Below, in pieces: positions 1-64,000 of a stretch of 64,000 nt of DNA. How positions within the stretch are numbered: position 1 is the first letter of the stretch; each line of letters opens with the position of its first letter. Source of the stretch: Thermoplasmatota archaeon (GTDB lineage Archaea > Thermoplasmatota > E2 > JACPAO01 > JAHFTW01). Where the stretch lies: the NCBI GenBank assembly GCA_038046785.1, contig JBBSVM010000001.1, positions 75,665-139,664 on the forward strand, given 5' to 3'. Made by a program: the position numbers and the translations under genes. The notes under the pieces were generated by a model, which was not told the origin of the DNA, did no database searches, and saw nothing but the letters and a program-made list of their open reading frames with translations.

Positions 1-441
1 TGCACGACGCAGCCCTGCACGCAGTGCAGCCGCATGGTCGCCAACTGCGGCATCAAGCGCGTCATCTTCCAGGAATCCTACCCCGATCCGCTCGCGATTG
101 GCATCCTGACCACGGCGGGCGTCGAGCTGTGGCGCTGGGATGGCACCGCAAACGCGGCGACCCGCATCGCAGGCAACACGTTCGAACAGGCGCAGGACGA
201 GCTGCGCCGACAGTGGCGCGAGGCGCCTCCCGCCCTCACGCCCAAGCTCCCGATGGCGGGCGAGGCTCCGTTCGCTCCGACACCGCGACCGCCGACCCCC
301 AGCACGACTCCATCGGTCCGCACGGTGGGCGACTGGACGGTGCGGGACCTCTCGGGAGCCCCCGACCGGGCCGAAGTCATCCGACGCCTGGCGCAAGAAA
401 AGGCTGAGAAGCGGCGCAAGGATCGAGAAGGGCTCGCGTAG
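1..441 (+). CDS. CMP/dCMP deaminase, 5' end cut by window edge, with Pro-rich/charged C-terminal tail
   Basis: Frame 1 from nt 1 reads CTTQPCTQCSRMVANCGIKRVIF, which is the PCxxC zinc motif plus GIKRVxF of cytidine/deoxycytidylate deaminases. The ORF runs to the stop at 441. Confidence 0.7.
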   Translation, partial: CTTQPCTQCSRMVANCGIKRVIFQESYPDPLAIGILTTAGVELWRWDGTANAATRIAGNTFEQAQDELRRQWREAPPALTPKLPMAGEAPFAPTPRPPTPSTTPSVRTVGDWTVRDLSGAPDRAEVIRRLAQEKAEKRRKDREGLA

Positions 442-447
442 AGGCCG

Positions 448-996
448 TCAGCGACCAAGCCGGTCCAGCAGCGCCGCGACCTTGGCACGGAACCCATCGA
501 GGGAGCCGTCATTGACGAGCATCTCGTCGGCCAGAGCAATGGTGCGCGAGATGCCCCAATTGAGTTCCCGCTCGTCGCGCGTTGCGAGGACGCCCCGGTC
601 CACCGAATCGTCGGCCCGGGCGCGCTTCACCATGCGCTCGAAGCGATGACCCTGGTCTGTGTGGATGGCGACCAGCGTGAAATCGGCGCCCAGCTCGCGC
701 CGGAAGACGGCAACCTCGTCGTTGCTGCGAATGCCATCAATGAGGACGAGGCGGCCGGCGGACGACGCCTTGATGCGTTCGACCGTGCGCAGCGCCCAGA
801 TGTCCTTGCCGTGCGATTCCCGCAGCCCGTTGGCGACCTCGCCGACATGCTTGGCGTCACGCGGCAGACCGCGCCGTTCGACCTCTTCCCAGATGAGGTC
901 GCCCATGCGAACGACCGTGGCGCCACGCGCTTTGGCGACCTCCATGGCCTCCGACTTGCCCGAGCCGGGCATGCCGGTGAATCCAAGGACGCGCAT
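448..996 (-). CDS. P-loop nucleotide kinase, UPF0200 / dephospho-CoA-kinase-like
   Basis: MRVLGFTGMPGSGKS Walker A lies directly after ATG 996. The track ORF extension up to 1599 is Arg-rich and overlaps a plus-strand gene. ATG 1032 is an alternative start. Confidence 0.7.
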   Translation of the reverse strand: MRVLGFTGMPGSGKSEAMEVAKARGATVVRMGDLIWEEVERRGLPRDAKHVGEVANGLRESHGKDIWALRTVERIKASSAGRLVLIDGIRSNDEVAVFRRELGADFTLVAIHTDQGHRFERMVKRARADDSVDRGVLATRDERELNWGISRTIALADEMLVNDGSLDGFRAKVAALLDRLGR

Positions 997-1068
997 GAGG
1001 CCGCCACCGTGCTGCGGGCGATAAACTCCCATGCCACGCTTCAAGAGAGGCGCTGCGCTACTCGCCGC

Positions 1069-1506
1069 ATGGACGAACCTGCCTGCTTGGAGACGTTGCG
1101 GCAGGATGGCTCCCCCGCAGCGTTGGTGGCGTACCACGCCCGGCACAAACTGGAGTTCATGGCGCACCGCCCGCTCTCCGCTGCAGCGCTTGGCCGCCTT
1201 GTTTCCGGCGCTGGCCTTGCCCCCCGCGAGTGTCTGGAGCGCTACCTCAACGACGCCGCCGGCTGCTTCGCCTTCCCGGTGACGCCGGGCGCGCTGGCAA
1301 ACGCCCTGCAGCATGGCTTTGGCATGGTGCACGAACAGACGACGCCCACCGAACGGCAAGAGGCACAGAAACTCACCGAGGCGGTGCGGCAGGGCGCGTC
1401 CCCCGCTTCCGCGCTGGCGCAGCTTCGCGCCTGGGCCGAACGGGCCGACGCCCCGGAGTGGCTGCGCACCCAGACGCTTCTCACCGGTGCCTGCCGGCAC
1501 GGCTGA
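1069..1506 (+). CDS. hypothetical protein
   Basis: In-frame ATG 1069 lies within track ORF 646..1506, whose upstream part is antisense to the kinase gene. GC-rich third positions; no motif recognised. Confidence 0.45.
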   Translation: MDEPACLETLRQDGSPAALVAYHARHKLEFMAHRPLSAAALGRLVSGAGLAPRECLERYLNDAAGCFAFPVTPGALANALQHGFGMVHEQTTPTERQEAQKLTEAVRQGASPASALAQLRAWAERADAPEWLRTQTLLTGACRHG

Positions 1507-1511
1507 TTCAG

Positions 1512-2294
1512 CTACGCTGGCTCGCGGTCGGGCCAGCGAGACCGAAGCGCGTCGTCGAGGAGGAAGGCGATGCCAATCAGTGCGGCGCCAAGCCCCCACG
1601 AACCGAGGACGTCGCTGATCCAGTGCGCCCGGAGGTGGACGCGGCTGATTCCCACCATGATGGCAATGCCGAGAGCGACACCCACTGCGACCGGGTCGAG
1701 GCGGTTGCGGCGCTGGACGGCACGCACGCCCATCAAAATCGCAAGGCCCCAGGAGACCGTTGCCCCCATGGTGTGGCCGCTGGGGTAGGCCCGGGACGGC
1801 TCGTCGGGGAACCGGCTGAGGTCTGCGGGCCGGAAACTCAAGTTGCCCAGCCGCGTGCGACCGTCCGTCTCGTTGACGAGGATGCCGCGGCCTGTCTCCG
1901 TATCGCCGAGGATGGTCTCGTTGTCGCCGGCTGCGATGCCGTCCACCACGTACTCGCCGTCTGCGGGGTAGGGTCGGCCATAAGCGCCCTTGAAGCCATC
2001 GACGAGCAGGCCGCCCGAGAGCGAGACCGCCACGAGGATGACGGCGCTTCGCCGCGCACCAACGCGCCAGCAGAACAGCGCCCCGAACACGGTGGCGGCG
2101 ACCGCCATCGTCTCGTCACCGGGGCTGGAGAACCAGCGCCAGGCGCGCTCCTGCGACTCGCCGAAGTTGGCGACGACGAAGCGGTCCACGATGAGGTCTG
2201 GCTCGTCGAAGAGGCCGGCGCCCACGAGGAGGCTGATGGCGAGGAAGAGTCCCGCTCCGGCCACGACGAGTGTTTGTGCCGTCTTGCGTTCCAT
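1512..2294 (-). CDS. PAP2-family phosphatase, membrane protein
   Basis: Carries the PAP2 signature blocks KGAYGRPYP, PSGH and SRVHLRAHWISDV, with hydrophobic helices at both ends. Confidence 0.8.
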   Translation of the reverse strand: MERKTAQTLVVAGAGLFLAISLLVGAGLFDEPDLIVDRFVVANFGESQERAWRWFSSPGDETMAVAATVFGALFCWRVGARRSAVILVAVSLSGGLLVDGFKGAYGRPYPADGEYVVDGIAAGDNETILGDTETGRGILVNETDGRTRLGNLSFRPADLSRFPDEPSRAYPSGHTMGATVSWGLAILMGVRAVQRRNRLDPVAVGVALGIAIMVGISRVHLRAHWISDVLGSWGLGAALIGIAFLLDDALRSRWPDREPA

Positions 2295-2297
2295 GCG

Positions 2298-3212
2298 CTA
2301 TGCCTTCTTCTGGCCGAAAATGATGGGTGCGGAGCGAGGTGCCGCGGCCGACGCCGCGGCGGGCGGGGCGCTCGTTGCCGGTGCGGCTGCGGTGGGTGCG
2401 CTCTGGCCCGGAAGCGCCATTTTGTCGAGGTCCGGCGGGACGCCGATGATGCTGTAGCCGGCATCGACGTAGAGCAGTTGTCCGGTGACACCCGATGCGA
2501 GGTCGGAGAGGAGGAAGAGCGCCGACTTGGCAACGTCCTGCTGGCTGACGTTGCGGCCGAGCGGTGCGCTGTGCTTCATCCAGTCGAGAATCATGCTGAA
2601 GCCGGGGACGCCGGAGGCGGCGAGCGTGCGAATGGGTCCCGCCGAGATGGTGTTGACGCGGACGGCTTTCTCGCGGCCGCAGGTGAAAGCGAGCTCGCGG
2701 GTGAGCTCCTGCAGGGCGGCCTTGGCGGCCGACATGACGCGGTAGCCAGGAACGAAGCGGTCGGCGCCGAGGTAGGTGAGACTGATGATGGCGCCGCCCG
2801 GGTTCATGGCGGGCATGGTGTGGCGCGTCAGGCGAACCAGCGAGTAGGCCGAGACCGTGAGCGCGGTGTTCCAGTCCGCCTCCGTCGTGCGCACCACCTC
2901 GTCCTGGAGAGCGCTTGCGGGAGCGAATCCAATGCAGTGCACCATCATGTCAAAGCCGCCGGGGTGCTTCTCGGCAGCCTGCTGGAAGAAGCCGGCGACC
3001 GACTCTTCGGTCGCGACGTCGCACTCGAGGTAGCCCTCAATCCACGGCTTGTCCTTGAAGAGCTGCAGGACGCGGCTCAGGAAGCGCTTCTGGTAGCCCA
3101 TGATGCAGGTGGCACCGTGCGCGGCCAATTCCTGGGCGATGGCCCAGGCGATGGAGTCGTCGGAGGCGACGCCGAAGATGAGGGCGCGCTTTCCCTTCAG
3201 GCTGAAGGTCAT
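2298..3212 (-). CDS. fabI: enoyl-[acyl-carrier-protein] reductase (FabI-like SDR) with Ala/Pro-rich C-terminal tail
   Basis: Track ORF 2298..3605 trimmed to ATG 3212 (MTFSLKGKRALIFGVASDDSIAW). The FabI-like core includes YRVMSAAKAALQ. The last ~45 aa are low-complexity Ala/Pro. Confidence 0.75.
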   Translation of the reverse strand: MTFSLKGKRALIFGVASDDSIAWAIAQELAAHGATCIMGYQKRFLSRVLQLFKDKPWIEGYLECDVATEESVAGFFQQAAEKHPGGFDMMVHCIGFAPASALQDEVVRTTEADWNTALTVSAYSLVRLTRHTMPAMNPGGAIISLTYLGADRFVPGYRVMSAAKAALQELTRELAFTCGREKAVRVNTISAGPIRTLAASGVPGFSMILDWMKHSAPLGRNVSQQDVAKSALFLLSDLASGVTGQLLYVDAGYSIIGVPPDLDKMALPGQSAPTAAAPATSAPPAAASAAAPRSAPIIFGQKKA

Positions 3213-3319
3213 GCGCTGCGGAACGACCCCGTGCTTGAAGGCTTTCCTTTCCACTTCCGGGCCGCTCCTGCCCTCGCACCACCGCAAACCCCTTGACGCC
3301 ACCCGGTCGTCGCCGCGCG

Positions 3320-4729
3320 ATGCGCGCCATCCCGCTCCTTGCCCTCGGCCTGCTGCTCTCCAGCCTGGTTGCCGGCTGCGTCGGCAACTCCACCCCCGCC
3401 GCCACGGCCGACCCATCGTCCGTTTCCCCCTTCCCGGCCGCCAACACCGGACCCGACGGCGAGTTCGTCCCCCACGTCGTGGTCGGCGTCCTCGACACCG
3501 GCGCCATTCCCTACCACGAGCAGTTCCGGCAGACGAGCCAGCCGGAACTCGCTTTCGAGCACCCGAGCAGTTACCTCTCCGGCTACCCCGCCGACACGCC
3601 TGCACTCCCCCTCACCCTCGAACTGCGCGACAACGAGGGCCGCCTCAACACCACCTCTGCCGATTACCTGAAGGCCGACGAGAAGCTCTGGGAAAGTGCC
3701 AAGGACCGCACCCTGCACTGGCTGCCCGGAACCCGCTTCGTCGGCAGCATCGGCTTCACGACGCCGCTTCCCGGCGGTGGCCACGGCTCCATGACGGCGG
3801 GCCGCACCGGCGCGCTCAACGTCAGCATCAACGACGGCCGCGTCCTCATGGTCGCCGTCACCGCGCCGCTCGCGCTCAACCTGGCGGTTGGCGAAGACGA
3901 GCAGGCGGAGGCGACGCGCTGGATGGCCGACCAACCGTTCATCGACATCCAGTCGCACTCCTGGGGCATGCCCTTCACCTGCGCCGGCATCGCCACGACC
4001 CAGATTTACGGCTGGGCGGAGGCGTTCAAGTACGCCCGCGAGAAGCAACTCGTCTTCGTGGCCGCCGGCAACGGCGCCGGCAACACCGGCATCACGCCCG
4101 GCTACCCGAGCCAGTGCCAGGACAACTCCGGCATCGCAGGCGTCGTCACGGTGGGCGCCAACGACAACGACGGCACCACGACCTGGGGCAACTTCTTCCC
4201 TGCCGTCTCGGGCGACGGCTGCGGCAACCCGAGCGTCAACGAGGCCACCACCAACGAGTTGGACAACTCCGGCGGCGGAACCTCCAGCGCCACCCCGTTT
4301 ACCGCAGGCGGCGCCGCGAGTCTTCTCCTTGAAGCGCGCCGCATCTTCCGCGACCCCAACGTCGGCGTGCGCGACGGCGTCATGGCGCGCGCCCAACCCG
4401 GCGCCATCCTGCCGGAGCAGGGCCCGCTCGCCGACGGCATCTTCACCATGGACGAGCTGAAATCGGTCCTGTTCCACACCGCACTCTCGCCGCCCACGCT
4501 CGATGAGTCGGACGGCGAGCAGTGCATGGTGGGCACCCGCGTCCCCACCGATCCAGAATCCCCCCTTGCGCCAGGCCTCTTCCCGTTCATCGGCTACGGC
4601 GAAGTGAACCGCATTTCCATCGCGCTTGGCATCGAGGTCCTCCAGGGAGTGAAGGCCGAGCCGGAGCGCGCCCGGGAAGACCAACTCTACCAGCAGGACC
4701 AGGACGCGCGCCGCGCCTTCTGGGGTTAG
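3320..4729 (+). CDS. subtilisin-like S8 serine peptidase, lipoprotein
   Basis: Signal peptide with lipobox LVAGC. Catalytic blocks are VGVLDTG (Asp), GHGSMTAG (His) and GGTSSATPFTAG (Ser). ATG 3320 chosen over TTG 3293. Confidence 0.85.
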   Translation: MRAIPLLALGLLLSSLVAGCVGNSTPAATADPSSVSPFPAANTGPDGEFVPHVVVGVLDTGAIPYHEQFRQTSQPELAFEHPSSYLSGYPADTPALPLTLELRDNEGRLNTTSADYLKADEKLWESAKDRTLHWLPGTRFVGSIGFTTPLPGGGHGSMTAGRTGALNVSINDGRVLMVAVTAPLALNLAVGEDEQAEATRWMADQPFIDIQSHSWGMPFTCAGIATTQIYGWAEAFKYAREKQLVFVAAGNGAGNTGITPGYPSQCQDNSGIAGVVTVGANDNDGTTTWGNFFPAVSGDGCGNPSVNEATTNELDNSGGGTSSATPFTAGGAASLLLEARRIFRDPNVGVRDGVMARAQPGAILPEQGPLADGIFTMDELKSVLFHTALSPPTLDESDGEQCMVGTRVPTDPESPLAPGLFPFIGYGEVNRISIALGIEVLQGVKAEPERAREDQLYQQDQDARRAFWG

Positions 4730-4732
4730 CCG

Positions 4733-5788
4733 CTACAACCAGCCGCCAATGGTCGGGTGGTCGAGGAACGCCGAATCGTAGAACCGCTCCGCTTCACCTG
4801 GGACCTGCTCCCACGACACACCCAGCCGGTGCAGGATGTCGGCGCGGATGGCAAGGCCGGCCGCGATGTCGGCGAAGCGAATCTCCGCCGCATCAACGAC
4901 GCCAATCTCGTAATCGGTATCGTCCACCAGATGAAAGATGGAGCCCGCCAGGAGGTCGCGCGTTGCAAGTCGCGCCATCACCGCAAAGAGTCCGTCGCGC
5001 ACGGCAGCGGGGAGGTCGGGCCATCCAGAGAACGTGCCAAGTCCTCGAATCGGCTCCAGACGTCCATCCTCCGTGAGCGTCTGTGCCGTGATGCCGGACG
5101 CGCCGCCTTGGAACCCGAGCCAGCGCAGGTCGGCGGCGAGATGGAACGGCCGCGCCACCGCTTCCGCCTCAGCAAACGGCGCAAGGGCGACCTGCCACGC
5201 CTCCGCCGGAGAGCCCGCTTCTTCGTCCTTCCCGGTCGGCGTGGGCGGCCAGCTTGCGGGGTTGAACCAGTTGGCTCCGCGCAGAAGGAGACGCGCAATT
5301 TCGGCATCGACGTCGCCCCAGACCCCGGCTTTCTTGGCGTTCGCTTCGAAGGCCCGGTGGACGGCGTCGGCTCGCTCCTGTTCGCGCCGCATCCGGAACG
5401 GCGACGCGGCGACGCCGATGTGCGATTGGTACTCCGCTTCCAAACTTGCGCCGGGCAACACCTCGACGCCGCGGCACGAACGGTTGACGTACACCTCCGT
5501 GCGGCGGCCAAAGTAGAGGTGGAACGGGAAATAGCGGCAGTGGGCGGGCCGCTCGTTGTAGGCGGTGCAGGCGCGGTTGGAGAGCAGCGTGCAGGCACCG
5601 CACCCACCTTGGAGCCCAAGCAGCGTCATGTCGCCGGAGCGGGTGACGGGCAGTGCGGGGAACGTCTTGCGCAAGGTGCCGAGTTCGAGGGCGGAAACCT
5701 GGGCAGTGAAGGTGCAGCAGAAGCCGCACCCTTCGAGGCAACGGTAGCTGAGACCCTGGAGTTCACCGGGGGGATGGTCCCCCGTCAA
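4733..5788 (-). CDS. YkgJ/UPF0153-type Cys-rich zinc/iron-chelating domain protein
   Basis: N-terminal CLEGCGFCC...CGAC...C..C pattern. The TTG start at 5788 overlaps the upstream stop (TTGA). Confidence 0.65.
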   Translation of the reverse strand: MTGDHPPGELQGLSYRCLEGCGFCCTFTAQVSALELGTLRKTFPALPVTRSGDMTLLGLQGGCGACTLLSNRACTAYNERPAHCRYFPFHLYFGRRTEVYVNRSCRGVEVLPGASLEAEYQSHIGVAASPFRMRREQERADAVHRAFEANAKKAGVWGDVDAEIARLLLRGANWFNPASWPPTPTGKDEEAGSPAEAWQVALAPFAEAEAVARPFHLAADLRWLGFQGGASGITAQTLTEDGRLEPIRGLGTFSGWPDLPAAVRDGLFAVMARLATRDLLAGSIFHLVDDTDYEIGVVDAAEIRFADIAAGLAIRADILHRLGVSWEQVPGEAERFYDSAFLDHPTIGGWL

Positions 5789-6225
5789 GCGCCACCGAGG
5801 CTCAAGCGGAAGGCGCGAGCCGTTTCGGGGCAGGCGCCGGAGAGCTCTGCGCTCGCGCCGAGGCTGCTGGGCAACTCGTTGCGCGCCAGTTCGCTCCAGC
5901 CCGAGCGGGCGAGAAGGTCAGGGATGGTGGTGGTGAGACCGTACGCCTGCTCGATGCCAGCCCGTCGCATCTCCTCGACGCCGCGCTCAAGGAGGATTCG
6001 ACCATGGCCCTTGCCGCGCATCCGGTCGTCCACAACGAGGGAGCGCAGGAGGGCGGTGTTGCCGTAGCGCTCGTAGCCGATGGCGCCAATGACACGGCTG
6101 TTCTCGCGCAACACGAACAGGTTGCCCATGTGGTCGCTGACCCCCTCGGTGGGAAGCTTGGACTGCTTGAGCAGGCTGGTGACCGCGCCGAGGTCCATGG
6201 GACGCGCGGGGTGCAAGGTGGCCAC
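5785..6225 (-). CDS. GNAT N-acetyltransferase, ArsN2-like
   Basis: Contains a GNAT core (LRSLVVDDRMRGKGHGRILLE) and a C-terminal Cys-containing tail. GTG 6225 is preferred because it restores the conserved N-terminus (ATLHPARPMDLGAV). ATG 6198 is an alternative start. Confidence 0.65.
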   Translation of the reverse strand: MATLHPARPMDLGAVTSLLKQSKLPTEGVSDHMGNLFVLRENSRVIGAIGYERYGNTALLRSLVVDDRMRGKGHGRILLERGVEEMRRAGIEQAYGLTTTIPDLLARSGWSELARNELPSSLGASAELSGACPETARAFRLSLGGA

Positions 6226-6226
6226 G

Positions 6227-6958
6227 CTACAGGGAGCGCGCCCGCCAGCTAAGGCCTTTGGCGCTGGCCGGCTCCTTGGCGTCGTTCTCCTCTTTGTACC
6301 CAACTTTGGCCGAGCGTGCAGAGGGGCAGAGGGTGGCGAGCGGGCAGACGCCGCAGCGCGGACGGCGCGCCACGCAGACCAGGCGCCCATGGTCGATGAC
6401 GCGGTGGGTATAGGCGGTCCAGCTCTCAGGGGGCAGCAACTGCTCCAGCGCGGCCGCAATGGTTTCCGGATTGGTGCCTTTGCTCAGTCCGAGGAATGCG
6501 TTGATGCGCACCATGTGGGTGTCCACCGTGACTCCGGCTCGGATGCCAAACGCGGTTCCGAGGACGGCGGTGGCAGTCTTGCGACCAACACCGGGCAGCG
6601 TGGTGAGTTCCTCGATCGTGCGCGGCACCTCGCCCGCAAACTCCTCAACAAGAAGGCCCGACAAAGCGCGGATGTTTTTCGCCTTGGCGCGCCACAAACC
6701 GATGGAGTCGATGGTGCGTTCGACCTCCCGCAGCGGCGCGGCGGCGAGGGCGACCGGCGTCGGCCAGCGCTTGAAGAGCGTGCGCGTCGCTTTGTTGACG
6801 GCAATATCGGTCGTCTGCGCCGAAAGCGCGGTTGCGACGAGGAGCTGGAACGGCGATGCGTGGTCGAGCGCACAGGTCGATTCCGGATAGGCCGACTCCA
6901 GCGCGGCGACGATGCGCAGGGCGCGCCGCGCCTTGTCCGCCTTCGTCTCCCTCGGCAC
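6227..6958 (-). CDS. nth: endonuclease III (DNA glycosylase/AP lyase)
   Basis: Carries the HhH-GPD motif LPGVGRKTA and the C-terminal 4Fe-4S cluster C-x6-C-x2-C-x5-C (CVARRPRCGVCPLATLC). GTG start at 6958; the track extension to 7300 was rejected. Confidence 0.85.
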   Translation of the reverse strand: MPRETKADKARRALRIVAALESAYPESTCALDHASPFQLLVATALSAQTTDIAVNKATRTLFKRWPTPVALAAAPLREVERTIDSIGLWRAKAKNIRALSGLLVEEFAGEVPRTIEELTTLPGVGRKTATAVLGTAFGIRAGVTVDTHMVRINAFLGLSKGTNPETIAAALEQLLPPESWTAYTHRVIDHGRLVCVARRPRCGVCPLATLCPSARSAKVGYKEENDAKEPASAKGLSWRARSL

Positions 6959-6990
6959 AACTCTTGCACGGGGCCAGAGTATGTGGACGT

Positions 6991-7377
6991 TCAGGCGCGG
7001 GGCGTCTTGTCCTGGACGAGGCCGATGATGTTGCCTTCGGTGTCCTCGAGGTAAGCAGAAAGGACGGGGCCGACATCCCGTTTCGGCAGGGCAACCTTGG
7101 CGCCGTTGGCCTGGGCCTTCGCGAGGGCGGCGTCGAGGTCGGCGACCTTGATGGTGACGACCGGGTGCTGGAGGACCGATTGACGCGTGAGCAGGCTGCC
7201 ATTGATGCGGGCCGGTTCTTTGGGCGCGAACGTCTTTGGGTCGATGGCCGTGGTTTTGGCAAACGCAAAGCCGATGCCGGGCGGGCGGTTCAACTCCCAA
7301 CCGAACGTCTGGCCGTAGAACTTCATGGCGCGCTCCATGTCGTCGGCGGGAAGTTCGAAGTGGACGACGGGGTCCAT
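6991..7377 (-). CDS. VOC (glyoxalase/bleomycin-resistance fold) family protein
   Basis: 128 aa. The N-terminus VHFELPADDMERAMKFYGQTFGW is typical of VOC proteins. Confidence 0.75.
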   Translation of the reverse strand: MDPVVHFELPADDMERAMKFYGQTFGWELNRPPGIGFAFAKTTAIDPKTFAPKEPARINGSLLTRQSVLQHPVVTIKVADLDAALAKAQANGAKVALPKRDVGPVLSAYLEDTEGNIIGLVQDKTPRA

Positions 7378-7450
7378 GCTAAAGGCAGCTACGTATTGCT
7401 GAATGAATTTTTTGTTGCCTTCTTGACCTTGGTCTTTACCCTACGCTGGC

Positions 7451-8392
7451 CTACTCTTGGAACATCGCTCCAAGTTCGGCCCGCCCAATAAGCTCCACGC
7501 CCGCGCGCTCAGCTAAGGAAATAGCTCCTTTTGTGAACGAACTACTTACTACAACTACGGCTCTAGAGCACGCATAGAATGTCTTTGCGGCAATTACTTC
7601 TTGAACGGCTGAGTTGCCAACGGGTGCATCCCAACGTTTCACCTGAATTGCGAGACGTTCGCCCCGGCCGTTTGCAATTAGATCTGCGCCTTGGTCACCG
7701 CTTCCGCCGTTCTTTAGCACCTTGTAGCCCATGGTTTCGTAGTACTTGGCAACAAAATCTTCGAACTCCGAGCCAGTCATGAAATCAATTGGCAGTTTGC
7801 TAGCTTTTGGCGCGCTTAGCGAGGCCTCATAGATTTTCAGAGACTCAATTTTTCCCGCAGTCTCCAATCTACGCAGCAAATCTGAGGGCACCGACAAGCT
7901 GCGGAAGGCAAGAAGTTGTAAAACTTGTGCAAGTTTTGTGGACGCATCTGTTCGAAATACTTTGGCCGTCGCGCTGACAATCTGGTCTACACTTTCGTCC
8001 GGGCCTAGTTCCAGCGTCGAAGCAAAATCTGCAATCTCCAGTGCTTTCTGCTCGCGATCCAAAATTCGTTGAAGCTGTTCACGATTGCCGAGGTAGCCTT
8101 TCAGAACAAGTAAGGCTTCGAATTTCTCAAGATCTGAGTCGCCATTTTCCAGATAGTTCCTTACCAAATCTCGATTAGCAGGCAACCCGAACCAGTCATT
8201 GGCACGCTTGTCTTTTTCCCGTACTTCTGCCTCCACCACGTCCCGTATCGCTGTTTCAGTTGGAAGCTCGCTCCCGGGCGGATGCACACGACGGCATCCA
8301 GCGCAAACCAACTTCTTGGTTCGGTTTTGCCACCAAAGTTTTGTCCCGCACGAGCACACTACGCGTGGTACAACCTCGCTTTTCCAAAACAT
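7451..8392 (-). CDS. Mrr-like restriction endonuclease domain protein with N-terminal zinc ribbon
   Basis: The C-terminus (GDQGADLIANGRGERLAIQVKRW..VGNSAVQEV) matches the Mrr_cat D-(D/E)xK core. The N-terminus has a CSCG...CAGC ribbon. The gene is visibly AT-richer than its neighbours. Confidence 0.75.
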   Translation of the reverse strand: MFWKSEVVPRVVCSCGTKLWWQNRTKKLVCAGCRRVHPPGSELPTETAIRDVVEAEVREKDKRANDWFGLPANRDLVRNYLENGDSDLEKFEALLVLKGYLGNREQLQRILDREQKALEIADFASTLELGPDESVDQIVSATAKVFRTDASTKLAQVLQLLAFRSLSVPSDLLRRLETAGKIESLKIYEASLSAPKASKLPIDFMTGSEFEDFVAKYYETMGYKVLKNGGSGDQGADLIANGRGERLAIQVKRWDAPVGNSAVQEVIAAKTFYACSRAVVVVSSSFTKGAISLAERAGVELIGRAELGAMFQE

Positions 8393-8395
8393 AAT

Positions 8396-9226
8396 CTAGT
8401 TGCCGCTGAAATTTGCGACGCGCTTCTCGACATAGGCAGCGATGCCTTCCTTGGCATCCTTGCTCGCGAACAGTTTGGCCTGCAGCTCGCGCTCCAGGGC
8501 GAGGCCGTACTCGAGGGGCAGCTCGGTGCCGCTCTGGACGCTGCGCTTGATGTGGCCGGCGGCCCAGGCGGCCTTGTTGGGGATGGTGAACTGGCCGGCG
8601 TAGTCCAGGATGGCTTGGCGGAAGCTGGCGGCGTCGCCGCCCTCGATGCGCTGGATGATGCCGAGCTCGAGCGCCTCCTCGAAGCTGATGTTGTTGCCGG
8701 TGACCATCATCTCGATGGCCTTGCCCTTGCCAACGATGCGGGCGAGGCGCTGCGTGCCACCGGTGCCAGCGAGGACACCGAGGTTGATTTCCGGGAGGCC
8801 GGTCTTGCCCGCGTCCTTGCGGGCGATGCGGATGTCGGCCGCCATGGCGATCTCGAGACCGCCGCCGACGGCGTGGCCGTTGAGCGCCGCGATGACCAGT
8901 TTCGGGGTCTGCTCGAGGCGCGAGAGCGTCTCGTTGGCGTGCAGGCAGAAATAATACTTGAAGCCGGGCGTGACACTGTTGAGCATCTGGATGCTCGCGC
9001 CCGCGGAGAAGAACTTCTCGCCGTTTCCGGTGAGAACGATGACGTGCACGTTGTCGTCGAAGCGCGCCTTGAGGACGGCCTCGTCGATGTCGCGCATCAT
9101 GAGGTGCGTGTAGGTGTTCGGGCCCGACTTGCCGGGTGCGAGCGGGGCGCCGGCCGCGTCGGAGGCGAGCTCGATGACGGCGATGCCGTTCGGGGTCGTC
9201 GCGTAGTTGACGAGCTTGTTCGTCAT
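8396..9226 (-). CDS. enoyl-CoA hydratase/isomerase (crotonase) family
   Basis: Crotonase blocks FSAGASI and ALNGHAVGGGLEIAMAADIRIA are present. Start is uncertain: ATG 9226 or ATG 9268. Confidence 0.85.
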   Translation of the reverse strand: MTNKLVNYATTPNGIAVIELASDAAGAPLAPGKSGPNTYTHLMMRDIDEAVLKARFDDNVHVIVLTGNGEKFFSAGASIQMLNSVTPGFKYYFCLHANETLSRLEQTPKLVIAALNGHAVGGGLEIAMAADIRIARKDAGKTGLPEINLGVLAGTGGTQRLARIVGKGKAIEMMVTGNNISFEEALELGIIQRIEGGDAASFRQAILDYAGQFTIPNKAAWAAGHIKRSVQSGTELPLEYGLALERELQAKLFASKDAKEGIAAYVEKRVANFSGN

Positions 9227-9326
9227 CGCGGTGAACTTGAGGGTCGCTTGAGCGGTGGCCTGGGCCATGGCCAAACCACAGGTGGGCGCCATTTGAATCC
9301 TGCTCCCGGCCCCTCCTGTGGCTGGC

Positions 9327-10043
9327 CTACAGGACGTAGGCGTAGAGGAACCAGAAGTGCATGGCCGACCCGAGGATGACGAGGAGGTGCCACGCCTCAT
9401 GGTCGCCCATCCAGCGGAACCCCGTCAGGTTGGTGAACAGGGTTGGCCGGTCACGCACGTAGAGGAACGCACCGCCGGAATAGACCAGGCCGCCACCGAT
9501 CAGCCAGCCCATGCCGCCCACGTCAAGGCGCGCCAGCAAGACGGGCGCGGCGATGACGGCGCACCAGCCGAGCGCCGTGTAGCCGAGGATGTGCACCCAT
9601 TTCGGTCCGAGTGGGACGGTGAGCGCGAGGACGAGGCCGACGATGGCGACCCCCCAGGCGAGCGCGAAGAGCACCCAGCCGAGCGTCCCCCCCACCAGGA
9701 GGAGGGCGACCGGGCTGTAGGTTCCGGCGATGAGGAGGTAGATGGCGACGTGGTCGAGCCGTTCCAGCCAGTGCTCGGCGCGCGCCCCGGGGACAGCGTG
9801 GTAGAGCGCGCTCATCGTGTAGAGCGCGACCAGGCCGAACGCGTAGAGCGCGACGGTCGCAAGGGCGAGCGGCTCGTCTGCGCGGACAAGCAGCAGCGGC
9901 AGCACAACGATGGCGACGCCGCCGGCCGCCATGTGGCTGATGCTGTTGAAGCGCTGGCGCAGCCCCACAACCCGTCCACTCGGTCGGGCCACTTGAAACC
10001 ACGCGCCGGCCCCCTGTCGCAAAACCGCTTGCTTATCTGCCAA
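9327..10043 (-). CDS. hemolysin III / PAQR family channel protein
   Basis: Seven hydrophobic segments with conserved SALYH, DHVAIYLLIAGTY and HEAWH blocks. TTG start. Confidence 0.8.
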   Translation of the reverse strand: MADKQAVLRQGAGAWFQVARPSGRVVGLRQRFNSISHMAAGGVAIVVLPLLLVRADEPLALATVALYAFGLVALYTMSALYHAVPGARAEHWLERLDHVAIYLLIAGTYSPVALLLVGGTLGWVLFALAWGVAIVGLVLALTVPLGPKWVHILGYTALGWCAVIAAPVLLARLDVGGMGWLIGGGLVYSGGAFLYVRDRPTLFTNLTGFRWMGDHEAWHLLVILGSAMHFWFLYAYVL

Positions 10044-10053
10044 GCAAAATGGA

Positions 10054-10380
10054 ATGGTGGTCGTGGAAGGCTGGCACCGGGTTCTTGGCGCGGGAGAGCT
10101 GGAAGAAGGTGTTCCGCGCTTGGTCGAAGTGGCGGGCCGCCTTGTCGCCGTCGCCTTGGTCGGGGGCGAACTGGTGGCCGTCGATGGTCAGTGCCCGCAC
10201 AAGTTCGGCGACCTTTCGCAGGGGGCCTGGAAGGACGGATGCGTCACCTGTCCGGTCCACACCGCAACGTTCGACTGCGCCTCGGGCGCTCCCAAACCGG
10301 GCAGCGAATGGGCGGGCCATCTTCCCGTCCACGAGGCGCGCATCAACGACGGCAACGTCGAAGTCCGCCTGAACGGTTAA
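10054..10380 (+). CDS. Rieske [2Fe-2S] ferredoxin-like protein
   Basis: Rieske ligand boxes CPHKFGDL and CPVH, spaced about 20 aa apart, in a 108-aa protein. Confidence 0.8.
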   Translation: MVVVEGWHRVLGAGELEEGVPRLVEVAGRLVAVALVGGELVAVDGQCPHKFGDLSQGAWKDGCVTCPVHTATFDCASGAPKPGSEWAGHLPVHEARINDGNVEVRLNG

Positions 10381-10394
10381 TCGTCTCCGACGAA

Positions 10395-10434
10395 CCACAG
10401 ATTTCACAGATGCCGTATCTGTGCAATCTGGGGT
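10395..10434. repeat. short copy of the palindromic CAGAT-unit junction repeat (CACAGAT variant)
   Basis: CCACAGATTTCACAGAT-GCCGT-ATCTGTGCAATCTGGGG lies in the 73-nt spacer between convergent stops (10380 and 10454). Confidence 0.8.
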
Positions 10435-10453
10435 TCCGTCGTCACGTTGGCGG

Positions 10454-11239
10454 TCAGATGGAGAAAAGCCGCCCGCCATCGACCGGCATGACGATGCCGC
10501 GCACGAACGACGCGGCAGGACTGCAGAGGAACGCGATGACCGCGCCGAGCTCGGTGGGCGTACCAAGGCGCCCCTCCGGTGTCGCGTCGATCCAGCTCTG
10601 CCGGATGGCTTTGGCGCCCTTGCCGGTGCGCAGGCCCATCTCCGTCTCCAAGTGCCCCAGCCGTTCGGTGTCGACGTAGCCGGGGAGGATGCTGTTGATG
10701 GTGATGCCGGGCGGCAACTCGCGGCTGAGGGTCTTGGCCCAACTCGCCATCGTGGCGCGGATGCTGTTGCTCACGCCGAGGCCGGCAATCGGCTCGCGAA
10801 CGCTGGAAGACAGAACGTTGACGATGCGGCCGTAGCCGGACTCTTTCATGCCGGGCAGCAGAGCCTGGACGAGCAGGTGGCTCGCCAGCAGATGGCGACC
10901 ATAGGGCTTGAGGAAGTCCGCCTCTTTCGCCTCCAGCAACGGCCCCGAGGGCGGCCCTCCGGTGTTGTTGATGAGGATTTGGATGGGGCCTGCCTTTTCC
11001 AGGTGCGCCTTCACTTGGCGCTCCAGGCCGGCGCGGTCGTCGAGGTCGGCCACCAGCATGTGCGTCTCCTGGGCGCCGGCATTCTTCAGGATGGGACGCA
11101 GCGCCGCAAGCTTGTCCGGGCTGCGGGCGAGCAGGGTAATGGTGGCGCCCAAACTGGCCAGTTCCATCGCGGCTGCCTTGCCGATGCCTTGGCTGGCGCC
11201 GCAGACCAGGGCGTGCCGTCCCGTGAGGTCAAGGTCCAC
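10454..11239 (-). CDS. SDR-family oxidoreductase (FabG-like)
   Basis: Carries the TGxxxGIG-type motif VCGASQGIGKA and the NNTG block. Last gene of the kynurenine-type operon. Confidence 0.85.
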   Translation of the reverse strand: MDLDLTGRHALVCGASQGIGKAAAMELASLGATITLLARSPDKLAALRPILKNAGAQETHMLVADLDDRAGLERQVKAHLEKAGPIQILINNTGGPPSGPLLEAKEADFLKPYGRHLLASHLLVQALLPGMKESGYGRIVNVLSSSVREPIAGLGVSNSIRATMASWAKTLSRELPPGITINSILPGYVDTERLGHLETEMGLRTGKGAKAIRQSWIDATPEGRLGTPTELGAVIAFLCSPAASFVRGIVMPVDGGRLFSI

Positions 11240-11269
11240 GCCGTGGCGACCGATGAGGGCGCTTTGATG

Positions 11270-11983
11270 CTACCGCTGATGTTCCCGGAGGACGGCGCGC
11301 ACCGGGCTCGCGTCGGCGTCCTCAAGCCGCAACGGCAAGGCGACGAGTTCGTAGTGGCCCGGCTTGACATGCGAAAGGACAAGCCCCTCCAGGTTCATCA
11401 TGCCGTGCCGGAAGAGCGCACGATGGGCAGGGAGCCCTTTGGAGTCGAACAGATCGGTGCTTGGCGTGTCGAAGCCGACGAGCACGACGCCGCGCTTGCC
11501 CAGGGCGTCGATGAGATCGGGCTCGGGCGCGGCGAAGTCGGAGTTCCAGTTCTCGGGGTCGGGGAAGGTCCCGGTCTTGAACAGGATGCGCGGCGCCGTC
11601 GGCTCCTGCACGAGGTCAACGAGGCCGAACCGTGTGCCGCGCTTGGCACGAACCTCGACCACTTGGCAGGGGCCGACGTAGGCGTCGAGCGGGAGGTCGC
11701 TGATGGCGCGCCCCTCATGGTGATAGTGCTGCGGGGCGTCGGTGTGGGCCCCGACATGGTAAGACGAATGGAAGTCGCCGAGGTCGATGCCGCCGCCTTC
11801 TGCCAAGCGTGCCGTCTTGCGCGCCGTGAAGGGAACGTCGCCGGGCCAGTTTGCGATGCGCGGGGAGACAAGCGGGCTGATGTCGAGGACGCGCGAAGCC
11901 TGCGAACTTGCTGCGGCGGAACCGGACGCGTCGGCCACCTGGTCGGCCAAGGTCTTGGCGTCGCGCCACGCTCCGGCCTTCAT
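11270..11983 (-). CDS. kynB: kynurenine formamidase / cyclase-family arylformamidase
   Basis: Cyclase-family metal motif HVGAHTDAPQH. The start overlaps the upstream stop (ATGA at 11980-11983). Confidence 0.75.
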   Translation of the reverse strand: MKAGAWRDAKTLADQVADASGSAAASSQASRVLDISPLVSPRIANWPGDVPFTARKTARLAEGGGIDLGDFHSSYHVGAHTDAPQHYHHEGRAISDLPLDAYVGPCQVVEVRAKRGTRFGLVDLVQEPTAPRILFKTGTFPDPENWNSDFAAPEPDLIDALGKRGVVLVGFDTPSTDLFDSKGLPAHRALFRHGMMNLEGLVLSHVKPGHYELVALPLRLEDADASPVRAVLREHQR

Positions 11984-13506
11984 CGGTTCTGTCCAATGTG
12001 CGCCACGACCTTGAACTCGACGGCAATCGGCGTCGGCAGCGCCTCGACCTGGACCGTCGTCCGCGTTGCTTGGATTTTGCCGAACGCCTTAGCGTACTCT
12101 TCGTTGAACGCCTTGAAATCGCGCTTCATGTCGGTGAGGAAGACCTGGACATCGAAGACGTCGGCAAGCGTCGCGCCCGATTCTTTGAGGACCGCCTCGA
12201 CGTTGGCGACGACCTGCCGCGTCTGCGCGACGATGTCGTACGCGAGCGGTTTGCCGGCGGCGTCGCGCGTCGGGCCGCCGGGGATGGCATCCGTACCGGG
12301 TGTGCGAGGTCCGATGCCGGCAAGGAAGAGCAGGTCGCCGACGCGGCGGGCGTGCGCGTAGGCGCCAACCGGCTTGGGCGCTGACTTTGCGTGGACGATG
12401 GCCTTGCTCGCCGGAGGAGTCGCCGAACTGGGCGCACCAGGATATCCTGCGCCACTGTCCTCATCCGCAGAGGAATGCGCGCCGCTCCAACGCTCGGTCT
12501 CGTCCGAGGTCTCGAACGCATTTGCCCCTCCGAGGACGTTGCGGTCGCCGTGGTGCTCGTCGGGGTCCGCCTCGTCGTACTCCTTGTCGGCCGCTGCTTT
12601 GCCGGTTGGAACCAGTTCGACGATGGCGGCGCCGGTACCGTAGATGGCCTCGTAGGCGTGCACGGTGCCGGCGAAATTGTTTGACTGGCCGGAAACGGCG
12701 GCGAGCCACCAGACCGCCTTCATCTTGGAGTCGCCGTTGGCCTGGCTGGCAAACTCGCGGGCGAGTTGGCTGGCATCCTCCAAACGGCCGCGGGAGAGGA
12801 ACTCGAGGTACTTGCGGTTCCACTCGTCGTCCTTGCGGCTGTGGATTTTGTCCTCCTTGAACGGAACGACGCCGCTGAAGAGCCGGTTGGAGAGCGCGGT
12901 GACGGCGACGGCGACGACGCGCAGACCGCGCTCGGCGATGGCTTCGCGCGCCGCCTTGCCAAGCACGATGGTCTCGGCGCGGTCGGCGTACATGTTGCAC
13001 GACACGATGCTGGCGGGAATCTTGTTGTCGGGGTTGAGAAGTTTCAGCGCGACGACGCTGCCGGTGTCCACGGGGAAACCGCGGTAGGAGACGGCGCGCA
13101 TCTCCAGGCCGCGCTTCTGGCCCGCCGCGACGTAGGCTTCGCCGAACGGCTTGTCCACGCGCAGCTTGTAAGGGATGACGCCGAGCTCGTGCCACTCCTC
13201 GTCCACGTGCGTCCACGCCGGTGCAGGGTCGGTCTGCACCTGGTGGCCGATGACGCTGGGCCAACGCGTCGAATAGAGAATGAGCAGGTCCGGCTTGAGT
13301 TCCTGGATGCGCTTTCGGACCTTCCCATAGGCGTCGCGGATGCGACGGTAGCCCGGGTTCGCGTCGGGCACCAGGAGCGGGTGCGGCAGGTGCGGGACAA
13401 TGAATGAGGCGACGACGCCCGACTGGGCCGCAGATTTCGCAGATTGCGCAGAGCTCCGACGGTTCTGCGAGGTCTGCGGAATCTGCGGTTTGGTCCGGCG
13501 CGTCAT
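11980..13506 (-). CDS. fusion of a LigB-type extradiol dioxygenase subunit (AmnA-like) and a RidA/YjgF deaminase domain, with a repeat-encoded N-terminal extension
   Basis: The N-terminal half resembles class III extradiol dioxygenase subunits (IVPHLPHPLL...). An acidic linker (DKEYDEADPDEHH...SADEDSG) follows. The C-terminal ~130 aa are RidA-like (VGAYAHARRVGDLLFLAGIGP...VEFKVVA). ATG 13506 overlaps the upstream stop (ATGA). Confidence 0.8.
   Translation of the reverse strand: MTRRTKPQIPQTSQNRRSSAQSAKSAAQSGVVASFIVPHLPHPLLVPDANPGYRRIRDAYGKVRKRIQELKPDLLILYSTRWPSVIGHQVQTDPAPAWTHVDEEWHELGVIPYKLRVDKPFGEAYVAAGQKRGLEMRAVSYRGFPVDTGSVVALKLLNPDNKIPASIVSCNMYADRAETIVLGKAAREAIAERGLRVVAVAVTALSNRLFSGVVPFKEDKIHSRKDDEWNRKYLEFLSRGRLEDASQLAREFASQANGDSKMKAVWWLAAVSGQSNNFAGTVHAYEAIYGTGAAIVELVPTGKAAADKEYDEADPDEHHGDRNVLGGANAFETSDETERWSGAHSSADEDSGAGYPGAPSSATPPASKAIVHAKSAPKPVGAYAHARRVGDLLFLAGIGPRTPGTDAIPGGPTRDAAGKPLAYDIVAQTRQVVANVEAVLKESGATLADVFDVQVFLTDMKRDFKAFNEEYAKAFGKIQATRTTVQVEALPTPIAVEFKVVAHIGQNR
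13427..13490. repeat. palindromic CGCAGAT-unit junction repeat, read in frame
   Basis: CCGCAGATTTCGCAGATTGCGCAGA-GCTCCGACGGT-TCTGCGAGGTCTGCGGAATCTGCGG lies within codons ~6-27 of the CDS ending at 13506. Confidence 0.85.
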
Positions 13507-14519
13507 GTCATCAACCTCGGCGTGACCTGGCGCGTCTTGGGATTGGGGTCCCACTCCAGCACGGCGTTGCCAGTGCCGATGACGGTGCCGTAGCCGTGGA
13601 GCTCTGCGGGATACGAAGGAAAGTCGAGCGCCGCGAGAAGCCACGACAAGCAGCCGGCGTCCGCTTCCGACGTCGCCTGGTCGATGAGGTCAGGCAGTTC
13701 GTCGAAGAGCTGCTTCCCTTTGCCGTCGCGGGCGAGGCCGATGGCGTGCATGTCCCACAAGTGCTGCCCGTGGTGGTAGATGTGCTCGTGGCTCATGTCC
13801 TCGGGCACCTTCGGCTCGCGGGTGAAGTGGCGGTGGCTGATGCTGTTGCTGGCGAGCAGCAAGGCGCGCTTGCCGGAAGCTTCGATGGCCTCCCGCGTCG
13901 CCTGGCCGAGGGCACGCATCTGCTCTTGGCCGACCTCGTTCGAGTAGTCGTTGTAGACGCGGCAGGAACTGATTCCGACGATGGGTTTGTCCCACTTCGG
14001 GTTCACGAGGTGGCACGCGGCGATGGTACCGTAGTCGATGCGGTACTCGGGGTTACGCATCATCTTCATCGTGAGCCCCTTCTTGGCGCCGCGGGCCGCG
14101 ATGTCCTCGGCCAACTCCACATCGACGTCGAAGTCGAAGTTGTAGCGGAACAGGTTGGGGAAGATGGGGTCCACGCTGAGCGATTTGAAGTGCGGAACGC
14201 CAAGAATGTGGTGGCCGACCCGGGTGCGCCAGTGCGGCGAGTGCACCAAAATGACATCGTAGTCGCGGGTGGCGCGGGCGAGACTGTGTCGGAGACGCTC
14301 GTAGCCCCAACGGATTGTCTCCCAGCCACCTTCACTGCGCGCCTCGTTCTGTTTCGGATTGTCGGCGTAGACGAGATGCGGCGGGTGCGGCGTGAGACAG
14401 CCGGCGACAATGGAGCCGCCTCCGGCCCGAACCGCAGATGACGCAGAGCGCGCAGACCGAACGTTCTTCTGCGCAATCTGCGCGATCTGCGGTTTGGTCG
14501 GGCGCTGTTTGCTGGCCAT
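13503..14519 (-). CDS. LigB-family extradiol ring-cleavage dioxygenase, catalytic (AmnB-like) subunit, with a repeat-encoded N-terminal extension
   Basis: Class III dioxygenase blocks are present (TPHPPHLVY, VLVHSPHW, SNSISHRH). There is no ATG/GTG/TTG between the repeat and the conserved domain. ATG 14519 lies 1 nt from the upstream stop. Confidence 0.85.
   Translation of the reverse strand: MASKQRPTKPQIAQIAQKNVRSARSASSAVRAGGGSIVAGCLTPHPPHLVYADNPKQNEARSEGGWETIRWGYERLRHSLARATRDYDVILVHSPHWRTRVGHHILGVPHFKSLSVDPIFPNLFRYNFDFDVDVELAEDIAARGAKKGLTMKMMRNPEYRIDYGTIAACHLVNPKWDKPIVGISSCRVYNDYSNEVGQEQMRALGQATREAIEASGKRALLLASNSISHRHFTREPKVPEDMSHEHIYHHGQHLWDMHAIGLARDGKGKQLFDELPDLIDQATSEADAGCLSWLLAALDFPSYPAELHGYGTVIGTGNAVLEWDPNPKTRQVTPRLMT
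14431..14493. repeat. palindromic CGCAGAT-unit junction repeat, read in frame
   Basis: CCGCAGATGACGCAGAGCGCGCAGA-CCGAACGTTCT-TCTGCGCAATCTGCGCGATCTGCGG. Confidence 0.85.
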
Positions 14520-14520
14520 C

Positions 14521-16065
14521 TCAGGTCTCCTTCATCGTGATGTTCTTCGCCTCGGAATAGAAATCGACCGACCACTCGCCGCCTTCGCGGCCGACGCCGG
14601 ACTCTTTGGAGCCGCCAAATGCGGTGGCAAGGTCGCGCACAAGCCAGCAGTTCACCCAGACCATGCCGGTCTCCAGTCGCTCCGCAACGCGGCGCGCTTT
14701 CGTCGCGTCTTTCGTCCAGACGGTGGCCGTCAGGCCATAGCGGACGCCGTTCGCCAACGCAATGGCTTCGGCTTCATCCCTGAAGGACTGCACGGTGACG
14801 ACGGGTCCAAAAATCTCCTCTTGGATGAGCCGACTCTCCTGCACGACGCCGGTGACGAGGGCGGGGGTCAGGAACGCGCCGTCGGCAAGCTCGCCTGCGA
14901 TGGTCGGCCGGTCGCCGCCGCAGAAAACCTTGGCCTCTTTGCGCGCCAAGTCAAGGTAGCCTTCGACCTTGGTGCGATGCGCAAGCGAGTTGAGGGGACC
15001 GATGTCGGTCGCCTCGTCGCGCGGGTCGCCCACCTTGAGCGCTTTCACCGCTGCCTCCAGCTTTGACAAGAATTTGGCCAACAAGCTCTGCTCGACGAGG
15101 ACGCGGCTCGTGCAGAGGCAAACCTGGCCGCCGTTCGTGAAACCGCCGCGAACCACGCCTGCGACCGCAGCATCGAGGTCACAGTCCGCGAAAACAACCG
15201 CAGGATTCTTGCCGCCGAGCTCCAGGCTGAGTTTCTTGGGCGGGCCAGAGGCGGCGGCCTGCGCAACTTTGGCGCCTGTGGCTGTGCCACCGGTGAAACT
15301 CACGGCACGGACGTCCGGGTTCCGGATGAGCGGGTCGCCCGCCTCGGGACCGAGCCCCTGCACGACGTTGTAAAGTCCGTCGGGGAGGCCCGCCTCGGCA
15401 AGCAGGTCGGCAAGAGCGTCGGCGGTGCGCGGCGTCAACTCGCTCGGCTTCGCGACGACCGCATTGCCGAGACCGAGCGCGGGGGCGACCTTCCAGGTCA
15501 GCAAGTAGAGTGGGAGGTTCCAGGGCGTGACGAGGCCGACGACGCCGACCGGAGTGCGCGATGTGGAGTGGACCCAGCCGTCGCTGTGGAACTCCGGCTC
15601 TGTGCGCTGCTCGAGGAAGTCGGCGTAGAAGCGGAAGTTGCGCGCGGCCCGTGGGATGTCGAGCGTGCGGGCGAGTCGAATGGGTTTGCCCGTGTCTTCC
15701 GACTCCATGCGCGCGAGCCGGTCAAGGTCGCGCTCGATGAGTTCTGCGGTGCGGCGCAGGATGCGGCAACGCTCGGCAAGTTCGAGGCTTGCCCACGAGG
15801 GCTGCGCCTTCGTCGCGGCGACCACCGCGGCATCGACGTCCTCGGCGTTGCCGCGCGGGACCTTGCACAGCACGACGTTGCGCGCCGGGTCCACGTTGTC
15901 GAGGTAGGCACCGGATGCGGGCGCCATCTTGCGGCCGCCAATGCGCTGCGACAGGCGCGGAACCGATTCGGCTTGAACATCGCGCTTGGCGTGGCCGTAG
16001 GCGCGGGCAAGGTCGCGTTGCGCCACTTCACGGTCGCGCTGGAGCCAGCCGAATCCTTCGCTCAC
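14521..16065 (-). CDS. NAD(P)-dependent aldehyde dehydrogenase (2-aminomuconate/2-hydroxymuconate semialdehyde dehydrogenase-like)
   Basis: ALDH blocks FTGGTATG, LELGGKNP and a catalytic Cys region (GQVCLCTSR). The GTG start overlaps the upstream stop (GTGA at 16062-16065). About 30 aa of extra N-terminus. Confidence 0.85.
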   Translation of the reverse strand: MSEGFGWLQRDREVAQRDLARAYGHAKRDVQAESVPRLSQRIGGRKMAPASGAYLDNVDPARNVVLCKVPRGNAEDVDAAVVAATKAQPSWASLELAERCRILRRTAELIERDLDRLARMESEDTGKPIRLARTLDIPRAARNFRFYADFLEQRTEPEFHSDGWVHSTSRTPVGVVGLVTPWNLPLYLLTWKVAPALGLGNAVVAKPSELTPRTADALADLLAEAGLPDGLYNVVQGLGPEAGDPLIRNPDVRAVSFTGGTATGAKVAQAAASGPPKKLSLELGGKNPAVVFADCDLDAAVAGVVRGGFTNGGQVCLCTSRVLVEQSLLAKFLSKLEAAVKALKVGDPRDEATDIGPLNSLAHRTKVEGYLDLARKEAKVFCGGDRPTIAGELADGAFLTPALVTGVVQESRLIQEEIFGPVVTVQSFRDEAEAIALANGVRYGLTATVWTKDATKARRVAERLETGMVWVNCWLVRDLATAFGGSKESGVGREGGEWSVDFYSEAKNITMKET

Positions 16066-17294
16066 GGCTCATGCCCCCGCATCAACGGCTGGCTGCCGAT
16101 GTAGTCGTCGTTGTCGTAGGTCCAGTGGTCGGTGTCAGGGTCCCACTCGTCCCATGTCGCAATCGAGCCGAGCGCCTTCAGGAACTTCGGCGGGACGACG
16201 CCCGGAACAATGAACGCCTTCTGCCGGTGCAGCGGGTAGGGGTTGCGCAGCGTGAAGCCGAGGACGCCGAGAATGGCACGCGCGACATACCAGGTCGCCC
16301 TCGGGTTCCAGCCATGCGCGATCTTGACGACGACGCCGAGGCCGTCGGGGTAGTCGGGATGCTCGATGGCGAGGCCGAGCAGGCCGTCGGCGCCTTCCTT
16401 GGCGATGACTTTGCCGCCGCACGATTTCAGGATGGTCGTGTCGAGCCGGTTGAAGCCGCCCACAAGGTCCGGGTTGCGCACCATCGCCTCCCATACCCAG
16501 TCCTTCTTGCGCGTCTTGGCGAGGTGGGCGTAGAGGATGGCGAGCTCGTTGACCGTGTTGCTGAGCGTTGGCAGGCCGCAGCCGTCGCGCGCCGTGCGGG
16601 CGGGGGTCCACTTCGGGCCGAGGATATCGGCGACGACCTTCGTGTAGGCCTGGAACCAGGGGTGCTGCGGCAGCAGGTAGCCGATGCGCGGCCAGCCTTT
16701 CGCCTTGCAGCCGGCAAGGATGGCGGCGTGCTCACCTGAGCAGGTGTGGTACCAGCGGCGCGGACGGCGCACGCTGCGGCCAAACGGGACGAGCGGCAGA
16801 TCGAGCGGCGCCTGCATGAGGCCCCACTCCGTCTCATGGAGAAGGCTCTGCGCGGCTGCGACGTGCTCGGTGTCGCCGTTGTGTGAGGCGAGCGCGATGG
16901 CTTTCTGCTCCCACGATGACGTTGCCAGCTCTTTTGCGAACACTTTCATCGCGAGCGGCTTCATCATGCTGCGGCCGTAGCAGAGAACGTTGCCGCCGAA
17001 CGAGTGAATGAGTTTGCCACCGTGCGCCCACGCGACGGCGCCGTGAATGGTCGTCTCCGAAATGCCGAGGCGACGGTAGTCCACGAGTGGCTCCCACTCG
17101 ACGTCGCGGCCCGTGGGGATTCCTTTCTCGCGTGTGCCAAGAGGGCCCTCTGGGTAGAGCTCGGAGCCGGGGCCCTGAATGCGGTCGCCTTGGCCGTCAC
17201 TGCGAGCGCCCGTTTTGGTCGCAGATTTCACAGATTTGCGCAGAACGCGTTTCTGTGGCTTCTGCGCAATCTGCGACTTCGTCCGGCGCGTCAC
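16062..17294 (-). CDS. asparaginase-II (PF06089-like) family protein with a repeat-encoded N-terminal extension
   Basis: The family core contains the RDGCGLP block. Track ORF 16062..18071 was trimmed to GTG 17294, which overlaps the LLM gene stop (GTGA). About 55 aa precede the conserved domain. Confidence 0.7.
   Translation of the reverse strand: MTRRTKSQIAQKPQKRVLRKSVKSATKTGARSDGQGDRIQGPGSELYPEGPLGTREKGIPTGRDVEWEPLVDYRRLGISETTIHGAVAWAHGGKLIHSFGGNVLCYGRSMMKPLAMKVFAKELATSSWEQKAIALASHNGDTEHVAAAQSLLHETEWGLMQAPLDLPLVPFGRSVRRPRRWYHTCSGEHAAILAGCKAKGWPRIGYLLPQHPWFQAYTKVVADILGPKWTPARTARDGCGLPTLSNTVNELAILYAHLAKTRKKDWVWEAMVRNPDLVGGFNRLDTTILKSCGGKVIAKEGADGLLGLAIEHPDYPDGLGVVVKIAHGWNPRATWYVARAILGVLGFTLRNPYPLHRQKAFIVPGVVPPKFLKALGSIATWDEWDPDTDHWTYDNDDYIGSQPLMRGHEP
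17217..17277. repeat. palindromic CGCAGAT-unit junction repeat, read in frame
   Basis: TCGCAGATTTCACAGATTTGCGCAGA-ACGCGTT-TCTGTGGCTTCTGCGCAATCTGCGA. Confidence 0.85.
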
Positions 17295-18553
17295 GCGGCG
17301 ACCTCCTTGCGAGCGAGTTTGGGCGTGACTTTCTCCATGAAAGCCGCCATGTTGCGAATGACGCGGTCGGAATCGTGGTTGAAGAAATCGAACCAGAGCA
17401 TGAGACGGTCGTCGGAGTGGTAGCGCGCGGCAAGCTGTTGCGCAACGTCGTCGGCGGTGCCGATGACAGCGTTGTCGGACGCCTCGCCGACTTTCTTCGG
17501 GTCGAGGGTGCCCTCCAGGGCGTTCCAATATGCGGCGAGCGCTGCCTTCGCCTCCGCCTGCGCGGCGGCGCGCCGTTGCTCGGGCGAGAGGACCGGCTCC
17601 TCGTTGAGGAAGACCAGGACGGTGCGCGGCATGTAGCTGCGTTTCCACGGGCCGCCCTCCTTGTGGAACACCTTGCGCATCCGTTCGTGCGTCGCGTCGA
17701 TGACGGTGCCCGGCGTGATGCTCAAATTGGCGACGTGGGCGGGCAGGAACTTGTTGGCGAGTTCGTGCGCCTGAGGATCGTGCGAGCCGACGACGAGCTG
17801 CACCAGTTCGCGGCGCCACGCCTGCGGGATAATTTTGAGGGGGTCGAAATGGAACTGCTTCGGGACGCGGATGCGTTCGTTTTCTCCCCCCGCCATCGAC
17901 GAGAGCCTGCCTTCCGCTTTCGCCGCGTCGCGTGCCTTCAGCCACTCCGGCTCGCTGCGGAAGTCTGCGCGGCCGATGGTGCGTTCCGGGACCTGGCCGC
18001 CAGCCAGCGTCTCTCCCGAGAGCAGCCTGGAGAAAACCTCGCAGGCCTCGAGAAAGACGGTGCCTTTCCACAACCCGAAGGGCAGCGCTTTCTCGAGCGG
18101 AGTGCGCGGCTCGATGCCGTAGGCGCGATTCATGTAATCGAAACGGCCGGCACTGAAGCCGACGTGGATGCGGCGCCGTTCGGCGGGGTCGAGGCCGTGC
18201 AGGGCCGCGAACATCGCGATGCGCTCCGCCGCGGCGACCGGGCCGCCGTTGCAGAGGATGTTCATGACGGCAGAGCCCACCTCGATGCGCTTGGTGCGGC
18301 GGAAGATCGCATGGGCGAACTGCAGCATGTCTGCGTTGAGGCCGACCTCCCCCTGCCAGTGCGGGATGACGGGAAGCCGGTTGCCCTTCTGCACTTCACT
18401 GCTAAGATGGCTTTCCGCGAGCCAGGCGACGCCGAAGCCGAGCCGATCCGCCGCCTCGATTTGCGCCATCGCGTTGGCGAACATCTCGCGCTCCGTCGGC
18501 GTGCGCCCCGCGACGGGGGTCTGGCTGATGGAGAGGAAAAGGTCGAACTCCAC
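17291..18553 (-). CDS. LLM-class (luciferase-like) flavin-dependent oxidoreductase
   Basis: 420 aa. The N-terminus EFDLFLS...AEAADRLGFGVAWLAESH is typical of luciferase-like monooxygenases. GTG start. Confidence 0.7.
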   Translation of the reverse strand: MEFDLFLSISQTPVAGRTPTEREMFANAMAQIEAADRLGFGVAWLAESHLSSEVQKGNRLPVIPHWQGEVGLNADMLQFAHAIFRRTKRIEVGSAVMNILCNGGPVAAAERIAMFAALHGLDPAERRRIHVGFSAGRFDYMNRAYGIEPRTPLEKALPFGLWKGTVFLEACEVFSRLLSGETLAGGQVPERTIGRADFRSEPEWLKARDAAKAEGRLSSMAGGENERIRVPKQFHFDPLKIIPQAWRRELVQLVVGSHDPQAHELANKFLPAHVANLSITPGTVIDATHERMRKVFHKEGGPWKRSYMPRTVLVFLNEEPVLSPEQRRAAAQAEAKAALAAYWNALEGTLDPKKVGEASDNAVIGTADDVAQQLAARYHSDDRLMLWFDFFNHDSDRVIRNMAAFMEKVTPKLARKEVAA

Positions 18554-18596
18554 GTCAAACCGTCCAGGGGTTGGTGCGCTTGAAGCCTGCGGACGG

Positions 18597-19415
18597 CTAC
18601 GCCGGGCTCGTCCCGGCTTGGTGCGTCACTTGGTTGCGCACGGTCCAGAGGGCGGGCCAGAGGGCGCCCTGGACATCCACCTCAAGCTGATGGACGGCAT
18701 AGCCCTTCAGGCTCTTGACGTCGCGGCCGATGATGCGCTTGACCAGGGCGAGGTGGGTCTGGCGCCAGAGCGTGAACGCCATGTCGACATCAGTCATCAT
18801 CTCAAGCAGCCGCAGGACATCGGGCTGCGAGCGAGGCTGGACGTAGATGGAGAGGATGTCGCTCTTGCGTCGCTTGAGGAGATCCTGGACTTTGGGCCAG
18901 AGGGCGGGCGCCTGCTGCTGAATCTGCCGGAACCCGGGCGACTCGGCGCCGGAGCCCTGTCCGAGAGCGGCGCGAATGACGTGGAAGTCCCACGGCGTCA
19001 TCGTCTCCAGGACCCGCAGCGCTTCCGTGTTGATGCGGAGCGTCGCGGAGGCACGCGCGAGAAGGGGATAGGCCTCAACCAGGCGGTCCTGCTCGATGAG
19101 GGTGCCAACACTCTTCAGCTCGAAGAGAACCAGCTTACACCACAGCTCGAACGACTGGTGCACAACTTGGAACATCAGTTCATCGTGGTGGACCCGCTCG
19201 CCCTCGGATTTCTGCAGCGCAAGCAGTTCCGGCACGCGCATGTAGGTCTCGTAGTCGGTGGTCTTGCCACTGGAGAGTCGTTGTGGGTTGTTGTGGCCAA
19301 TGGGGCCGACGCCGGAGACCGCTGAGGCGGCGGCGGCGACCCAGTCGCCCGCCTTCCCGGCCGCCCGTTTCGCCTTCTCCTTGATGCCCGTTCCTTTCGT
19401 GGAGGGGGGTTCCAT
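18597..19415 (-). CDS. kynA: tryptophan 2,3-dioxygenase
   Basis: TDYETYMRVPELLALQ...HDELMFQVVHQSFELW matches the TDO signature region. ATG 19415 preferred over GTG 19430. Confidence 0.8.
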   Translation of the reverse strand: MEPPSTKGTGIKEKAKRAAGKAGDWVAAAASAVSGVGPIGHNNPQRLSSGKTTDYETYMRVPELLALQKSEGERVHHDELMFQVVHQSFELWCKLVLFELKSVGTLIEQDRLVEAYPLLARASATLRINTEALRVLETMTPWDFHVIRAALGQGSGAESPGFRQIQQQAPALWPKVQDLLKRRKSDILSIYVQPRSQPDVLRLLEMMTDVDMAFTLWRQTHLALVKRIIGRDVKSLKGYAVHQLEVDVQGALWPALWTVRNQVTHQAGTSPA

Positions 19416-19501
19416 TGTACAAAACCGCACATCAATCCAGGTTGAACCCGCTCTTGAATCTTGCCGTTTCTCTCATATCCAAGGCGCGCCCATCTCTTGG
19501 T

Positions 19502-19696
19502 ATGGCTGGATTCTTCATCGCCGTTGCTGGGGGCGCGCTTCGCCTCACGGTCAAGTACCTCCTGGTCCCCGTCCTGGTTAGTGTCGCCACCGCCCTCGTC
19601 GCCGACGAGGTTGCCAAGAGGATGCGGCGCCGCACCGAGGCAATTGACGCCCGCCTCGCGGCGAACCGCCGGGTGCAATCCGCGCTCGCAGCCTGA
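19502..19696 (+). CDS. small membrane protein, hypothetical
   Basis: In-frame ATG 19502. Two hydrophobic stretches are followed by a basic tail. Divergent from kynA. Confidence 0.4.
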   Translation: MAGFFIAVAGGALRLTVKYLLVPVLVSVATALVADEVAKRMRRRTEAIDARLAANRRVQSALAA

Positions 19697-19749
19697 TCGG
19701 ACCCCGTTCGGCTCCGTTCGGCCTTAAATGGCCTCGCCTTCGCACCGCC

Positions 19750-20937
19750 GTGGCCGTCGATTTCACCCTCACGGATGAGCAGCGTTTGATTCGCGACATG
19801 ACGCGCGCCTTCGTCAACGAGCACATCACCCCCGAGATTGTCCGGGTCTGGGAGCAGGCGGGCGACCACCCGCACGACATCTACGAGAAGATGGCTGCAC
19901 AGGGCTTGCTTGGTGCTCCGTTCCCCACCGAATACGGCGGCGGCGGCCTCGACGCGGTAAGCTACGCCATCCTCACCGAGGAGCTCGCGAAGGGCTGCAG
20001 CAGCCTGCGCACCTCCATCTCCGTGCACGGCTCGCTGTGCGGTTCCACCCTCAAGGGTTTCGCCTCCGCCGAGCAGAAGAAGAAGTGGCTCCCCGACATG
20101 GCCGCCGGCAAGAAGCTCGGCGCCTGGGCGCTCACCGAACCGGGCTCCGGCTCCGACGCCGCCGGCATGTCCACCACCGCCAAACTGGAGGGCAACCACT
20201 ACGTCCTCAACGGCACGAAAGCGTGGATCTCGAACGGCGGCATCGCCGATCATGTCATCGTCTACGCCAAGACCAACCCCGCCCTCAAGCACAAGGGCAT
20301 CAGCTGCTTCATGGTCGAGAAGGGCACCGAAGGGTTCGAGTGCGTTGGCGTCGAGACCAAGAACAAGCTCGGTCTGCGCAGCAGCCCGACCGCAACACTC
20401 GCTTTCACCGATTGCCGCATCCCGAAAGAGAACCTCATCGGCAAAGAGGGCGACGGGTGGAAGAACGCCATGTACGTTCTCAACCACGGCCGCCTTTCTG
20501 TGGCAGCCGGTGGAGTTGGAATCGCCCAAGCCGCGTACGAGGCGAGCCTGAAGTACGCGAGCGAACGCAGCGCCTTCGGCCGCCCCATCGGCAACTACCA
20601 GCTCGTCCAGGCGATGCTCGCCGACATGGATGTACAGATTCAGGCGGGCCGCCTCCTCGTGTGGGAAGCCGCCCGCAGCCGCGAGGCGTACGACCGCGGC
20701 GAAATCACGCGCGACCAGTGGACCCTCGCCGTCAGCCGCGCCAAGCTGTTTGTGGCCGAGATGAGCCTCAAGGTGTGCGAGGACGCCATCCAGGTGCACG
20801 GCGCCAACGGCTACACCGACGCCTACCCCGTGGAGCGCTACTGGCGCGATGCGAAGATTCTGGGGATTTACGAGGGCACGAACCAAATTCAACGCCTCAT
20901 CATTGGTCGGCTTGTGACTGGCTTGCGCGACACGTAG
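19750..20937 (+). CDS. acyl-CoA dehydrogenase
   Basis: Full-length ACAD architecture with the C-terminal [12 protein letters not shown] block. Confidence 0.9.
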
Positions 20938-21669
20938 ATGCCCACCGCCGTGCGTCCGTCGTCCGTCAAGGCGACGGTCGCCCGTTTGGAACAGCAGCTC
21001 GCCGAGCAGGGAACCCCTGCGCGCGCCGCCAGCGCCAAGGCCTACCTCAAGTCCGACCTCGAGTTCCTCGGCGCCGACATCCCGAGTGTCCGCCGCGTCG
21101 CCGTCGCGTTCACGAAAGAGGAGCCCGAGATGGACCACCTGCGTCTTCTGGCCATCGCGACGGCACTCTGGAAGCCGCCCGTCTTCGAGTTGCGCGCCCT
21201 CGCCGTCGCCCTTCTCGAGCGCAAGCAGAAACTCCTCGCCGCCGCCGACCTGGACGCGCTGGAGAAGATGACGCGCGAGGCGAAGACCTGGGCGCTCAGC
21301 GACTGGCTCGCCATTCACGTTGTCGGAGCCATCGTGCGCCGCGAGCCGAGTGAGCTTCGCCGCCTCGACCGCTGGGCGAAGGACGACGATTTTTGGGTGC
21401 GGCGTCTCGCCCTCATCTGCCAACGCGTCGATTTCGCGAAAGGAGAAGGCGACTGGCCGGGCTTCGTGCGCCGCGCCGACGCGATGCTCGCCGAGAAAGA
21501 GTTCTTTGTTCGCAAGGCGATTGGCTGGATGCTGCGTGAACGGAGCAAGTTGCGACCCGAGGAGGTCGTCGCATTCGTCGGGCCGCGCAAAGAGCGCATG
21601 GCGGGCCTCACGTTCCGCGAAGCGACGCGCAACCTCGCCGACGGCCACCGCGTCGCACTTGGGCTCTAA
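20938..21669 (+). CDS. DNA alkylation repair protein (AlkD-like HEAT repeat family)
   Basis: Family-typical blocks AYLKSDLEFLG, DDFWVRR and FVRKAIGWMLRE. The start abuts the ACAD stop. Confidence 0.7.
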   Translation: MPTAVRPSSVKATVARLEQQLAEQGTPARAASAKAYLKSDLEFLGADIPSVRRVAVAFTKEEPEMDHLRLLAIATALWKPPVFELRALAVALLERKQKLLAAADLDALEKMTREAKTWALSDWLAIHVVGAIVRREPSELRRLDRWAKDDDFWVRRLALICQRVDFAKGEGDWPGFVRRADAMLAEKEFFVRKAIGWMLRERSKLRPEEVVAFVGPRKERMAGLTFREATRNLADGHRVALGL

Positions 21670-22709
21670 CGTTTCGGCTCGGGCCCAAGGTAGAGGCCAC
21701 GCCGGAAGCGCGGAATGAAAGCCATGAGGACGGCGAGCCGCGACAGTTCGGTGCGATCGAAGCGGCCCTCAGTAAGCCAGCCGATGGCGCCTGTCGTGGA
21801 GCCGATGCGTGGGTCGTTGGCGATGGGCCCCAGGACGTCGCTCACCATTTCGCCCTTGATGGCCCTCGTCGTGAGCCACTCCGGGTAATGGAACGCCGGC
21901 CCCCAGCCGTGCGTTTCCCAGCCGTTGCGGTCCAAGATGGCGCACGCCTGCGCCTCCAGGTAGCCCTCGTGGCCGGGGAACGGGATGAGCCCCGCCTCGA
22001 TGCCGACGGCATAGTCCGCGTCCGGCCAGGCGGCCAGGGCGGCACGAGCGCGGTTCTGGGCGCCGGTCAATGTCTCTCCGTCGCGCGGCTGCTCGGCGAC
22101 ACCGCTTGCCACCGCGAATCCTTTGACATCGGTGGCAATGCGCGTGGTGCGGGTGAACTCCTCGAGAACGGCGGCGACCTTGACGCCGTTGGCGGAGCCC
22201 ACCGCGACGCGGAGGGGCTGCAGGCGGCGGCCGTCGGCGTCGATGTGCCCCGCCGCGATGCGGGTGGCGCTGATGGGAAGGAGGTCCTCGGCGAGGACAT
22301 GCGGAACGACGCGCACATCGAGAGCCGGAAGGCGGCGTTCCAGGCGAGCACGGTTGATGGCTTCGGCGCCGCGCTCGGTCTCCGGACTCACGACGATGCG
22401 ATCGTAAGGACCCGTTGCCGCCGGACCCGCCCCGTCGGAGAGCGGGCGCACAGCGAGGGCTCCGCGGTAACCCGCCTCGTCGAGGTAGCGGCGCACCCGC
22501 TCGGCACGCTCGGCCCAGGGCGCCACGGTGCGACCGGGGCGGGCGGCGAGCGGGCCCTCGGTGAGCCCGACGAAGAGGTCGGTCGCTCCCTCGGCGGCGG
22601 CGCGCAGCAGGGCGCGATGGCCGGCATGGAGGGGGTCGAAGGTTCCGCCCAGACAGACCCGCACGGCACGCGGAGCCCCAGCGCTCAAGATAGCGCCTTC
22701 GCCAGGCAA
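21666..22709 (-). CDS. fusion of archaeal-type phosphopantetheine adenylyltransferase and YjjX/DUF84 non-canonical NTP phosphatase
   Basis: The N-terminal half has the nucleotidyltransferase block GGTFDPLHAGH plus ISATRI. The C-terminal half is YjjX-like (VGSANGVKV...SGVAEQP...GAQNRA...GIEAG). Confidence 0.75.
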   Translation of the reverse strand: MPGEGAILSAGAPRAVRVCLGGTFDPLHAGHRALLRAAAEGATDLFVGLTEGPLAARPGRTVAPWAERAERVRRYLDEAGYRGALAVRPLSDGAGPAATGPYDRIVVSPETERGAEAINRARLERRLPALDVRVVPHVLAEDLLPISATRIAAGHIDADGRRLQPLRVAVGSANGVKVAAVLEEFTRTTRIATDVKGFAVASGVAEQPRDGETLTGAQNRARAALAAWPDADYAVGIEAGLIPFPGHEGYLEAQACAILDRNGWETHGWGPAFHYPEWLTTRAIKGEMVSDVLGPIANDPRIGSTTGAIGWLTEGRFDRTELSRLAVLMAFIPRFRRGLYLGPEPKR

Positions 22710-22738
22710 CTTTTAGGTCGGATGCCCATCGAGGCGGC

Positions 22739-23548
22739 ATGGCGCACCGTCTCGCCGTCATCGGGCCCGGCAACATGGCTTCCGCCGTCGTGCGCGGCCT
22801 GCTCGCCACGAAATGGGCGACGCCGTCGCAGATGGCCGCCATCCACCCCAAGCGCGAACGGACGGCCGCACTTTCCAAAACGCTCGGCATCGAGGTTGTC
22901 TCCGCCATGAAGGCGGTGGTCGGGGCCGAAGTCATCCTGCTTGGCGTCAAGCCGCAAATCCTCCCTGAGGTTCTCGCCGAGCTGGCGCGCCACGTTCAGC
23001 CGGGCCAGGTTGTCCTCAGCATGGCGGCCGGTTTCCCGACGCGCCGCATCGAATCGGCCCTCGGCGACGTTCCGGTCGTGCGTGCCATGCCCAATGTTGC
23101 CGCCACCGTCGGGCTGGGGGCGACCGCCATCTGCCCTGGTCGCAACGCCAGCAAGGCGCACCTCGCCGTCGCGCGCGAGATTTTCGGCGCCGTCGGCACC
23201 GTCGAGGAGGTCTCCGAGAGTCTGATGGATGCGGTGACCGGCCTGTCGGGGACCGGGCCGATGTATGTCTTCCATTTCGTCGAGGCGATGGCGGATGCCG
23301 GCGTCAAGGTCGGCCTGTCGCGCGAGGTCGCGACACGGTTGGCCATCCAGACCCTCATCGGCTCCGCCCACTTGGCGCGCGATTCGCACCTCCACGCCGC
23401 CGCCCTCAAAGACCAGGTCACCAGCCCCGGCGGCACCGCCATCGCGGCGCTTCATGTCCTGCGCCGGGAAGGGTTCCAAGCCATCGTCATGGACGCCGTC
23501 GAGGCCGCGACCAAGCGGAGCGCCGAGCTGGGCCAGGCTCCCCATTGA
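22739..23548 (+). CDS. proC: pyrroline-5-carboxylate reductase
   Basis: VIGPGNMASA Rossmann start and the C-terminal SPGGTAIAAL block. Confidence 0.9.
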   Translation: MAHRLAVIGPGNMASAVVRGLLATKWATPSQMAAIHPKRERTAALSKTLGIEVVSAMKAVVGAEVILLGVKPQILPEVLAELARHVQPGQVVLSMAAGFPTRRIESALGDVPVVRAMPNVAATVGLGATAICPGRNASKAHLAVAREIFGAVGTVEEVSESLMDAVTGLSGTGPMYVFHFVEAMADAGVKVGLSREVATRLAIQTLIGSAHLARDSHLHAAALKDQVTSPGGTAIAALHVLRREGFQAIVMDAVEAATKRSAELGQAPH

Positions 23549-23591
23549 GCGGCGGCAGCTTCACAAAAGGCGGTCCAGTCGCAGCCCCTGC

Positions 23592-23663
23592 GCCGACGTA
23601 GCACAGCGGTAGTGCAGCTGTCTTGTAAACAGCAGGTCGTGTGTTCAAATCACACCGTCGGCT
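23592..23663 (+). tRNA. tRNA-Thr (UGU)
   Basis: Hand-folded cloverleaf: acceptor GCCGACG/CGTCGGC, anticodon loop CTTGTAA, T arm GTGTG-TTCAAAT-CACAC. No encoded CCA. Confidence 0.9.
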
Positions 23664-23689
23664 TTCATTGGCAGTTCGGCAGGCCTGCG

Positions 23690-23748
23690 CGGTCCGCAAT
23701 GGAATGCGGACCGTGCCGTCCAACGTGATTGACCTTCGTTTGAAGGTC
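23690..23748 (+). other. conserved two-hairpin module downstream of tRNA-Thr
   Basis: A 9-bp hairpin CGGTCCGCA/TGCGGACCG is followed by TGCCGTCCAACGTGATT and a 7-bp hairpin GACCTTC-GTTT-GAAGGTC. It is homologous to 51182-51240 on the minus strand. Confidence 0.6.
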
Positions 23749-23770
23749 GAGTGGGATCACACCGTCGGCT
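23744..23770 (+). repeat. partial duplicate of the tRNA-Thr 3' half (att-like remnant)
   Basis: AGGTCGAGTGGGATCACACCGTCGGCT compares with tRNA nt 23634-23663. The last 15 nt, ATCACACCGTCGGCT, are identical. Confidence 0.8.
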
Positions 23771-23873
23771 CTCCAGAGAAACGCGTCCTCGTGCCGCCTG
23801 CGGCCACGCCGTTGCCGCAACTTTCGCTTCACCCCCCAAGAGGCTCAAACGACTGCCCGCATTGGACTGTGGC

Positions 23874-24098
23874 GTGACCGTCTCCCCAGCTGCCCACGAG
23901 GTGCTCGGCTGCCTCGCCGCCTTCGACCACTCCGGCCCCCACCGCACCCCGCCGCTGCGCCGTCGCACCCATCTGAGTGAGGAGTCCTACCGCGCGGCGC
24001 TGCACGAACTCTCCGACCTCGGCCTCGTCCGGTTGGAGCAAGAAGACCTCTGGGTCACCACGCTCGGCAGCCACATCGTCGACGCGGCGTTTGCCTGA
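23874..24098 (+). CDS. small winged-helix-like protein, hypothetical
   Basis: In-frame GTG 23874 within track ORF 23751..24098. The segment LSEESYRAALHELSDLGLVRLE resembles a wHTH recognition region. Confidence 0.4.
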   Translation: MTVSPAAHEVLGCLAAFDHSGPHRTPPLRRRTHLSEESYRAALHELSDLGLVRLEQEDLWVTTLGSHIVDAAFA

Positions 24099-24134
24099 CG
24101 GACTCCTTTTCATCCGGCCCTTCATCCCAACCGT

Positions 24135-24812
24135 GTGCTCAAAGTCGCCCCCAGCATCCTCTCGGCTGACTTCTCCCGCCTCGGCGCCGACATCGCCGCC
24201 GTCGAGAAAGCGGGCGCCGACTGGCTGCACGTGGACGTCATGGATGGCCGCTTCGTGCCGAACATCACGCTTGGCCCCCCCATCGTGAAGGCCATCCGGC
24301 CGCACACGAAGCTCCTACTCGACTGCCACCTCATGATTGTTGAGCCAGAGAAATTCATTGCCGACTTCGCCGCCGCCGGCGCCGACAGCATCACCGTCCA
24401 CGCCGAGGCGTGCACCCACCTGCACCGCACCATCCAGCAGATCAAGGCGCTCGGCAAGAGGGCGGGTGTCAGCCTCAACCCCGCCACACACGAATCCATC
24501 CTGGAGTACGTCATCAAGGAGGTGGACCTCGTCCTCGTGATGTCGGTCAACCCCGGTTTTGGCGGCCAATCCTTCATCGAAGCGGTCGTGCCAAAGATTG
24601 AGCGCATCGCCAAGATGGCCACCGCCGCCGGTCGCGGCAAGACCCTGCCACCGCTCGAAATCCAAGTGGATGGCGGCATCAACGGCGAGACCGCGCGCAT
24701 CGTCGAGAAGGCGGGCGCCACCGTCGCCGTCGCCGGCTCGTTCATCTACGGCTCCAAGGACATCGCCAAAGCCATCAAGGCGGTGCGCGGGACGCAGAAG
24801 CGGCTGGCGTAA
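24135..24812 (+). CDS. rpe: ribulose-phosphate 3-epimerase
   Basis: APSILSADF, HVDVMDG and MSVNPGFGGQ blocks. Confidence 0.9.
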   Translation: MLKVAPSILSADFSRLGADIAAVEKAGADWLHVDVMDGRFVPNITLGPPIVKAIRPHTKLLLDCHLMIVEPEKFIADFAAAGADSITVHAEACTHLHRTIQQIKALGKRAGVSLNPATHESILEYVIKEVDLVLVMSVNPGFGGQSFIEAVVPKIERIAKMATAAGRGKTLPPLEIQVDGGINGETARIVEKAGATVAVAGSFIYGSKDIAKAIKAVRGTQKRLA

Positions 24813-24884
24813 CCCCGAGGCGAACTCGACACTCCAAGCGCTTCACCACCAACCTCTTAGCCTGGATTTGGAGGTCGGTGGCTG

Positions 24885-25520
24885 ATGCTGTTGGCCTTGA
24901 TGAATCGAAACTCGTCCCGCGCTCTTGGCCTTCGAGCGGCAGTCATCATCCTGGTTTTTGCGTTGGCCGGCTGCGCGGATTCCAAAGCTGCGGGCACATC
25001 ATCGAACTCGCCGTCGGCTCCGTCGTCTGCGGTTTCTGCGTCCCTTGCGCCGTCAACTCCCAACAGCCAACCCATCCCATGGACCGTTAAGGCCGTTGAA
25101 TGGAACGGCGACATCGGAACCGTCCAGTGTGTGTTTGGCGCTCCGGCAGTTCCTTCTGGCTGTTTCGTTCCCGGTCTCCCTTCACCCACCAACCCCGAGG
25201 CCCCGAACACGTTCGAATCGGAAACCCAGGGCCCCGTCATGCTCGCAGGGAACCTGACGTTGACCTGGCAGCCCACCACGATGCTGACACAATCCCTCTG
25301 GGTTCGGTTCTTCGAAAGCGAGGGGGACCGCCGCCTTTTGCTCAACATCACCGGCACGTCGCCTCTTGCTCTGCCTCTCGACAGTCTGAACCTCACCGCC
25401 AACGCCCGGTTGCAGACCTACATTCTGCCTGCAGCCAACCAAGTCGGTGGCGCCCAAGTCCTGTTCGCCGCTGGACAACCCATCAGCCTAAGCGGTACTG
25501 TGCTGAGCCGACCCACCTAA
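24885..25520 (+). CDS. lipoprotein, hypothetical
   Basis: Signal peptide with lipobox LAGC, followed by a Ser/Pro-rich linker. Confidence 0.65.
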   Translation: MLLALMNRNSSRALGLRAAVIILVFALAGCADSKAAGTSSNSPSAPSSAVSASLAPSTPNSQPIPWTVKAVEWNGDIGTVQCVFGAPAVPSGCFVPGLPSPTNPEAPNTFESETQGPVMLAGNLTLTWQPTTMLTQSLWVRFFESEGDRRLLLNITGTSPLALPLDSLNLTANARLQTYILPAANQVGGAQVLFAAGQPISLSGTVLSRPT

Positions 25521-25670
25521 CCAATCCGCTCTGCTCAGAAGCGCAAATCTGGGGCGTTCCCCTTTTGTATGGGGTCCATGTGCGACAGTTCGTGCTCTCG
25601 CATACGAGAGCCTGATTTCGGGCGGTTCCCAACCGACGCCACGTTCCCGGAATCAGGTTTGCATCCAAAC

Positions 25671-25745
25671 GGCCCGGTTAGTGTAGCCTGGTTAACATAT
25701 GGGATTGTGGCTCCCTTGTGCGGGGTTCAAATCCCCGATCGGGCC
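25671..25745 (+). tRNA. tRNA-His (GUG) with genome-encoded G-1
   Basis: Acceptor GCCCGGT/ATCGGGC is preceded by an extra G that pairs with C73. Anticodon loop TTGTGGC; T loop TTCAAAT. Confidence 0.9.
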
Positions 25746-25750
25746 CCTTC

Positions 25751-26011
25751 ATGTCCGCAGCGGCGACTCTGCCTTCAGCGACTCCTGAGGTTGCCGACAA
25801 AAAGCGGCCGGCGAGCCATTGGTGGCGTAAACTCGCGGCGTTGCTCCTGGTTCTCATCTCCGTGACCAGCGGCATGCTTGGCCTCGGCCTCACCACCTCC
25901 GGCAATCTCTGGGGAATCGCCTTGATGATCGTCATGCCGCTTGGCATTTACGCCGCCTCCCGCGTTACCCCCGAAGCAGGAACGACCGGCTACTTCGACC
26001 GGAACATCTGA
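25751..26011 (+). CDS. small membrane protein, hypothetical
   Basis: ATG 25751 lies 5 nt after tRNA-His. Two TM helices. Confidence 0.45.
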   Translation: MSAAATLPSATPEVADKKRPASHWWRKLAALLLVLISVTSGMLGLGLTTSGNLWGIALMIVMPLGIYAASRVTPEAGTTGYFDRNI

Positions 26012-26039
26012 CCCGCCTCCACCTGCGGTTTGAAGTGCC

Positions 26040-27131
26040 ATGGCGCGATGGCGCGTTGTGGCGGAGTTCACGATTGGCCCCTGGAGCCTCGTTTCCGCCC
26101 GCCTCCTCGCCGTCGGCGTCGTCGCCTACGCGGTCGCGGCCGGCTTCACAGCGCGGCGCGGATTTGCCGAGACGCGTCCCGATCGCTATTCCACGTTGGG
26201 CACCACGGCAACCCTCGCCTGCCTTGCGGTCCTGCTCTGGGTGGTGGGACCGCGCGCCCTTCCAGCGCCTTTCGCGCCCGCCCTTCTGCTCGTCCTCGTC
26301 TCCTCCGCGGTCTTCTCGCTCGCCTACACGGCACTCCAGCTCCAGCGGCTCGTGGACCGGCTGCGTGATGCTCTGCCCGCGCTGCCCACCGCTGGCCCCC
26401 AGGACGCAGAGACGCGGCGCAAGACGCCCCACCTGCTGATGGGACTGATTCTCGCATCCTACGCGGGCATCGGCCACTTCATCGTCTTGGGGCTGTCGCG
26501 CATTGGGCTCGGTGACCCCGGCGAGCCGCGCAGCAACCTCCTTGCCGCCGTCGCCGAGCCGTGGCCGGTCTCCGGCCATCTCGTGGCGCTTTGGTGGGTC
26601 CTCTTCCTCCTGTTTGCTCTCCTTCCCGTTGAACTCATCCGGCTGCGCACCCCCGACGCGCCCTTCCCGTTCAAGCGCACCATCCTGAGCCGGCTGCGCA
26701 GCCGCGAGGAGGGGTTGATGGGAGCGCACATCCACATGACTGCGGCCCTCGCCACCGCCTGGCTCCTTGTTGCCGCCGACCCCGAACAGTGGCGCACGGG
26801 GATTCCTGCCTGCCTCGCCATCCTCGCGGTCACGGTGTTCGCCGACTCCGCGAGCGCTCTGGCCGGCAAGCGCTGGGGGCGGCGCAAATGGTTCCACAAC
26901 CGCGACAAGTCCTGGCTCGGCTCCGCCGCGGGAACCGCCGTGGCGTTCCTGGTCTGCCTCCCACTCTTGGGGGCTCCGGTCGCAGTCCTTGCTGCAGCGC
27001 TGTTCTTGTTGGTGGACCTTCTCGCGCCGGTCCCATTCCCGCTCTCGGACAACCTGCTGAATCCGCTCGGACTTGCCGCCGTCCTCGTCGCTGCGCAAGG
27101 GCACATCGATCCGCTGCTCCCCTGGTTCTGA
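26040..27131 (+). CDS. polyprenol/dolichol kinase-like, CTP-transferase-1 family membrane protein
   Basis: Multi-TM protein whose C-terminal block FADSASALAGKRWGRRKW..RDKSWLGSAAG resembles dolichol/phytol kinase and CdsA-type motifs. Confidence 0.55.
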   Translation: MARWRVVAEFTIGPWSLVSARLLAVGVVAYAVAAGFTARRGFAETRPDRYSTLGTTATLACLAVLLWVVGPRALPAPFAPALLLVLVSSAVFSLAYTALQLQRLVDRLRDALPALPTAGPQDAETRRKTPHLLMGLILASYAGIGHFIVLGLSRIGLGDPGEPRSNLLAAVAEPWPVSGHLVALWWVLFLLFALLPVELIRLRTPDAPFPFKRTILSRLRSREEGLMGAHIHMTAALATAWLLVAADPEQWRTGIPACLAILAVTVFADSASALAGKRWGRRKWFHNRDKSWLGSAAGTAVAFLVCLPLLGAPVAVLAAALFLLVDLLAPVPFPLSDNLLNPLGLAAVLVAAQGHIDPLLPWF

Positions 27132-27189
27132 ACCGCCACGCAGAGAGGCCGACGGGCACCCTTTTGACGCCGAGGCAAGGTGGGCCTTC

Positions 27190-28359
27190 GTGAGCCGCCG
27201 CGTCGCGTTGGTATCTGCCGGGATGTCCCGTTTCGGCAACCGTCCCGAGGCGACTCCCAAGGCCCTCTTTGACGAAGCATGGCGCGAGATGGCCGCGCGC
27301 GCTCCCAAATGGAACGGCAAGGCGGACGAAGCTTGGATTGGAACCGTCGGCTTCGGCGGCCACCAGCCCGGCAACTCCGCGGCCCTGTTCCTTCAGGGCA
27401 CAGCGAGCCTTGGCGCCCCTGCACACCGCGTCGAAAACGCCTGCGCTTCCAGTGGCTTCGCCATCCGTGACGCCTGGCTTGCCATCCGCAGCGGGGCCGT
27501 CGACGTCGCGGTCGCCGCCGGCGTCGAATCGATGAATCCCTTCAGCAAGGCGCACCGCGGCTACTGGCTTGGTGTCTCCGGCGACACGGAGGTCGAGCGC
27601 GCAAGCGGCCTCACGTTCCCCGGCGTCTATGCCATGATGGCGCGAGCTCACATGGACACGTTCGGCACGACGCGTGAGCAGCTCGCCGCCGTCGCCGTCA
27701 AGAACCACGCCTTCGGGGCGCACAACCCGCACGCCCAGTTCCAGAAACCCACGACGCTCGAGAAAGCACTCGCGGCCCCCATGATCGCCGACCCCCTCGG
27801 TCTCTTCGACTGCTGCAGCACGACCGACGGCGCTGCGACGCTGCTACTCGTCTCCGAGGAGCGCGTCTCGGAGTTCACGGACAAGCCCATCTGGCTCACC
27901 GGCTCCGGCGCCGCCACCGACACACTCGCCCTGCACGACCGCAAGAGCTTGACGACGGTGGCCGCCGCAACGCAGGCAGCAGCACAGGCGTTCAAGGGAA
28001 CCGGCAGGACGGTGGCGGACCTCGACTTCGCCGAAGTCCACGACTGTTTCACCATCGCAGAGATCCTCGCCATCGAATCCATCGGCCTCGTCAAAGCCGG
28101 TCAAGGCGGGCCCGCCACCGCGGCGGGCCGCACCAACGCGGGAGGCGACCTCGCCACCGTGAACCCCTCTGGCGGCCTCAAGGCGAAGGGGCACCCGCTG
28201 GGTGCGACGGGCGCAGGGCAGGCGGTCGAAGTGTTCGAACAGTTCCACAGCCTCGCCGGCGGCCGCGCCGTCCCCGACGCCCGACTCGCCCTGACGCACA
28301 ACGTCGGCGGCTCGGGCGCCACCTGTGCAGTCCATGTCTGGGAAAAGGGGTGGGCGTGA
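27190..28359 (+). CDS. thiolase (archaeal acetyl-CoA acetyltransferase / SCP-x type)
   Basis: Active-site Cys block VENACASSG and the C-terminal GGLKAKGHPLGATG. GTG 27190 gives the typical VALVSAGMSRFG N-terminus. Confidence 0.85.
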   Translation: MSRRVALVSAGMSRFGNRPEATPKALFDEAWREMAARAPKWNGKADEAWIGTVGFGGHQPGNSAALFLQGTASLGAPAHRVENACASSGFAIRDAWLAIRSGAVDVAVAAGVESMNPFSKAHRGYWLGVSGDTEVERASGLTFPGVYAMMARAHMDTFGTTREQLAAVAVKNHAFGAHNPHAQFQKPTTLEKALAAPMIADPLGLFDCCSTTDGAATLLLVSEERVSEFTDKPIWLTGSGAATDTLALHDRKSLTTVAAATQAAAQAFKGTGRTVADLDFAEVHDCFTIAEILAIESIGLVKAGQGGPATAAGRTNAGGDLATVNPSGGLKAKGHPLGATGAGQAVEVFEQFHSLAGGRAVPDARLALTHNVGGSGATCAVHVWEKGWA

Positions 28360-29054
28360 TGTTCGCGCTTGCCATGCCGCGCACGAAGCGGGGCATGAAA
28401 CTGCAGTTCAGCTTCGACGAGGACGAACTGAGTCTCGCCTGGGACGCCGTGCGCAAGGCGGCCCTCCCGGCCGGCTCCAAGGTCGCGGCGCACGGATTCG
28501 AGAAGCCCATCCCCGCCTGGTTCTGGATGGGCACCGGCCTCGTCGCTGCCGACGACGCGTCGCACCATCTGCGCGCCATTGCCACGACGCTCGGCCCCAG
28601 CGTCGCCATTCACTCCGCCGGACCCGCCCCTGATGTTGAGGCCGCCGCAAAGCTTGCCTACGATGCGACGACCGCGCGCCGCGAGGATGCGTGGCAGCGT
28701 CACCGCAACGCCCGCGATGCACCCGATACGGAAGCGGATTCGCCGCTCGGCGCCTACGTCACGCAGGCGCGGCACGACGAGGTGACCACCTCCCGCATGC
28801 GGCTTCCCAACGGCACCGTCGTAAGCTGGACCCAAGTCGGTGCAGGTGCTGCCCCCACCGAATTCGCGCGCTGGCAGGAAGCGTTCGGCCCCTACCACAC
28901 GGTGATGATCGCATTCCCCGACGGCACGCGCACGGTCGGGCTCTGGTGTGGCGAGTCGCCGCCCACGAACGGACAGGCCGTTCAGCCTGCTCTGCGCCGG
29001 CTCTGGAAAACGCAGACGGCGTGGCGGCACGGCGTGGTGTTTGTTCCCGCCTAA
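28359..29054 (+). CDS. DUF35 OB-fold protein (thiolase partner) with an unrecognised N-terminal domain
   Basis: The C-terminal ~90 aa are OB-fold-like (GTVVSWTQV...PYHTVMIAFPDGTRTVG). ATG overlaps the thiolase stop (TGATG). No CxxC zinc ribbon is seen. Confidence 0.55.
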   Translation: MFALAMPRTKRGMKLQFSFDEDELSLAWDAVRKAALPAGSKVAAHGFEKPIPAWFWMGTGLVAADDASHHLRAIATTLGPSVAIHSAGPAPDVEAAAKLAYDATTARREDAWQRHRNARDAPDTEADSPLGAYVTQARHDEVTTSRMRLPNGTVVSWTQVGAGAAPTEFARWQEAFGPYHTVMIAFPDGTRTVGLWCGESPPTNGQAVQPALRRLWKTQTAWRHGVVFVPA

Positions 29055-29120
29055 TCTCCAGGTGTTCTTCTCCTGTCGGCGGCGCAACCCTTTAACGGCT
29101 CATCCCACCATGGCGAAACC

Positions 29121-30389
29121 GTGCCCACCGACGTCCTTGTGGAGAACTTCCATGTCAAGGGCTCGCCAAAGCGCAACTGGCCCAAGAAAATCGTCTGGTG
29201 GGACGAGACCCTGCGCGACGGCGAGCAGACCCCGGGCGTCTACTACACGCACGACGAGAAGCTGGAGCTTGCCCGCCTCATCTCCGAGACCGGCGTCGAT
29301 GTGATGAACGTCGGCATCCCCGCCATCTCCCCCAACGAGCTGAAGGCTGTGAAGGCGATTGCCAACGCCGGCCTCGACGCCAGCATCCTCGGTGCCGCGC
29401 GCACCGTGCGCAGCGACATCGACGCCGTCATCGCCTCCGACGCTCCCGAGATTGCCGCGTTCATCGCCGCCTCCGACGTCCACCTCAAGCACAAGCTCAA
29501 CATCACACGCGAGAAGTGCATCGAGATCGCGGTTGACTCCGTGCAGTACGCGAAGGACCACGGCCTCAAGGTCACCTTCGTCACCGAGGACACCGTGCGC
29601 GCCGACATGGGTTTCGTGACAACGCTCTACCAGGCCGCCATCGACGCAGGCGCGAAACGCGTCCTTTTCTGTGACACCGTTGGCGTCATGACACCAAGCA
29701 CCATCGGCTGGTGGCTCGACGAAATGGTGGGTCGCGTCAACCGCAAGGTCGAGTACGGCGTGCACCTGCACAACGACTTCGGCTTCGCTGCCGCCAACAC
29801 CCTCACCGCCCTCGAGCACGGCATCCCCTGCGTCAACACCACCGTGAACGGCATCGGCGAGCGCGCCGGCAATGCCAGCTTCGAGGAGGTCGTCATGGCC
29901 CTCGAGGACCTCTACGAGCGCCCCAGCGGCATCGACAAGGCAAAGCTGTTCGCCCTGAGCCGCCGCGTCGAGGAGTGCACCGGCGTCCCGGTCGCCTTCA
30001 ACAAGGCGGTCGTCGGTTACAACGCCTTCACGCACGAGTCCGGCATCCACACGGATGGCGTCATCAAGAAGGCGGCCACCTACGAACCGATGAAGGTCGA
30101 GGAGCTCGGACGCCGGCGCCGCTTCGTTTTCGGCAAGCACACCGGGACCCGCGCCGTCGAGACCCGCATCACGGAGGCGGGCCTTGCTGCAACGAAGGAG
30201 CAGCTGCTCGCCATCGCCAACGACATCAAGGTCCACACCGAGGAGCACACGAAGGAGTACGTGCGCGACTTCATCGCCGCGTACCGCACCTGGGACCGCG
30301 ACAACAAGGGTGTTTCACCGGAAGTGTTCTGGGCCATCGCGAAGAAGCACGGCATCAAGGTGCCGAGCAAGATTCCGTTGACTGTTTAG
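29121..30389 (+). CDS. HMGL-like DRE-TIM synthase (2-isopropylmalate / homocitrate / citramalate synthase family)
   Basis: LRDGEQ, HLHNDFGFAAAN and HESGIH blocks. Substrate cannot be assigned from sequence alone. Confidence 0.8.
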   Translation: MPTDVLVENFHVKGSPKRNWPKKIVWWDETLRDGEQTPGVYYTHDEKLELARLISETGVDVMNVGIPAISPNELKAVKAIANAGLDASILGAARTVRSDIDAVIASDAPEIAAFIAASDVHLKHKLNITREKCIEIAVDSVQYAKDHGLKVTFVTEDTVRADMGFVTTLYQAAIDAGAKRVLFCDTVGVMTPSTIGWWLDEMVGRVNRKVEYGVHLHNDFGFAAANTLTALEHGIPCVNTTVNGIGERAGNASFEEVVMALEDLYERPSGIDKAKLFALSRRVEECTGVPVAFNKAVVGYNAFTHESGIHTDGVIKKAATYEPMKVEELGRRRRFVFGKHTGTRAVETRITEAGLAATKEQLLAIANDIKVHTEEHTKEYVRDFIAAYRTWDRDNKGVSPEVFWAIAKKHGIKVPSKIPLTV

Positions 30390-30390
30390 G

Positions 30391-30470
30391 TCGCAGATTG
30401 CGCCGATTTCTCAGATTTTTCCTTCGCGCAGAACGGCGAGTCTGCGTCATCTGAGCAATCTGCGCCAAGC
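30391..30470. repeat. palindromic CGCAGAT-unit junction repeat, non-coding copy
   Basis: GTCGCAGATTGCGCCGATTTCTCAGATT...GCGCAGAACGGCGAG-TCTGCGTCATCTGAGCAATCTGCGCC fills the 85-nt spacer between convergent stops (30389 and 30475). Confidence 0.85.
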
Positions 30471-30474
30471 GTCG

Positions 30475-32031
30475 TCAGATGACCGTGCTGTGCCCCTTCT
30501 TCGGCAGCGGGTGGTGCTTGTTCGCCGTCGCGGCAAGGCGCGCAATGAGTTCGCTGCGCAACTGGCTCGGCGGGACGATGTGGTCCACGATGAGGTCGTT
30601 GGCGGTGACATGGATGTCGATGTCGCGCTTGTACTCGGAGCGCTTGGCTGCGATGAACGCTTCCCGCTCTTTTCCGGCGGGGACTTTGGCGATGTGGTTG
30701 GCGTAGACGGCGTTGATGGCCGCCTCCGCACCCATCACGGCAATCTCGGCGCCGGGGAGGGCCAGCGTCGCATCCGGCTCGAAGGCGGGGCCGCACATCG
30801 CGTAGATGCCGGCGCCGTACGCTTTGCGCACGACGACGCAGAACTTGGGAACCGCCGCGGTGCTCGTTGCGTAGATGAATTTCTTGCCGCGTTTGAGGAT
30901 GCCCTGCGCTTCCACTTCGCTGCCGACCATGAAGCCGGGCGTGTCGCAGAGGTAAATGAGCGGGACGTTGAAGGCGTCGCAGGCGGTGATGAACTCGGCC
31001 GCCTTGTCGGCGCTGTGCGGGAAGATGGCGCCCGCCCGCACCGCCGAATTGTTCGCGACGATGCCGACGACGTGGCCGCCGATGCGGGCGAAGCCGGTGC
31101 GCAACTCCTCTGCGTGACTCGCCTTGATTTCGAACCAGGAATCGCCGTCGACGAGACGGACAATCAGCTCGCGCATCTCGAACGCCTTGTTGGGGTCCTC
31201 CGGCACGAGGGCGGCGATGCTTGCAGTGGGCGAGGCAGGGTCGCGGCTCTCGAAGCGGGCCGGCCGCTCGTCGCAGTTGTCCGGCAGGTAGCTCATCAGT
31301 TTCCACGCGGCGAGAGCTGCCTCTTGCTCGGTCTCCACGACGACATGGCACTGGCCTGACTGCTCCATGTGGAAGTCGGCGCCGCCGAGCTCCTGCATGC
31401 CAATTTTTTCGCCGGTCACCATCTCGACCATGCGCGGGCTTGCGATGCAGAGCGCGCTCATGCCGCGCACCATGATCATGAAGTCGCAGAAGATGGGCGT
31501 GTAGGCGGCACCCGCGACGCAGGGACCGTACAGGACCGCCACCTGGGGGATTTTCCCCGAAAGCAGGCTGTGGTTGTAGAAGTATTTCCCGATGCCGCGG
31601 ATGTTGGCGAAGAAGCCCGCCTGGTCGGTGATGCGAGCACCGGAGGAGTCAATGAGGTAGAGCACCGGCTTCTGCGAGCGCAGCGCGCGGTCCTGGACGC
31701 GGATGAACTTCTCGACGCCGCGCTCCGCCATGCTGCCGGCCTTCACCGTGTAGTCGTTGGCGATGACGTAGAGGGTGCGCTCGCCCATCCTGGCAGCGCC
31801 GGTCACCATGCCGTCGGCGGCAAGCCCCTCCTCGGCACGCAGGTTGTTGGCGAAGAGGCCATCCTCGAACGCAAGCCCGTCGGGGAAGAAGAGGTTCAAG
31901 CGGTCGCGCACGAACAGCTTGCCCTCCTCGGCCAGCTTGTCGTGGTACTTTGCGGGGCCGCCTTTCTTGAGGCGCTCGATGTCGGCCTGGATGGATGCCT
32001 CGCGGTCCGTCGTCTTCCCGCTCACGGCCAT
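30475..32031 (-). CDS. acyl-CoA carboxylase carboxyltransferase (beta) subunit
   Basis: PccB/12S-type sequence (VIANDYTVKAGSM, DSSGARI, CDTPGFMVG). Track ORF trimmed to ATG 32031. Confidence 0.9.
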   Translation of the reverse strand: MAVSGKTTDREASIQADIERLKKGGPAKYHDKLAEEGKLFVRDRLNLFFPDGLAFEDGLFANNLRAEEGLAADGMVTGAARMGERTLYVIANDYTVKAGSMAERGVEKFIRVQDRALRSQKPVLYLIDSSGARITDQAGFFANIRGIGKYFYNHSLLSGKIPQVAVLYGPCVAGAAYTPIFCDFMIMVRGMSALCIASPRMVEMVTGEKIGMQELGGADFHMEQSGQCHVVVETEQEAALAAWKLMSYLPDNCDERPARFESRDPASPTASIAALVPEDPNKAFEMRELIVRLVDGDSWFEIKASHAEELRTGFARIGGHVVGIVANNSAVRAGAIFPHSADKAAEFITACDAFNVPLIYLCDTPGFMVGSEVEAQGILKRGKKFIYATSTAAVPKFCVVVRKAYGAGIYAMCGPAFEPDATLALPGAEIAVMGAEAAINAVYANHIAKVPAGKEREAFIAAKRSEYKRDIDIHVTANDLIVDHIVPPSQLRSELIARLAATANKHHPLPKKGHSTVI

Positions 32032-32050
32032 CGCACCGCCCTGAGGTTCT

Positions 32051-32488
32051 TCAAGGCGCTGGACCCAATTCGAGGACCACTTGGCTTGTTTCCAGAGTAG
32101 CGCCGGGCATGAGATGGATGGCCGTGACGGTGCCAGCCGCAGGGGCTCGCACCTCATTCTGCATCTTCATCGCCTCCAGCACGAACAGAACATCGCCGCG
32201 CTCGACGCGTTGACCGAGGGTGACGCGCAGGGATTCGAGCTTGCCTGTCATGGGTGGCTTGACCCGCACAGGTCCCGACGAGGCGGCGCCACCTTCTCCC
32301 GCCAGCAGGTCGAGCTCCAGGATGGTGTAGGTCACCTCGCGGTCGGCGATGCGGGCGCGACCGGGGGCGAGAAGCGCAACGTCATGGCGGGCGAGCGGGA
32401 ACGATTCGCCATCCACGGTAACGGTGCGCCCCTTGTGATCCACCACCACTTCGTACGACAGCCCATCCACGACGATGGTCGCCTTCAT
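32051..32488 (-). CDS. biotin carboxyl carrier protein
   Basis: Biotinyl-lysine motif EAMKMQNE. ATG 32488 overlaps the accC stop (ATGA). Confidence 0.85.
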   Translation of the reverse strand: MKATIVVDGLSYEVVVDHKGRTVTVDGESFPLARHDVALLAPGRARIADREVTYTILELDLLAGEGGAASSGPVRVKPPMTGKLESLRVTLGQRVERGDVLFVLEAMKMQNEVRAPAAGTVTAIHLMPGATLETSQVVLELGPAP

Positions 32489-34017
32489 CCCTCCACCTCC
32501 CACGATCGGCGCGCTCCGGCGGCGACGATTTTGGGCATGCTGGCGCGCAGATGCGACCCCGCCAAGCCGCCACCCGGGGCCGCATCGAGAGCGGAGACGA
32601 GGGCCGCAACCGAGGCGCGGTTGGCTTTGCGCTTCACCTCGTTCGTGCGGCTGATCTGGCCCGCGATGTCCGCCTCTTCCAGGAAGCGGGTGCTGATGCG
32701 GCCGGCGCGGAACTCGGGGTGGACGAAGAGCGCCTGGTGGAACACGTTGTTCGTGGCGAAACCCTCCAGTTCCAGCTCGCCAAGAGCGCGCACCATGCGA
32801 TCGCAGGCGGCATCGCGGCTTCCGGCGTGAACCAGGAGTTTCGCCACCATCGAATCGTAATGGCTCGGCACGGTCCACCCTTCGCGCAGTCCTGAATCAA
32901 CGCGCACACCGGGGCCCGATGGGGGGTTCCAGCGCCGCACCGGACCGGGGCAGGGAGCGAAGTTGTTGGCGGGATCTTCGGCGTTGATGCGCGCCTCGAA
33001 AGCGTGACCGCGCAAGACGATGTCCGATTGTTGGAGTGTGAGCTTCCCGCCCGCCGCGATGCGCAGCTGCCACTGCACGAGGTCGACCCCGGTGACCAGT
33101 TCGGTGACCGGGTGCTCGACCTGGAGGCGGGTGTTCATCTCATTGAAGAAGAACTGCCCCGCCTCGCCCGGCTTGGCACCCTCCGTGTAGAGGAACTCCA
33201 TGGTTCCAGCATTGGTGTAGCCGACCCGCTTGGCGAGCGCCACCGCTTTGGCTCCGATGTCGGCGCGCTGCGTCGGCGAAAGGGCAGGGCTTGGCGCCTC
33301 CTCGACCAGCTTCTGGTGGCGACGCTGGATGCTGCACTCCCGCTCGCCCAGGTGGATGACGTTGCCGTGCTTGTCACCGAGAATCTGCACCTCGATGTGG
33401 CGCGGCCGCTCGATGAATTTCTCCAGGAAGACATCGGGGACGCCGAAGGCGCTCGCAGCCTGCGCCGTCGCTGCGGCGAACTGCTCGGGCAAATCGGCAG
33501 CTTTCCGGACAATCCTCATTCCGATGCCGCCGCCGCCTGCCGCCGCCTTGAGCATGACCGGGTAGCCGACGCGCTCCGCCTCACTCGCGGCGTGCTTGGC
33601 ATCGCGCAGCGTCGTGGAGCCAGGGGCAATGGGGACGCCAGCCGCAGCCGCCTCGGCACGGGCGCGGGTTTTGTCGCCCATGCGCTCCATCGCCGCAGGC
33701 GGGGGACCAACCCAGGCAAGCCCAGCCTTCTCGACGGCACGGGCGAAATCGGCGCGCTCGCTGAGGAAACCATAGCCGGGATGGATGGCGTCGCAGCCGG
33801 TGTCGAGCGCGGCCTGGATGATGCGTTCGCCGACGAGGTACGATTCGCGGCTCGGGGCGGGGCCGATTTTGACGGCCCGGTCCGCCATCTGCGTCCAGAG
33901 ACCGCCGGCATCCGCGTCGGAGTGGATGGCGACGGAGCCGATTCCCAGCTCCCGGCAGGCCCGGATGACGCGCACCGCGATTTCGGAGCGGTTGGCCACC
34001 AGAACCCGTTTCAACAC
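32485..34017 (-). CDS. accC: biotin carboxylase subunit of acyl-CoA carboxylase
   Basis: ATP-grasp biotin carboxylase along its whole length (RVLVANRSEIAVR, MNTRLQVEHPVTE). Confidence 0.9.
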   Translation of the reverse strand: MLKRVLVANRSEIAVRVIRACRELGIGSVAIHSDADAGGLWTQMADRAVKIGPAPSRESYLVGERIIQAALDTGCDAIHPGYGFLSERADFARAVEKAGLAWVGPPPAAMERMGDKTRARAEAAAAGVPIAPGSTTLRDAKHAASEAERVGYPVMLKAAAGGGGIGMRIVRKAADLPEQFAAATAQAASAFGVPDVFLEKFIERPRHIEVQILGDKHGNVIHLGERECSIQRRHQKLVEEAPSPALSPTQRADIGAKAVALAKRVGYTNAGTMEFLYTEGAKPGEAGQFFFNEMNTRLQVEHPVTELVTGVDLVQWQLRIAAGGKLTLQQSDIVLRGHAFEARINAEDPANNFAPCPGPVRRWNPPSGPGVRVDSGLREGWTVPSHYDSMVAKLLVHAGSRDAACDRMVRALGELELEGFATNNVFHQALFVHPEFRAGRISTRFLEEADIAGQISRTNEVKRKANRASVAALVSALDAAPGGGLAGSHLRASMPKIVAAGARRSWEVEG

Positions 34018-34066
34018 GGATTGGCCAGACGAAGGGGCTTGAAAAGCTCACGATGGGCCGCCTGGA

Positions 34067-34103
34067 ACACAGATTTCACAGATGCCTCTGTGAGCCGCTC
34101 TGG
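34067..34103. repeat. short/decayed copy of the CAGAT-unit repeat
   Basis: ACACAGATTTCACAGATGCC-TCTGTGAGCCGCTCTGG. The left arm is nearly identical to the copy at 10395. Confidence 0.65.
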
Positions 34104-34142
34104 CTGGAATTCGTTCGTGGGTATTCGCTTCCCGCCAAAATG

Positions 34143-34259
34143 TCACAGATTGCGGCTCGGCCAAACTCCAGTCTCATCTGCGCAATTTTGGCGCAACCTC
34201 CGCTTGTCCTTTGAATGAGATTCCCTAACGTTGCGCGAACGAATCTGCGGAATCTGTGG
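34143..34259. repeat. cluster of CAGAT/ATCTG units (one or two decayed repeat copies)
   Basis: Units TCACAGATTGCGG, CATCTGCGCAATTTTGGCGCAA and GAATCTGCGGAATCTGTGG lie in the lon/accC spacer. Confidence 0.6.
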
Positions 34260-34278
34260 TCCAGGGCGGCGCGAACGT

Positions 34279-36312
34279 CTACGTCCGGGCGTGGACTTTG
34301 CGGTGCAGCGCGTTCTGGACCTGCACCTTACGCTTGGCGGCGCCGGGGGCAAGGGCGTGGTCGAGCACCTCGGCGAGGTCTTCGGCGAGGAGGATCTCGA
34401 TGCGGCTGCGGTAGGAGTGCTCCAAGAGGATGTCGTCCTTGTTGCTGTGCGGTACGACGGCGCGCCGGTAGCCGAGGTCGGCGGCGCCCTCCACCATCTG
34501 TGTGATGCCTTCCACGGCGCGCAGACGGCCGGTGACGGCGAGGCTGCCGAGGATGACGGTGTCCTGGCGCACCGGGAGATCCTCGAGGGCGCTGATGCAG
34601 GCGACCGCCGAGGCGGCGCTCAAGGCCTGAACGTCGGCGCCCGCCTGCTGAAGCAGCGACTGGACATGCAAGTCGATGCCTGCCATGTCCGAGCCGCGCA
34701 ATCGTTTGACGACGGCGCCCACAGTGTCTGCGACGGTGGCGTCTCGTTCCAGGCCTCCGCCGAAGAAGAGAGTGCCTTTCTGGCGGTCGCTGCTGATGGT
34801 GGCGTCGGCTTCGACGGGGACGACGATGCCGGCCGGCTCGCCGGTTTCGCCGGTTCCCATGAAGGCGCAACCGATGGCAGTTCCAACCTTCTCGCCGCCC
34901 ACCGTGAGCGCCTCTTTGGCGGTCGCGACCTCGATGCCGCGGCGCGTGACTTGGTATTCCAGGCTCTGGCTCATGCGCTTGGCACCCAGGACATGGTCCA
35001 CGGTGACGCTGGTCGCATTCTCGTCGCGCGCAATATCGCCAGCGGTGCGCACCAGGCCGCCCAGTTCGCGCAGTCGGAGCGTGAGTTTGCCTGTGTGGCC
35101 GCTGCGGCGCTGCGCTTCGCGAATGACCTCGGCGACGGCGCCGCCATCAAAGTGCGGGATGCGACCGTCGCGGCGCACTTCCTGGGCGACGAAGCGAACC
35201 AGTTTGCGACGGTTGGCGTCGGTGTCCTCCATGACCGCGCGCACGTACACTTCGTAGCCGTAGCCGCGAATGCGGCTGCGCAGCGCAGGGTGAAGGCCCT
35301 GGAAGCGCGAGTCGGTCGGATTGAGAACATCCATGTTGCCCGCGGCGACCAGGATGAAATCGCACGGGATGGGCTCAGTCTTGGCTTGCGCTCCCGAGGA
35401 TTTCTCGGACTGACCGGTGATGCTGTACTTGCGGTCCTGCATCGCGGTGAGGAGTGCCTGCTGCGAGTCGAGGCGCAGGACGTTGATCTCGTCGATGAAC
35501 AGGAGTCCTTTGTTGGCGCGGTGGATGGCGCCCGGCTCGACGCGCAGGTGGGTCGGCGTCTCAAGACCGCCCGACTGGAACGGGTCGTGTCGAACGTCGC
35601 CAAGCAGCGCGCCGGCGTGGGCTCCGGTGCCATCGACATAGGGGGCGGGGGAGACGCCAGCTGGCCGTTCGATGATGAGATTGGGCACCAGCTTTCCCGG
35701 CTTGGCGCCGAACTGGCGCGCCACGAAGAGGAAGAACAGCGTCACCAAGATGCAGAGCACCAACGTGGTGATGCCGCCGGTCCCGCCGATGGAGTAGAGC
35801 GCGTAGAATCCCGCCGAAAGAATGGCGAGAGCCAGCAGAACCTCGATGCCGGTGAAGAGCCGGGTGAGCCGCTTGGCGCGCTGCTGCGCGTGGAGGGAGA
35901 GCGAGCGCCCTTCGCCCGCAGGCAGGGTGCGGACGTGCGGGACGTTCTGGTCCTTGACGTTGGGCAGGATAATGACATCGTCGAGAGGCGTGGCGGGGAG
36001 AATCTGCGCCATCGCCTTGGCAATCATCGACTTTCCGGTGCCGGGGTCGCCCAGCAGGAGTAGGTGGCGGCGCTGGCGGGCCGCCTTCTTGGCGACCTCG
36101 ACCGCCTCCTCTTGGCCGATGACTTCGTCGATGAGCAGCTCGGGCAGCGGCAAATCCGCGGTGCTGGCCAGCCCTTCGGCCTCAATCCAGGCGTGCGGGT
36201 CGCTGAGCTTGAGACCGTGGCCGTTGCTTGCAGGCTCCTTGGCTTTGCCCTTCGTCGACACTTTCGCCTTGGCGGGCGTTGCGGACACCTTGAACAGTTT
36301 GCGTGACATCAC
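34279..36312 (-). CDS. lonB: archaeal membrane-bound Lon protease (LonB)
   Basis: Walker A GDPGTGKS. Two TM helices are inserted in the AAA+ module. C-terminal Ser-Lys protease domain. Confidence 0.9.
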   Translation of the reverse strand: MMSRKLFKVSATPAKAKVSTKGKAKEPASNGHGLKLSDPHAWIEAEGLASTADLPLPELLIDEVIGQEEAVEVAKKAARQRRHLLLLGDPGTGKSMIAKAMAQILPATPLDDVIILPNVKDQNVPHVRTLPAGEGRSLSLHAQQRAKRLTRLFTGIEVLLALAILSAGFYALYSIGGTGGITTLVLCILVTLFFLFVARQFGAKPGKLVPNLIIERPAGVSPAPYVDGTGAHAGALLGDVRHDPFQSGGLETPTHLRVEPGAIHRANKGLLFIDEINVLRLDSQQALLTAMQDRKYSITGQSEKSSGAQAKTEPIPCDFILVAAGNMDVLNPTDSRFQGLHPALRSRIRGYGYEVYVRAVMEDTDANRRKLVRFVAQEVRRDGRIPHFDGGAVAEVIREAQRRSGHTGKLTLRLRELGGLVRTAGDIARDENATSVTVDHVLGAKRMSQSLEYQVTRRGIEVATAKEALTVGGEKVGTAIGCAFMGTGETGEPAGIVVPVEADATISSDRQKGTLFFGGGLERDATVADTVGAVVKRLRGSDMAGIDLHVQSLLQQAGADVQALSAASAVACISALEDLPVRQDTVILGSLAVTGRLRAVEGITQMVEGAADLGYRRAVVPHSNKDDILLEHSYRSRIEILLAEDLAEVLDHALAPGAAKRKVQVQNALHRKVHART

Positions 36313-38426
36313 TTGGCCTCCGCGACCGCGAAGTGGGCAACGCGGCGTTTGACGGTGAGCAGGTAGGTGACCATGCTGATGGCGGCGAGCCCCAGCACGG
36401 AGCCGACGGCGGTGATGGCGGCATTGGGCAGGCCAAGCGCGGTGGCAAGCGGCGGCGGCGGCACGTTGGCGGGCGGGATGGGGAGCTGGCAGGCGGTGCT
36501 GGCGGGTGCTGCCAGGATGGAGCCGACCTGCATGGCGCCGTAGTCATTGACGGCGAAGGTGAGGACATCCTCGCCGATGGCGTTTTTGTGGGCGACGAGG
36601 CCGTCCTGCGTGTCGTCGAAGAGACTGGGTTGGATGGTGTACGCCTCGAGGTTCTGCGGGTCGACGCCGGTGCCGAGCTGCATGACCGAGGCGGCGATGG
36701 CGCCCGGGAAGGTGCACTGGTTGAAGCTCACCACGAGCTTCTGGAAGTCGGTGAGCTGCGGCGACGGCGGGACCGGATTGGTGGGGTCCACAACAGGTGG
36801 CGGCTGGTTGGGGTCGGTCGTCTCCGCGGTCCGGTTGCTCTGCCACTCCATGTAGACAATGGCGACGGTCTTCTCGGTCGGCGTGATGGCGAGAGCGTTC
36901 ACGTTGAGGTCGAAGGTGTCGTGGTTGCCAAGCAGGCGATGCAGCTCCGGCCCCATGTCGGAGCCTGTCGCCTCCCACTGCGTGCCATAGTAGCCGAAGC
37001 TCCCTTGGATGCGCGCCGGCTGCGTCGCGCCCTGCTTGAGCGTGGAGACGATGGCGAAGTAGCCGTCCGGCGTCGCGGCGAGAATCGGGTGGCCGCCGCG
37101 CAGGCCGGTCGTGGAGACGTAGGTGGTGTTGCCGGTGAGCGGATCGAGCGCCCAGATGTCGATGTCGCCGATGCGGGCGCGGCTGCGGTGGCTGTAGCCG
37201 TTGTCCACGACGCAGGCAACGTAGATGCGCCCATCCCAGGCGACCGGGTTGCTGGCATCCATGCAGGGGCCGATGAGTTGTGAACTGTTGAGCCGGGCAT
37301 CGAGCCGTTTCCAGTCGTTCTTGTCGTTCACAGTGCCGATGGTGGCGTCAATCCAGCCCGCGTAGCCGGTCGTGCTGTTGCGGTAGTCCACCGCTTTCTC
37401 GAACCAGACGGCGGCGACACGCTCTTCGGAGCGGTTGACCGGGTTCGCCTCTTGGCCAATCTGCGTCTCGTTGGCGGGCGGCGGCACGGTGCCGTTGGCG
37501 GTCAGCGTGTAGTTGGCAAACGGTGGCGGCGGGATGCGCGGCGGGATGTTGAGCACGTACGCGTTGGCGATGATGTTGGTGGGCGAGCGGCTGCGGACGT
37601 AGTGGCCGGAGGTGTAGCTGCTGCTCGCCGAGTTCTGCTCGCTCGAGTGGCCCGCCTTGTAGAGACCGATGAGTCCCTGGTAGCCCGTCGTTTCGTTGCC
37701 GTTGGGGAGGCTCCAGAGGTAGAGAATGTAGTTGTTGCCGCGCGAGTCGGTGGCGATGCTTGCCGATTCGCCGAGGAACGCGAGGCCGTTCCCGCCGCCG
37801 CCGTAGGATGTCGGCTGGTCGGTCCAGCTGAGTCCCTGGTTGCCGGTCGTGAACGCGGTGTGGGTGAGATCGTTGCGGCTGCGCGGGGTTGGCCCGTTCG
37901 GGGCGGGGTTGCCGTGCAGGGCGACGAACGCCATGCCGCTCGGGTCGTCGGGGTCGATGGCGAGTTGCGGGTTGCCGAAATGGTAGTCGGAATCGTAGAC
38001 TCGGAAGGGGCAGCCGTACACGGTGCGGTCCGGGTCGGACGGGTCCACGAACTGCTGCAAGTAGTCCTGGTTCGTCGTCGGTGGGCAGCTGAACTGCAGT
38101 TGGGCGGGAGCAGCCGCAGCGTTTCGATATCCGGTGTCGAGCGGGATGGGAGTGAGAGCGTGGCTGACCAACATGCGGCCGTGGCGCAGCGTGTTGAGGT
38201 CAACGACTCCGGGAAGTGGCATCAGGTCGAGCGCCGTCGCCGCAGGGGCGAGGGCCGCGGGGGAGAATGGCTGTGCGGAGGAGGAAGCCGTGGCAAGGTT
38301 GGGGGTCGCAGCAGACGGAGCCGAAGCGCCGGGAACTGCAAGACCCGCCAAGTGGGCGGAACTGGGGGCAACCAGGAGAACGAGAGCCACGCTGACGATG
38401 AGGCGGGCCCAGGGTCGGTCCAGCAT
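36309..38426 (-). CDS. secreted, C-terminally membrane-anchored protein of unknown function (one Asp-box-like motif)
   Basis: Signal peptide ...APSSA/HLAG. Contains TGNQGLSWT, a BNR/Asp-box-like motif, and a C-terminal TM helix plus basic tail. The stop overlaps the lon start. Confidence 0.65.
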   Translation of the reverse strand: MLDRPWARLIVSVALVLLVAPSSAHLAGLAVPGASAPSAATPNLATASSSAQPFSPAALAPAATALDLMPLPGVVDLNTLRHGRMLVSHALTPIPLDTGYRNAAAAPAQLQFSCPPTTNQDYLQQFVDPSDPDRTVYGCPFRVYDSDYHFGNPQLAIDPDDPSGMAFVALHGNPAPNGPTPRSRNDLTHTAFTTGNQGLSWTDQPTSYGGGGNGLAFLGESASIATDSRGNNYILYLWSLPNGNETTGYQGLIGLYKAGHSSEQNSASSSYTSGHYVRSRSPTNIIANAYVLNIPPRIPPPPFANYTLTANGTVPPPANETQIGQEANPVNRSEERVAAVWFEKAVDYRNSTTGYAGWIDATIGTVNDKNDWKRLDARLNSSQLIGPCMDASNPVAWDGRIYVACVVDNGYSHRSRARIGDIDIWALDPLTGNTTYVSTTGLRGGHPILAATPDGYFAIVSTLKQGATQPARIQGSFGYYGTQWEATGSDMGPELHRLLGNHDTFDLNVNALAITPTEKTVAIVYMEWQSNRTAETTDPNQPPPVVDPTNPVPPSPQLTDFQKLVVSFNQCTFPGAIAASVMQLGTGVDPQNLEAYTIQPSLFDDTQDGLVAHKNAIGEDVLTFAVNDYGAMQVGSILAAPASTACQLPIPPANVPPPPLATALGLPNAAITAVGSVLGLAAISMVTYLLTVKRRVAHFAVAEAK

Positions 38427-38518
38427 TGCGCGACCACGACCGCGGCGCGGGATAAGCGTTGCCTTCCCCTGACAGAACGGTGACGTCGGTTTGTGAAACC
38501 GTTTCGCTTCGCCACGCG

Positions 38519-39985
38519 CTACTTGTTCAAGGCGTGAATCGCTTTTCCGTGCAGCGCTTCGGCGGCTTCCATGAGGCCCTCGCTGAGCGTCGGGTGGGGG
38601 TGGACGGTGAGCGACAGATCCTCCACGGTGGCGCCCATCTCGAGGGCGAGCGCCGCCTCTGCGATGAGGTCGGAAGCTCCGGGGCCGAGAATGTGCACAC
38701 CGAGCAGGCGGTCGCTCTTCTTGTCACCGATGACCTTGTAGAAGCCGTCCGTCTCCGAGGCGGCCATCGCGCGGCCGAGGGCGGCGACGTTGAAGGTGCC
38801 AACCTTGACGTCGTGGCCCGCCGCCTTCGCCTGCGCTTCCGTCATCCCAGCGGTGGCAATTTCGGGGTCGGTGAAGATGACGCCCGGGATGGTGGCGAAA
38901 TCGGCCGCTGCGCCGGACTTCTTGCCCGCAAGTGTCGCAGCGATGACTTCAGCAGCGACGACGCCTTCCTTGCTCGCTTTGTGCGCAAGCATCGGACCGT
39001 GCGTGATGTCCCCGATGGCGAAGACCGTGGCGACGTTGCTGCGTTTTTGCAGGTCCGTCACCACGAAGCCGCGCTCGTCGAGCTTGACGCCCGCCTTCTC
39101 CAGGCCAAGCCCCTTCGTGTTGGGGCGACGGCCGACGGAGACGAGGACGACGTCGGCGTCGATGGTCTGCTCGGAGCCCTTGACCTCGAAGGTGACTTTG
39201 ACGCCGGAGCCGGAGACCTTGGCCTCCTTGGCGCGAGCGCCGAGGTGAAGGTCCCATTTGCGGCGCTTGAGGATGCGTTCCAGCCCTTTTGCGATCTCGG
39301 CGTCCACGCCGGGGACGAGCTGGTCCATCATCTCGACGACGGTGACCTTGCTGCCCAGGTTGGCGTAGGCGCAGCCGAGTTCGAGGCCGATGACGCCGCC
39401 GCCGATGACGACCAGGTGCTTCGGCACTTCCTGCAGTTCGAGGGCGCCGGTGCTGCTGACGATGCGCTTCTCGTCGAACTTGAAGCCCGGAATCTCGATG
39501 GTGCTCGAGCCTGTGGCGAGGATGACGTTCTTCGCCTGGAGGGTGCGCTTGGCGAGCCCAGCGACGTCGATGACGCCGGCGCCAGCGAGTGTGGCGCGGC
39601 CGTTCACAACCTCGACCTTGTTCGCCTTCAGAAGCCCGGCGACGCCGCCCGTGAGCTTGTCCACGATGCCTTGCTTCCATTTCACGAGCTTCGGCATCTC
39701 GATGATGGGATCGGCGAAGGTCAATCCCTTCTCGGCGCCGTGGATGGCGTGCTTGTAGTCCTTCGCGGCCGAGATGACAGCCTTGGACGGAATGCAACCG
39801 ACGTTGAGGCAGACGCCGCCGAGCTTGCCCTCCTCGATGACCACGGTCTTGAGCCCAAGCTGGCCGGCGCGGATGGCCGCGACGTAGCCGCCGGGACCGG
39901 CGCCGATGATGGCGACGTCGTACATGGATGGGCTGGACGCGCCGGATTTGCCGGATTGCGCACTCTGCGGCGGCATCTGCTCCAT
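38519..39985 (-). CDS. lpdA: dihydrolipoyl dehydrogenase (E3)
   Basis: YDVAIIGAGPGGY FAD motif and redox-active GGVCLNVGCIPSK. The start is ambiguous (ATG 39985, GTG 39994, or ATG 39925 directly before YDV). Confidence 0.9.
   Translation of the reverse strand: MEQMPPQSAQSGKSGASSPSMYDVAIIGAGPGGYVAAIRAGQLGLKTVVIEEGKLGGVCLNVGCIPSKAVISAAKDYKHAIHGAEKGLTFADPIIEMPKLVKWKQGIVDKLTGGVAGLLKANKVEVVNGRATLAGAGVIDVAGLAKRTLQAKNVILATGSSTIEIPGFKFDEKRIVSSTGALELQEVPKHLVVIGGGVIGLELGCAYANLGSKVTVVEMMDQLVPGVDAEIAKGLERILKRRKWDLHLGARAKEAKVSGSGVKVTFEVKGSEQTIDADVVLVSVGRRPNTKGLGLEKAGVKLDERGFVVTDLQKRSNVATVFAIGDITHGPMLAHKASKEGVVAAEVIAATLAGKKSGAAADFATIPGVIFTDPEIATAGMTEAQAKAAGHDVKVGTFNVAALGRAMAASETDGFYKVIGDKKSDRLLGVHILGPGASDLIAEAALALEMGATVEDLSLTVHPHPTLSEGLMEAAEALHGKAIHALNK
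39941..39982. repeat. decayed in-frame copy of the junction repeat inside the E3 N-terminal extension
   Basis: Plus strand GCCGGATTTGCCGGATTGCGCAC-TCTGCGGCGGCATCTGC encodes PPQSAQSGKSGASS on the minus strand, comparable to SSAQSAKSAAQSG in the CDS ending at 13506. Confidence 0.55.
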
Positions 39986-40013
39986 GACGCCCACGACTAC
40001 GCCTCCCCGACGA

Positions 40014-40075
40014 GTCGCAGATTACTCAGATTGCGCAGAACGGAGGTAATCTGAGAAATCTGCGCAATCTGCGAC
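40014..40075. repeat. palindromic CGCAGAT-unit junction repeat at the E2/E3 junction
   Basis: GTCGCAGATTACTCAGATTGCGCAGA-ACGGAGGT-AATCTGAGAAATCTGCGCAATCTGCGAC. It lies inside a 29-codon ORF (40086..39997) that starts immediately after the E2 stop. Confidence 0.85.
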
Positions 40076-40086
40076 CGGTAGGGCAT

Positions 40087-41481
40087 TTACAACGCCTCCA
40101 ACAAGAGGAGTTGCGGGTTCTCCAGGTACTGCTTCAGCGTGTTGGCGAACAGGGCGCCGTTGTAGCCGTCCACGATGCGGTGGTCGAACGAGAACGAGAG
40201 GTTCATGCGCCAGCCGATGACGATGGCTCCATTCTTGACGACGGGCACCTGTTTCATCTCGTGGACGCCCATGATGGCGACCTCGGGGTAGTTCAGGATG
40301 GGCGTCGCGAGCAGGCCGCCCATCTTTCCGAGGCTGGTGATGGTGAAGGTCGAGCCCGAGAGCTCCTCGAGCTTGGCCTTGCCCGCCTTCGTGCGCTCGG
40401 AGAGGTCAGCAATCTCCTTGGCAACGTCAAGCATCGACTTCTTGTCGGCGTCCTTGACGACCGGCACAATGAGGCCGGCATCGGTCGCCGTCGCGATGCC
40501 GAGGTGGATGTAGCGTTTCTTGACAATCTCCGAGGTGGTCTCGTCGAAGGCGACGTTGACGTCGGGGTGCTTCTTCAGTGCCGCGACGGCGGCTTTCGCG
40601 ATGAAGGGCAGGAACGTCAGCTTGACGCCCTTCTCCTCCGCGAGTCCCTTGGCAGAGTCCCGCAGGGCGACGAGTTGGTCGCAGTCCACTTCGGCGACGT
40701 AGGTGAAGTGGGTCGCAGTGAACTTGCTGCGCTCCATCGCTTTGCTGATGGTGCGGCGCAGGCCACGCAGCGGGACGCGCTCCTCGCGGTTCGCGTCGCT
40801 GCTGTACTTGACGTCCGTGTAGCTGAAACGCGCTCCGCCAACACCTGACGGGGCGGCGGATTCTGCGGCGGGCGCGGAGCCCACGGCGCCGCTGCCGAAC
40901 TTCACCAAATCGTCTGCGGTGACGCGGCCGTTCTGTCCGGTGCCGAGAATCTGGTTGATGTCGAGGCCCAGTTCGCGCGCCTTCTTGCGAATGGCGGGCG
41001 CGGCGGTCGCTTTGTAGCCGGCGGGAACGCTGGAGCGGGCTGCGGCGGGCGTGGAAGCGGTGGCGCCTTTGCGCTCGATGATCTTGGTCGCAGCAGCAAT
41101 CTCCTTGGGCAGCTCGAAGAGTGTCTTCTCTTCCTTGGCTTCGGCTTTCGCCTCAGCCTTCGCGGGCTTGGCCTCGCTCTTGGGCGTGGGCGCCGTCGGG
41201 GCGGGCGCCGCGGCCGGAGCCGCAGGGGCAGAACTGGCCTCGCCCGCTTCAAGGATCTCCACGATGACCTGGCCCACTTTCGCCATCTGGCCTTCGGCGA
41301 CGTGCTGCTTGGCGATGGTGCCCTTGCGCGGGCTGGTGAGCTCGACGGTCGCCTTGTCGGTCATGACCTCGACGAACGGCTCGTCCTCCTTGACGGCGTC
41401 GCCCTCTTTCTTGATCCAGCGGACGATTTCGCCCTCCTGGATGCCTTCGCCGATGTCGGGCAGTTTGAACTTGAAGGTCAT
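40087..41481 (-). CDS. dihydrolipoamide acyltransferase (E2) of a 2-oxoacid dehydrogenase complex
   Basis: Lipoyl domain (EVMTDKATVEL), Ala/Pro linker, a peripheral subunit-binding domain, and a catalytic domain with DHRIVDG. Trimmed to ATG 41481. Confidence 0.9.
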   Translation of the reverse strand: MTFKFKLPDIGEGIQEGEIVRWIKKEGDAVKEDEPFVEVMTDKATVELTSPRKGTIAKQHVAEGQMAKVGQVIVEILEAGEASSAPAAPAAAPAPTAPTPKSEAKPAKAEAKAEAKEEKTLFELPKEIAAATKIIERKGATASTPAAARSSVPAGYKATAAPAIRKKARELGLDINQILGTGQNGRVTADDLVKFGSGAVGSAPAAESAAPSGVGGARFSYTDVKYSSDANREERVPLRGLRRTISKAMERSKFTATHFTYVAEVDCDQLVALRDSAKGLAEEKGVKLTFLPFIAKAAVAALKKHPDVNVAFDETTSEIVKKRYIHLGIATATDAGLIVPVVKDADKKSMLDVAKEIADLSERTKAGKAKLEELSGSTFTITSLGKMGGLLATPILNYPEVAIMGVHEMKQVPVVKNGAIVIGWRMNLSFSFDHRIVDGYNGALFANTLKQYLENPQLLLLEAL

Positions 41482-41492
41482 CGCGGTGGCTC

Positions 41493-42467
41493 CTAGAAGT
41501 TGATGGTCTCCTCGATGGCCGCCAGCACTTTGTTGGCGTTGGGCATGTAGAGGTTCTCCAGCGTGTAGGGAAACGGCGTGTCGTAGCCGGTGACGCGCTT
41601 CACGGGTGCGAGCAAGTGTTCGATGGCGTGCTCGGCGATGGTGGCGCTGACCTCGCTCGCGAAGCCGCCGGTGAGGGGGGCCTCGTTGACGATGACGGCG
41701 CGGCCGGTCTTGCGCACCGAGTCGAGAACGGTGGCGCGGTCCCACGGGTTGATGGTGCGCAAATCGATGACTTCGCAGGAGATGTTCGCCTTCTCGGCGG
41801 CCTCGGCGGCGGCGGTGCAGAGCGGCAGCATGGCGCCGTACGACACCAGGGTGACATCGTCGCCTTCGCGAACGACCGCAGCCTTGCCAATCGGCGTCGT
41901 GTAGTACTCCTCGGGGACGTCCGCCTTGACGGCGCGGTAAATCTTCTTGGGCTCCATGAAGATGACTGGGTCGTTGCTGGCGATGCTGGCGTGCAGGAGG
42001 CCCTTGGCATCCACCGGGTTGGAGGGGATGACGACGGTCAAGCCAGGTGTGTGCGCGAAGTACGCCTCGCCAGATTGGCTGTGGTAGTGGCCGCCGCGGA
42101 TGCCGCCGCCGTACGGCGTGCGGATGACCATCGGGACGGAGTATTGGCCGCCCGAGCGGTAGCGAATCTTCGCCGCTTCCGACACGATTTGGTCGAAGGC
42201 GGGGAAGATGAAATCCTGGAACTGGATTTCGGGGACGGGGCGCAGGCCGTAGAGCGCCATGCCGATGGCTCCGCCAACGATGAGAGACTCGTTGAGCGGG
42301 GTGTCGAGGACGCGCGCGTCACCGTACTTGGCCCACAGGCCGTCGGTGGCGCGGAAGACGCCACCGTTCTTTCCGACGTCCTCACCGAGGATGACGACGT
42401 TGGCGTCGCGCCCCATGGCTTGGTCGAGGGTGTGCGTGACGGCTTGGATGAGTGTCATGACGGTCAT
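41493..42467 (-). CDS. 2-oxoacid dehydrogenase E1 component beta subunit
   Basis: Transketolase-like pyrimidine-binding and C-terminal domains; 324 aa. Confidence 0.9.
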   Translation of the reverse strand: MTVMTLIQAVTHTLDQAMGRDANVVILGEDVGKNGGVFRATDGLWAKYGDARVLDTPLNESLIVGGAIGMALYGLRPVPEIQFQDFIFPAFDQIVSEAAKIRYRSGGQYSVPMVIRTPYGGGIRGGHYHSQSGEAYFAHTPGLTVVIPSNPVDAKGLLHASIASNDPVIFMEPKKIYRAVKADVPEEYYTTPIGKAAVVREGDDVTLVSYGAMLPLCTAAAEAAEKANISCEVIDLRTINPWDRATVLDSVRKTGRAVIVNEAPLTGGFASEVSATIAEHAIEHLLAPVKRVTGYDTPFPYTLENLYMPNANKVLAAIEETINF

Positions 42468-42468
42468 G

Positions 42469-42702
42469 TTAGGCGACCTCCTTGCGAGAGTGGGGTTCCC
42501 CTTTTACTGCAGTGCGCCGCCTTGCGGCGATGAAGTAGAATGTCGCGCTCACAAAGCAGACGATACCGCCCAACATCGGCGCGCTCGACCCAGTGCCAAG
42601 CGCGTGGCCCAGATAGGTTACCATGAAGGCTACCCCGACGAGGGACAAAGCTCCGCCAGCAGCCATGAAGGGACTCAATTCCGGCATGGTCTGAGCGGAC
42701 AT
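42469..42702 (-). CDS. small two-TM membrane protein embedded in the OADH operon
   Basis: 77-aa ORF. Its ATG shares 1 nt with the E1alpha stop (TGATG), and its own stop lies 1 nt before the E1beta start. Two hydrophobic helices. Confidence 0.55.
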   Translation of the reverse strand: MSAQTMPELSPFMAAGGALSLVGVAFMVTYLGHALGTGSSAPMLGGIVCFVSATFYFIAARRRTAVKGEPHSRKEVA

Positions 42703-43790
42703 CAATGCGCCCCCGGGATGCCGTGCTCGTTGAAGTCCTTCATCATCGCCGCCTGCTGCTCCTTGAGGATGGGCGGGAGGTTCTCGTAGACGTCCTCGAA
42801 CATCGTCTCCGCCGGCGAGTGAGGGCCGTTCTTCTCGGCCTCCCGGACCGCGGAGTCGACTTCGAGGATGGCGGCCTTGGCGACGGCGTCCATCTCCGCC
42901 TGAGTGAGAATCTTGTTGCGCAGGAGGTATGCCTCGAAGCGCTTGAGCGGGTCCTTCTCGGCCCACTTCTTGAACTCCTCGGGCGGGCAGTAGCGGCTCG
43001 GGTCGTCCGACGTGCTGTGCGCGCTCATGCGGAAGGTGACGAGCTCGATGAGCGTCGGGCCTTCGCCGTTGCGGGCGCGTTCGACGGCGTCGGCGGTGAC
43101 CTTGTAGACGGCGAGGATGTCGTTGCCGTCCACTTGGATGCCGGGCATCCCATAGGCGGCCGCCTTGATGGCGTACGATTCGGAGGCGCTCTGTTTCGCA
43201 GAGGGGACCGAAATGGCCCACTGGTTGTTCTCCAACATGAAGATGCAAGGGGACTTGGTGACGGCAGCCATGTTGAGGCCGCTGTGGAAGTCGATTTCCG
43301 AGCTGGAGCCGTCGCCGAAGCTGGTCATCGCGACCTGCTTGGTGCCCTTGAGCTTCATCGCGTAGGCGGCACCGGCGGCCTGCACGATCTGCGTGCCGAG
43401 CGGGCTGCTGATGGAGAAGAAATTGATGTCCTTGAAGGAATAGTGGACCGGCATCTGGCGGCCCTTGATTTCGTCGGCGGCGTTGCCGAAGCACTGGTTG
43501 GCCATGCGCAGCATCGAGACGCCGCGAAGCAGAGGTGTGCCCGGGTTGCGGTAGTGCGGGAAAATCCAGTCATCCTCGTTGAGGGCATACGCGGCCCCGA
43601 TGTGGCACGCCTCCTGCCCCAAGCAGGAGAGGTAGAAGCCGATGCGGCCCTGGCGCTGGAGAAGAATGAGTTTCTCGTCCATCTTGCGGATGCGCACCAT
43701 CGTGGTGTGGAGCCGCTTGAGGTCGGTGTCGGAGAGGTCCAACCCGAGGTCTTTCTTCTTGCTCTCCAGAAGGCTCAAAGGTTCCGCCAT
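42702..43790 (-). CDS. 2-oxoacid dehydrogenase E1 component alpha subunit (TPP-dependent)
   Basis: TPP-binding block SFGDGSSSEIDFHSGLN. Trimmed to ATG 43790. Confidence 0.9.
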   Translation of the reverse strand: MAEPLSLLESKKKDLGLDLSDTDLKRLHTTMVRIRKMDEKLILLQRQGRIGFYLSCLGQEACHIGAAYALNEDDWIFPHYRNPGTPLLRGVSMLRMANQCFGNAADEIKGRQMPVHYSFKDINFFSISSPLGTQIVQAAGAAYAMKLKGTKQVAMTSFGDGSSSEIDFHSGLNMAAVTKSPCIFMLENNQWAISVPSAKQSASESYAIKAAAYGMPGIQVDGNDILAVYKVTADAVERARNGEGPTLIELVTFRMSAHSTSDDPSRYCPPEEFKKWAEKDPLKRFEAYLLRNKILTQAEMDAVAKAAILEVDSAVREAEKNGPHSPAETMFEDVYENLPPILKEQQAAMMKDFNEHGIPGAH

Positions 43791-43944
43791 TGGGCTCAAG
43801 TCCCGCCAGAAGGGGGTGCCGCTTAAGCCTGAGCCAAGAAACATGAAAGCAAAATCATGGATTCTTGGCCGATGGTGGAAATCGTTCAGCCCAATCTTCG
43901 CACCGGTGCGGACTGAGATTGAAAACCTGTTCCGAACCGGGTGG

Positions 43945-44550
43945 CTACGCGATTCGCGAAGCTTCGGCCCGGTCGAGGTGCCAGTTCACGACGCTGATGG
44001 CGTGGTTGCCATGCATCCAGGCCGGTCCCAAACTGACACGCTTGGCGCCGCGCCGCTCCAGCAGCGCGTACTCGTCTGCCGCAAACGGGACGTGATCGGA
44101 GAGGAGGAACAAGGGGTCGGCTGGCGGCATCCAGTCGGCGATGCCCTCGCCCTCCGGGTCGAGCAGGACGAGGTCGCCTTTGCCTGCCAAATCGTCCAGG
44201 AGCCCCTCGAGCCCGAATGCGGCCACCGACAAGCCCGCCTGCGCCTCCTCCCAGTCGGGGACCGACCAAGGGGTGGCGAGCGCCTGCTGCAGCCGCGCTG
44301 CGGTCGAGCGCTCGTCGGGGTGGAGCATCTGGATGCGCGACCCTTCGATGCGCACGGTGCGGCCCCGGCCGGCGTCGCGCTCCAGAACGGCGTAGAACTC
44401 CGCGTCGCGGCGCAAGCCGTGGCTCAGGAAGAGGGCGGACTGGATGTTGCGGCAGAGCAGGTCGACGCGGCCCGCCTTGCCGGCGAGGTCGTTGAGGCTC
44501 CAGGCACCCGACGGGTCGGCGGTGTGGCTGACGGTGACGAAGCGGCGCAA
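43945..44550 (-). CDS. trmY: tRNA (pseudouridine54-N1)-methyltransferase, SPOUT family
   Basis: The N-terminus RRFVTV...DLAGKAGRVDLLCR and the protein size match archaeal TrmY/DUF358. TTG start. Confidence 0.7.
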   Translation of the reverse strand: MRRFVTVSHTADPSGAWSLNDLAGKAGRVDLLCRNIQSALFLSHGLRRDAEFYAVLERDAGRGRTVRIEGSRIQMLHPDERSTAARLQQALATPWSVPDWEEAQAGLSVAAFGLEGLLDDLAGKGDLVLLDPEGEGIADWMPPADPLFLLSDHVPFAADEYALLERRGAKRVSLGPAWMHGNHAISVVNWHLDRAEASRIA

Positions 44551-44558
44551 ACGGGGCC

Positions 44559-45914
44559 TCAGCGTCCGCCCGCCATTCCGCCGCCGCGCTGCCCGGGCAT
44601 TCCGCGCATCATTTGGCGTTGGAGCTTGCGGTTGCTGCCGAAGCCCTTCATCATTCCTTTCGTCGTCTCGTAGTACTTGAGAAGCTCGCGCACCTCGTTC
44701 GTGGTGCGGCCCGCTCCGCGCGCGATGCGGCCGATGCGGGGCGCCTTGAGCAGATTCGGCTCGTCGCGCTCATCCTCCGTCATGGAGTCGAGGATGACCC
44801 TGTAGGTCTTCATCTTGGCTTGCGTGCCCTCCATGTCGCGACCCTGAAGCATCTGCCCCATTTGGCCCGGCAGCATGGAGGCGACTTTGCCAAGGGGCCC
44901 CATCTTGGTGACCATGTCCATCTGCTCGCGCATGTCGTTGAGGCTGAAGCGGCCCGACAACATCTTGCGGGCCATCTTGTCGGCGTCCTTGCCCTCGGAA
45001 GCGGCTTTCGCTTTCTCCAGCAATGCCTCCAAGTCGCCCATGCCGAGCAGGCGGCCGATGAAGCGCTTCGGGTCGAGCGGTTCGAGTTCGTCCACGTGCT
45101 CGCCGGTGCCGATGAAGACGACGGGGGCTTGCGTGACGGCGACGGCGGACATTGCGCCGCCGCCCTTCGCAGTGCCGTCGAGTTTGGTGATGATGACGCC
45201 GGTGACTTGGACGGCGTCGTGGAACGCCTTCGCCTGCGACTCCGCCTGCTGGCCGACGGCGGCATCCATGACGAGGAATTTCTCGTCCGGCTTGGCCGCC
45301 GCGAAGATCTCCTTCATCTCTTCGATGAGCGACTCTTCCAGCTTGTCGCGGCCGGCGGTGTCGACGATGATGATGTCGGATTTCTTCTTCAGCTCGGCCA
45401 GGCCGCGCGTGACGATGCCTGCGGCGTTGCGCTCGCCCTTCTCGCCGTAGAAGGCGACCTGCACCTTGTCGGCGAGCTGCTTGAGCTGGTCGTGCGCGGC
45501 GGGACGGTGGACGTCGGCGGCGATGACGCCGATGCGCATGCCCTTTTTCTTGAAGTGGAGGGCGAGCTTGCCAGTCGTGGTCGTCTTGCCTTGGCCATAC
45601 AGGCCGACCATCATGATGGTCTGCTTCTTGAGCGGAATCTGGCGCGGCGCGCCGAGGATTTTGACGAGTTCGTCGTGGACGATGCGGACGACATGCTCGC
45701 GGTTCGACATGCCGGCGAGCGGCTTTTCCTCGAGGGCGCGCTTCTCGATGATTTTGCTGAGCGCCAGCACCTGCTTGACGTTCATGTCGGCCGAGATGAG
45801 GGCGCGCTGGATGTCGCGCGTCACCTCCTTGATGAGCGTCGCGTCGATGTGACCGGCGTTGGCGAGCTTCTTCAGGGTGGACCTGAGGGATTCGCCAAGA
45901 CCTTCCATGACCAT
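44559..45914 (-). CDS. srp54: signal recognition particle protein SRP54
   Basis: N and G domains (GLYGQGKTTT, DTAGR, TKLDG) plus a Met-rich M domain. Confidence 0.95.
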   Translation of the reverse strand: MVMEGLGESLRSTLKKLANAGHIDATLIKEVTRDIQRALISADMNVKQVLALSKIIEKRALEEKPLAGMSNREHVVRIVHDELVKILGAPRQIPLKKQTIMMVGLYGQGKTTTTGKLALHFKKKGMRIGVIAADVHRPAAHDQLKQLADKVQVAFYGEKGERNAAGIVTRGLAELKKKSDIIIVDTAGRDKLEESLIEEMKEIFAAAKPDEKFLVMDAAVGQQAESQAKAFHDAVQVTGVIITKLDGTAKGGGAMSAVAVTQAPVVFIGTGEHVDELEPLDPKRFIGRLLGMGDLEALLEKAKAASEGKDADKMARKMLSGRFSLNDMREQMDMVTKMGPLGKVASMLPGQMGQMLQGRDMEGTQAKMKTYRVILDSMTEDERDEPNLLKAPRIGRIARGAGRTTNEVRELLKYYETTKGMMKGFGSNRKLQRQMMRGMPGQRGGGMAGGR

Positions 45915-45950
45915 GGCCGGTTCGACGGATTGCAGGTATTTGAACAGCGT

Positions 45951-46139
45951 TCAGAGGACGGCGAGGAGTTCGGCGACCGTGATTCCCGATTGCGCCAGAA
46001 TCTCATGGAGTGTTCCGGTGTCCAGAGCATCGTGAAGGAGCACAACGGCGCGGCGGCCGTCCGCCTCTCGCTTCAGGGTGAGATGGCTGCCTTTCTGGTG
46101 GTGCGGTTCGAAACCGATTCGACCCATTGCGCGCACCAA
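45951..46139 (-). CDS. hicA: HicA-like mRNA interferase toxin (start uncertain)
   Basis: GFEPHHQKGSHLTLKR...GTLHEILAQSGI matches the HicA fold signature. Conserved residues (KLPRSLPARRLV) extend upstream of the first canonical start (TTG 46139) to a CTG at 46172. Confidence 0.6.
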   Translation of the reverse strand: MVRAMGRIGFEPHHQKGSHLTLKREADGRRAVVLLHDALDTGTLHEILAQSGITVAELLAVL

Positions 46140-46168
46140 TCGCCGTGCAGGAAGGGAGCGTGGAAGTT

Positions 46169-46411
46169 TCAGCCGACCACCACCAAGGAGGCGTCGAGAT
46201 GGTCTTCGGGGACCGTCTCTCCATCCAGCTCCAGGCTTTCGGTGTAGGCCTGGATGGCCTCCTTGATGTTCTCGAGCGCCTCGGCTTGGGTGCGGCCTTG
46301 GCTGATGCAGCCGGGCAAGCTTGGGCAATGGACCACCCACCATCCTTCCTCGCCGGGCCGGAGGAGGACTTGGCGCTTGGCAGCCATCGTGGCGAATTGC
46401 GTATTGGCCAT
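46169..46411 (-). CDS. hicB: HicB-family antitoxin (UPF0150)
   Basis: 80 aa. CPSLPGCISQGRTQAEALENIKEAI is the classic HicB N-domain. Confidence 0.8.
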   Translation of the reverse strand: MANTQFATMAAKRQVLLRPGEEGWWVVHCPSLPGCISQGRTQAEALENIKEAIQAYTESLELDGETVPEDHLDASLVVVG

Positions 46412-46479
46412 ACTTGACGCTTGCGAAGGCAGAACTCGCTATCGCCGCCCCGGACTGGCCGCGGCCTGTGCGGTTTCAC

Positions 46480-46710
46480 TCAGCCCACAATCAAGTCCAA
46501 AGCGACGCCGAGTCCCTTCGGCTCCTCGCGCAGCCCCGGCAGCGCCCGTTTGGCCCGCTTTACGACGCCCCGCGCCGCGCCGGCTTTCATGCCGTCGGCG
46601 CGCAGCTGGAAGTAGAGCCGGCGCAGCGTTTTGCGAATCCCGAGCCAGTTCCAGCGCCGGCACGCCAAGGCGCCAAGCAGGGCGTCCTTCACCAGGTCGC
46701 GTCGGGTCAC
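46480..46710 (-). CDS. small basic protein, hypothetical
   Basis: GTG 46710 lies 2 nt after the pepA stop. 76 aa, GC-rich third positions, no motif recognised. Confidence 0.35.
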   Translation of the reverse strand: MTRRDLVKDALLGALACRRWNWLGIRKTLRRLYFQLRADGMKAGAARGVVKRAKRALPGLREEPKGLGVALDLIVG

Positions 46711-46712
46711 AC

Positions 46713-48212
46713 TCACTCCGCAAGGATGCGGGCCAGGACGATGCGCAGGCCAGCCGCCGTCGGCCCCTTGGCGAAGTAGTCCACGCCTGGCGTCCACGCT
46801 TTCGAGGCGATGTCGAGGTGGGCCCACTTCGTCTCCTTGGCGAAGTGCTTCAGGAACGAGCCGCCGATGCTGGTGCCGGCGCGGCTGGTGAGGCTGATGT
46901 TCTGCAGGTCGGCGTAGGCGCCCTTGTTGGCCTCGTCGTACTCCTCGCCCTGCGGCAGCTGCCACGCCTTGTCGCCGGCCGCCTTGGAGTCGGCGACGAG
47001 CTGCTCGGCGAACTTGTCCTGGTTGCTCATGACCGCGACGTAGGTCGGGCCGACGGCGTAGTCGCAGGCGCCCGTGAGTGTTGCCATGTCGATGATCCAG
47101 GTCGGCTGGAACGTCTGCGCGTGCGCGAGGGCATCGGCCAAGATGAGGCGGCCCTCGGCGTCGGTGTTGAGCACCTCGATGGTGGTGCCGTCCTTCGCGG
47201 TGACGATGTCGCCGGGGCGCTGCGCCGTGCCGGAGGGCATGTTCTCGACGCAGGGGGTGATCCCGATGACGCGATGCTTGACGCCGAGGCGCTTCAGGAT
47301 GCCCATCAGCGCGATGGTGTTGCAGGCGCCAATCTTGTCGTACTTCATCTCCCACATCTTGTCGCCCGGCTTGAGCGAGATGCCGCCGGAGTCAAAGCAG
47401 ACGCCCTTCCCGACCACGACGAGCGTTTTCTTGGCGCCCTTCGGGTGGTAATCCATCGTGATGAGTTTCTCTTCGTTGACGGAACCCTGCGCGACGCCGC
47501 AGAGGGCGTTGTAGCCCTCCTTGCGGAGTTGGTCGCGTCCCTTGATGGCGATGGTGAAGCCGTGCTTCTTGGCGCGCTCTTGAGCAGCGGCGGCAAGGAA
47601 GGTGGGGGTGGCGATGTTGGCGGGCGTGTTGGAGAGAATGCGCGAATCGTTGACCGCCTCTGAGACCAAGGCGGCGCGCTCAATCGCCTTTTTCGCCGCG
47701 TTGCCGGCGGCGCCGGCCGGGACGAGAACCTGGAGCGTCGCCAGCTTCACCGGCTTGGGCGGAGCGGGTTCGCCCTTCTTCGGCGTCTCGTCCTTCTTCG
47801 ATTTCCACTGATCGAAGTCGAGGGCGCCGATGAGGCAGCCGTGCGTGACCGCCTGCGCGGCCGCCGCGTCCTTCCAAGTGTCGAGGACCAGCGTCGTGGC
47901 GGCGACGGTGCAGCCGAGGCCTGCCGCCGCGCGGGCGCCCAGGTTGGCCAGCGTGCCAATCTTCTCCTGCGTCAGCGCCTTCACGTCGCCGAGGCCAACG
48001 AAGATGACCCAGCCTTTCGAGGAGGGCAGGGTGCGCACGGTCTTGAACGGCAAGGACACGTTCTTGTTCGCGAGAAGGGCATGCACCGCCATGTCGGCGC
48101 CCTCGTCGAGGCCGAGTGCCTTGAGGCCGGGCGCCTTGCGGTCCTTGTCCACCCCGAGGATGAACGCGCTGGCCTTCAGATTGGTCGCGGAGACGGGGAC
48201 GACGGTGACCAT
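46713..48212 (-). CDS. pepA: leucyl aminopeptidase (M17)
   Basis: NTDAEGRLILADAL signature and VGKGVCFDSGGISLKP. Confidence 0.9.
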   Translation of the reverse strand: MVTVVPVSATNLKASAFILGVDKDRKAPGLKALGLDEGADMAVHALLANKNVSLPFKTVRTLPSSKGWVIFVGLGDVKALTQEKIGTLANLGARAAAGLGCTVAATTLVLDTWKDAAAAQAVTHGCLIGALDFDQWKSKKDETPKKGEPAPPKPVKLATLQVLVPAGAAGNAAKKAIERAALVSEAVNDSRILSNTPANIATPTFLAAAAQERAKKHGFTIAIKGRDQLRKEGYNALCGVAQGSVNEEKLITMDYHPKGAKKTLVVVGKGVCFDSGGISLKPGDKMWEMKYDKIGACNTIALMGILKRLGVKHRVIGITPCVENMPSGTAQRPGDIVTAKDGTTIEVLNTDAEGRLILADALAHAQTFQPTWIIDMATLTGACDYAVGPTYVAVMSNQDKFAEQLVADSKAAGDKAWQLPQGEEYDEANKGAYADLQNISLTSRAGTSIGGSFLKHFAKETKWAHLDIASKAWTPGVDYFAKGPTAAGLRIVLARILAE

Positions 48213-48262
48213 GCCTGCGCCAACGGGGGCGGGCTCTTAACGAAGGCGCCCGGTGCTGGCGC

Positions 48263-48520
48263 GTGGACTTGGCCGAGCGGACGCGCGATTTCCTCGCCGA
48301 CCCGGTGCCGCTGCTCGCCGATGGCTGCGCGGCGAGGCAGAACGGCGCGGCCGCGGACGCCACGACGGTCGCAACGTTGCTGCGCGGTGCCGTCGTCGAG
48401 GACCTTGCGGTGAAGCGCAACGTCGTGTTCCTGCAATGGCGCGCCTCCGCGGCGCACGGTGCCGCCGTCGTTGCGTGGGACCAGGACGGGCGCGTCACCG
48501 CGCTCGACATCTGGGACTAA
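48263..48520 (+). CDS. hypothetical protein
   Basis: 85-aa ORF with a GTG start and strongly GC-biased third positions. It lies in the gap between pepA and the HAD gene. Confidence 0.45.
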   Translation: MDLAERTRDFLADPVPLLADGCAARQNGAAADATTVATLLRGAVVEDLAVKRNVVFLQWRASAAHGAAVVAWDQDGRVTALDIWD

Positions 48521-49245
48521 TTGGTATGCCGCAAAACAAGCGGCAGCATCTGGTCGAGCGGACCATCCTCGATGGTCCAGGTCGCATGGTCACGCGTATA
48601 GTCGTCCTCGGGGTGGAACGCGATGCTGCGGCCAGCGACTTCGAACATGCTGACGTCGGGAAGCGAGTTGCCAATCGAGAGAACGCGCTCGAGCGGGATG
48701 CCCAGTTCCTTCGCGAAGCGGACAACGGGGGCGGCCTTGTCGTTGAGCGGCGTGCGGACGACTCCTTCGCCAGTGATGTGGCCCGCGTGGTCGTACACGA
48801 AGCCGTTGGCAGCGACGCGCGGGATGCCAAGCCGTTTCGCGACCGCTTCCGCCATGACATCGACACCGCCCGAGACGATGGCGACCTCGATGCCCTCGGC
48901 CTTGAGCGTCTCGACGGTGCGCTCGACGCCAGCCATGAATGGCGGCGTGCGGAAAATGTGCTCGAAATCGGAGCGCGCGAGCTTGGGTTTCAGCTTGAGC
49001 CAGAGCGCCGCGTCGCGGCGGATGAACTCCTTGTCATCGAACTCGCCGTTGAGGTACGCCCGCAGGCTCGCCTCGTTCTGCACGCCGAAATGCTTGTGCA
49101 CCATCACCCAGGAGGAGCCGACGTCAATGAGGACGCCATCCATGTCGAAGCAGACCAACTCGACGGGAACCTCGGGGCCCGGCATCGGTGTCTTGGGACG
49201 CACCACGCGGTGCTTATGGTAGAAATTCGCCAGCGCGTCCTTCAC
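48517..49245 (-). CDS. HAD-superfamily phosphatase (phosphoserine phosphatase-like)
   Basis: HAD motif I CFDMDGVLI and motif IV-like GNSLPD. GTG 49245 overlaps the upstream stop (GTGA). ATG 49185 is an alternative start. Confidence 0.75.
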   Translation of the reverse strand: MKDALANFYHKHRVVRPKTPMPGPEVPVELVCFDMDGVLIDVGSSWVMVHKHFGVQNEASLRAYLNGEFDDKEFIRRDAALWLKLKPKLARSDFEHIFRTPPFMAGVERTVETLKAEGIEVAIVSGGVDVMAEAVAKRLGIPRVAANGFVYDHAGHITGEGVVRTPLNDKAAPVVRFAKELGIPLERVLSIGNSLPDVSMFEVAGRSIAFHPEDDYTRDHATWTIEDGPLDQMLPLVLRHTN

Positions 49246-49982
49246 GCGACCGGCTCCTTGAGGCCGGAGAATGTGATGCGGCTGTCGAAGTCTTTGGCGC
49301 CCGTGAGGACGAAGGCGGAAGTGTTCGGGGTCGGGCTGGTGAGGCTGCGGCCGACGGTGACGAACAGCGTGTCGCCCGCCACGAAGGCGCCTTCGCCGTC
49401 GGGCGCCGTCGCGGAGAAGCTCAGCTCGTAGTCCCCCGGGGCGACCGTGGGGCCGCCCGGTCCGCTGCAGACTCCGCCGTAAAACACCTTGTCCGGGTCT
49501 TGGCCGCCCTGGTCGTCGGGGCTGCGCACCGCAGCCTGCAGGCTCCACGGGCAGGAGGGCTCCCCCTCGGGCAACCCGACGAGCTGGTCCACGACGCGGA
49601 CCCAGATGGTGGCGTCGAATGCCGAGAGCCTTCCGTTGCTGCGAAGTGCGTACGTCCAGAAGGCGTCTGCTCCGCCGAAGCCAGCACCGCTGCTGGCGGG
49701 CAGTTCCGTCTGGTTTGGTTCGACGCCGGTCGGAATCGTCCCGTTCATGCCGCCCGCGCTGTCGAAGTGCAGGGTGTCGGTGAGGACGACCGGCTTCGGC
49801 TTGGGAGTCAAGCTGGTGGAACTGCTGGAGGGTGCCGCACTCGAAGCGGATGACTCGGTCGCGCTCTCGGCACAGCCGGAGAGCAGCAGCAGAACGGAGG
49901 CCACCACGAGGACGCGCACGACCTTGTCACAGGGGGCGCCACAAAGGCGTTTGGGGCCGCAGCCCTCAAGAAGCAGCGCCAT
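49242..49982 (-). CDS. lipoprotein, hypothetical
   Basis: Lipobox LLSGC followed by a Ser-rich linker. The start may be an internal GTG (VVRVLVV). Confidence 0.6.
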   Translation of the reverse strand: MALLLEGCGPKRLCGAPCDKVVRVLVVASVLLLLSGCAESATESSASSAAPSSSSTSLTPKPKPVVLTDTLHFDSAGGMNGTIPTGVEPNQTELPASSGAGFGGADAFWTYALRSNGRLSAFDATIWVRVVDQLVGLPEGEPSCPWSLQAAVRSPDDQGGQDPDKVFYGGVCSGPGGPTVAPGDYELSFSATAPDGEGAFVAGDTLFVTVGRSLTSPTPNTSAFVLTGAKDFDSRITFSGLKEPVA

Positions 49983-49990
49983 CCTGGCTT

Positions 49991-50301
49991 GGCTGACCCC
50001 CTCGCCCCAGAGCGGCTAACGGTGCCCGCAAGGGAACTGAGGAAGGTCGCCACATCTCTGACAAGGAACAGTGCCGCACAAGCGGTGGACTGGAGACGGT
50101 CCGTCGGGGCGCAGAAACGACACAGCCAGCCGCATGGAATGAGAGGGATGTGCCCTCGACGTCGCGGCTGGATTTGCTGAAACGTGCCATCGACCCTGGG
50201 ATGCAAGCCCGCAAGGGCGCGCAGTCGGATGCCGCTTGCCGGCCACCCGCGAGGGTGCCCGGGAAACAGAATGGCGCCTACTCGGGGCTGGGGGGTCACC
50301 T
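49991..50301 (+). ncRNA. rnpB: RNase P RNA (type A-like)
   Basis: The ~310-nt region has no credible ORF. CR-I-like GAGGAAGGUCGCC (50039-50051) can pair with ACAGAAUGGCGCCUAC (50266-50281) to form P4 with a bulged U. The termini pair as P1/P2 (UGACCCCC..GCCCC with GGGGC..GGGGGUCA). There is also a P3-like hairpin with a GCAA loop and a GCAGAAAC-type J11/12 stretch. Confidence 0.75.
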
Positions 50302-50451
50302 CGCTTCGCTCGGTGCCCCATCCCCGCCCCGAGCATCCGCTCGGGCCTTCGGCCCTCGCTGCGCCGGAGCGCTGCTGCGCTCCGTCGCCTACTCGGCCAG
50401 GGCTTCGCCCTGGACCCCTACGTTCATGGCAAAGGTCCGTGTCGCTCTCTT

Positions 50452-50820
50452 GTGGCTGGAAAACCGGTCGGCTTTGCGCTTGCCTTGGTTGCTGTCTTCC
50501 TTGGCGCCGTCGTCGTTGGTCGCCTTCTGCTCGTCGGGAACGCGGCGTGGGGGTTGGTGCTTCTTGCCTCGCCGTTCCTTGTGGTCCTGATGGCTCGATT
50601 GGCGGGTCTGCCCGCCGCCCTCCTTGTCCTCGCCGTCTTCGTCCTCGTGGCGCTCGCCAGCCGCAGCCTGCTCGCGGAGCCGAAGGCTGGCTGGGTCGTG
50701 TTTCTTCTCGTGCCGGTGGCGGCGCTCACGACGGGGCTCGCTGCCTCGGTCGTCAAAGCGCTCACAGCGAAAGGAACGGGAGATGAAAAACGGGGGAAGG
50801 AAGGGGAAAAGGAAATCTGA
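50452..50820 (+). CDS. membrane protein, hypothetical
   Basis: In-frame GTG 50452 in track ORF 50236..50820. Four hydrophobic helices and a Lys/Glu-rich tail. Confidence 0.45.
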   Translation: MAGKPVGFALALVAVFLGAVVVGRLLLVGNAAWGLVLLASPFLVVLMARLAGLPAALLVLAVFVLVALASRSLLAEPKAGWVVFLLVPVAALTTGLAASVVKALTAKGTGDEKRGKEGEKEI

Positions 50821-50826
50821 CGCGAT

Positions 50827-51048
50827 TTACTTCTTCGCGGCGGCCTTGTTGGCCAGGAACGGCAGGCCGGTGCGGGCGTTGATGCCGACCTTCTTGCCGG
50901 CCGGCATGTCGCTCCACTTGCAGCCGGGCTTCAGCTTGGCGCCGATCTTGCAGAAGAAGTAGATCTGCTGCTTGCGGCCGCCCTTGAGCTCGACGCTGCG
51001 CGTCGCCAGGTGGTAGACTCCCTTCGTGGTCTTGTGTTCGTATGGCAT
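50827..51048 (-). CDS. small basic protein, hypothetical
   Basis: 73 aa from ATG 51048 (MPYEHKTTKGVYHLATRSVELKGGRKQQIYFF...). A TTATAG box lies ~40 nt upstream on the coding strand. Confidence 0.55.
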   Translation of the reverse strand: MPYEHKTTKGVYHLATRSVELKGGRKQQIYFFCKIGAKLKPGCKWSDMPAGKKVGINARTGLPFLANKAAAKK

Positions 51049-51181
51049 AGTGGCATCCCGCCAGGAGTGGAACGGTGATGCCACGGCTATAACCTTGCCG
51101 AAACGCAACAGGAGGGCTCCAGGAGGGCGAAAACGGCATCTCCCCATCTGTTGCCTCCTGGTTCCCTCCTGGACCGGTTCC

Positions 51182-51240
51182 AACCTTCAAACGAAGGCTG
51201 GTCACCTTGGACGGCAGGGCCCTTGTTCCGCGGCGGGCCC
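51182..51240 (-). other. conserved two-hairpin module downstream of tRNA-Tyr
   Basis: In minus sense: GGGCCC...GGGCCC hairpin, then TGCCGTCCAAGGTGACC, then hairpin AGCCTTC-GTTT-GAAGGTT. 29 of 35 nt are identical to the tRNA-Thr-linked copy. Confidence 0.6.
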
Positions 51241-51322
51241 CACCGGCAGGTCCTGGCTTTCGCTCGGAGATTTCTGAGGAAAGGGCGGTGGAGAACCGCA
51301 CAGGGCCGATGACCCTCCCAAG

Positions 51323-51396
51323 TCGGGACTACCGGATTTGAACCGGTGTACTCCAGATTTACAGTCTGGCGCCTAACCGAGCTAGACTAAGTCCCG
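51323..51396 (-). tRNA. tRNA-Tyr (GUA)
   Basis: The reverse complement folds with acceptor CGGGACT/AGTCCCG, anticodon loop CTGTAAA and T arm ACCGG-TTCAAAT-CCGGT. No CCA. Confidence 0.9.
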
Positions 51397-51445
51397 ATCC
51401 GGTTGGATTGGGGCGCCAGCGGGACCAGCCCGCAAGCGGCGCGAC

Positions 51446-51922
51446 TTGGAGGGGGTTCTTGATGATTGTCCTCCTTCCCTCCGCGTGGCTCGCTCCTTTC
51501 GCCTCGGACTGCGCGACCGTGACACTTGGCTGACGGTGCTGGTCGTGGCGTCGGCTCTCGCTGTTTTCGTGGCGTCCTGGATGTGGGCAAACCGTGGCGG
51601 GTTGGGGCCACTTACGCTTCTGCTTCCGTTCATCGTTTTTCTGCCGGCCGGCCTTCTGGCGCCCCGGCGCTGGCTGGCAATCTGGCTTACCACGACAGCG
51701 GGCGTCGGTTTGGTTTCCTACATCGCAGGCGAGGTGGCCGTCGAAATCCGGAACTGCGCGCCACGCGCCCTTCATTGCGACGAGGGCGGGTTCGCCGTCG
51801 TCCTGTTCGGAGTCTTCACCATCCTGGCCGGCTGCAGCGTGCTCTGGGGTTCCCTGTTGCGCATCGGCTTGCGTCGGCGTCGGCGCGGCTTAAATCAGGC
51901 CGCCGAGTGGCCCCCGACATGA
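51446..51922 (+). CDS. membrane protein, hypothetical
   Basis: Four TM helices. The stop overlaps the gcvH start (ATGA), which supports translation. The 5' end (TTG 51446) is uncertain. Confidence 0.5.
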   Translation: MEGVLDDCPPSLRVARSFRLGLRDRDTWLTVLVVASALAVFVASWMWANRGGLGPLTLLLPFIVFLPAGLLAPRRWLAIWLTTTAGVGLVSYIAGEVAVEIRNCAPRALHCDEGGFAVVLFGVFTILAGCSVLWGSLLRIGLRRRRRGLNQAAEWPPT

Positions 51923-52302
51923 GCAACACGCCGGCCGACCTCCTCTACTCCAAGAGCCACGAATGGGTCCGCATCGAGGGCCAGACGGCGACCATCGGCA
52001 TCACCGACCACGCTCAAGAAGCGCTCAACGACATCGTCTACGTCGAACTGCCGAAGAAAGGCGAATCGTTCGAACTGGAAGCGGAGTTCGGCGTCGTCGA
52101 GTCCGTGAAGTCGGTCTCCGACCTCTACATGCCCATCGCCGGCACCGTCCTCGACGTCAACGGCAGCCTGGACGACGCCCCGGAGACCCTGAACGAGGAC
52201 CCGTACGGCAAGGGCTGGCTCATCCGCGTCAAACTCAAGGACCCGGCGCAGGCCAAACAGCTGCTCTCCGCCGCCGGCTACCTCGCAACGCTGGGCAACT
52301 GA
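51919..52302 (+). CDS. gcvH: glycine cleavage system H protein
   Basis: Lipoyl-lysine block VESVKSVSDLY and YSKSHEWV. Confidence 0.9.
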   Translation: MSNTPADLLYSKSHEWVRIEGQTATIGITDHAQEALNDIVYVELPKKGESFELEAEFGVVESVKSVSDLYMPIAGTVLDVNGSLDDAPETLNEDPYGKGWLIRVKLKDPAQAKQLLSAAGYLATLGN

Positions 52303-52357
52303 GTCGCCAACCCCTCCGCCGCGAGGGCTTAAGGCGCGTTCCGGGGTCGCGCGGCCG

Positions 52358-53710
52358 ATGCACCTGATCCCCAACCACGCTCTCGAGGCCGAGATGGCCG
52401 CCGCGGCGGGCGTGCGCAGCGCGAAGGAGCTCTTCTCGGAGATTCCCGCCAGCCTGCGCATCGCGGGGCTCAAGCTGCCGACTGCGGAGCCGGAGCGGCA
52501 CATGGCGCGCCGGCTGCGCACGCTGCTTGCCAAGAACCACTCCTACGAGCGCATGCCGAACTTCCTCGGCGGCGGCCACAAGCCGCAGCTCGTCCCCGCC
52601 GCCGTGCGCGCCGTCGCCCACCGCCAGGAGTTCATCACGAGCTACACGCCGTACCAGCCCGAGGTGAGCCAGGGCCTCCTCCAGGTCATCTTCGAGTACC
52701 AATCGCTCATGTGCGACATCACTCGCATGGAGGTCTCGAACGCGGGCATGTACGACCAGCCCACGGCGCTCGGCGAGGCCGCCCTCATGGCAACGCGCGT
52801 CAACGACCGCATGCGGTTCCTGGTTCCTGAGCACCTGAGCTGGGAGAAACACAGCATTCTGCGCAACTACACCGTCGGCCCCGGCATCCAGCTCGACACG
52901 TATGGCTACGACCCGGTAACGGGCCGCAGCGACCTCGCGAGCCTTGCCGCAAAACTCGGCCCCGATGTCTCGGGCGTCTACCTCGAGAACCCCAACCATT
53001 TCGGCGTCTTCGAGGAGGAGGCCAAGAAGGTCGGTGAACTCGCGCACGCCGCCGGCGCCCTCTTCGTCATGGGCGTCGACCTGACCGCGCTTGGCGTCTC
53101 GGCCCCGCCCGGCAACCTCGGCGCCGACATCGTCGTCGCGGAGGGATCCTGCTTCGGCGGCGCCCCCGCCCTCGGCGGTCCGCTGCTTGGCACCATGCTC
53201 AGCACGGAGGCCATCGTGCGCAAGATGCCCGGCCGCATCATCGGTGCCACGAAGGACGAGTCCGGCAAACGCGGCTTCGTCATGACGTTGCAGGCGCGCG
53301 AGCAGCACATCCGCCGCGCCAAGGCGACCTCGAACATCTGCTCGAACGAGGCGCTGATTGCCAACCAAGCCGCCATCCACCTCACGATGCTCGGCCGCAC
53401 CGGCCTGCGCACGATGGGTCTGCAGAACCTGGAGGCGGGCGCCAAACTGGAGCAGGCGCTTGCCGCCGGAGGGCTGACGCGTCGATTCACGGGCGCCATC
53501 TACAACGAGGTTGTCACGCAAGTCGCCGACCCGAAGGCCTTCCACGAGAAGGCGCTCTCGCTTGGCGTCCACGCCGGACACCCCCTCGTCGCCGATGTCG
53601 CAGCCCTTCGCAACTGTCTGCTCTGGGGCAGCACGCCCATCCACAACGACGAGGATTATGCTCGCCTTGCCGCCGCGGTCAAGCCCGACCTCAAGGCGGT
53701 GAAGGCATGA
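52358..53710 (+). CDS. gcvPA: glycine dehydrogenase (decarboxylating) subunit 1
   Basis: Full-length GcvPA-like sequence (SYTPYQPEVSQG). Confidence 0.9.
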   Translation: MHLIPNHALEAEMAAAAGVRSAKELFSEIPASLRIAGLKLPTAEPERHMARRLRTLLAKNHSYERMPNFLGGGHKPQLVPAAVRAVAHRQEFITSYTPYQPEVSQGLLQVIFEYQSLMCDITRMEVSNAGMYDQPTALGEAALMATRVNDRMRFLVPEHLSWEKHSILRNYTVGPGIQLDTYGYDPVTGRSDLASLAAKLGPDVSGVYLENPNHFGVFEEEAKKVGELAHAAGALFVMGVDLTALGVSAPPGNLGADIVVAEGSCFGGAPALGGPLLGTMLSTEAIVRKMPGRIIGATKDESGKRGFVMTLQAREQHIRRAKATSNICSNEALIANQAAIHLTMLGRTGLRTMGLQNLEAGAKLEQALAAGGLTRRFTGAIYNEVVTQVADPKAFHEKALSLGVHAGHPLVADVAALRNCLLWGSTPIHNDEDYARLAAAVKPDLKAVKA

Positions 53711-55233
53711 GCGCCTCCCCACTGGCCCTTAAGACCCCGACACCGGGCGTGAGTCTGATGGTGATTCCGCACGAGGTGCCTCTCGTCGTCGAAGAGGCGC
53801 GCCCCGGCCAGACCGGCACCTACCAGGGACCCGCGGACGAGCGCCTCGCCGCAAGCCGCGTTCCCAAGGCGCTGCAGTGGAGCCCCGGAAACGAGCGCGA
53901 CTTCGGCCTCAGCGAGCCGCAGACGGTCGCCCATTTCACCAAGCTCTCGCAGAAGAACTTCGGCAATGACACGGCGCTCTACCCGCTCGGCTCCTGCACG
54001 ATGAAGCACAACCCGAAGGCGTGCGACGAGATGGGCACGCTCTCCACGGTCAACCTGATCCACCCCGGCCAGGACGCGCGCACCATCCAGGGCAGCCTGG
54101 AGATTTTCTGGGAGCTGGAACGCTGGCTCGCCGAGGTCACCGGCATGGACGCCGTGTCGCTGCAACCCGCCGCCGGCGCGCAGGGCGAGTTCCTCGGCCT
54201 GCTCGTCATGCGGGCCTACCATGACTCGCGCGGCGAAGGCCACCGCGACGAGATTGTCCTGCCCGACACGGCGCACGGCACCAACCCGGCCACGGCGTCG
54301 ATGGCGGGCTACAAGGTCGTGGAGATTCCAAGCGGCCCCGACGGCCTCGTCGACCTCGCAGCACTCAAGGCGGCCGTTGGCCCCAAGACAGCCGGTTTCA
54401 TGCTCACCAACCCGAACACGGTGGGCATCTTCGAGAAGAACATCCAGACGGTCGCCAAGATCATTCATGACGCGGGCGGCCTTCTGTACTACGATGGCGC
54501 CAACCTCAACGCCATCACAGGCCAGGCGCGCCCTGGCGACATGGGCTTCGACGTCGTCCACATCAACTTGCACAAGACGTTCGCCGTGCCGCATGGCGGC
54601 GGCGGACCCGGCTCCGGCCCCATCGGGGTCAAGCGTCGCCTCGAGCCGTTCCTGCCGGTGCCGCGCATCATCAAGCGCCCCGGCATCGGCTTCGACGCGG
54701 AGGGCATGGACAAGCACCCGCAATCGGTGGGCAAGATCAAGGCGGGCTACGGCCAGGGCGCGGCACTCGTGCGCGCCTACAGTTACATGTGCATGCTCGG
54801 CGGCGAGGGCATCGCGCGCGCAGCCGAAATTGCCTGCTTGAACGCCAACTACGTCAAGGCAAAACTCGCCGGGACCCTCGACTTCCCGCACCCCGGCCGG
54901 TCGATGCACGAGTTCGTCGCTTCCGCGTCGGGTCTCAAGAAACGCACCACCATCACGGCGGGCGATGTCGGCAAGCGGCTCCTGGACTACGGCCTGCACG
55001 CTCCGACAGTCTACTTCCCGCTCTTGGTGCCCGAGGCCATCATGTTCGAGCCGACCGAATCCGCCACCAAGGCGGAGCTGGACCGGTTCATCGCCGCGGT
55101 CCAAGCCATCGCCGCAGAAGACCCCGCCATCGTCCACGCCGCTCCGCACACGACGCCCGTGAAACGGCTCGACGAGGCGCTCGCCGCGAAGAAACTGGTT
55201 CTGCGCTGGCACACCCTCGACCGACTCGGTTGA
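53707..55233 (+). CDS. gcvPB: glycine dehydrogenase (decarboxylating) subunit 2
   Basis: PLP-lysine region NLHKTF. ATGA overlap with gcvPA. Confidence 0.9.
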   Translation: MSASPLALKTPTPGVSLMVIPHEVPLVVEEARPGQTGTYQGPADERLAASRVPKALQWSPGNERDFGLSEPQTVAHFTKLSQKNFGNDTALYPLGSCTMKHNPKACDEMGTLSTVNLIHPGQDARTIQGSLEIFWELERWLAEVTGMDAVSLQPAAGAQGEFLGLLVMRAYHDSRGEGHRDEIVLPDTAHGTNPATASMAGYKVVEIPSGPDGLVDLAALKAAVGPKTAGFMLTNPNTVGIFEKNIQTVAKIIHDAGGLLYYDGANLNAITGQARPGDMGFDVVHINLHKTFAVPHGGGGPGSGPIGVKRRLEPFLPVPRIIKRPGIGFDAEGMDKHPQSVGKIKAGYGQGAALVRAYSYMCMLGGEGIARAAEIACLNANYVKAKLAGTLDFPHPGRSMHEFVASASGLKKRTTITAGDVGKRLLDYGLHAPTVYFPLLVPEAIMFEPTESATKAELDRFIAAVQAIAAEDPAIVHAAPHTTPVKRLDEALAAKKLVLRWHTLDRLG

Positions 55234-55351
55234 GGGCCCGCGCAGGGGCTCAAATGCGGTTGCGCAAGCCAGACAGGCCCCTTCGGGTCGGTCCGGGGGG
55301 TTTGGAAACGGTCATCTCCCCCATCGGTCTCCACGCGCCGTTCAGCCTGCG

Positions 55352-56524
55352 ATGACGAAGCTTCGCGTCGGATTGCTCGTGAACCCGGTTGCCGGTCTCG
55401 GGGGCCCTGCCGCCTTCAAGGGCTCCGACGGTCACTGGAAAGAGGCGCTCGCCGCCGGTTACCTCCCAACCGCGCCGGAGCGAGCGCGCAAGTTCGTCGA
55501 GCTCGTCGGCGACGCGGTCGAGTGGTGGACCGTTCCTGGCGCGATGGGCGGCGACCATGTGCGGCAGGCACGCCTTGTCCTCACCGATGCTGCCTTCACG
55601 ATGGGCGCGACCAGCAGCGACGACACCGTGCGAGCCGCACAAGCGCTCGTGGCCGCCAAACTGGACCTCATCTGTTTCCTGGGCGGGGACGGCACCGCCA
55701 CCGACCTGTCGCGTGCCGTCGGAACAACGCAGCCGACTCTCGGTGTGCCGGCCGGCGTCAAAATCACCAGCCCCGTCTACACCCACGATGTCGCCGAGGC
55801 GGCCTGGCTCGTGGCGCAGTTGCGTCCCGGCTTCGAGACCATCCTGCGCGACACCACCGACCTCGACGAAGAGGCATACCGGGCCGGCGACGTCGACATC
55901 ACGCTGACGGGCAACCTGCGCGTCCCGCTCAGCCCCGCCATCCAGGACGGCAAGGTGGCCACCGCAACAGAGACACCGCTCGGCCCGCTCGTCGAGCAGC
56001 TCCTGCGCGAGTGGGACTCCGAGGCGCTCACGTTCGTCGGCGCCGGCTCCGTCTGCCAAGCGGTGAAGGCGCAGTTCTGGGGCAAGCCGACGCTGCTCGG
56101 CGTGGACGCCATCCTCGGCTCCCGCATCGTCCAGGCGGACCTCGACGCGCACCGCATCGAGGCGCTCGTCGCCGAGCAGAAGGCGAAGGGCGCCCCGCTG
56201 CGCATCATCCTCTCAACCATTGGCGGACAGGGCATGCTGCTGGGCCGCGGCACGCAGATGTTCACGCCCGCCATCCTGCGAAGTGTGGGCTGGGAGAACC
56301 TCAAGGTGGTCGCCCCGCCCGAGAAGCTGCTCGGCCTCAAAGGACTCCACATCGACACCGGCGATGCCGCCCTCGACGCCTCCGCGCCCAAGCACATCCG
56401 CGTCATCACCGGCTGGAACGAGACGCGGCTCCTGCGCCTGCTTGCCGGTGCGCGCGCCCCGCCCGAAGCCAACGGCAACGGGGACGCCAAAGCTGCTCCC
56501 GCGCCCACCCCGCCCACCCCGTAG
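55352..56524 (+). CDS. ATP-NAD kinase family protein
   Basis: GGDGT motif (FLGGDGTATD). N-terminus VGLLVNPVAGLGG. Confidence 0.65.
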   Translation: MTKLRVGLLVNPVAGLGGPAAFKGSDGHWKEALAAGYLPTAPERARKFVELVGDAVEWWTVPGAMGGDHVRQARLVLTDAAFTMGATSSDDTVRAAQALVAAKLDLICFLGGDGTATDLSRAVGTTQPTLGVPAGVKITSPVYTHDVAEAAWLVAQLRPGFETILRDTTDLDEEAYRAGDVDITLTGNLRVPLSPAIQDGKVATATETPLGPLVEQLLREWDSEALTFVGAGSVCQAVKAQFWGKPTLLGVDAILGSRIVQADLDAHRIEALVAEQKAKGAPLRIILSTIGGQGMLLGRGTQMFTPAILRSVGWENLKVVAPPEKLLGLKGLHIDTGDAALDASAPKHIRVITGWNETRLLRLLAGARAPPEANGNGDAKAAPAPTPPTP

Positions 56525-56559
56525 CGACGCTTTTTCACGCGGGCCCCCGTCGCGGCCGC

Positions 56560-56958
56560 ATGGATTTGGAGAGCGCCACCGCCACGCCGACCAGCCCCGT
56601 CGCCGTCACCATCCGGGCCCGTCACCACGCCATCGTGCAGGACAAGCCGGTCGCCTCGGGCGGCAAGGACGCAGGGCCGATGGCGTCCGAACTCCTGCTC
56701 GCCTCCCTTCTCGCTTGCCAGCACAGCACCTTCGTCAAAGTGGCGACCAAGCGCCGCGTCGTCGCCGCGGTCGCCTCGCTCGACGGCGAGCTTGCGTTCG
56801 CCAATGGCGACATTGCCGCGATCCGAGTCCACTTCGTCCTCGACGCCCCCGCTGCCACCGACGAACAGGTCGCGACCCTCCTGCGCCTCACCGACAAGGC
56901 GTGCACCATCAGCCAGGCGCTCAAGCTCCCCGTCGAGGCCCGCTTCACCCGCGCGTAG
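56560..56958 (+). CDS. OsmC/Ohr family protein
   Basis: 132 aa from in-frame ATG 56560. Two-Cys pattern (LLACQ...DKACTIS) typical of OsmC. Confidence 0.7.
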   Translation: MDLESATATPTSPVAVTIRARHHAIVQDKPVASGGKDAGPMASELLLASLLACQHSTFVKVATKRRVVAAVASLDGELAFANGDIAAIRVHFVLDAPAATDEQVATLLRLTDKACTISQALKLPVEARFTRA

Positions 56959-56998
56959 CCTCCCAAGCGCCTATCAGCAGGGCCGGTGTCGCCACGTT

Positions 56999-57667
56999 GT
57001 GCGCGTCGCCTTCGCCGTCGCAGCCATGGCGGCTCTCCTGCTGTCCGGCTGCGCCTCCGCCCCGCACCGCGTCACCGTCGCCCAGGCTGCCCTCGACGGC
57101 TCCGGCCTCGCCTGGACGCGCAGCGACCTCGCACCCGTCACGTCGGGCTGGTTCGGAGCCGGCCTCGTCGAAACGGACTACACCTTCTCGCCGGCGAACG
57201 AACCGCCCTATGCTGGACTGCTGCAGCTCTTCGGCCTTCGTGACGACATGCAGCACTCCACCACCGAACTGCTCGCCCTCGCACGCTCCAGCGTTGAGAA
57301 CGCCACCGCCGCCAACGGAATCGAAGTCGAAGGTGCTGCGACGGAAGGAAGCCGCACCCTGCGCAACGGGCTTGCCACCCGCTGGTTCACGCTGGAAGGC
57401 ACCGTCGTGGACGCGTCCGGGCTCTTCTCCCGCGAGACCCGCGTGCGCATCCTGGGTGAAACGGGCTACGACGCCGCAAGCAAGACGCACGTGGTCGCCG
57501 TCGCCATCGCCCAAGTGGATGCCACCACCTGCCCGCCCATTGTCGGGCCCTGCACGACCCGCACCGACTTGACCACCTGGACCAGCCTGGTTGGCGACAC
57601 GCGCGGCACCATCTCCAACGCCAAGAGCAGCCACGGACTCATCGACAACCTGGTGAGCCATGACTGA
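56999..57667 (+). CDS. lipoprotein, hypothetical
   Basis: GTG 56999. Lipobox LLSGC. Confidence 0.6.
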   Translation: MRVAFAVAAMAALLLSGCASAPHRVTVAQAALDGSGLAWTRSDLAPVTSGWFGAGLVETDYTFSPANEPPYAGLLQLFGLRDDMQHSTTELLALARSSVENATAANGIEVEGAATEGSRTLRNGLATRWFTLEGTVVDASGLFSRETRVRILGETGYDAASKTHVVAVAIAQVDATTCPPIVGPCTTRTDLTTWTSLVGDTRGTISNAKSSHGLIDNLVSHD

Positions 57668-58685
57668 ACCTTCCATCACCAAGCAGCCGCCCGTCGCGCG
57701 CTTTGCCGCCGGGCCGACCATCCGTGAATGGAGCCGCAAGAACGGATTCTCCGACTGGATGGTGGCGCGCCTCGTCCAGCTCACCGACCGCCCCAACGAC
57801 CTCCTCGAAGGTTTGCTCGCCAAGCCGCCGCGTTACATCCGCGCCAACCCGTTGCGCATCTCCGTTGAGGAGCTGAAAAAGCGGTTGGAGAACAAGAACT
57901 TCAGCGTCGCTCGCAACGAGCTCGACCCCAACGTGCTCAAGATTCGCCAGGCGCCCATGAGTCCGGGTGCAACCATCGAGCACATGCTGGGGATGAGCAC
58001 GCCGCAGGACCTTGCTTCTGCCTCTGCACCGCTCGCACTCGGGGCTCAACCCGGCGACATCGTCGCGGACCTCGCGGCGGCACCCGGCATCAAGACGCTG
58101 CACATCGCAGGCGACCTCGCGACCGGCCGGCGTGCGGAAGTTGGCGCCATCGTCGCGGTGGAGCCGGACAAGGAACGAATGCTGGGGCTGCGCTTCAATC
58201 TGGAGCGCTGCGGCGCGACGAGCGTCGTCCTGCGCCAGGAGCGCGCCCAGGACACGCCAGGCGAAGCGTGGGCCGACCGCGTCCTTCTCGACGCGCCCTG
58301 CACCGGCGAAGGGACCATCCCGAAAGACAAGAACCGCCGCTTTGCCAAGCCCGAAGAAATTTCCCAGAACGTCATTTTGCAACGCGAGCTGCTTGCTGCC
58401 GCCGACCGCATCCTCAAACCGGGCGGGACCTTGGTTTACGCCACCTGCACCTTTGCCCCCGAGGAGAACGAGGCGCAGCTCCAGACCTTGCTCGAGAAGG
58501 GCTACCGCATGGAGCCGCTTGACTTCGAATCGGTCGGCTCCGTCCCTCTCGCAAAGGGCGTCACGACTTGGCCCGGGTTCACGCTGGACTCGTCGCTCTC
58601 CAAGGCGCGCCGCTTCCTTCCGGGCATCCACCCGACGCTCGGCTTCTTCGTCGCCAAGCTCACGAAACGGGAGGGAGCGCCGTGA
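57660..58685 (+). CDS. RsmB/NOL1/NOP2/Sun-family RNA cytosine-C5 methyltransferase
   Basis: SAM site DLAAAPGIKT. Motif IV DAPCTGEGT and motif VI TCTFAPEENE. Confidence 0.85.
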   Translation: MTEPSITKQPPVARFAAGPTIREWSRKNGFSDWMVARLVQLTDRPNDLLEGLLAKPPRYIRANPLRISVEELKKRLENKNFSVARNELDPNVLKIRQAPMSPGATIEHMLGMSTPQDLASASAPLALGAQPGDIVADLAAAPGIKTLHIAGDLATGRRAEVGAIVAVEPDKERMLGLRFNLERCGATSVVLRQERAQDTPGEAWADRVLLDAPCTGEGTIPKDKNRRFAKPEEISQNVILQRELLAAADRILKPGGTLVYATCTFAPEENEAQLQTLLEKGYRMEPLDFESVGSVPLAKGVTTWPGFTLDSSLSKARRFLPGIHPTLGFFVAKLTKREGAP

Positions 58686-59197
58686 GGCTCGCCACCGTCG
58701 CGGAGGAGAACGCCCTGCTTGGCTTCCTGAACGCCATGGAGGAGGGTCTTGCGGACCGAGTGGTGGGCGACGGAGCCCTCGGCGTCGTCGAGCGCGACGG
58801 CATCCGCTTCGTTGTGGTGACCAGCCAACGCGTCGCGGGGCTTCCCGAAGCGCTGCTCGCAAACGCCCTCTCGGTCGGGCTGCCGCTCGGCGTCCTCGAA
58901 GGAGACGGCTTCCAACTCGACCTGCAAGGCGCGATGCGGGTCGCCAACCACACCAAGGCGCAAACGCTTCGCGTCACCGAACAGTCGGCGCAGCTGTTCC
59001 TGTACGGCCGCAACGTTCTGGGCGACTCCATTCTGTGGCATGAACCGAGCCTGCGGCGCGGCGACGCCTGCATCGTCTGCAACGGCCGCGGCGAGGCGCT
59101 TGGGCTCGGCGTCGTCGTCGGGCCCTTCAAAGGTCCGCGGCAAGCGGTGCGCCCGGTGCAGGACCTGGGAACCTACCTGAGGGACCAGCATGAGTGA
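58682..59197 (+). CDS. PUA-domain protein (NIP7/UPF0113-like)
   Basis: The GTG start overlaps the methyltransferase stop (GTGA). C-terminal PUA-like segment (GDACIVCNGRGEALGLGV). Confidence 0.65.
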   Translation: MRLATVAEENALLGFLNAMEEGLADRVVGDGALGVVERDGIRFVVVTSQRVAGLPEALLANALSVGLPLGVLEGDGFQLDLQGAMRVANHTKAQTLRVTEQSAQLFLYGRNVLGDSILWHEPSLRRGDACIVCNGRGEALGLGVVVGPFKGPRQAVRPVQDLGTYLRDQHE

Positions 59198-59600
59198 GCC
59201 GCCCGCCGCACCCAAACTGGAGTACACCGTCATCGTCGCGCTGCGCTCGGGACCCGCCGGCAAGGAGTTCCTCATGGTGCGCCACCGCGAGCGCGGCTGG
59301 GAACTGCCGGGTGGAAAACTTGAGCCAAGCGAAGGGCCGGTGCACTGCGCCCTGCGCGAGTTCCGCGAAGAGACCGGCCACCTGCTTGCCGCGCCGCATT
59401 ACGTCCTCAAACAGCGCAAGCCCAACGGCATCTGCCACGTCTTCACCGGCGGCCTTGGCGTCGCCGTCGAGGGCAAAGGGGCCGACGAGGCGGTGGCGGA
59501 GCACGCCTGGTTCAGCAAACTGCCGCGCGGCGAAGGTCTTGCGTTCCCAGACGATCCCTATGCCGAGATTGGGGCGAAGCTCGGCATCGACTTCGGTTGA
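59190..59600 (+). CDS. NUDIX hydrolase
   Basis: Nudix box GGKLEPSEGPVHCALREFREETG. Confidence 0.85.
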   Translation: MSEPPAAPKLEYTVIVALRSGPAGKEFLMVRHRERGWELPGGKLEPSEGPVHCALREFREETGHLLAAPHYVLKQRKPNGICHVFTGGLGVAVEGKGADEAVAEHAWFSKLPRGEGLAFPDDPYAEIGAKLGIDFG

Positions 59601-59607
59601 CCCGCAC

Positions 59608-60138
59608 TCAACCGTACAGGCTGCTCCACAAATCCGCGAACTCGTCCTTCAGATTGGGCGTCGGCTTGTAGGCGAGAAGAAGTGCGAGGAGACCGGGCCG
59701 GTCGGTCGGCTCGAAGCGCCCATCCGCATCCTTGCGCACGACGCCAGCCGCCTCCAGCTTGCGCAGGTGGAAGCTCAACTTGCTCTTGCCGAGGTCCAGG
59801 TCGTCGCAGATGCGCTTGTGCTGCAGTGGCCCCTCCTGATCGAGGAGATGAAGCGTGATTTGCAGCGGCAGCTTGGCGCGCAGCGCGGCAAGCTGATCGC
59901 GCTGCCGCGCCGTCGGAGCGGGACCATTCCCGGCCTCCCCCGCCGCGTAGAGCCGGACGTAGCGCTCGTCGCGCTCCTGACGCAGCAACCCGTTTTGCGC
60001 CAGGATGGCGATGTGGTACTCCACCAGCGCGACGGAGGTGTCGAGCTGGCGCGCCAACTCCCGCACGTGCAAGCCAGGGTAGGCCTGGATGGTCGCGACG
60101 ATGCGGCGGCGGATGTCGAGGTCGAGCAGCCTGCTCAT
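59608..60138 (-). CDS. ArsR-type winged-helix transcriptional regulator (two wHTH modules)
   Basis: The segments RRRIVATIQAYPGLHVRELARQL and HKRICDDLDLGKSKLSFHLRKLEAAGVV both look like ArsR HTH units. Confidence 0.7.
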   Translation of the reverse strand: MSRLLDLDIRRRIVATIQAYPGLHVRELARQLDTSVALVEYHIAILAQNGLLRQERDERYVRLYAAGEAGNGPAPTARQRDQLAALRAKLPLQITLHLLDQEGPLQHKRICDDLDLGKSKLSFHLRKLEAAGVVRKDADGRFEPTDRPGLLALLLAYKPTPNLKDEFADLWSSLYG

Positions 60139-60461
60139 TTCGACCTGCGCGCGAACGGCAGGAAGGGGGCGACCAGGCAGCCGACGATGGCGAGGTCGAA
60201 GGCGCTGTTGAGCACCTCAAGCGCGCCGTGCGTGAGCGGGAAGCTGGAGGGGTGGTCGAGGTGCTCCTGGCTCGGGTTGACGTAGAGGGCGTAGAAGGTG
60301 ATGAGACTCTTCACGCAAAACAGGACGAAGGCGGCCGTCACCCAGTTGAGCTGCGCCTTTCCGCTGGCGGTGCGGGCGCGGTAGGCGAGCACGGCGAGGA
60401 GGAAGCTCAGGAAGGCGACGCCTCCGACCAGGACCAGGGAGACGGTGGCGCTGTCCATCAT
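60135..60461 (-). CDS. membrane protein, hypothetical
   Basis: 108 aa from ATG 60461. Three TM helices. The stop overlaps the regulator start (ATGA). Confidence 0.55.
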   Translation of the reverse strand: MMDSATVSLVLVGGVAFLSFLLAVLAYRARTASGKAQLNWVTAAFVLFCVKSLITFYALYVNPSQEHLDHPSSFPLTHGALEVLNSAFDLAIVGCLVAPFLPFARRSK

Positions 60462-60501
60462 GGTGGACGGCGAGATGCAACCGGACTTATGAGGGCCCCG
60501 T

Positions 60502-61542
60502 TCAGCGGCGGCGCGCCAGGCCGGCAAGACCCAGCAGGGCAAGGCCAAGCAGCGGACCGACGCCGGGGGAGGCGACGCTTGCAGCCTGTTCGGCGCTCAC
60601 GACGAGGTCGCCCACGGTGAGTGTGCCGTCCGGTTGCAGCGTGAGGGGAAGGCGGCCGCCCACGTCGGTGAAGATGTCCAGTTCGAGCGGCCCGTTGCCG
60701 GAGCCAAGGTCGGCGTCGAGTGTGAATTCCAGGGAACCTTTGGCAGGGATGGAGGCGAAGGTGGTGCCTCCGAGCGTGTAGGTCCATCCCGCGACGTTGC
60801 GGGGCTGAACGTAGACGTGCTGTCCGCCATCCTTGAGCGCGCTGGTGGCGAGGATGATGTAGGCGCCGGGGCCGGTTGCGCGGGCGCTCGGGATGAGGTA
60901 GATGCCCGGGCCCTGGGCTGGAACCGAGGCGACGTTCACGCCTTCGTCAGCGATGGCGGTCGGGTCCTCGTAGAACAGGAGTCCATTGGTGCCGGGGATC
61001 GGGATGCCGCCCGGGGCGACGTCGCGCAGATCGCCGTCCTTGCGCGACTCCACGAGGCTCACGCCGATGGCGTCGCCGGGCTTGATTCCGACGCTTGCGA
61101 AGCTGGTGAAGGCGCGCAGGACGCTGGTGGAACGGGAGTCGGTCTCGACCTCGACGAGGAGGCTGTCGAAGTCGCTGCTGAACGCGACGCCGTCTGTCGT
61201 GGTGAGGGTGCGCTCGACCGGGCCTTGCGGCGTGGTGATGGTGAAGGTGACGGTCCAGGTGCCCTGGCCGACGGCGAGCGACTCCGCCATGAGGCCGTAC
61301 AGTTCGGCGCGCAGGTAGAAGCCGTCGCCTGCCGCACCGGAGCCGACGCTCGGGTCGTGCGCGAAGCCGATGAAGATGGCGTTGATGTCGAAGCCGCCGT
61401 ACGGCTCGATGGAGTCCGTGCCTTCGTCGCTGAGCAGGTACATCTCCAGCTCGTTCGCCTCGACGACGCCGTGAGCGCTGGCGGGGGGAACGGAGGCCAG
61501 AAGAGTCGTGGCCAGGAGGGCAACGATGAGCCGGATGCGCAC
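60502..61542 (-). CDS. secreted paralog 1 of an unrecognised surface-protein family, C-terminal TM/RRR anchor
   Basis: GTG 61542. Signal peptide ends PPASA/HG. C-terminus GPLLGLALLGLAGLARRR. Shares blocks with the two following genes. Confidence 0.65.
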   Translation of the reverse strand: MRIRLIVALLATTLLASVPPASAHGVVEANELEMYLLSDEGTDSIEPYGGFDINAIFIGFAHDPSVGSGAAGDGFYLRAELYGLMAESLAVGQGTWTVTFTITTPQGPVERTLTTTDGVAFSSDFDSLLVEVETDSRSTSVLRAFTSFASVGIKPGDAIGVSLVESRKDGDLRDVAPGGIPIPGTNGLLFYEDPTAIADEGVNVASVPAQGPGIYLIPSARATGPGAYIILATSALKDGGQHVYVQPRNVAGWTYTLGGTTFASIPAKGSLEFTLDADLGSGNGPLELDIFTDVGGRLPLTLQPDGTLTVGDLVVSAEQAASVASPGVGPLLGLALLGLAGLARRR

Positions 61543-61600
61543 GCCGCGCCATGAAGGACACCCTTGAAGAGCGTTGAGTCGGGGGACGCGGAGCGCAGCA

Positions 61601-61640
61601 CATTTTTGTTGTTCAAACAACGACAAAGGTTATGTTGCCC
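61601..61640. promoter_or_regulatory. AT-rich divergent promoter region with an imperfect palindrome
   Basis: CATTTTTGTTGTTCAAACAACGACAAAGGTTATGTTG is the only AT-rich stretch between the divergent paralog genes. GGTTATGT lies ~25 nt before GTG 61658, so a leaderless start is possible. Confidence 0.3.
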
Positions 61641-61657
61641 CCACTTTTGGTCAATCT

Positions 61658-62737
61658 GTGAACAAGCTTCTCGCCGCAGTCGTGGTTGGACTTGCCGCCC
61701 TCGCCTTGCTTGCCCCCACCGCCATCGGACATGGCGCTGCCGCCGCGCGCGAGATCGATACCCGCATCCTCGCCGACGACGACGGCCTCATCGGCTACGG
61801 CCCCGACTCCTGCTCCGCCGCCCCGGTCTGCCCGCTCTCAAACGGCGCGCTGGACCTCCTCTCGCTCGACATCCGCGAGGCAAAGAACGAGACGGGCGCG
61901 CACGTCCTCTGGTTTCGCGCCGTCTATCAGACCGACCATGTCGGCATCCCGGCCGAGCTGCACCTCACCTTCACCGCCGCCGGCGCCGAGCATGAATTCG
62001 AGTGGAGCTCCACCGACCTGACTGCATTCTCCTCGACCACCTTCGCCGCAGTCGCCGGTCCAACGCCGGTGGGCGACGGCCACCCCCAGGCGGTCGATGG
62101 CATGGTGCTTGCCTCGGCTCTGGGCCTTTCCCCGGGCGACGTCATCAGCGACCTCGCCATGGAGTCGCACGGCGAATCCGGAGAAGACCTGATGCCGGGC
62201 GGCTGGACCGTCCAAGGCATTCCGTTCGACCCCGTCCCCAACCCCGCCTCCGAACTGGAGGAGCACGAGCACTACGACGGCACTTACACGCTGCTTGGCC
62301 CAGCCCCGCTCGTCACCGCGATTCTCAGTGACCGTTCGGCAGGCGCCGCCCGCAGCGCCACCCTGACGGTCACCAATGCGCTTGCCGGAACTGCACAGTT
62401 CACCATGTTCGATGTGGTCCCCGCAGCGCTTGCGACTCTTGACCTCGCCTCGCTCGCCCTCGATGGCGCCGCCACCAAGAGCGCCGTCCTCACCGTCGCC
62501 CCCGACGCCTTCGGCACGCTCACCGTCACGGTTCGCAGCGACCTCGGCGCCTACCAAGTGCTCAGCCTCGACCTCGGCGCGGCACCCATTCCGGCGACAC
62601 CTTCCCACAATGGCACCGCGCACGACCATGACGACGCGGACGGCCACCATGACGGGGAGGCCAACAAGGCGTCGCCGCTGCCGCTGCCCTTCCTTGCCAT
62701 CGCGGCCGCAGTGCTTCTGGCCCGCCGCCGCGCCTGA
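61658..62737 (+). CDS. secreted paralog 2, His/Asp-rich pre-anchor segment, C-terminal TM/RRR anchor
   Basis: GTG 61658. Signal peptide ends TAIG/HG. Contains HNGTAHDHDDADGHHDGE before the PLPFLAIAAAVLLARRRA anchor. Confidence 0.65.
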   Translation: MNKLLAAVVVGLAALALLAPTAIGHGAAAAREIDTRILADDDGLIGYGPDSCSAAPVCPLSNGALDLLSLDIREAKNETGAHVLWFRAVYQTDHVGIPAELHLTFTAAGAEHEFEWSSTDLTAFSSTTFAAVAGPTPVGDGHPQAVDGMVLASALGLSPGDVISDLAMESHGESGEDLMPGGWTVQGIPFDPVPNPASELEEHEHYDGTYTLLGPAPLVTAILSDRSAGAARSATLTVTNALAGTAQFTMFDVVPAALATLDLASLALDGAATKSAVLTVAPDAFGTLTVTVRSDLGAYQVLSLDLGAAPIPATPSHNGTAHDHDDADGHHDGEANKASPLPLPFLAIAAAVLLARRRA

Positions 62738-62796
62738 GCACTCAACAACAACCCTTTTTCCCTCGTTCCGGTCTCGACAAAACGTTGGCCCCTCCC

Positions 62797-63879
62797 ATGC
62801 GCGCGACCCTGTTCCTTGCCCTCGCCGCCCTGGCCGTCGCGGCCCTTCCCTCCGCCTCGGCCCACGGCGCTCCTACCCCCGTGGACTTCATGGCGCGCCT
62901 GCTCGCCGACGACAACGATGACTGCGGCGCTCACGGCGACCCCAACCCGGCAGGCAGTTGCCGCGGCTCGGATGACCTCATCGCCCTCGACGTCCAGGAA
63001 AAAGCCAACGGCGAAGCAACCACACTTGTGTTCCGTTTCTGGCTCGACAAAGGCACCACATTCCCCGTCACCAACACGCTCACCTTCCAAGCGGGAGGCG
63101 CCGCGAAGAGTTTCGCCATCAAGACAACGAACGGTCAATCCTACACGGTGGAGTCCGGCTTCGACGCCGTCGCGGCTCCCAAGAGCGTCAACGATGGAAC
63201 GCGCTCCACGGTGGACGCCTCCGTGGACGCCGCCAAAGTGGGCGCCATTGGCACAAAGCTGACCAGCATCAAGGTGGAGTCGAAGTCCGGAAGCAACCTG
63301 GGCGATTACATGCCGGGCGGCTGCCGCAACAACCTCGGCGAGTGCAGCGGAACCGACCAGGAAACGCGGTACAGCACCGACTACACTCTGCGCGGCCCGG
63401 CCTACTACGCCAAGATGGATGCGCCCACGACACCGATTCGCGTCCCCGCCGGCGGCGACTCCCAGCTGACCCAGATTACGCTCACCAACTCGCTCTCCAA
63501 GTCGGCGCAGACCCTCACCCTCACGCTCACCGGCGCGAACGGCGTCTCGGGCGGGTTCCACGCGGGCGAGCCAACCTCCGCATCGCAGTACACTTCGACG
63601 AAGCAGGTGGCGCTCCAGGGCAAGCAGCAGACCGTCCTCCACCTGCGCCTCCACGGCGATACCATCGATGCGGCCGGAACCCTGACGCTCACGCTCACCA
63701 CCGACCTGGGCGGCCGCGTCGTCGCACAGATTCCCTACGAAGTGGTTCCCTCCGGCTCCGCCACGGACCTGCCCACGACGGCGTCGTCCCCCGCCACCTC
63801 GAGCAAAGGCTCCCCCGCCGCTGCGGCTCCCCTGGTCGCCCTTGGCCTCCTCGCCATCGCCCTTCGCCGGCGGTCCTGA
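62797..63879 (+). CDS. secreted paralog 3, C-terminal TM/RRR anchor
   Basis: ATG 62797. Signal peptide ends SASA/HG. Shares LLADD, LD(L/V), LTF(T/Q)A.G, (D/E)(L/Y)MPGG and YTL.GPA blocks with paralog 2. Confidence 0.65.
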   Translation: MRATLFLALAALAVAALPSASAHGAPTPVDFMARLLADDNDDCGAHGDPNPAGSCRGSDDLIALDVQEKANGEATTLVFRFWLDKGTTFPVTNTLTFQAGGAAKSFAIKTTNGQSYTVESGFDAVAAPKSVNDGTRSTVDASVDAAKVGAIGTKLTSIKVESKSGSNLGDYMPGGCRNNLGECSGTDQETRYSTDYTLRGPAYYAKMDAPTTPIRVPAGGDSQLTQITLTNSLSKSAQTLTLTLTGANGVSGGFHAGEPTSASQYTSTKQVALQGKQQTVLHLRLHGDTIDAAGTLTLTLTTDLGGRVVAQIPYEVVPSGSATDLPTTASSPATSSKGSPAAAAPLVALGLLAIALRRRS

Positions 63880-64000
63880 ATGGGAACTTGGCGCACCTGC
63901 GGGGCGCTCCTCCTCTTCGTCGCCCTCGTTGCCGCGCTGCCAACTGCCGCGGCGCACGCAGAGGTCGCATCGAGCGAGCCTGCGGCCGGGGCCCACCTCG
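63880..64000 (+). CDS. CopC-like copper-binding protein, 3' end cut by window edge
   Basis: Signal peptide ends TAAA/HAEV. The segment HAEVASSEPAAGAHL resembles the mature CopC/YobA N-terminus (H-x-x-L-x-x-S-x-P-x-x-G). Confidence 0.5.
   Translation, partial: MGTWRTCGALLLFVALVAALPTAAAHAEVASSEPAAGAHL

Follow-up and report, generated by a model that had tools for sequence, protein, structure and literature searches.

The question raised by this stretch of 64,000 nt (the window, analysed in full), which is core chromosome of a Thermoplasmatota-like archaeon, is what the palindromic repeats at its gene junctions are and how they came to lie there. An initial annotation had described nine copies built of CGCAGAT-type units, and such units do lie where it had placed them. 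The two-unit pattern CRCAGATNNNNCAGA occurs 15 times in the window against 0.08 expected (0/100 shuffles reach 15), and the single heptamer 26 times against 12.2 expected. A detector blind to the unit sequence, which looks for an inverted repeat with 9-nt periodic arms, returned exactly 13425, 14432, 17216, 30388 and 40013, with 0–1 matches in shuffled sequence; the same unit-blind scan of the window found no palindromes at periods 7, 8 or 10, a single one at period 11 and three at 12. The copies, with folding energies (MFE, kcal/mol) and covariance model (CM) scores, are as follows.

10388–10441: intact copy, two units per arm of the CACAGAT type, filling the stop-to-stop spacer of a convergent pair, a Rieske-like gene (10054–10380, + strand) and an SDR gene (10454–11239, − strand), flanks named from Pfam; MFE −29.4, z −5.35; CM 41.2 bits, E 6e-9.
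13412–13504: intact copy, three units per arm with outer arms GCCSGAC...GTCGGGC, in codons 2–31 of an AmnA-like/RidA fusion gene (11980–13506, − strand); MFE −50.6, z −5.9 on the sense strand; CM 69.7 bits.
14420–14504: intact copy in codons ~6–33 of an AmnB-like gene (2-aminophenol 1,6-dioxygenase beta homologue, 13503–14519, − strand); MFE −54, z −7.1; CM 69.2 bits.
17204–17292: intact copy at the N-terminus of an asparaginase-II-like gene (16062–17294, − strand); MFE −41.3, z −5.2; CM 52.6 bits.
30384–30474: intact copy, 3–4 units, the left arm with one extra unit, filling the stop-to-stop spacer of a second convergent pair, an HMGL-like gene (29121–30389, + strand) and a carboxyltransferase gene (30475–32157, − strand), named from Pfam; MFE −37.2, z −3.6; CM 49.6 bits.
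40004–40086: intact copy in the spacer from the E2 stop (TAA, 40087–40089) to the E3 start (GTG, 39994); MFE −41.3, z −6.6; CM 63.1 bits.
34131–34195: marginal copy, a single unit in each arm and outer arms CGCCAAAAT/ATTTTGGCG, in the 261-nt spacer from the LonB stop to the biotin-carboxylase start; CM E 0.035; z −2.06, 7/200 shuffles as good.
34067–34103: decayed copy, left arm CACAGATTTCACAGATGCC the same as in the 10395 copy (20 identical bases in common), right arm eroded; CM E 3.3; z −1.3.
34225–34259: half element, two reverse-arm units only; z −0.6; missed by the CM.
39941–39982: remnant, GCCGGATT units opposite TCTGCG/ATCTGC, complementarity lost, between GTG 39994 and E3's canonical Met at 39935; z −0.24; missed by the CM.

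The six strong copies (10.4, 13.4, 14.4, 17.2, 30.4 and 40.0 kb) have MFEs of −29 to −54 kcal/mol, z-scores of −3.6 to −7.1 and covariance model scores of 41–70 bits, and for each of them 0/200 shuffles are as stable. The long hairpins proposed earlier for the family hold for these six and not for 39941 (z −0.2), 34225 (z −0.6) or 34067 (z −1.3), and the count of nine reduces to six intact copies and a remainder that is marginal (34131–34195) or decayed (34067, 34225 and 39941). No near-identical pair, which would be a sign of recent transposition, was found within the window.

Placement is as had been described. Copies occupy the convergent stop-to-stop spacers 10381–10453 and 30390–30474 and the E2/E3 spacer. 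Four copies lie within the first ~35 codons of genes, three of them behind starts backed by a Shine-Dalgarno-like motif and by overlap with the upstream stop, and the fourth, in E3, 3′ of a GGAGG-supported GTG at 39994. The AmnA-RidA gene has an ATGA start/stop overlap and a GAGG motif, and the GTG start of the asparaginase-II-like gene overlaps the TGA of an upstream luciferase-like gene (AAGGAGGT then GTGA). In E3, where the Pfam domain begins at residue 25, the 39941–39982 remnant is probably translated as VGVMEQMPPQSAQSGKSGASSPS. All 17 in-ORF copies, across four sites, use a single reading frame and lie 2–4 codons past the start or in a domain linker. Mis-called starts do not account for the coding copies, which are genuine in-frame insertions. 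An ORF always runs across the operon-internal copies, either by fusion or as a mini-ORF such as that of 29 codons (40086–39997, − strand, with a GGAGG motif) across the E2/E3 copy.

The CGCAGAT unit is real but is merely one variant of a 9-nt consensus module, C-R-C-N-G-A-T-T-W, of which 2–4 stand in tandem in each of two arms inverted around a variable loop, giving an element of 60–95 bp, each copy of which can form a 25–35 bp hairpin or cruciform. Archaeal copies at different sites also have in common the outer-arm consensus GCCSGAC-CAAA-CC (read ‘TKPQ’). Pattern and covariance scans of other genomes recovered further copies widely, and the family, far from confined to this genome, is cross-domain: the two-armed pattern matched no fewer than 118 loci, spread over Thermoplasmatota and 13 or more phyla of bacteria, as well as 16 viral contigs and two plasmids (Haliscomenobacter and Gemmatirosa). 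Bacterial copies score as high as 72.5 bits under a model trained on archaeal copies alone, and element GC is 0.30–0.55 against a host GC of 0.28–0.70. In clustering of neighbour genes the largest cluster held 11/118 among the matches listed and no family was common to all; the element is dispersed and not bound to any one gene. Most bacterial copies are intergenic, as are half of those in the window. In L157 six co-directional junctions are filled, 7–22 nt past the stop and 7–35 nt ahead of the next start (junctions where both flanking ORFs were called), by six copies with common arms and unrelated loops. Common arms with unrelated loops in one genome are unlike typical MITEs and REPINs, which are copied as whole units. 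In one viral/prophage-like contig nearly every co-directional junction is filled directly 3′ of the stop, a filling that looks regular rather than random and that counts against a mobile element.

Orthologous junctions among relatives include both empty and filled sites. Three relatives with the same operon (L119, L159 and L160) are empty and have shorter genes, AmnB being 304–307 aa against 338 in the window and AmnA-RidA 457–518 aa against 508 in the window and 533–559 in other filled relatives. The empty AmnA-RidA sites read MT–VHNPVASFILPH and VPVVAGYVIPP, and the basal AmnB N-terminus in relatives is MSKG(S/R)IVAGC against MASK–..–GSIVAGC in the window. Filled relatives are L121, L122, L139, L140 and L124; no copy was found in more distant orthologues, and in a quick tree the AmnB extension falls in two separate clades. 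At filled sites the architecture is kept and the units differ (CGC-N-GA, N being any base), with both arms changed jointly, and palindromy is kept across 77–90% AmnB identity; in lineages P0001 and P0007–P0009 the palindrome has decayed with the extension retained. In the arm alignment 83% of cells are paired and double-sided changes number 80 against 39.5 ± 4.8 in shuffles (0/500 reach 80). A single pairing position shows A-U, C-G, G-C and U-A, one-sided G.U intermediates being almost absent, and sense and antisense strands fold equally (n = 53, p = 0.13). Maintenance of the palindrome thus looks to be at the DNA level.

The reading we favour, with a probability of about 0.55, is a small non-autonomous palindromic element of the REP/REPIN/MITE-like kind, placed by survival and with DNA-level upkeep of its palindrome. 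The REP/BIME- or MITE-like behaviour recognised in the initial annotation, that of a dispersed hairpin repeat at gene junctions, is borne out. Like REP/BIME/REPIN sequences (RAYT transposases) the copies are short dispersed imperfect palindromes, mostly at co-directional or convergent junctions directly 3′ of ORFs, with clusters and mosaic tandem arrays (here L076, L025 and L080) and, as in REPINs, two inverted halves that give a long hairpin; REP copies also occur occasionally in ORFs and N-termini (PMC3733652, PMC3116915). Unlike REPs, they have no GTAG or CGTC tag evident by eye at their ends, no RAYT was found with them, their loops are not conserved between copies, each arm is an array of 9-nt modules where a REP has one palindrome of 20–40 bp, and the module is common to 13+ phyla and archaea whereas REP families are lineage-specific. 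Prokaryotic MITEs (such as Correia/NEMIS, Chunjie and Nezha) are similar in size (60–150 bp), terminal inverted repeats, stable stem-loop transcripts and intergenic insertion, Chunjie entering operons without breaking them, and are reported to form in-frame fusions with host ORFs (PMC10969869); the present element differs in having no detected target-site duplication or parent IS, internal regions unrelated between copies, inverted repeats that are themselves tandem arrays and a cross-domain distribution. Rickettsia palindromic elements (RPEs) are likewise palindromic selfish DNA, lying in-frame in unrelated metabolic genes with a tolerated peptide added. They differ in sequence, in a length of about 150 bp without nonamer architecture, in being known only from Rickettsia and relatives, and in that most bacterial copies of the nonamer element are intergenic. 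Neither Rfam 15 nor, for the translations, Pfam or NCBIfam gave a match, and its sequence words occur in no paper of the searchable literature text; as in the initial annotation, it could not be assigned to a described family, and it is apparently an uncatalogued REP/MITE/RPE-like selfish palindromic element.

A host-selected RNA hairpin, that is, an intercistronic or 3′-end stem-loop transcribed within operons, is an unlikely alternative; protection of upstream mRNA from 3′ exonucleases, differential cistron stability, attenuation or termination and strict translational coupling are the roles proposed. Copies lie directly 3′ of stops, as at the six L157 junctions, their contexts are tandem 53, convergent 18 and divergent 10 (rough counts, the bacterial ones resting on rough gene calls), TTTT within 12 nt is found downstream of 13/53 copies and upstream of 4/53, compensated changes keep palindromy at orthologous junctions, and an ORF bridges every operon-internal copy. 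REPs, too, are reported to follow coding regions in most cases and could plausibly function as RNA (PMC3733652). The kept palindromy and ORF-spanned operon copies could instead reflect a selected host function. The sense strand, however, has no advantage and no G.U bias, compensation passes without wobble intermediates and includes transversion swaps, close relatives (L119, L159 and L160) run the same operon copy-free, the palindrome is allowed to decay in some lineages, loops are not conserved, and copies are also found in ORFs, between convergent genes and in a domain linker. A similarly strong stem-loop directly 3′ of stops marks intrinsic terminators and SPRITE-like terminator repeats, and about one bacterial copy in four is followed by a T-run, but most copies are without a U-tract and the element also lies in translationally coupled operons; archaeal termination is not known to depend on such hairpins.

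It is improbable that the hairpins are non-mobile, with replication slippage and template switching creating and reshaping each one in place and the cross-phylum likeness due to a sequence preference of the process. The same 9-nt module recurs at unrelated sites and in 13+ phyla, archaeal copies at unrelated sites repeat one outer-arm consensus as well, element GC does not follow host GC, orthologous sites are cleanly either empty or filled, and plasmids and viral contigs carry copies. On the other side, units and both arms of a copy change jointly, loops are unrelated between copies, palindromes with unrelated units exist (of nonamers in L145, AAATGGACG, and of 11-nt period at window 51104–51176), and in L121 a short outer palindrome is all that is present where relatives carry the full element. 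Template switching creates perfect stems (PMC8794818, PMC7202029), perfect or near-perfect stems are maintained by multi-base, seemingly compensatory events, as here (PMC8794818), and in Nematomorpha mitochondrial palindromes both inverted-repeat arms are in coding sequence, again as here (PMC6649704); these cases are local and lineage-specific, unlike a dispersed cross-domain family. We give similarly little credence to a protein-binding dsDNA array of inverted iteron-like 9-bp sites for a nucleoid, partition or regulatory factor. The C.C.GAT core, invariant at fixed 9-bp spacing across phyla, the strand-symmetric architecture without RNA strand bias and the composite tandem repeats in which reverse-arm arrays have no partner arm (L076) would suit it, but two core positions vary freely even inside one genome, copies are at 3′ ends, in ORFs and between convergent genes and not at promoters, there is no conserved neighbour gene, and on our own reasoning sites repeated every 9 bp do not keep in phase with the DNA helix.

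Selection for an encoded N-terminal tag or linker (targeting or disordered) is very improbable and already largely refuted: 17 copies in one frame do give a hydrophilic low-complexity peptide at N-termini and in one domain linker, but among orthologues the DNA palindrome is conserved and the encoded protein sequence is not (PQIAQIAQK, PPMTPMAPK, TRKTRKARN and PRSPRNARK), the peptide is absent from relatives and without a Pfam or NCBIfam match, and many copies, including half of those in the window and most in bacteria, are intergenic. Integron attC-like sites or cassette-array spacers are scarcely credible: the copies resemble attC sites in size and in being imperfect palindromes at gene junctions, some end AAC...GTT and several host phyla are integron-rich, but the ends are mostly ATC...GAT, GTC...GAC or TCC...GGA, the flanks are a syntenic catabolic operon and housekeeping genes rather than cassettes, some copies are within ORFs, and neither a transposase nor an integrase is encoded in the window.

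Under the favoured reading of a non-autonomous palindromic element, the family would spread within genomes through some trans-acting activity, and the same putative activity would carry it horizontally from one host to another across great phylogenetic distances; the analysis found neither a mobilising enzyme nor a parent IS nor a target-site duplication for the element, which counts against this reading. The palindrome would be kept or renewed on DNA, with hairpin-templated strand switching, unit slippage, conversion from other copies and re-insertion as candidate routes, and such renewal would account for the joint change of all units and both arms within a copy; template switching is known both to make and to maintain hairpins (PMC8794818). 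Any effects on mRNA, such as 3′-end protection or enforced translational coupling, would be secondary. The strict junction placement seen in the initial annotation is then better read as survivorship among overlapping genes than as a targeting rule. In a dense chromosome with many overlapping genes (ATGA, GTGA) an insertion would therefore survive only between convergent genes, in one of the rare intercistronic spacers, or in-frame where a protein tolerates it (the first few codons past the start, or a domain linker). There is precedent in REPs inside ORFs and at N-termini (PMC3733652) and in RPE in-frame insertions and a Chunjie MITE inserted in an operon (PMC10969869). Coding copies would be tolerated because the module is three codons long and stop-free in its GC-rich variant, and they persist as peptide insertions of 25–40 residues, always in the P/Q/I/A/S/K-rich frame.

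The initial annotation had described nine dispersed palindromes, each with arms of tandem 9-nt units inverted around a loop, and units of the CGCAGAT type are present at all the places where it located them. The heptamer CGCAGAT occurs 26 times in the window (12.2 ± 3.5 in shuffled sequences) and the two-unit pattern CRCAGATNNNNCAGA 15 times where 0.08 is expected, all 15 lying within the claimed loci. A unit-agnostic detector (a minimum of 20 nt per arm and of 15 Watson–Crick pairs, a loop of 3–50 nt and 9-nt periodicity of the arms) returned exactly five loci over the 64 kb (13425, 14432, 17216, 30388 and 40013) and 0–1 in shuffles; over the same window it returned none with a period of 7, 8 or 10, one at period 11 and three at period 12. 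These five loci together with the two-unit copy at 10395 make six intact copies, whereas the rest of the nine are degenerate:

34067–34103, degenerate copy, 20 bases identical to the 10395 copy, right arm lost
34131–34195, marginal copy, covariance-model E = 0.035, z = −2.1
34225–34259, half element
39941–39982, degenerate copy, fold gone

The long hairpins predicted for the arms stand for the six intact copies, which have minimum free energies of −29 to −54 kcal/mol (z −3.6 to −7.1) with 0/200 dinucleotide shuffles as stable, but not for the copy at 39941–39982, which does not fold, and only marginally for that at 34131–34195. The window copies have terminal inverted repeats whose arms are 20–37 nt long with 76–94% complementarity, and the loops are mutually unrelated. 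Two possible, very decayed copies lie inside ORFs, one in lonB (34585–34663, covariance-model E = 0.024, with a CGCTGATG...CAGCG signature) and one in the AmnA/RidA linker (12430–12480, with TCTGCGGAT and GCGCAGGAT), a position at which relatives have an intact element. Another tandem-unit palindrome, of 11-nt period, is found at 51104–51176 (AACAGGAGGGC TCCAGGAGGGC ... GCCTCCTGGTT CCCTCCTGGAC), immediately 5′ of tRNA-Tyr and overlapping an unannotated 118-aa ORF (50827–51183, − strand); its design principle is like that of the nonamer family and its unit is unrelated.

The surrounding DNA has a GC content of 64–69% and is archaeal, as indicated by its RNase P RNA, which is given here with the tRNA genes:

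23592–23663, tRNA-Thr
25672–25747, tRNA-His
50000–50292 (+), archaeal RNase P RNA (RF00373), full length, 117.8 bits
51322–51396 (−), tRNA-Tyr

Encoded in the window are an archaeal LonB, SRP54, the glycine-cleavage system, a 2-oxoacid dehydrogenase operon and acyl-CoA carboxylase subunits, and the window proteins find their best homologues in Thermoplasmatota MAGs and in soil metagenomes; the 64 kb encode neither a transposase nor an integrase nor a RAYT-like protein. A complete-looking tryptophan/2-aminophenol meta-cleavage operon (10454–19430, − strand) has the order TDO, luciferase-like, asparaginase-II-like (AspII), aldehyde dehydrogenase, AmnB-like, AmnA-like/RidA, cyclase, SDR, and its AmnB is ~70% identical to proteins of Planctomycetota, Myxococcota and Krumholzibacteria MAGs, which suggests that the operon has passed between domains. 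An Mrr-type restriction endonuclease domain protein (7451–8392, −) lies a few kb from the first copy with no evident link to it. In the glycine-cleavage H protein ORF (51526–52302, +) 138 residues precede the domain; the real start probably lies far downstream, unless an N-terminal region has gone unannotated.

Two copies occupy convergent stop-to-stop spacers and one the spacer between the E2 and E3 genes, as first described, and the LonB/biotin-carboxylase spacer holds degenerate copies. Three copies lie within the N-termini of the AspII-like, AmnB-like and AmnA-like genes. The upstream starts of these three genes are genuine, since each has a GGAG-type motif 6–8 nt 5′, overlaps or abuts the upstream stop (GTGA, TGAGATG, ATGA) and is followed by no alternative start codon before the Pfam domain. 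Mis-called starts were rejected on the same features (SD-like motifs, ATGA/GTGA overlaps, no start between element and domain) and on the split N-terminus shown by empty orthologues. Also rejected were a start codon shifted upstream after an intergenic insertion, on the basal pattern MSK/GSIVAGC (slashes mark element borders), and a twin-arginine signal (MTRRTK...), as the hydrophobic segment is absent after the motif and the peptide is not conserved.

The initial annotation had suggested comparing orthologous junctions, and both empty and filled relatives were found. Three loci from the database scans (L119, L159 and L160) carry the same operon with zero elements. In such empty relatives AmnB is 304–307 aa long, shorter than in the window, with the N-terminus M(S)KG(R/S)IVAGC, and AmnA/RidA is 457–518 aa; AspII is 354 aa in L160 and, in L119, 411 aa as in the window. 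Set against the empty sites, window AmnB reads MASK/QRPTKPQIAQ...SAVRAGG/GSIVAGC and window AmnA MT/RRTKPQIPQ...SAAQSG/VVASFIVPH, so that the coding copies are insertions 2–4 codons past the start. Five other loci (L121, L122, L139, L140 and L124) have elements at the same junctions as the window and an extra one within the AmnA/RidA ORF at the inter-domain linker. At these filled orthologues the architecture is kept while all units and both arms of a copy change jointly: CGCAGA/TCTGCG in the window becomes CGCCGA/TCGGCG in L122, CGCGGA/TCCGCG in L139 and CACGGA/TCCGTG in L140 and L124, with CACCGAT, CGCTGAT and CCGGGAAA at other sites. The encoded peptides are unrelated (PQIAQIAQK, PPMTPMAPK, TRKTRKARN, PRSPRNARK).

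In an alignment of 24 sequences, 83% of cells pair. Double-sided changes number 80, as against 39.5 ± 4.8 in shuffles (0/500 reach 80), although this control is generous because the set consists of related sequences, orthologues among them. The covariation score, 0.277, falls to 0.078 or less with the partners slid, and at one column pair A-U, C-G, G-C and U-A all occur while one-sided intermediates are all but missing; of these lines of evidence, the slid control and the pair spectrum weigh more heavily. Arms that change in concert speak for upkeep at the DNA level, which is further supported by the lack of wobble intermediates, by equal folding of the sense and antisense strands (n = 53, p = 0.13) and by decay in some lineages. 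Selection on the sense-strand RNA, sought through G·U asymmetry, was discarded as not significant. In some lineages (P0001/L141 and P0007–P0009) the palindrome has decayed and the extension is retained. A quick neighbour-joining tree of the AmnB core, drawn without support values, places long extensions in two clades with basal-start lineages between them, implying at least two gains at one codon or else precise losses. The element is absent from the more distant, bacterial-like orthologous operons, and a metagenome scan for further orthologues gave only 16 loci, two of them close relatives.

The 17 in-ORF copies occupy four distinct sites, and all are read in the same frame in either arm (xCG-CNG-ATx and TCT-GCG-xxx). 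It yields a peptide rich in P, Q, I, A, S and K, as in TKPQIAQIAQK and SAQSAKSAAQSG of the AmnB/AmnA extensions; the Cys-rich and Arg/Leu-rich frames are never used. Outer arms of the form GCCSGAC-CAAA-CC, read as 'TKPQ', are common to copies at different sites, which argues that these are copies of one another and not local inventions. Intergenic copies internal to operons are bridged by mini-ORFs. At the E2/E3 junction a 29-codon mini-ORF (40086–39997, − strand) has its ATG directly after the E2 TAA and its stop 2 nt before the E3 GTG (TAAATG ... TAG-2nt-GTG), and in L121 a 38-codon mini-ORF (8211–8327) links the AmnA/RidA and cyclase genes, overlapping at TGATG on entry and at GTGA on exit. 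These mini-ORFs may keep ribosomes moving through the hairpin; the bridging is suggestive only, because at 66% GC chance could well leave a frame open over such a length.

Scanning one genome per species with a two-armed pattern demanding two units per arm gave at least 118 loci. Among the matches listed are Thermodesulfobacteriota, Verrucomicrobiota, NC10, Bacteroidota, Chloroflexota, Planctomycetota, Nitrospirota, Acidobacteriota, Gemmatimonadota, several Pseudomonadota, Desantisbacteria, Lentisphaerota and Thermoplasmatota. In bacteria the canonical form consists of (A/G/T)TC-(CGCAGATTA)2-4, 10–40 nt of loop and (TAATCTGCG)2-4-GA(T/C). The pattern was also present on 16 viral contigs and, unannotated, on plasmids of the cultured Haliscomenobacter hydrossis and Gemmatirosa kalamazoonensis, and was absent from the E. 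coli genomes and cultured phages scanned. A covariance model built from 24 archaeal copies only scored bacterial copies at up to 72.5 bits, the level of its own training set, and recovered additional copies overlooked by the pattern. The GC fraction of the element is 0.30–0.55 in hosts of 0.28 to 0.70. By rough ORF calls the matches listed comprise 53 tandem, 18 convergent and 10 divergent contexts and 19 apparently inside ORFs. All-against-all clustering of the ORFs adjoining the 118 loci listed revealed no shared neighbour family (transposase or toxin–antitoxin system), no unit arrays were found bracketing a transposase-sized ORF, and similarity between loci extends beyond the element for ~100–400 nt at most. 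A linked gene was rejected on the clustering and on the lack of any mobile-element gene in the window, and a larger autonomous element bearing the hairpin on the short inter-locus similarity and the missing arrays.

Several of these loci show further organisation. A 14.2-kb IMG/VR contig (L157) has six CGCGGATT/CGCAGATT-type copies by the detector and a seventh by the covariance model (3611–3747), filling nearly all co-directional gene junctions; the loops are all different and AT-rich, and copies for which both flanking ORFs were called begin 7–22 nt past the stop and end 7–35 nt before the next start. Composite arrays occur in L076 (4190–4660, five 100-nt tandem repeats, each an unrelated GC-rich hairpin plus reverse-arm units only), L025 (99–431, three identical 133-nt repeats) and L080 (1990–2165, three repeats of ~60 nt), a mosaic organisation that is BIME-like. 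On the viral contig L145, nonamer-array palindromes of an unrelated unit ((AAATGGACG)x3 / CGTCCAT) at 4666–4736 and 1205–1298 adjoin a CGCAGAT-type copy, and the nonamer-array architecture may be wider than the C-R-C-N-G-A-T-T-W module. A contig labelled Citrobacter freundii MAG (L057), which has a canonical copy but shows similarity to none of 5,426 complete E. coli genomes, is probably mis-binned.

The likeness to REP/BIME or MITE elements drawn at first sight holds, the anatomy and behaviour being of the REP/REPIN/MITE kind. Like REP/REPIN sequences the copies are dispersed, short, imperfect palindromes, hairpin-forming inverted doublets lying extragenically between co-directional or convergent genes. 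REP/REPIN genomes also contain a cognate RAYT gene (an IS200-like Y1 transposase), usually flanked by REPs; RAYT is absent from the 64-kb window and is not a recurrent neighbour among the 118 loci listed. A conserved GTAG (or CGTC) tetranucleotide at one end is a hallmark of REPs (PMC3733652). No such tag is evident by eye, bacterial copies ending in ATC/GAT, GTC/GAC, AAC/GTT or TCC/GGA and window copies in GCCSGAC...GTCGGGC, with CGTC/GACG strings a few bases from the ends of copies 10395, 13427, 17217, 30391 and 40014 in this genome of 66% GC. Judged from the window and the loci, the family works like REP/REPIN and is not shown to be a member. MITEs have terminal inverted repeats, as do the copies here, and have in common an interior and a parent IS. 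No parent IS was found for the present family: the loops are unrelated both in the window and in L157, and no unit arrays were seen to flank a transposase-sized ORF. As to the direct target-site duplication that flanks MITEs, empty sites set against filled ones gave AAG to either side of the element in L121 and GTGAC to either side of window copy 17217, in diverged flanks and with nothing consistent across sites.

In-frame insertion of a palindrome into functional ORFs is shared with Rickettsia palindromic elements (RPEs), whereas the sequence is unrelated. NCBIfam contains RPE models, although the scan was not aimed at them, and five of six translated elements had no family in Pfam/NCBIfam, the sixth giving a chance-level match to the Pfam family DUF903 (E = 0.076; 13 bits, where the cut-off is 27). 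Rfam 15 (4227 covariance models) gave nothing at the repeats at the gathering threshold and, in E-value mode, only far-sub-threshold matches to generic long hairpins (miRNA). Intrinsic terminators differ, being GC-rich hairpins that close a transcription unit and run straight into a U-tract: no more than 13/53 copies have TTTT in the 12 nt downstream, and the window copies are inside ORFs or coupled operons. A likeness of TTATCC(G/A)CA ends to DnaA boxes was reasoned to be coincidental, as the unit is one base off register, the copies are dispersed and the family occurs in archaea, which are not known to have DnaA. Sequence and peptide words of the family had no match in the non-subscription full-text literature searched, and keywords gave general REP, MITE and RPE papers only. 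With Rfam 15, Pfam, NCBIfam and this literature all negative, the original failure to assign a described family is upheld; an earlier description under another name is possible.

The reading we favour, at a probability of roughly 55%, is a selfish palindrome, non-autonomous and of the REP/REPIN/MITE kind, that survives in frame much as RPEs do, DNA-level maintenance fitting better than stepwise selection of an RNA stem. Evidence for copying and spread comes from insertion polymorphism among relatives, common ends at unrelated sites, occurrence across domains and on plasmids and viral contigs, and a composition independent of the host. The only insertions to survive would be those in frame at tolerant spots, in convergent spacers and in rare intercistronic spacers. 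The 'strict' confinement to junctions noted in the initial annotation is then explicable as survivorship, because an operon of overlapping genes has no non-coding DNA. Palindromes might be kept up by hairpin-templated strand switching, slippage between units, conversion from other copies or re-insertion, the first of which is known both to turn quasipalindromes into perfect ones and to form and preserve stems (PMC7202029; PMC8794818).

More tentatively, the repeats could form a distinct cross-domain element class with its own propagation machinery, or a self-templating 'palindrome drive' at replication, that homes to junctions and older copies, renews its arms in concert and is a recurrent source of new protein segments. 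A host-selected mRNA hairpin seems unlikely. Copies directly 3′ of stops, most strikingly at the junctions of L157, the modest excess of T-runs downstream (13/53, against 4/53 upstream) and the long retention of palindromy would suit it, but the hairpin is dispensable in close relatives, has no strand bias and no conserved loop, and occurs in ORFs and convergent spacers. Local template switching as the sole origin, with no mobility involved, accounts for the concerted changes and unrelated loops and is nevertheless improbable, as it leaves the module and ends common across sites and phyla unexplained. We give equally little credence to a protein-binding array in double-stranded DNA, for which the invariant C.C.GAT at 9-bp spacing and the one-armed arrays of L076 speak, and against which stand free variation at two core positions and unfitting locations. 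A function of the peptide is essentially excluded, as is identity with integron attC sites, which have R″/R′ core sites (RYYYAAC...GTTRRRY), a cassette array and a neighbouring intI: here most ends do not fit the core sites, the operon is syntenic and the window has no integrase.

The finding is real and its kind correctly characterised; dispersed palindromic repeats, selfish or regulatory, are a familiar class, and the mechanism in this case is one that we infer. It is of more interest than the initial annotation could see, for its reach across domains, for arms built as nonamer arrays, for a turnover at orthologous sites that is both concerted and compensated, and for repeated conversion to coding sequence. 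The same 9-nt module is found from Bacteroides to Nitrospirota to Thermoplasmatota, RefSeq records leave the element unannotated, and its translations probably seed spurious 'hypothetical proteins' (PQITQITQI, NLRNLRNLR, ICVICG and SADYADFAD, for example). As the arms co-vary without need for an RNA function, the family confounds covariation screens for RNA structure. Were the distinct-class reading true, enzymes of archaea and bacteria would gain the new segments as N-terminal extensions, as linkers between domains and as coupling mini-ORFs. If confirmed, the family would be among the most widely distributed small repeat families in prokaryotes. Its empty, filled, renewed and decayed sites form a natural series bearing on palindrome upkeep, on the passage of selfish DNA into coding sequence and on how coupled translation copes with a −40 to −54 kcal/mol stem just past a start codon, questions that the cultured carriers H. 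hydrossis and G. kalamazoonensis make directly testable.

Follow-up and report, generated by a model that had tools for sequence, protein, structure and literature searches.

A putative kynureninase-independent route for tryptophan catabolism through 2-aminophenol in a Thermoplasmatota operon

An eight-gene operon of a Thermoplasmatota archaeon encodes what is, in our reading and somewhat more likely than not, a kynureninase-independent catabolism of tryptophan that proceeds through 2-aminophenol. Similarity to characterised enzymes shows that the ring-cleavage half of the operon is a 2-aminophenol pathway at the level of orthologues (AmnB-, AmnA-, AmnC- and AmnD-like); the steps given to a luciferase-like (LLM) flavin oxygenase and to an asparaginase-II-like (AsnII-like) hydrolase are inferred. 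Neither a paper describing this route nor a precedent for a Baeyer-Villiger reaction on kynurenine was found in the literature searched.

Layout and archaeal setting of the operon

The window analysed is a 64,000-nt stretch of DNA (assembly GCA_038046785.1, contig JBBSVM010000001.1, positions 75,665-139,664 of the forward strand). Between positions 10454 and 19415 its minus strand carries eight co-oriented ORFs with a GC3 of 0.81-0.86 throughout, in the order TDO, LLM, AsnII, ALDH, AmnB, AmnA-RidA, KynB and SDR (Table 1). The initial annotation, made from sequence alone, had described eight co-oriented and mostly overlapping genes, and this held, since 4-nt overlaps make up four of the seven junctions. 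On profile and solved-structure searches its eight gene assignments all held as well, with the qualification that the TDO-like protein is divergent and falls far below the equivalog cut-off. Failure of the kynA and kynB assignments on profile searches, set beforehand as refuting, was not observed.

Table 1. Features of the operon and its surroundings, listed in the direction of transcription
Feature	Coordinates	Strand	Remarks
Acyl-CoA dehydrogenase	19750..20937	+	divergent from operon; all three ACAD domains matched
TDO-like haem protein, short and divergent	18597..19415	-	272 aa from ATG 19415; PF03301
Junction TDO/LLM			43-nt gap
LLM (luciferase-like) flavin-dependent oxygenase	17291..18553	-	PF00296; sequence-isolated family
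Junction LLM/AsnII			GTGA overlap
AsnII-like, class-3 (R. etli type) asparaginase-like Ser-Lys amidohydrolase	16062..17294	-	PF06089; ReAIV/ReAV
Palindromic repeat copy	17207..17293	-	first ~29 codons of AsnII-like gene; hairpin -46 kcal/mol, z -5.1
Junction AsnII/ALDH			GTGA overlap
ALDH, 2-aminomuconate 6-semialdehyde dehydrogenase (AmnC/AMSDH-like)	14521..16065	-	Aldedh 547 bits; AMSDH structures
Junction ALDH/AmnB			1-nt gap
AmnB-like, 2-aminophenol 1,6-dioxygenase beta (catalytic) subunit	13503..14519	-	LigB; CnbCb
Palindromic repeat copy	14422..14504	-	codons ~6-32 of amnB; hairpin -59.9 kcal/mol, z -5.7
Junction AmnB/AmnA			ATGA overlap
AmnA-like (non-catalytic alpha) and RidA/YjgF (AmnD/CnbZ-like) fusion	11980..13506	-	508 aa; acidic linker
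Palindromic repeat copy	13416..13500	-	codons ~3-30 of amnA-ridA; hairpin -54.6 kcal/mol, z -6.4
Junction AmnA-RidA/KynB			ATGA overlap
KynB, kynurenine (aryl)formamidase	11270..11983	-	Cyclase; TIGR03035; solved formamidases
Junction KynB/SDR			30-nt gap
SDR, atypical classical-fold	10454..11239	-	adh_short, adh_short_C2
Short palindrome copy	10398..10430	-	just past SDR stop, operon 3′ end; hairpin -23.8 kcal/mol, z -4.6

The window is archaeal (Thermoplasmatota): it contains a LonB, an archaeal RNase P RNA (50000-50292) and a eukaryal/archaeal-type SRP54, and its nearest homologues come from Thermoplasmatota MAGs. For the divergent acyl-CoA dehydrogenase, the NCBIfam model for glutaryl-CoA dehydrogenase Acd ranked second (323 bits, under its cut-off). 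Orthologues of this gene lie upstream of TDO in 8 archaeal loci, a linkage confined to the archaeal lineage, and it may be part of downstream metabolism.

A side observation is that three operon genes contain, at the 5′ end of the coding sequence, a palindromic repeat that is read through in frame; a motif search over the whole window returned 16 matches against 0.27 expected. The copy in the AsnII-like gene is read in frame without stops, in amnB no ATG, GTG or TTG follows the element ahead of the conserved N-terminus, and the copy in amnA-ridA is in frame with no alternative start codon.

Entry, ring-cleavage and intervening enzymes

The initial annotation had assigned the LigB pair, the ALDH and RidA to the Amn route, and this held for each specific enzyme. 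The AmnB-like protein (LigB, 72.5 bits) matched CnbCb (3vsg_B) with 368 bits, 8ihg_A with 356 and 7txy_B with 342, and carries an N-terminal extension of ~33 aa. All 45 orthologues compared share its His45 and His96, and Glu285 aligns with the CnbCb ligand Glu251, in the pairwise alignment only and without an orthologue tally; we take these three residues to be the Fe ligands, after the CnbC structure paper. The partner protein combines LigB (56 bits) and Ribonuc_L-PSP (84 bits) domains in a single chain, of which the AmnA part matched the alpha subunit 7txy_A (187 bits) and the RidA part was closest to the 2-aminomuconate deaminase 6izh (80 bits). Because the fusion was found in 33 of 37 related loci, it is a hallmark of the entire cluster type and not of the archaeal copy alone. 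The ALDH is nearest to seven AMSDH structures, and its top PDB matches are all 2-aminomuconate 6-semialdehyde dehydrogenases (4u3w, 450 bits; 4i1w, 423 bits). The DIPR and VRDL arginines (both substrate arginines), the catalytic Cys and the Glu all align, with roles that we take to be those known for AMSDH.

At the entry to the pathway, the TDO-like protein, for which an upstream GTG start at 19430 is also possible, scored 108 bits against the Pfam Trp_dioxygenase model (PF03301, cut-off 34.9) and merely 127 bits against the NCBIfam equivalog TIGR03036 (cut-off 391). Its closest solved structures are bacterial TDOs (2nw7, 84 bits). Both haem histidines, distal and proximal, and the carboxylate-binding Arg align, Phe replaces Tyr113 and there is no GTGGS loop to bind the ammonium group of the substrate, residue roles being taken to be those of XcTDO. 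Since the protein lies far under the equivalog cut-off and has no ammonium-binding loop, its substrate could be a tryptophan derivative. KynB, which matches Pfam Cyclase, is a near-equivalog of the TIGR03035 arylformamidase (209.5 bits, cut-off 223) and matched the solved kynurenine formamidases 4cog (171 bits) and 4cob (163 bits).

Between these two halves stand two families in which neither the LLM nor the AsnII subfamily has a characterised member. The LLM protein reached Bac_luciferase (PF00296) with 48 bits (cut-off 27.9) and no NCBIfam model; its sole PDB sequence match was a LuxA-like chain (21 bits), and just 290 representatives were found at E<=1e-3 among 1.84 billion sequences. An AF2 model (pLDDT 86.9) showed the TIM-barrel LLM fold, with RslO1 (7bip) as top Foldseek match (TMt 0.74, 17% identity), so that the likeness to other LLMs is one of generic fold only. 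We propose that it is a Baeyer-Villiger monooxygenase that oxygenates kynurenine or N-formylkynurenine at the aryl ketone, a reaction inferred from pathway logic alone. The AsnII-like protein matched Asparaginase_II (PF06089, 173 bits) and ReAIV/ReAV (67 bits), with a median identity of 72% to bacterial orthologues. We compared 58 orthologues with the residue roles described for the class-3 asparaginase ReAV (PMC12292245). All 58 have the counterparts of Arg47, Ser48, Lys51 and Ser80, 57 have that of Lys263, and the counterparts of Cys135 and Cys189 are each retained in 55; at the position of the Zn ligand Lys138, 55 carry Glu. The family thus has the nucleophilic Ser and the two Ser-Lys tandems of ReAV, as well as the Arg with which that enzyme holds the alpha-carboxylate of L-Asn, which fits a beta-aspartyl substrate. 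We infer that it may act on N4-(2-hydroxyphenyl)asparagine or on the beta-aspartyl ester of 2-aminophenol, releasing L-aspartate and 2-aminophenol.

The SDR has no YxxxK dyad: Ser or Gly replaces the Tyr, alongside Asn158 and Arg161, and all of the 47 orthologues compared share S146, N158, R161 and K169. Its nearest structures, 5va8, 5vps and 5idx from Burkholderia, share the S-N-x-x-R motif and are deposited merely as 'Short-chain dehydrogenase/reductase SDR'.

Distribution of the cluster and absence of canonical enzymes

LLM relatives were found in 465 species genomes, from which 80 loci were retrieved, all of them MAGs and mostly bacterial. Carriers of the set SDR-LLM-AsnII-ALDH-AmnB-AmnA/RidA-KynB include Myxococcota, Planctomycetota, Bdellovibrionales, Acidobacteria, Latescibacterota and further groups. 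The cluster is hence not specific to archaea: the synteny looked for in related archaea was found and extends to several bacterial phyla, which corrects the initial description of an archaeal operon type. Among the 43 loci with >=7.5 kb downstream of LLM, AsnII and ALDH were each present in 39, AmnB in 34, AmnA in 33, SDR in 32, KynB in 30 and RidA in 29. AsnII directly follows LLM in 43 of 67 loci, and the SDR, which belongs to the conserved core, lies immediately upstream of LLM in 33 of 71, every one bacterial. TDO genes from three unrelated lineages adjoin the cluster in 27 of the 80 loci, and recruitment on independent occasions argues for tryptophan as the starting compound; in the bacterial clusters they are canonical in length and carry the IGTGGS loop. 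Some bacteria split the cluster into blocks SDR-LLM-ALDH and RidA-KynB-AsnII-AmnB-AmnA (L027, L044, L062, L078). Five loci (L022, L032, L033, L070, L075) have SDR and LLM with AsnII and/or ALDH, and no Amn genes were found within ~10 kb of them.

No kynureninase, KMO, cupin HAAO, ACMSD or flavin reductase, and no 4-oxalocrotonate decarboxylase, hydratase or aldolase, was detected among ~58 window ORFs, which were picked by a GC3 filter and length and are not an exhaustive gene call; the sole Aminotran_5 match falls within GcvPB. The absence of the four canonical kynurenine enzymes from operon and window, as initially claimed, held within this set. The conserved extra gene families at related loci likewise include no kynureninase, KMO, HAAO, ACMSD or flavin reductase. 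Because whole genomes could not be scanned, absence is shown only for the window and ~10 kb per side in related loci, and the canonical genes may lie elsewhere in the carrier genomes. The further claim that LLM and AsnII stand in for these enzymes towards an aminophenol-type substrate is supported, and strengthened by the synteny across phyla, the LLM-AsnII adjacency and the three TDO lineages, and remains an inference.

Proposed route and rival explanations

From the family assignments, TDO would open the indole ring to give N-formylkynurenine, from which KynB would strip the formyl group. Flavin-peroxide nucleophilic attack on carbonyls is typical of several LLMs (bacterial luciferase, diketocamphane Baeyer-Villiger monooxygenases, RutA), and aryl groups migrate preferentially in the Baeyer-Villiger oxidation of aryl alkyl ketones, as with 4-hydroxyacetophenone monooxygenase, which is followed by an esterase. 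The reduced-flavin peroxide of the LLM is predicted to act as the nucleophile and, with aryl migration, to place an oxygen atom in the bond that joins the ketone carbon of kynurenine to its aromatic ring, yielding L-aspartate 4-(2-aminophenyl) ester, which would easily rearrange to N4-(2-hydroxyphenyl)-L-asparagine. The AsnII-like hydrolase would then meet what is in effect an N4/O4-aryl asparagine analogue and release L-aspartate and 2-aminophenol. As predicted from orthologue-level similarity, AmnB/AmnA would convert 2-aminophenol to 2-aminomuconate 6-semialdehyde, the ALDH would oxidise this to 2-aminomuconate, and the AmnA-fused RidA domain would deaminate it to 4-oxalocrotonate. The LLM might alternatively act on N-formylkynurenine and KynB then on 2-formamidophenol; the order is open. 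The role of the SDR is unresolved, both an NAD(P)H-dependent partner feeding reduced flavin to the LLM and a reductase at the 4-oxalocrotonate or 2-aminomuconate stage being possible. Several points weigh against this model: the locus has no dedicated flavin reductase, a role that would be unusual for an SDR; the cluster encodes no onward step for 4-oxalocrotonate; the Zn-ligand Lys is Glu in the AsnII-like protein; the TDO-like protein is under the equivalog cut-off; and some loci have no nearby Amn genes.

A non-orthologous copy of the canonical pathway, in which LLM replaces KMO (3-hydroxykynurenine), AsnII replaces kynureninase (3-hydroxyanthranilate) and AmnBA replaces the cupin HAAO, is near to the initial wording that LLM and AsnII 'occupy their place'. 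It retains the textbook intermediates, and AMSDH and RidA-type deaminases also serve the canonical bacterial 3-hydroxyanthranilate pathway. We consider it unlikely, however: kynureninase performs PLP-dependent C-C cleavage, whereas a Ser-Lys hydrolase of beta-lactamase/glutaminase fold with its asparaginase machinery kept is an acyl-transfer enzyme; cleavage of 3-hydroxyanthranilate gives ACMS and needs an ACMSD, absent from the scanned ORFs and conserved neighbours; and AmnB is closest, at 368 bits, to dioxygenases characterised on carboxylate-free 2-aminophenols. It is likewise doubtful that free L-kynurenine is not the LLM substrate and that the operon degrades another indolic, aryl-ketone or aryl-amide compound (a tryptophan derivative, peptide-bound or N-acylated kynurenine, or an environmental aminophenol conjugate) tailored by LLM, AsnII and SDR. 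The divergence of the archaeal TDO-like protein (127 against 391 bits, Tyr113 to Phe, no ammonium-binding loop), the presence of TDO beside only 27 of 80 loci and the lack of an SDR step in our model speak for it; the near-equivalog KynB, kept in 30 of 43 full loci, the canonical-length, IGTGGS-bearing bacterial TDOs, the convergence of three TDO lineages and the alpha-carboxylate-binding Arg retained in both TDO-like and AsnII-like proteins speak against.

Two further explanations seem very improbable. Insertion of oxygen on the alkyl side would give O-anthraniloyl-serine, hydrolysed to anthranilate and serine, with anthranilate then turned into the ring-cleavage substrate. Enzymes can override intrinsic migratory aptitude, and bacteria usually break kynurenine down to anthranilate, but an anthranilate dioxygenase, a CoA ligase and a decarboxylating hydroxylase are all missing from the cluster, an AmnBA-type enzyme requires an ortho-aminophenol, and an asparaginase-like enzyme suits a beta-aspartyl acyl group rather than an anthraniloyl ester of serine. 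A fortuitous juxtaposition, in which a KynA/KynB module that stops at kynurenine is co-transcribed by chance with an independent 2-aminophenol pathway and LLM, AsnII and SDR have some unrelated function, could draw on the split clusters and on the loci without nearby Amn genes. Against it, Thermoplasmatota and several bacterial phyla have this gene set in common, 4-nt overlaps join genes of this operon, and no conserved gene family at the loci consumes kynurenine another way; in the split loci, moreover, AsnII and KynB travel with AmnBA, and ALDH with LLM, so the supposed modules are interleaved.

In the favoured route through 2-aminophenol, the ring would be opened by enzymes of a kind known until now mainly from pollutant degradation. 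If the SDR is the reductase acting after ring cleavage, the pathway would lead on to 2-oxoadipate and to the acyl-CoA genes nearby.

An eight-gene operon in archaeal DNA

Pfam and NCBIfam profile searches upheld all eight domain names given in the initial annotation, and the operon that it described, running from a tryptophan 2,3-dioxygenase (TDO) through a luciferase-like flavin oxygenase (LLM), an asparaginase-II-like hydrolase (AsnII), an AmnC-like aldehyde dehydrogenase (ALDH), the LigB pair AmnB and AmnA-RidA and the formamidase KynB to an SDR, stands as written. The ORFs had a GC3 of 0.81-0.86, as high as real genes should show where the window GC is 66%. The archaeal label held as well. 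The window carries an archaeal RNase P RNA (118 bits), an archaeal LonB and an SRP54 for which the eukaryal/archaeal model gave the highest score, and the nearest LLM homologues were found in Thermoplasmatota MAGs (70-91% identity). These same features ruled out a bacterial origin, which had been suspected from the GC content and from REP-like repeats. None of the approximately 58 window ORFs scanned encoded a kynureninase, KMO, HAAO, ACMSD, a flavin reductase or a lower meta-pathway enzyme.

Features of the operon and its surroundings, with gene junctions
Feature	Position	Strand	Junction or remark
Operon (eight genes)	10454-19415	minus	
TDO-like gene		minus	43-nt gap to LLM gene
LLM gene	17291-18553	minus	GTGA overlap with AsnII-like gene
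AsnII-like gene	16062-17294	minus	GTGA overlap with ALDH gene
ALDH gene		minus	1-nt gap to amnB
amnB		minus	ATGA overlap with amnA
amnA-RidA gene	11980-13506	minus	ATGA overlap with kynB
kynB		minus	30-nt gap to SDR gene
SDR gene	10454-11239	minus	
Repeat in AsnII-like gene	17207-17293	minus	within first ~30 codons
Repeat in amnB	14422-14504	minus	within first ~30 codons
Repeat in amnA	13416-13500	minus	within first ~30 codons
Intergenic repeat	10398-10430		
Intergenic repeat	30394-30462		
Intergenic repeat	34070-34256		
Intergenic repeat	40027-40071		
Acyl-CoA dehydrogenase gene	19750-20937	plus	divergent, upstream of TDO-like gene
Enoyl-CoA hydratase gene	8396-9400		
2-Oxoacid dehydrogenase complex	38519-43844		
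Glyoxalase-like gene	6991-7377		
Mrr-type restriction endonuclease-domain protein	7451-8392	minus	beside glyoxalase-like gene
Segment of lower GC	6001-8000		GC 0.61
Long ORF without Pfam match	36309-38426	minus	strong coding signal
Long ORFs without Pfam match	within 60135-63879		strong coding signal
Archaeal RNase P RNA	50000-50292		

Other genes of the window deserve mention in their own right. The acyl-CoA dehydrogenase gene is conserved in eight archaeal loci among those retrieved from other species' genomes through their LLM relatives (L004, L009, L012, L013, L016, L037, L067 and L069); the glutaryl-CoA dehydrogenase NCBIfam model ranked second for its product, and every model remained below its cut-off. 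The stretch 6001-8400, which includes the segment of lower GC and the Mrr-type gene, may be a small foreign insert. A 705-aa protein without Pfam match is encoded directly downstream of the LonB gene, with a 4-nt overlap, and further such ORFs encode 374, 387 and 364 aa.

Inspection of individual sequences, the only way in which the structure was recognised, revealed a repeat built as a palindrome of 9-nt units (CGCAGATTG and similar). The motif CAGATTKCRCAGA matched 16 times in the window, against 0.27 matches expected. The three copies that lie inside genes are in frame and free of stops; their RNA hairpins reached -46 to -60 kcal/mol (z about -5 to -6), and they are predicted to add some 30 residues, basic and rich in Gln, to the proteins (RRTKPQIAQ...SARSA). 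Bacterial orthologues of AsnII, AmnB and AmnA begin at the conserved N-terminus without this extension. Other Thermoplasmatota loci carry analogous extensions on the same three genes, each with its own repeat variant: CCGCGGAAC units in the relative L010 and CACAGATT in L013. For amnB and amnA we could rule out that the repeat is an untranslated spacer ahead of a later start, since no ATG, GTG or TTG lies between it and the conserved N-terminus; the AsnII gene may start at an internal GTG at 17231. Hairpin free energies gave no useful contrast between archaeal and bacterial junctions, since a background of such high GC folds nearly as strongly. In-frame palindromic elements resembling these repeats are known from Rickettsia. 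The repeat may act in RNA-level control within the polycistronic mRNA, may encode a peptide tag or may be a tolerated mobile element.

The two ends of the proposed pathway

AmnB matched three solved beta subunits of 2-aminophenol dioxygenases over residues 35-325, with 368 bits against CnbCb, the catalytic beta subunit of 2-amino-5-chlorophenol 1,6-dioxygenase (3vsg_B), 356 bits against 8ihg_A and 342 bits against 7txy_B; 7txy may be the Micromonospora ARO enzyme. AmnB residues His45, His96 and Glu285 align with CnbCb His13, His62 and Glu251, the 2-His-1-carboxylate Fe(II) ligands, and both histidines are invariant in 45 orthologues. The product of the adjoining gene, AmnA, scored 187, 149 and 147 bits against the alpha subunits, exceeding its scores to the beta subunits. 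The RidA domain (PF01042, 84 bits) found its best PDB match in the 2-aminomuconate deaminase 6izh (80 bits), ahead of generic RidA proteins, and is probably a 2-aminomuconate deaminase of the AmnD/CnbZ/NbaF kind, a substrate specificity inferred from its sequence. All of the top seven PDB matches of ALDH were 2-aminomuconate 6-semialdehyde dehydrogenases (AMSDH; 420-450 bits). In the alignment, the DIPR, VRDL, GQVCLC and ELGGKN motifs line up and the catalytic Cys and Glu are present, together with equivalents of the two substrate-carboxylate arginines, Arg120 and Arg464 of P. fluorescens AMSDH. Scores on the NCBIfam hydroxymuconic-semialdehyde DH equivalogs (549-551 bits) stayed under their cut-offs. 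We consider it very likely that AmnBA, ALDH and RidA, the ring-cleavage half of the cluster, form a genuine 2-aminophenol pathway; this is inferred from sequence similarity, as is the preference for 2-aminophenol over catechol or 3-hydroxyanthranilate.

The known 2-aminophenol meta-cleavage systems of Pseudomonas sp. AP-3 and P. pseudoalcaligenes JS45 (amnBACD and further genes), Comamonas sp. CNB-1 (cnbC/cnbZ) and B. xenovorans LB400 share AmnB, AmnA, AmnC and the RidA deaminase with the window at the level of orthologues, with active-site residues kept. In contrast to them, the window cluster lacks 4-oxalocrotonate decarboxylase, hydratase, aldolase and acetaldehyde dehydrogenase, and its proposed source of substrate is tryptophan instead of nitrobenzene, chloronitrobenzene or free 2-aminophenol. 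Whereas LB400 keeps amnA and amnD apart in its amnRJBACDFEHG cluster (PMC3790839), AmnA is here fused to the deaminase. The fusion occurred in 33 of 37 related loci and across phyla (for example L021, 14765-16078, and L064, 11581-12879). In the window protein, an acidic low-complexity linker of ~70 residues joins the two parts.

At the upper end, KynB reached 209.5 bits on the arylformamidase equivalog TIGR03035 (cut-off 223.05), and its four best PDB matches were all kynurenine formamidases, aligned over the full length with 145-171 bits. The TDO-like protein exceeded the PF03301 cut-off (108 bits against 34.9) and did not reach that of the equivalog TIGR03036 (126.8 bits against 390.7). Its HHDE and WRQTH motifs line up with the regions of distal His55 and proximal His240 of XcTDO, and both histidines are retained. 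The set of residues for L-Trp recognition is incomplete: carboxylate-binding Arg117 is kept, Phe stands in for Tyr113, and SLKGY occupies the place of the ammonium-binding GTGGS loop (the Thr254 loop). We therefore call this short divergent archaeal protein TDO-like; it probably uses free L-tryptophan, a substrate that remains unproven.

Putative connecting enzymes and conservation of the cluster

LLM belongs to a family isolated in sequence. It matched PF00296 with 48 bits, and an AF2 model (pLDDT 86.9) showed the LLM TIM-barrel fold; no NCBIfam model was reached, and the sole PDB sequence match scored 21 bits. A search of 1.84 billion cluster representatives returned 290 at E ≤ 1e-3, most of them fragments of its own family. 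Foldseek gave 109 PDB matches at E ≤ 1e-3, and the 50 listed were all FMN- or F420-dependent enzymes of the LLM fold, the best structural neighbours being RslO1, 2i7g, luciferases, RutA, SsuD and Mer at 14-18% identity. Diketocamphane monooxygenase (DKCMO) appeared neither among the sequence matches nor among the 50 listed Foldseek matches. Reading the LLM reaction from homology was abandoned on these grounds, and the Baeyer-Villiger function discussed below is a proposal from pathway logic only, with no homology or demonstrated reaction behind it. The type II FMN-dependent Baeyer-Villiger monooxygenases (BVMOs), the 2,5- and 3,6-diketocamphane monooxygenases (PMC8706424), share its fold superfamily without a sequence-level relationship; like them, LLM would need free reduced flavin from a separate reductase. 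For all its isolation, the LLM family shows identities of 56-91% between members from archaea and from several bacterial phyla, which points to strong constraint, horizontal spread or both.

The AsnII-like protein is distantly related (67 bits) to the class-3 asparaginases ReAIV and ReAV of Rhizobium etli (PF06089; PMC8602277, PMC12292245). ReAV has Ser48 as its nucleophile and Lys51, Ser80 and Lys263 as a proton relay; Arg47 holds the alpha-carboxylate of L-Asn in place, and zinc is bound by Cys135, Lys138 and Cys189 (PMC12292245). Equivalents of all these residues except Lys138 are common to the window protein: R108-S109-x-x-K112 and S137 show no variation among 58 orthologues, 57 of which also have K299, and both zinc cysteines are retained. 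The zinc site is incomplete, with Glu at the Lys138 position in 55 of 58, and because of this replacement we assign the protein to a subfamily of its own and do not call it an asparaginase. It also differs from ReAIV/ReAV in having ~70 additional N-terminal residues and in being encoded in an aromatic-catabolic operon, not one for asparagine use.

The SDR has the Rossmann Gly motif GASxGIG, an Arg typical of NADPH binding and Ser146, and lacks the Tyr-Lys dyad: Ser or Gly replaces the Tyr, and Arg161 the Lys, with Asn158 and Arg161 invariant in 47 orthologues. With its Ser-Tyr-Lys triad incomplete, it fails classical SDR criteria. The nearest structures, 5va8 and 5vps, come from Burkholderia SDRs that share this motif and were deposited in the PDB without a functional name, and a search of open-access texts for the PDB codes returned only irrelevant matches. 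The SDR might supply reduced flavin to LLM, as suggested by a bacterial SDR-LLM linkage that survives splitting of the cluster and by the absence of a flavin reductase; against this, such a role would be unusual for an SDR. An SDR in which Ser takes the place of the Tyr is similar to C=C reductases, 2,4-dienoyl-CoA reductase among them. Alternatively, and speculatively, the SDR could reduce 4-oxalocrotonate or 2-aminomuconate towards 2-oxoadipate, a role that would fit the neighbouring acyl-CoA dehydrogenase, enoyl-CoA hydratase and 2-oxoacid dehydrogenase complex; that these genes serve a 2-oxoadipate/glutaryl-CoA continuation is no more than a possibility.

LLM relatives, sought in one genome per species, were present in 465 genomes. 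The best 80 loci, all from MAGs, came from Thermoplasmatota, Myxococcota/Deltaproteobacteria, Planctomycetota, Bdellovibrionales, Acidobacteria, Latescibacterota, Krumholzibacteriia and others. We searched these 80 loci with the eight window proteins by tblastn and counted gene presence in the 43 of them that extend at least 7.5 kb beyond LLM on its downstream side. AsnII and ALDH were each found in 39 of the 43, AmnB in 34, AmnA in 33, SDR in 32, KynB in 30 and RidA in 29. AsnII followed LLM immediately in 43/67 loci, and SDR immediately preceded LLM in 33/71, exclusively in bacteria, where the usual order is [TDO]-SDR-LLM-AsnII-ALDH-AmnB-AmnA/RidA-KynB. Some clusters are split, as in L027 and L078, into an SDR-LLM-ALDH block and a RidA-KynB-AsnII-AmnB-AmnA block. 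Median identities of the window proteins to their bacterial orthologues ranged from 51% (KynB) to 72% (AsnII). TDO genes adjoin the cluster in 27 of the 80 loci, and across the retrieved set (L004-L083) three TDO lineages lie upstream of LLM in different taxa: the short archaeal type, the long canonical bacterial type and a third ~30% identical to both. We regard the independent recruitment of distinct TDOs as good evidence for tryptophan as the input.

Clustering of 507 extra ORFs from the related loci brought up no conserved kynureninase, KMO, HAAO, ACMSD, flavin reductase, lower meta-pathway enzyme, transporter or regulator; the only recurrent families were TDOs, an archaeal ACAD and a further SDR of ordinary type, besides unrelated genes. 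The absence of KMO, kynureninase, HAAO and ACMSD concerns the window and the related loci, and copies elsewhere in the genomes are not excluded. Two loci, L008 (JAZJZE010000009.1, labelled 'bacterium') and L006 (labelled 'Halobacteriales archaeon'), have the archaeal-type gene order, N-terminal TKPQ-type extensions and an LLM 68-70% identical to that of the window; either label may be inexact, and both could be Thermoplasmatota relatives.

A proposed route from kynurenine to 2-aminophenol

Between kynurenine and AmnBA the cluster would offer a flavin-peroxide enzyme, a Ser-Lys acyl hydrolase with an asparagine-binding Arg and an atypical SDR. LLM enzymes such as luciferase, the diketocamphane monooxygenases and RutA attack carbonyls with a nucleophilic flavin peroxide, and in the enzymatic Baeyer-Villiger oxidation of acetophenones it is the aryl group that migrates. 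As the simplest chemistry in which every part finds a use, we propose that LLM would oxygenate the aryl ketone of kynurenine in this manner, with aryl migration, to give the L-aspartate 4-(2-aminophenyl) ester, which, as an ortho-aminophenyl ester, would readily shift to the anilide N4-(2-hydroxyphenyl)asparagine. Ester and anilide alike would be N4/O4-aryl analogues of asparagine, and the AsnII-like enzyme would cleave them into L-aspartate and 2-aminophenol; AmnBA, AmnC and AmnD would then carry 2-aminophenol to 4-oxalocrotonate. An alternative order, in which LLM acts on N-formylkynurenine and KynB takes off the formyl group later, would be equally feasible.

The 4-hydroxyacetophenone pathway likewise employs a monooxygenase followed by an esterase to free a ring-cleavable phenol. 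There, HapE and HapD of Pseudomonas fluorescens ACB convert an aryl ketone to an aryl ester and then to a phenol and an acid ahead of ring cleavage, the same logic as proposed here; HapE, a type I BVMO, is a single-component FAD/NADPH enzyme, while HapD is an alpha/beta esterase. In the window, by contrast, the oxygenase is an LLM, the hydrolase is asparaginase-like and the proposed substrate is an amino acid.

That the cluster encodes a pathway from tryptophan through 2-aminophenol to 2-aminomuconate, with LLM and AsnII as the connecting steps, we regard as likely. The initial annotation had inferred a non-canonical route from kynurenine to an aminophenol-type ring-cleavage substrate, and comparative genomics and chemical logic, in the absence of any experiment, make this inference probable. 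The specific Baeyer-Villiger and amidase chemistry rests on the same kind of inference, and we would give it about an even chance. A bolder reading takes several claims jointly: that LLM is the first known Baeyer-Villiger monooxygenase acting on a catabolite of a proteinogenic amino acid, that AsnII is a beta-aspartyl aryl-ester/anilide hydrolase, that the whole is a third, PLP-independent way of degrading tryptophan, that it provides the natural substrate for the widespread 'xenobiotic' 2-aminophenol meta-cleavage, and that the archaeal in-frame repeat possibly coordinates three enzymes at the level of RNA or protein. As a conjunction it is more tentative still, and on balance we lean slightly against it.

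Among rival explanations, the most serious is another entry substrate, for example a tryptophan derivative. The atypical archaeal TDO-like protein speaks for it, and the different TDOs recruited upstream of LLM speak for tryptophan; we hold this alternative to be unlikely. A hydroxylation route, with LLM as KMO, AsnII as kynureninase and AmnBA as HAAO, appears very improbable: it would demand a PLP-type C-C cleavage from an acyl hydrolase, and would also need ACMSD, which is neither in the window nor conserved at related loci. Insertion of oxygen on the alkyl side would lead to anthranilate and leave AmnBA without a substrate, so that we give this route very little credence. Equally remote is a chance juxtaposition of two independent modules, which is contradicted by the cross-phylum synteny and by the interleaving of the modules in split clusters.

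In aerobic bacteria two fates of kynurenine are known: conversion to anthranilate by kynureninase, or to 3-hydroxyanthranilate by KMO and kynureninase. Compared with the bacterial kynurenine pathways (kynABU; kynA/kynB/KMO/kynU/HAAO/ACMSD/AMSDH), the cluster has in common TDO and KynB at the top and AMSDH and 2-aminomuconate deaminase at the bottom. KMO, PLP kynureninase, cupin HAAO and ACMSD are, however, unlinked here, with LLM, the class-3 asparaginase-like hydrolase, the atypical SDR and AmnBA in their place, and the amino-acid by-product would be aspartate, not alanine. Genes for a 2-aminophenol dioxygenase and a semialdehyde dehydrogenase also occur in the ARO microcompartment loci of Actinobacteria that do not live on pollutants, and the natural precursor of 2-aminophenol was stated in 2023 to be unknown (PMC10470539). 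Unlike those loci, the window cluster has no shell proteins, and the ARO loci in turn have no genes for TDO, KynB, LLM or AsnII, all of which go unmentioned in the ARO paper. In the open-access literature searched, neither the cluster nor a Baeyer-Villiger reaction on kynurenine was described; an earlier account elsewhere is not excluded.

All in all, comparative genomics and chemical logic, not experiment, make it likely that the cluster represents a widely distributed and apparently undescribed variant of tryptophan catabolism. If so, its carriers, hundreds of uncultured species of Thermoplasmatota, Myxococcota, Planctomycetota and others, lineages abundant in the environment, would no longer be scored as having an incomplete kynurenine pathway, and 2-aminophenol dioxygenases would gain a natural source of substrate. 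Two families without a characterised member, the isolated LLM clade and the Glu-for-Lys subfamily of class-3 asparaginases, would acquire testable functions, the former as a flavin-dependent Baeyer-Villiger enzyme on an amino-acid-derived aryl ketone that may be of biocatalytic interest.
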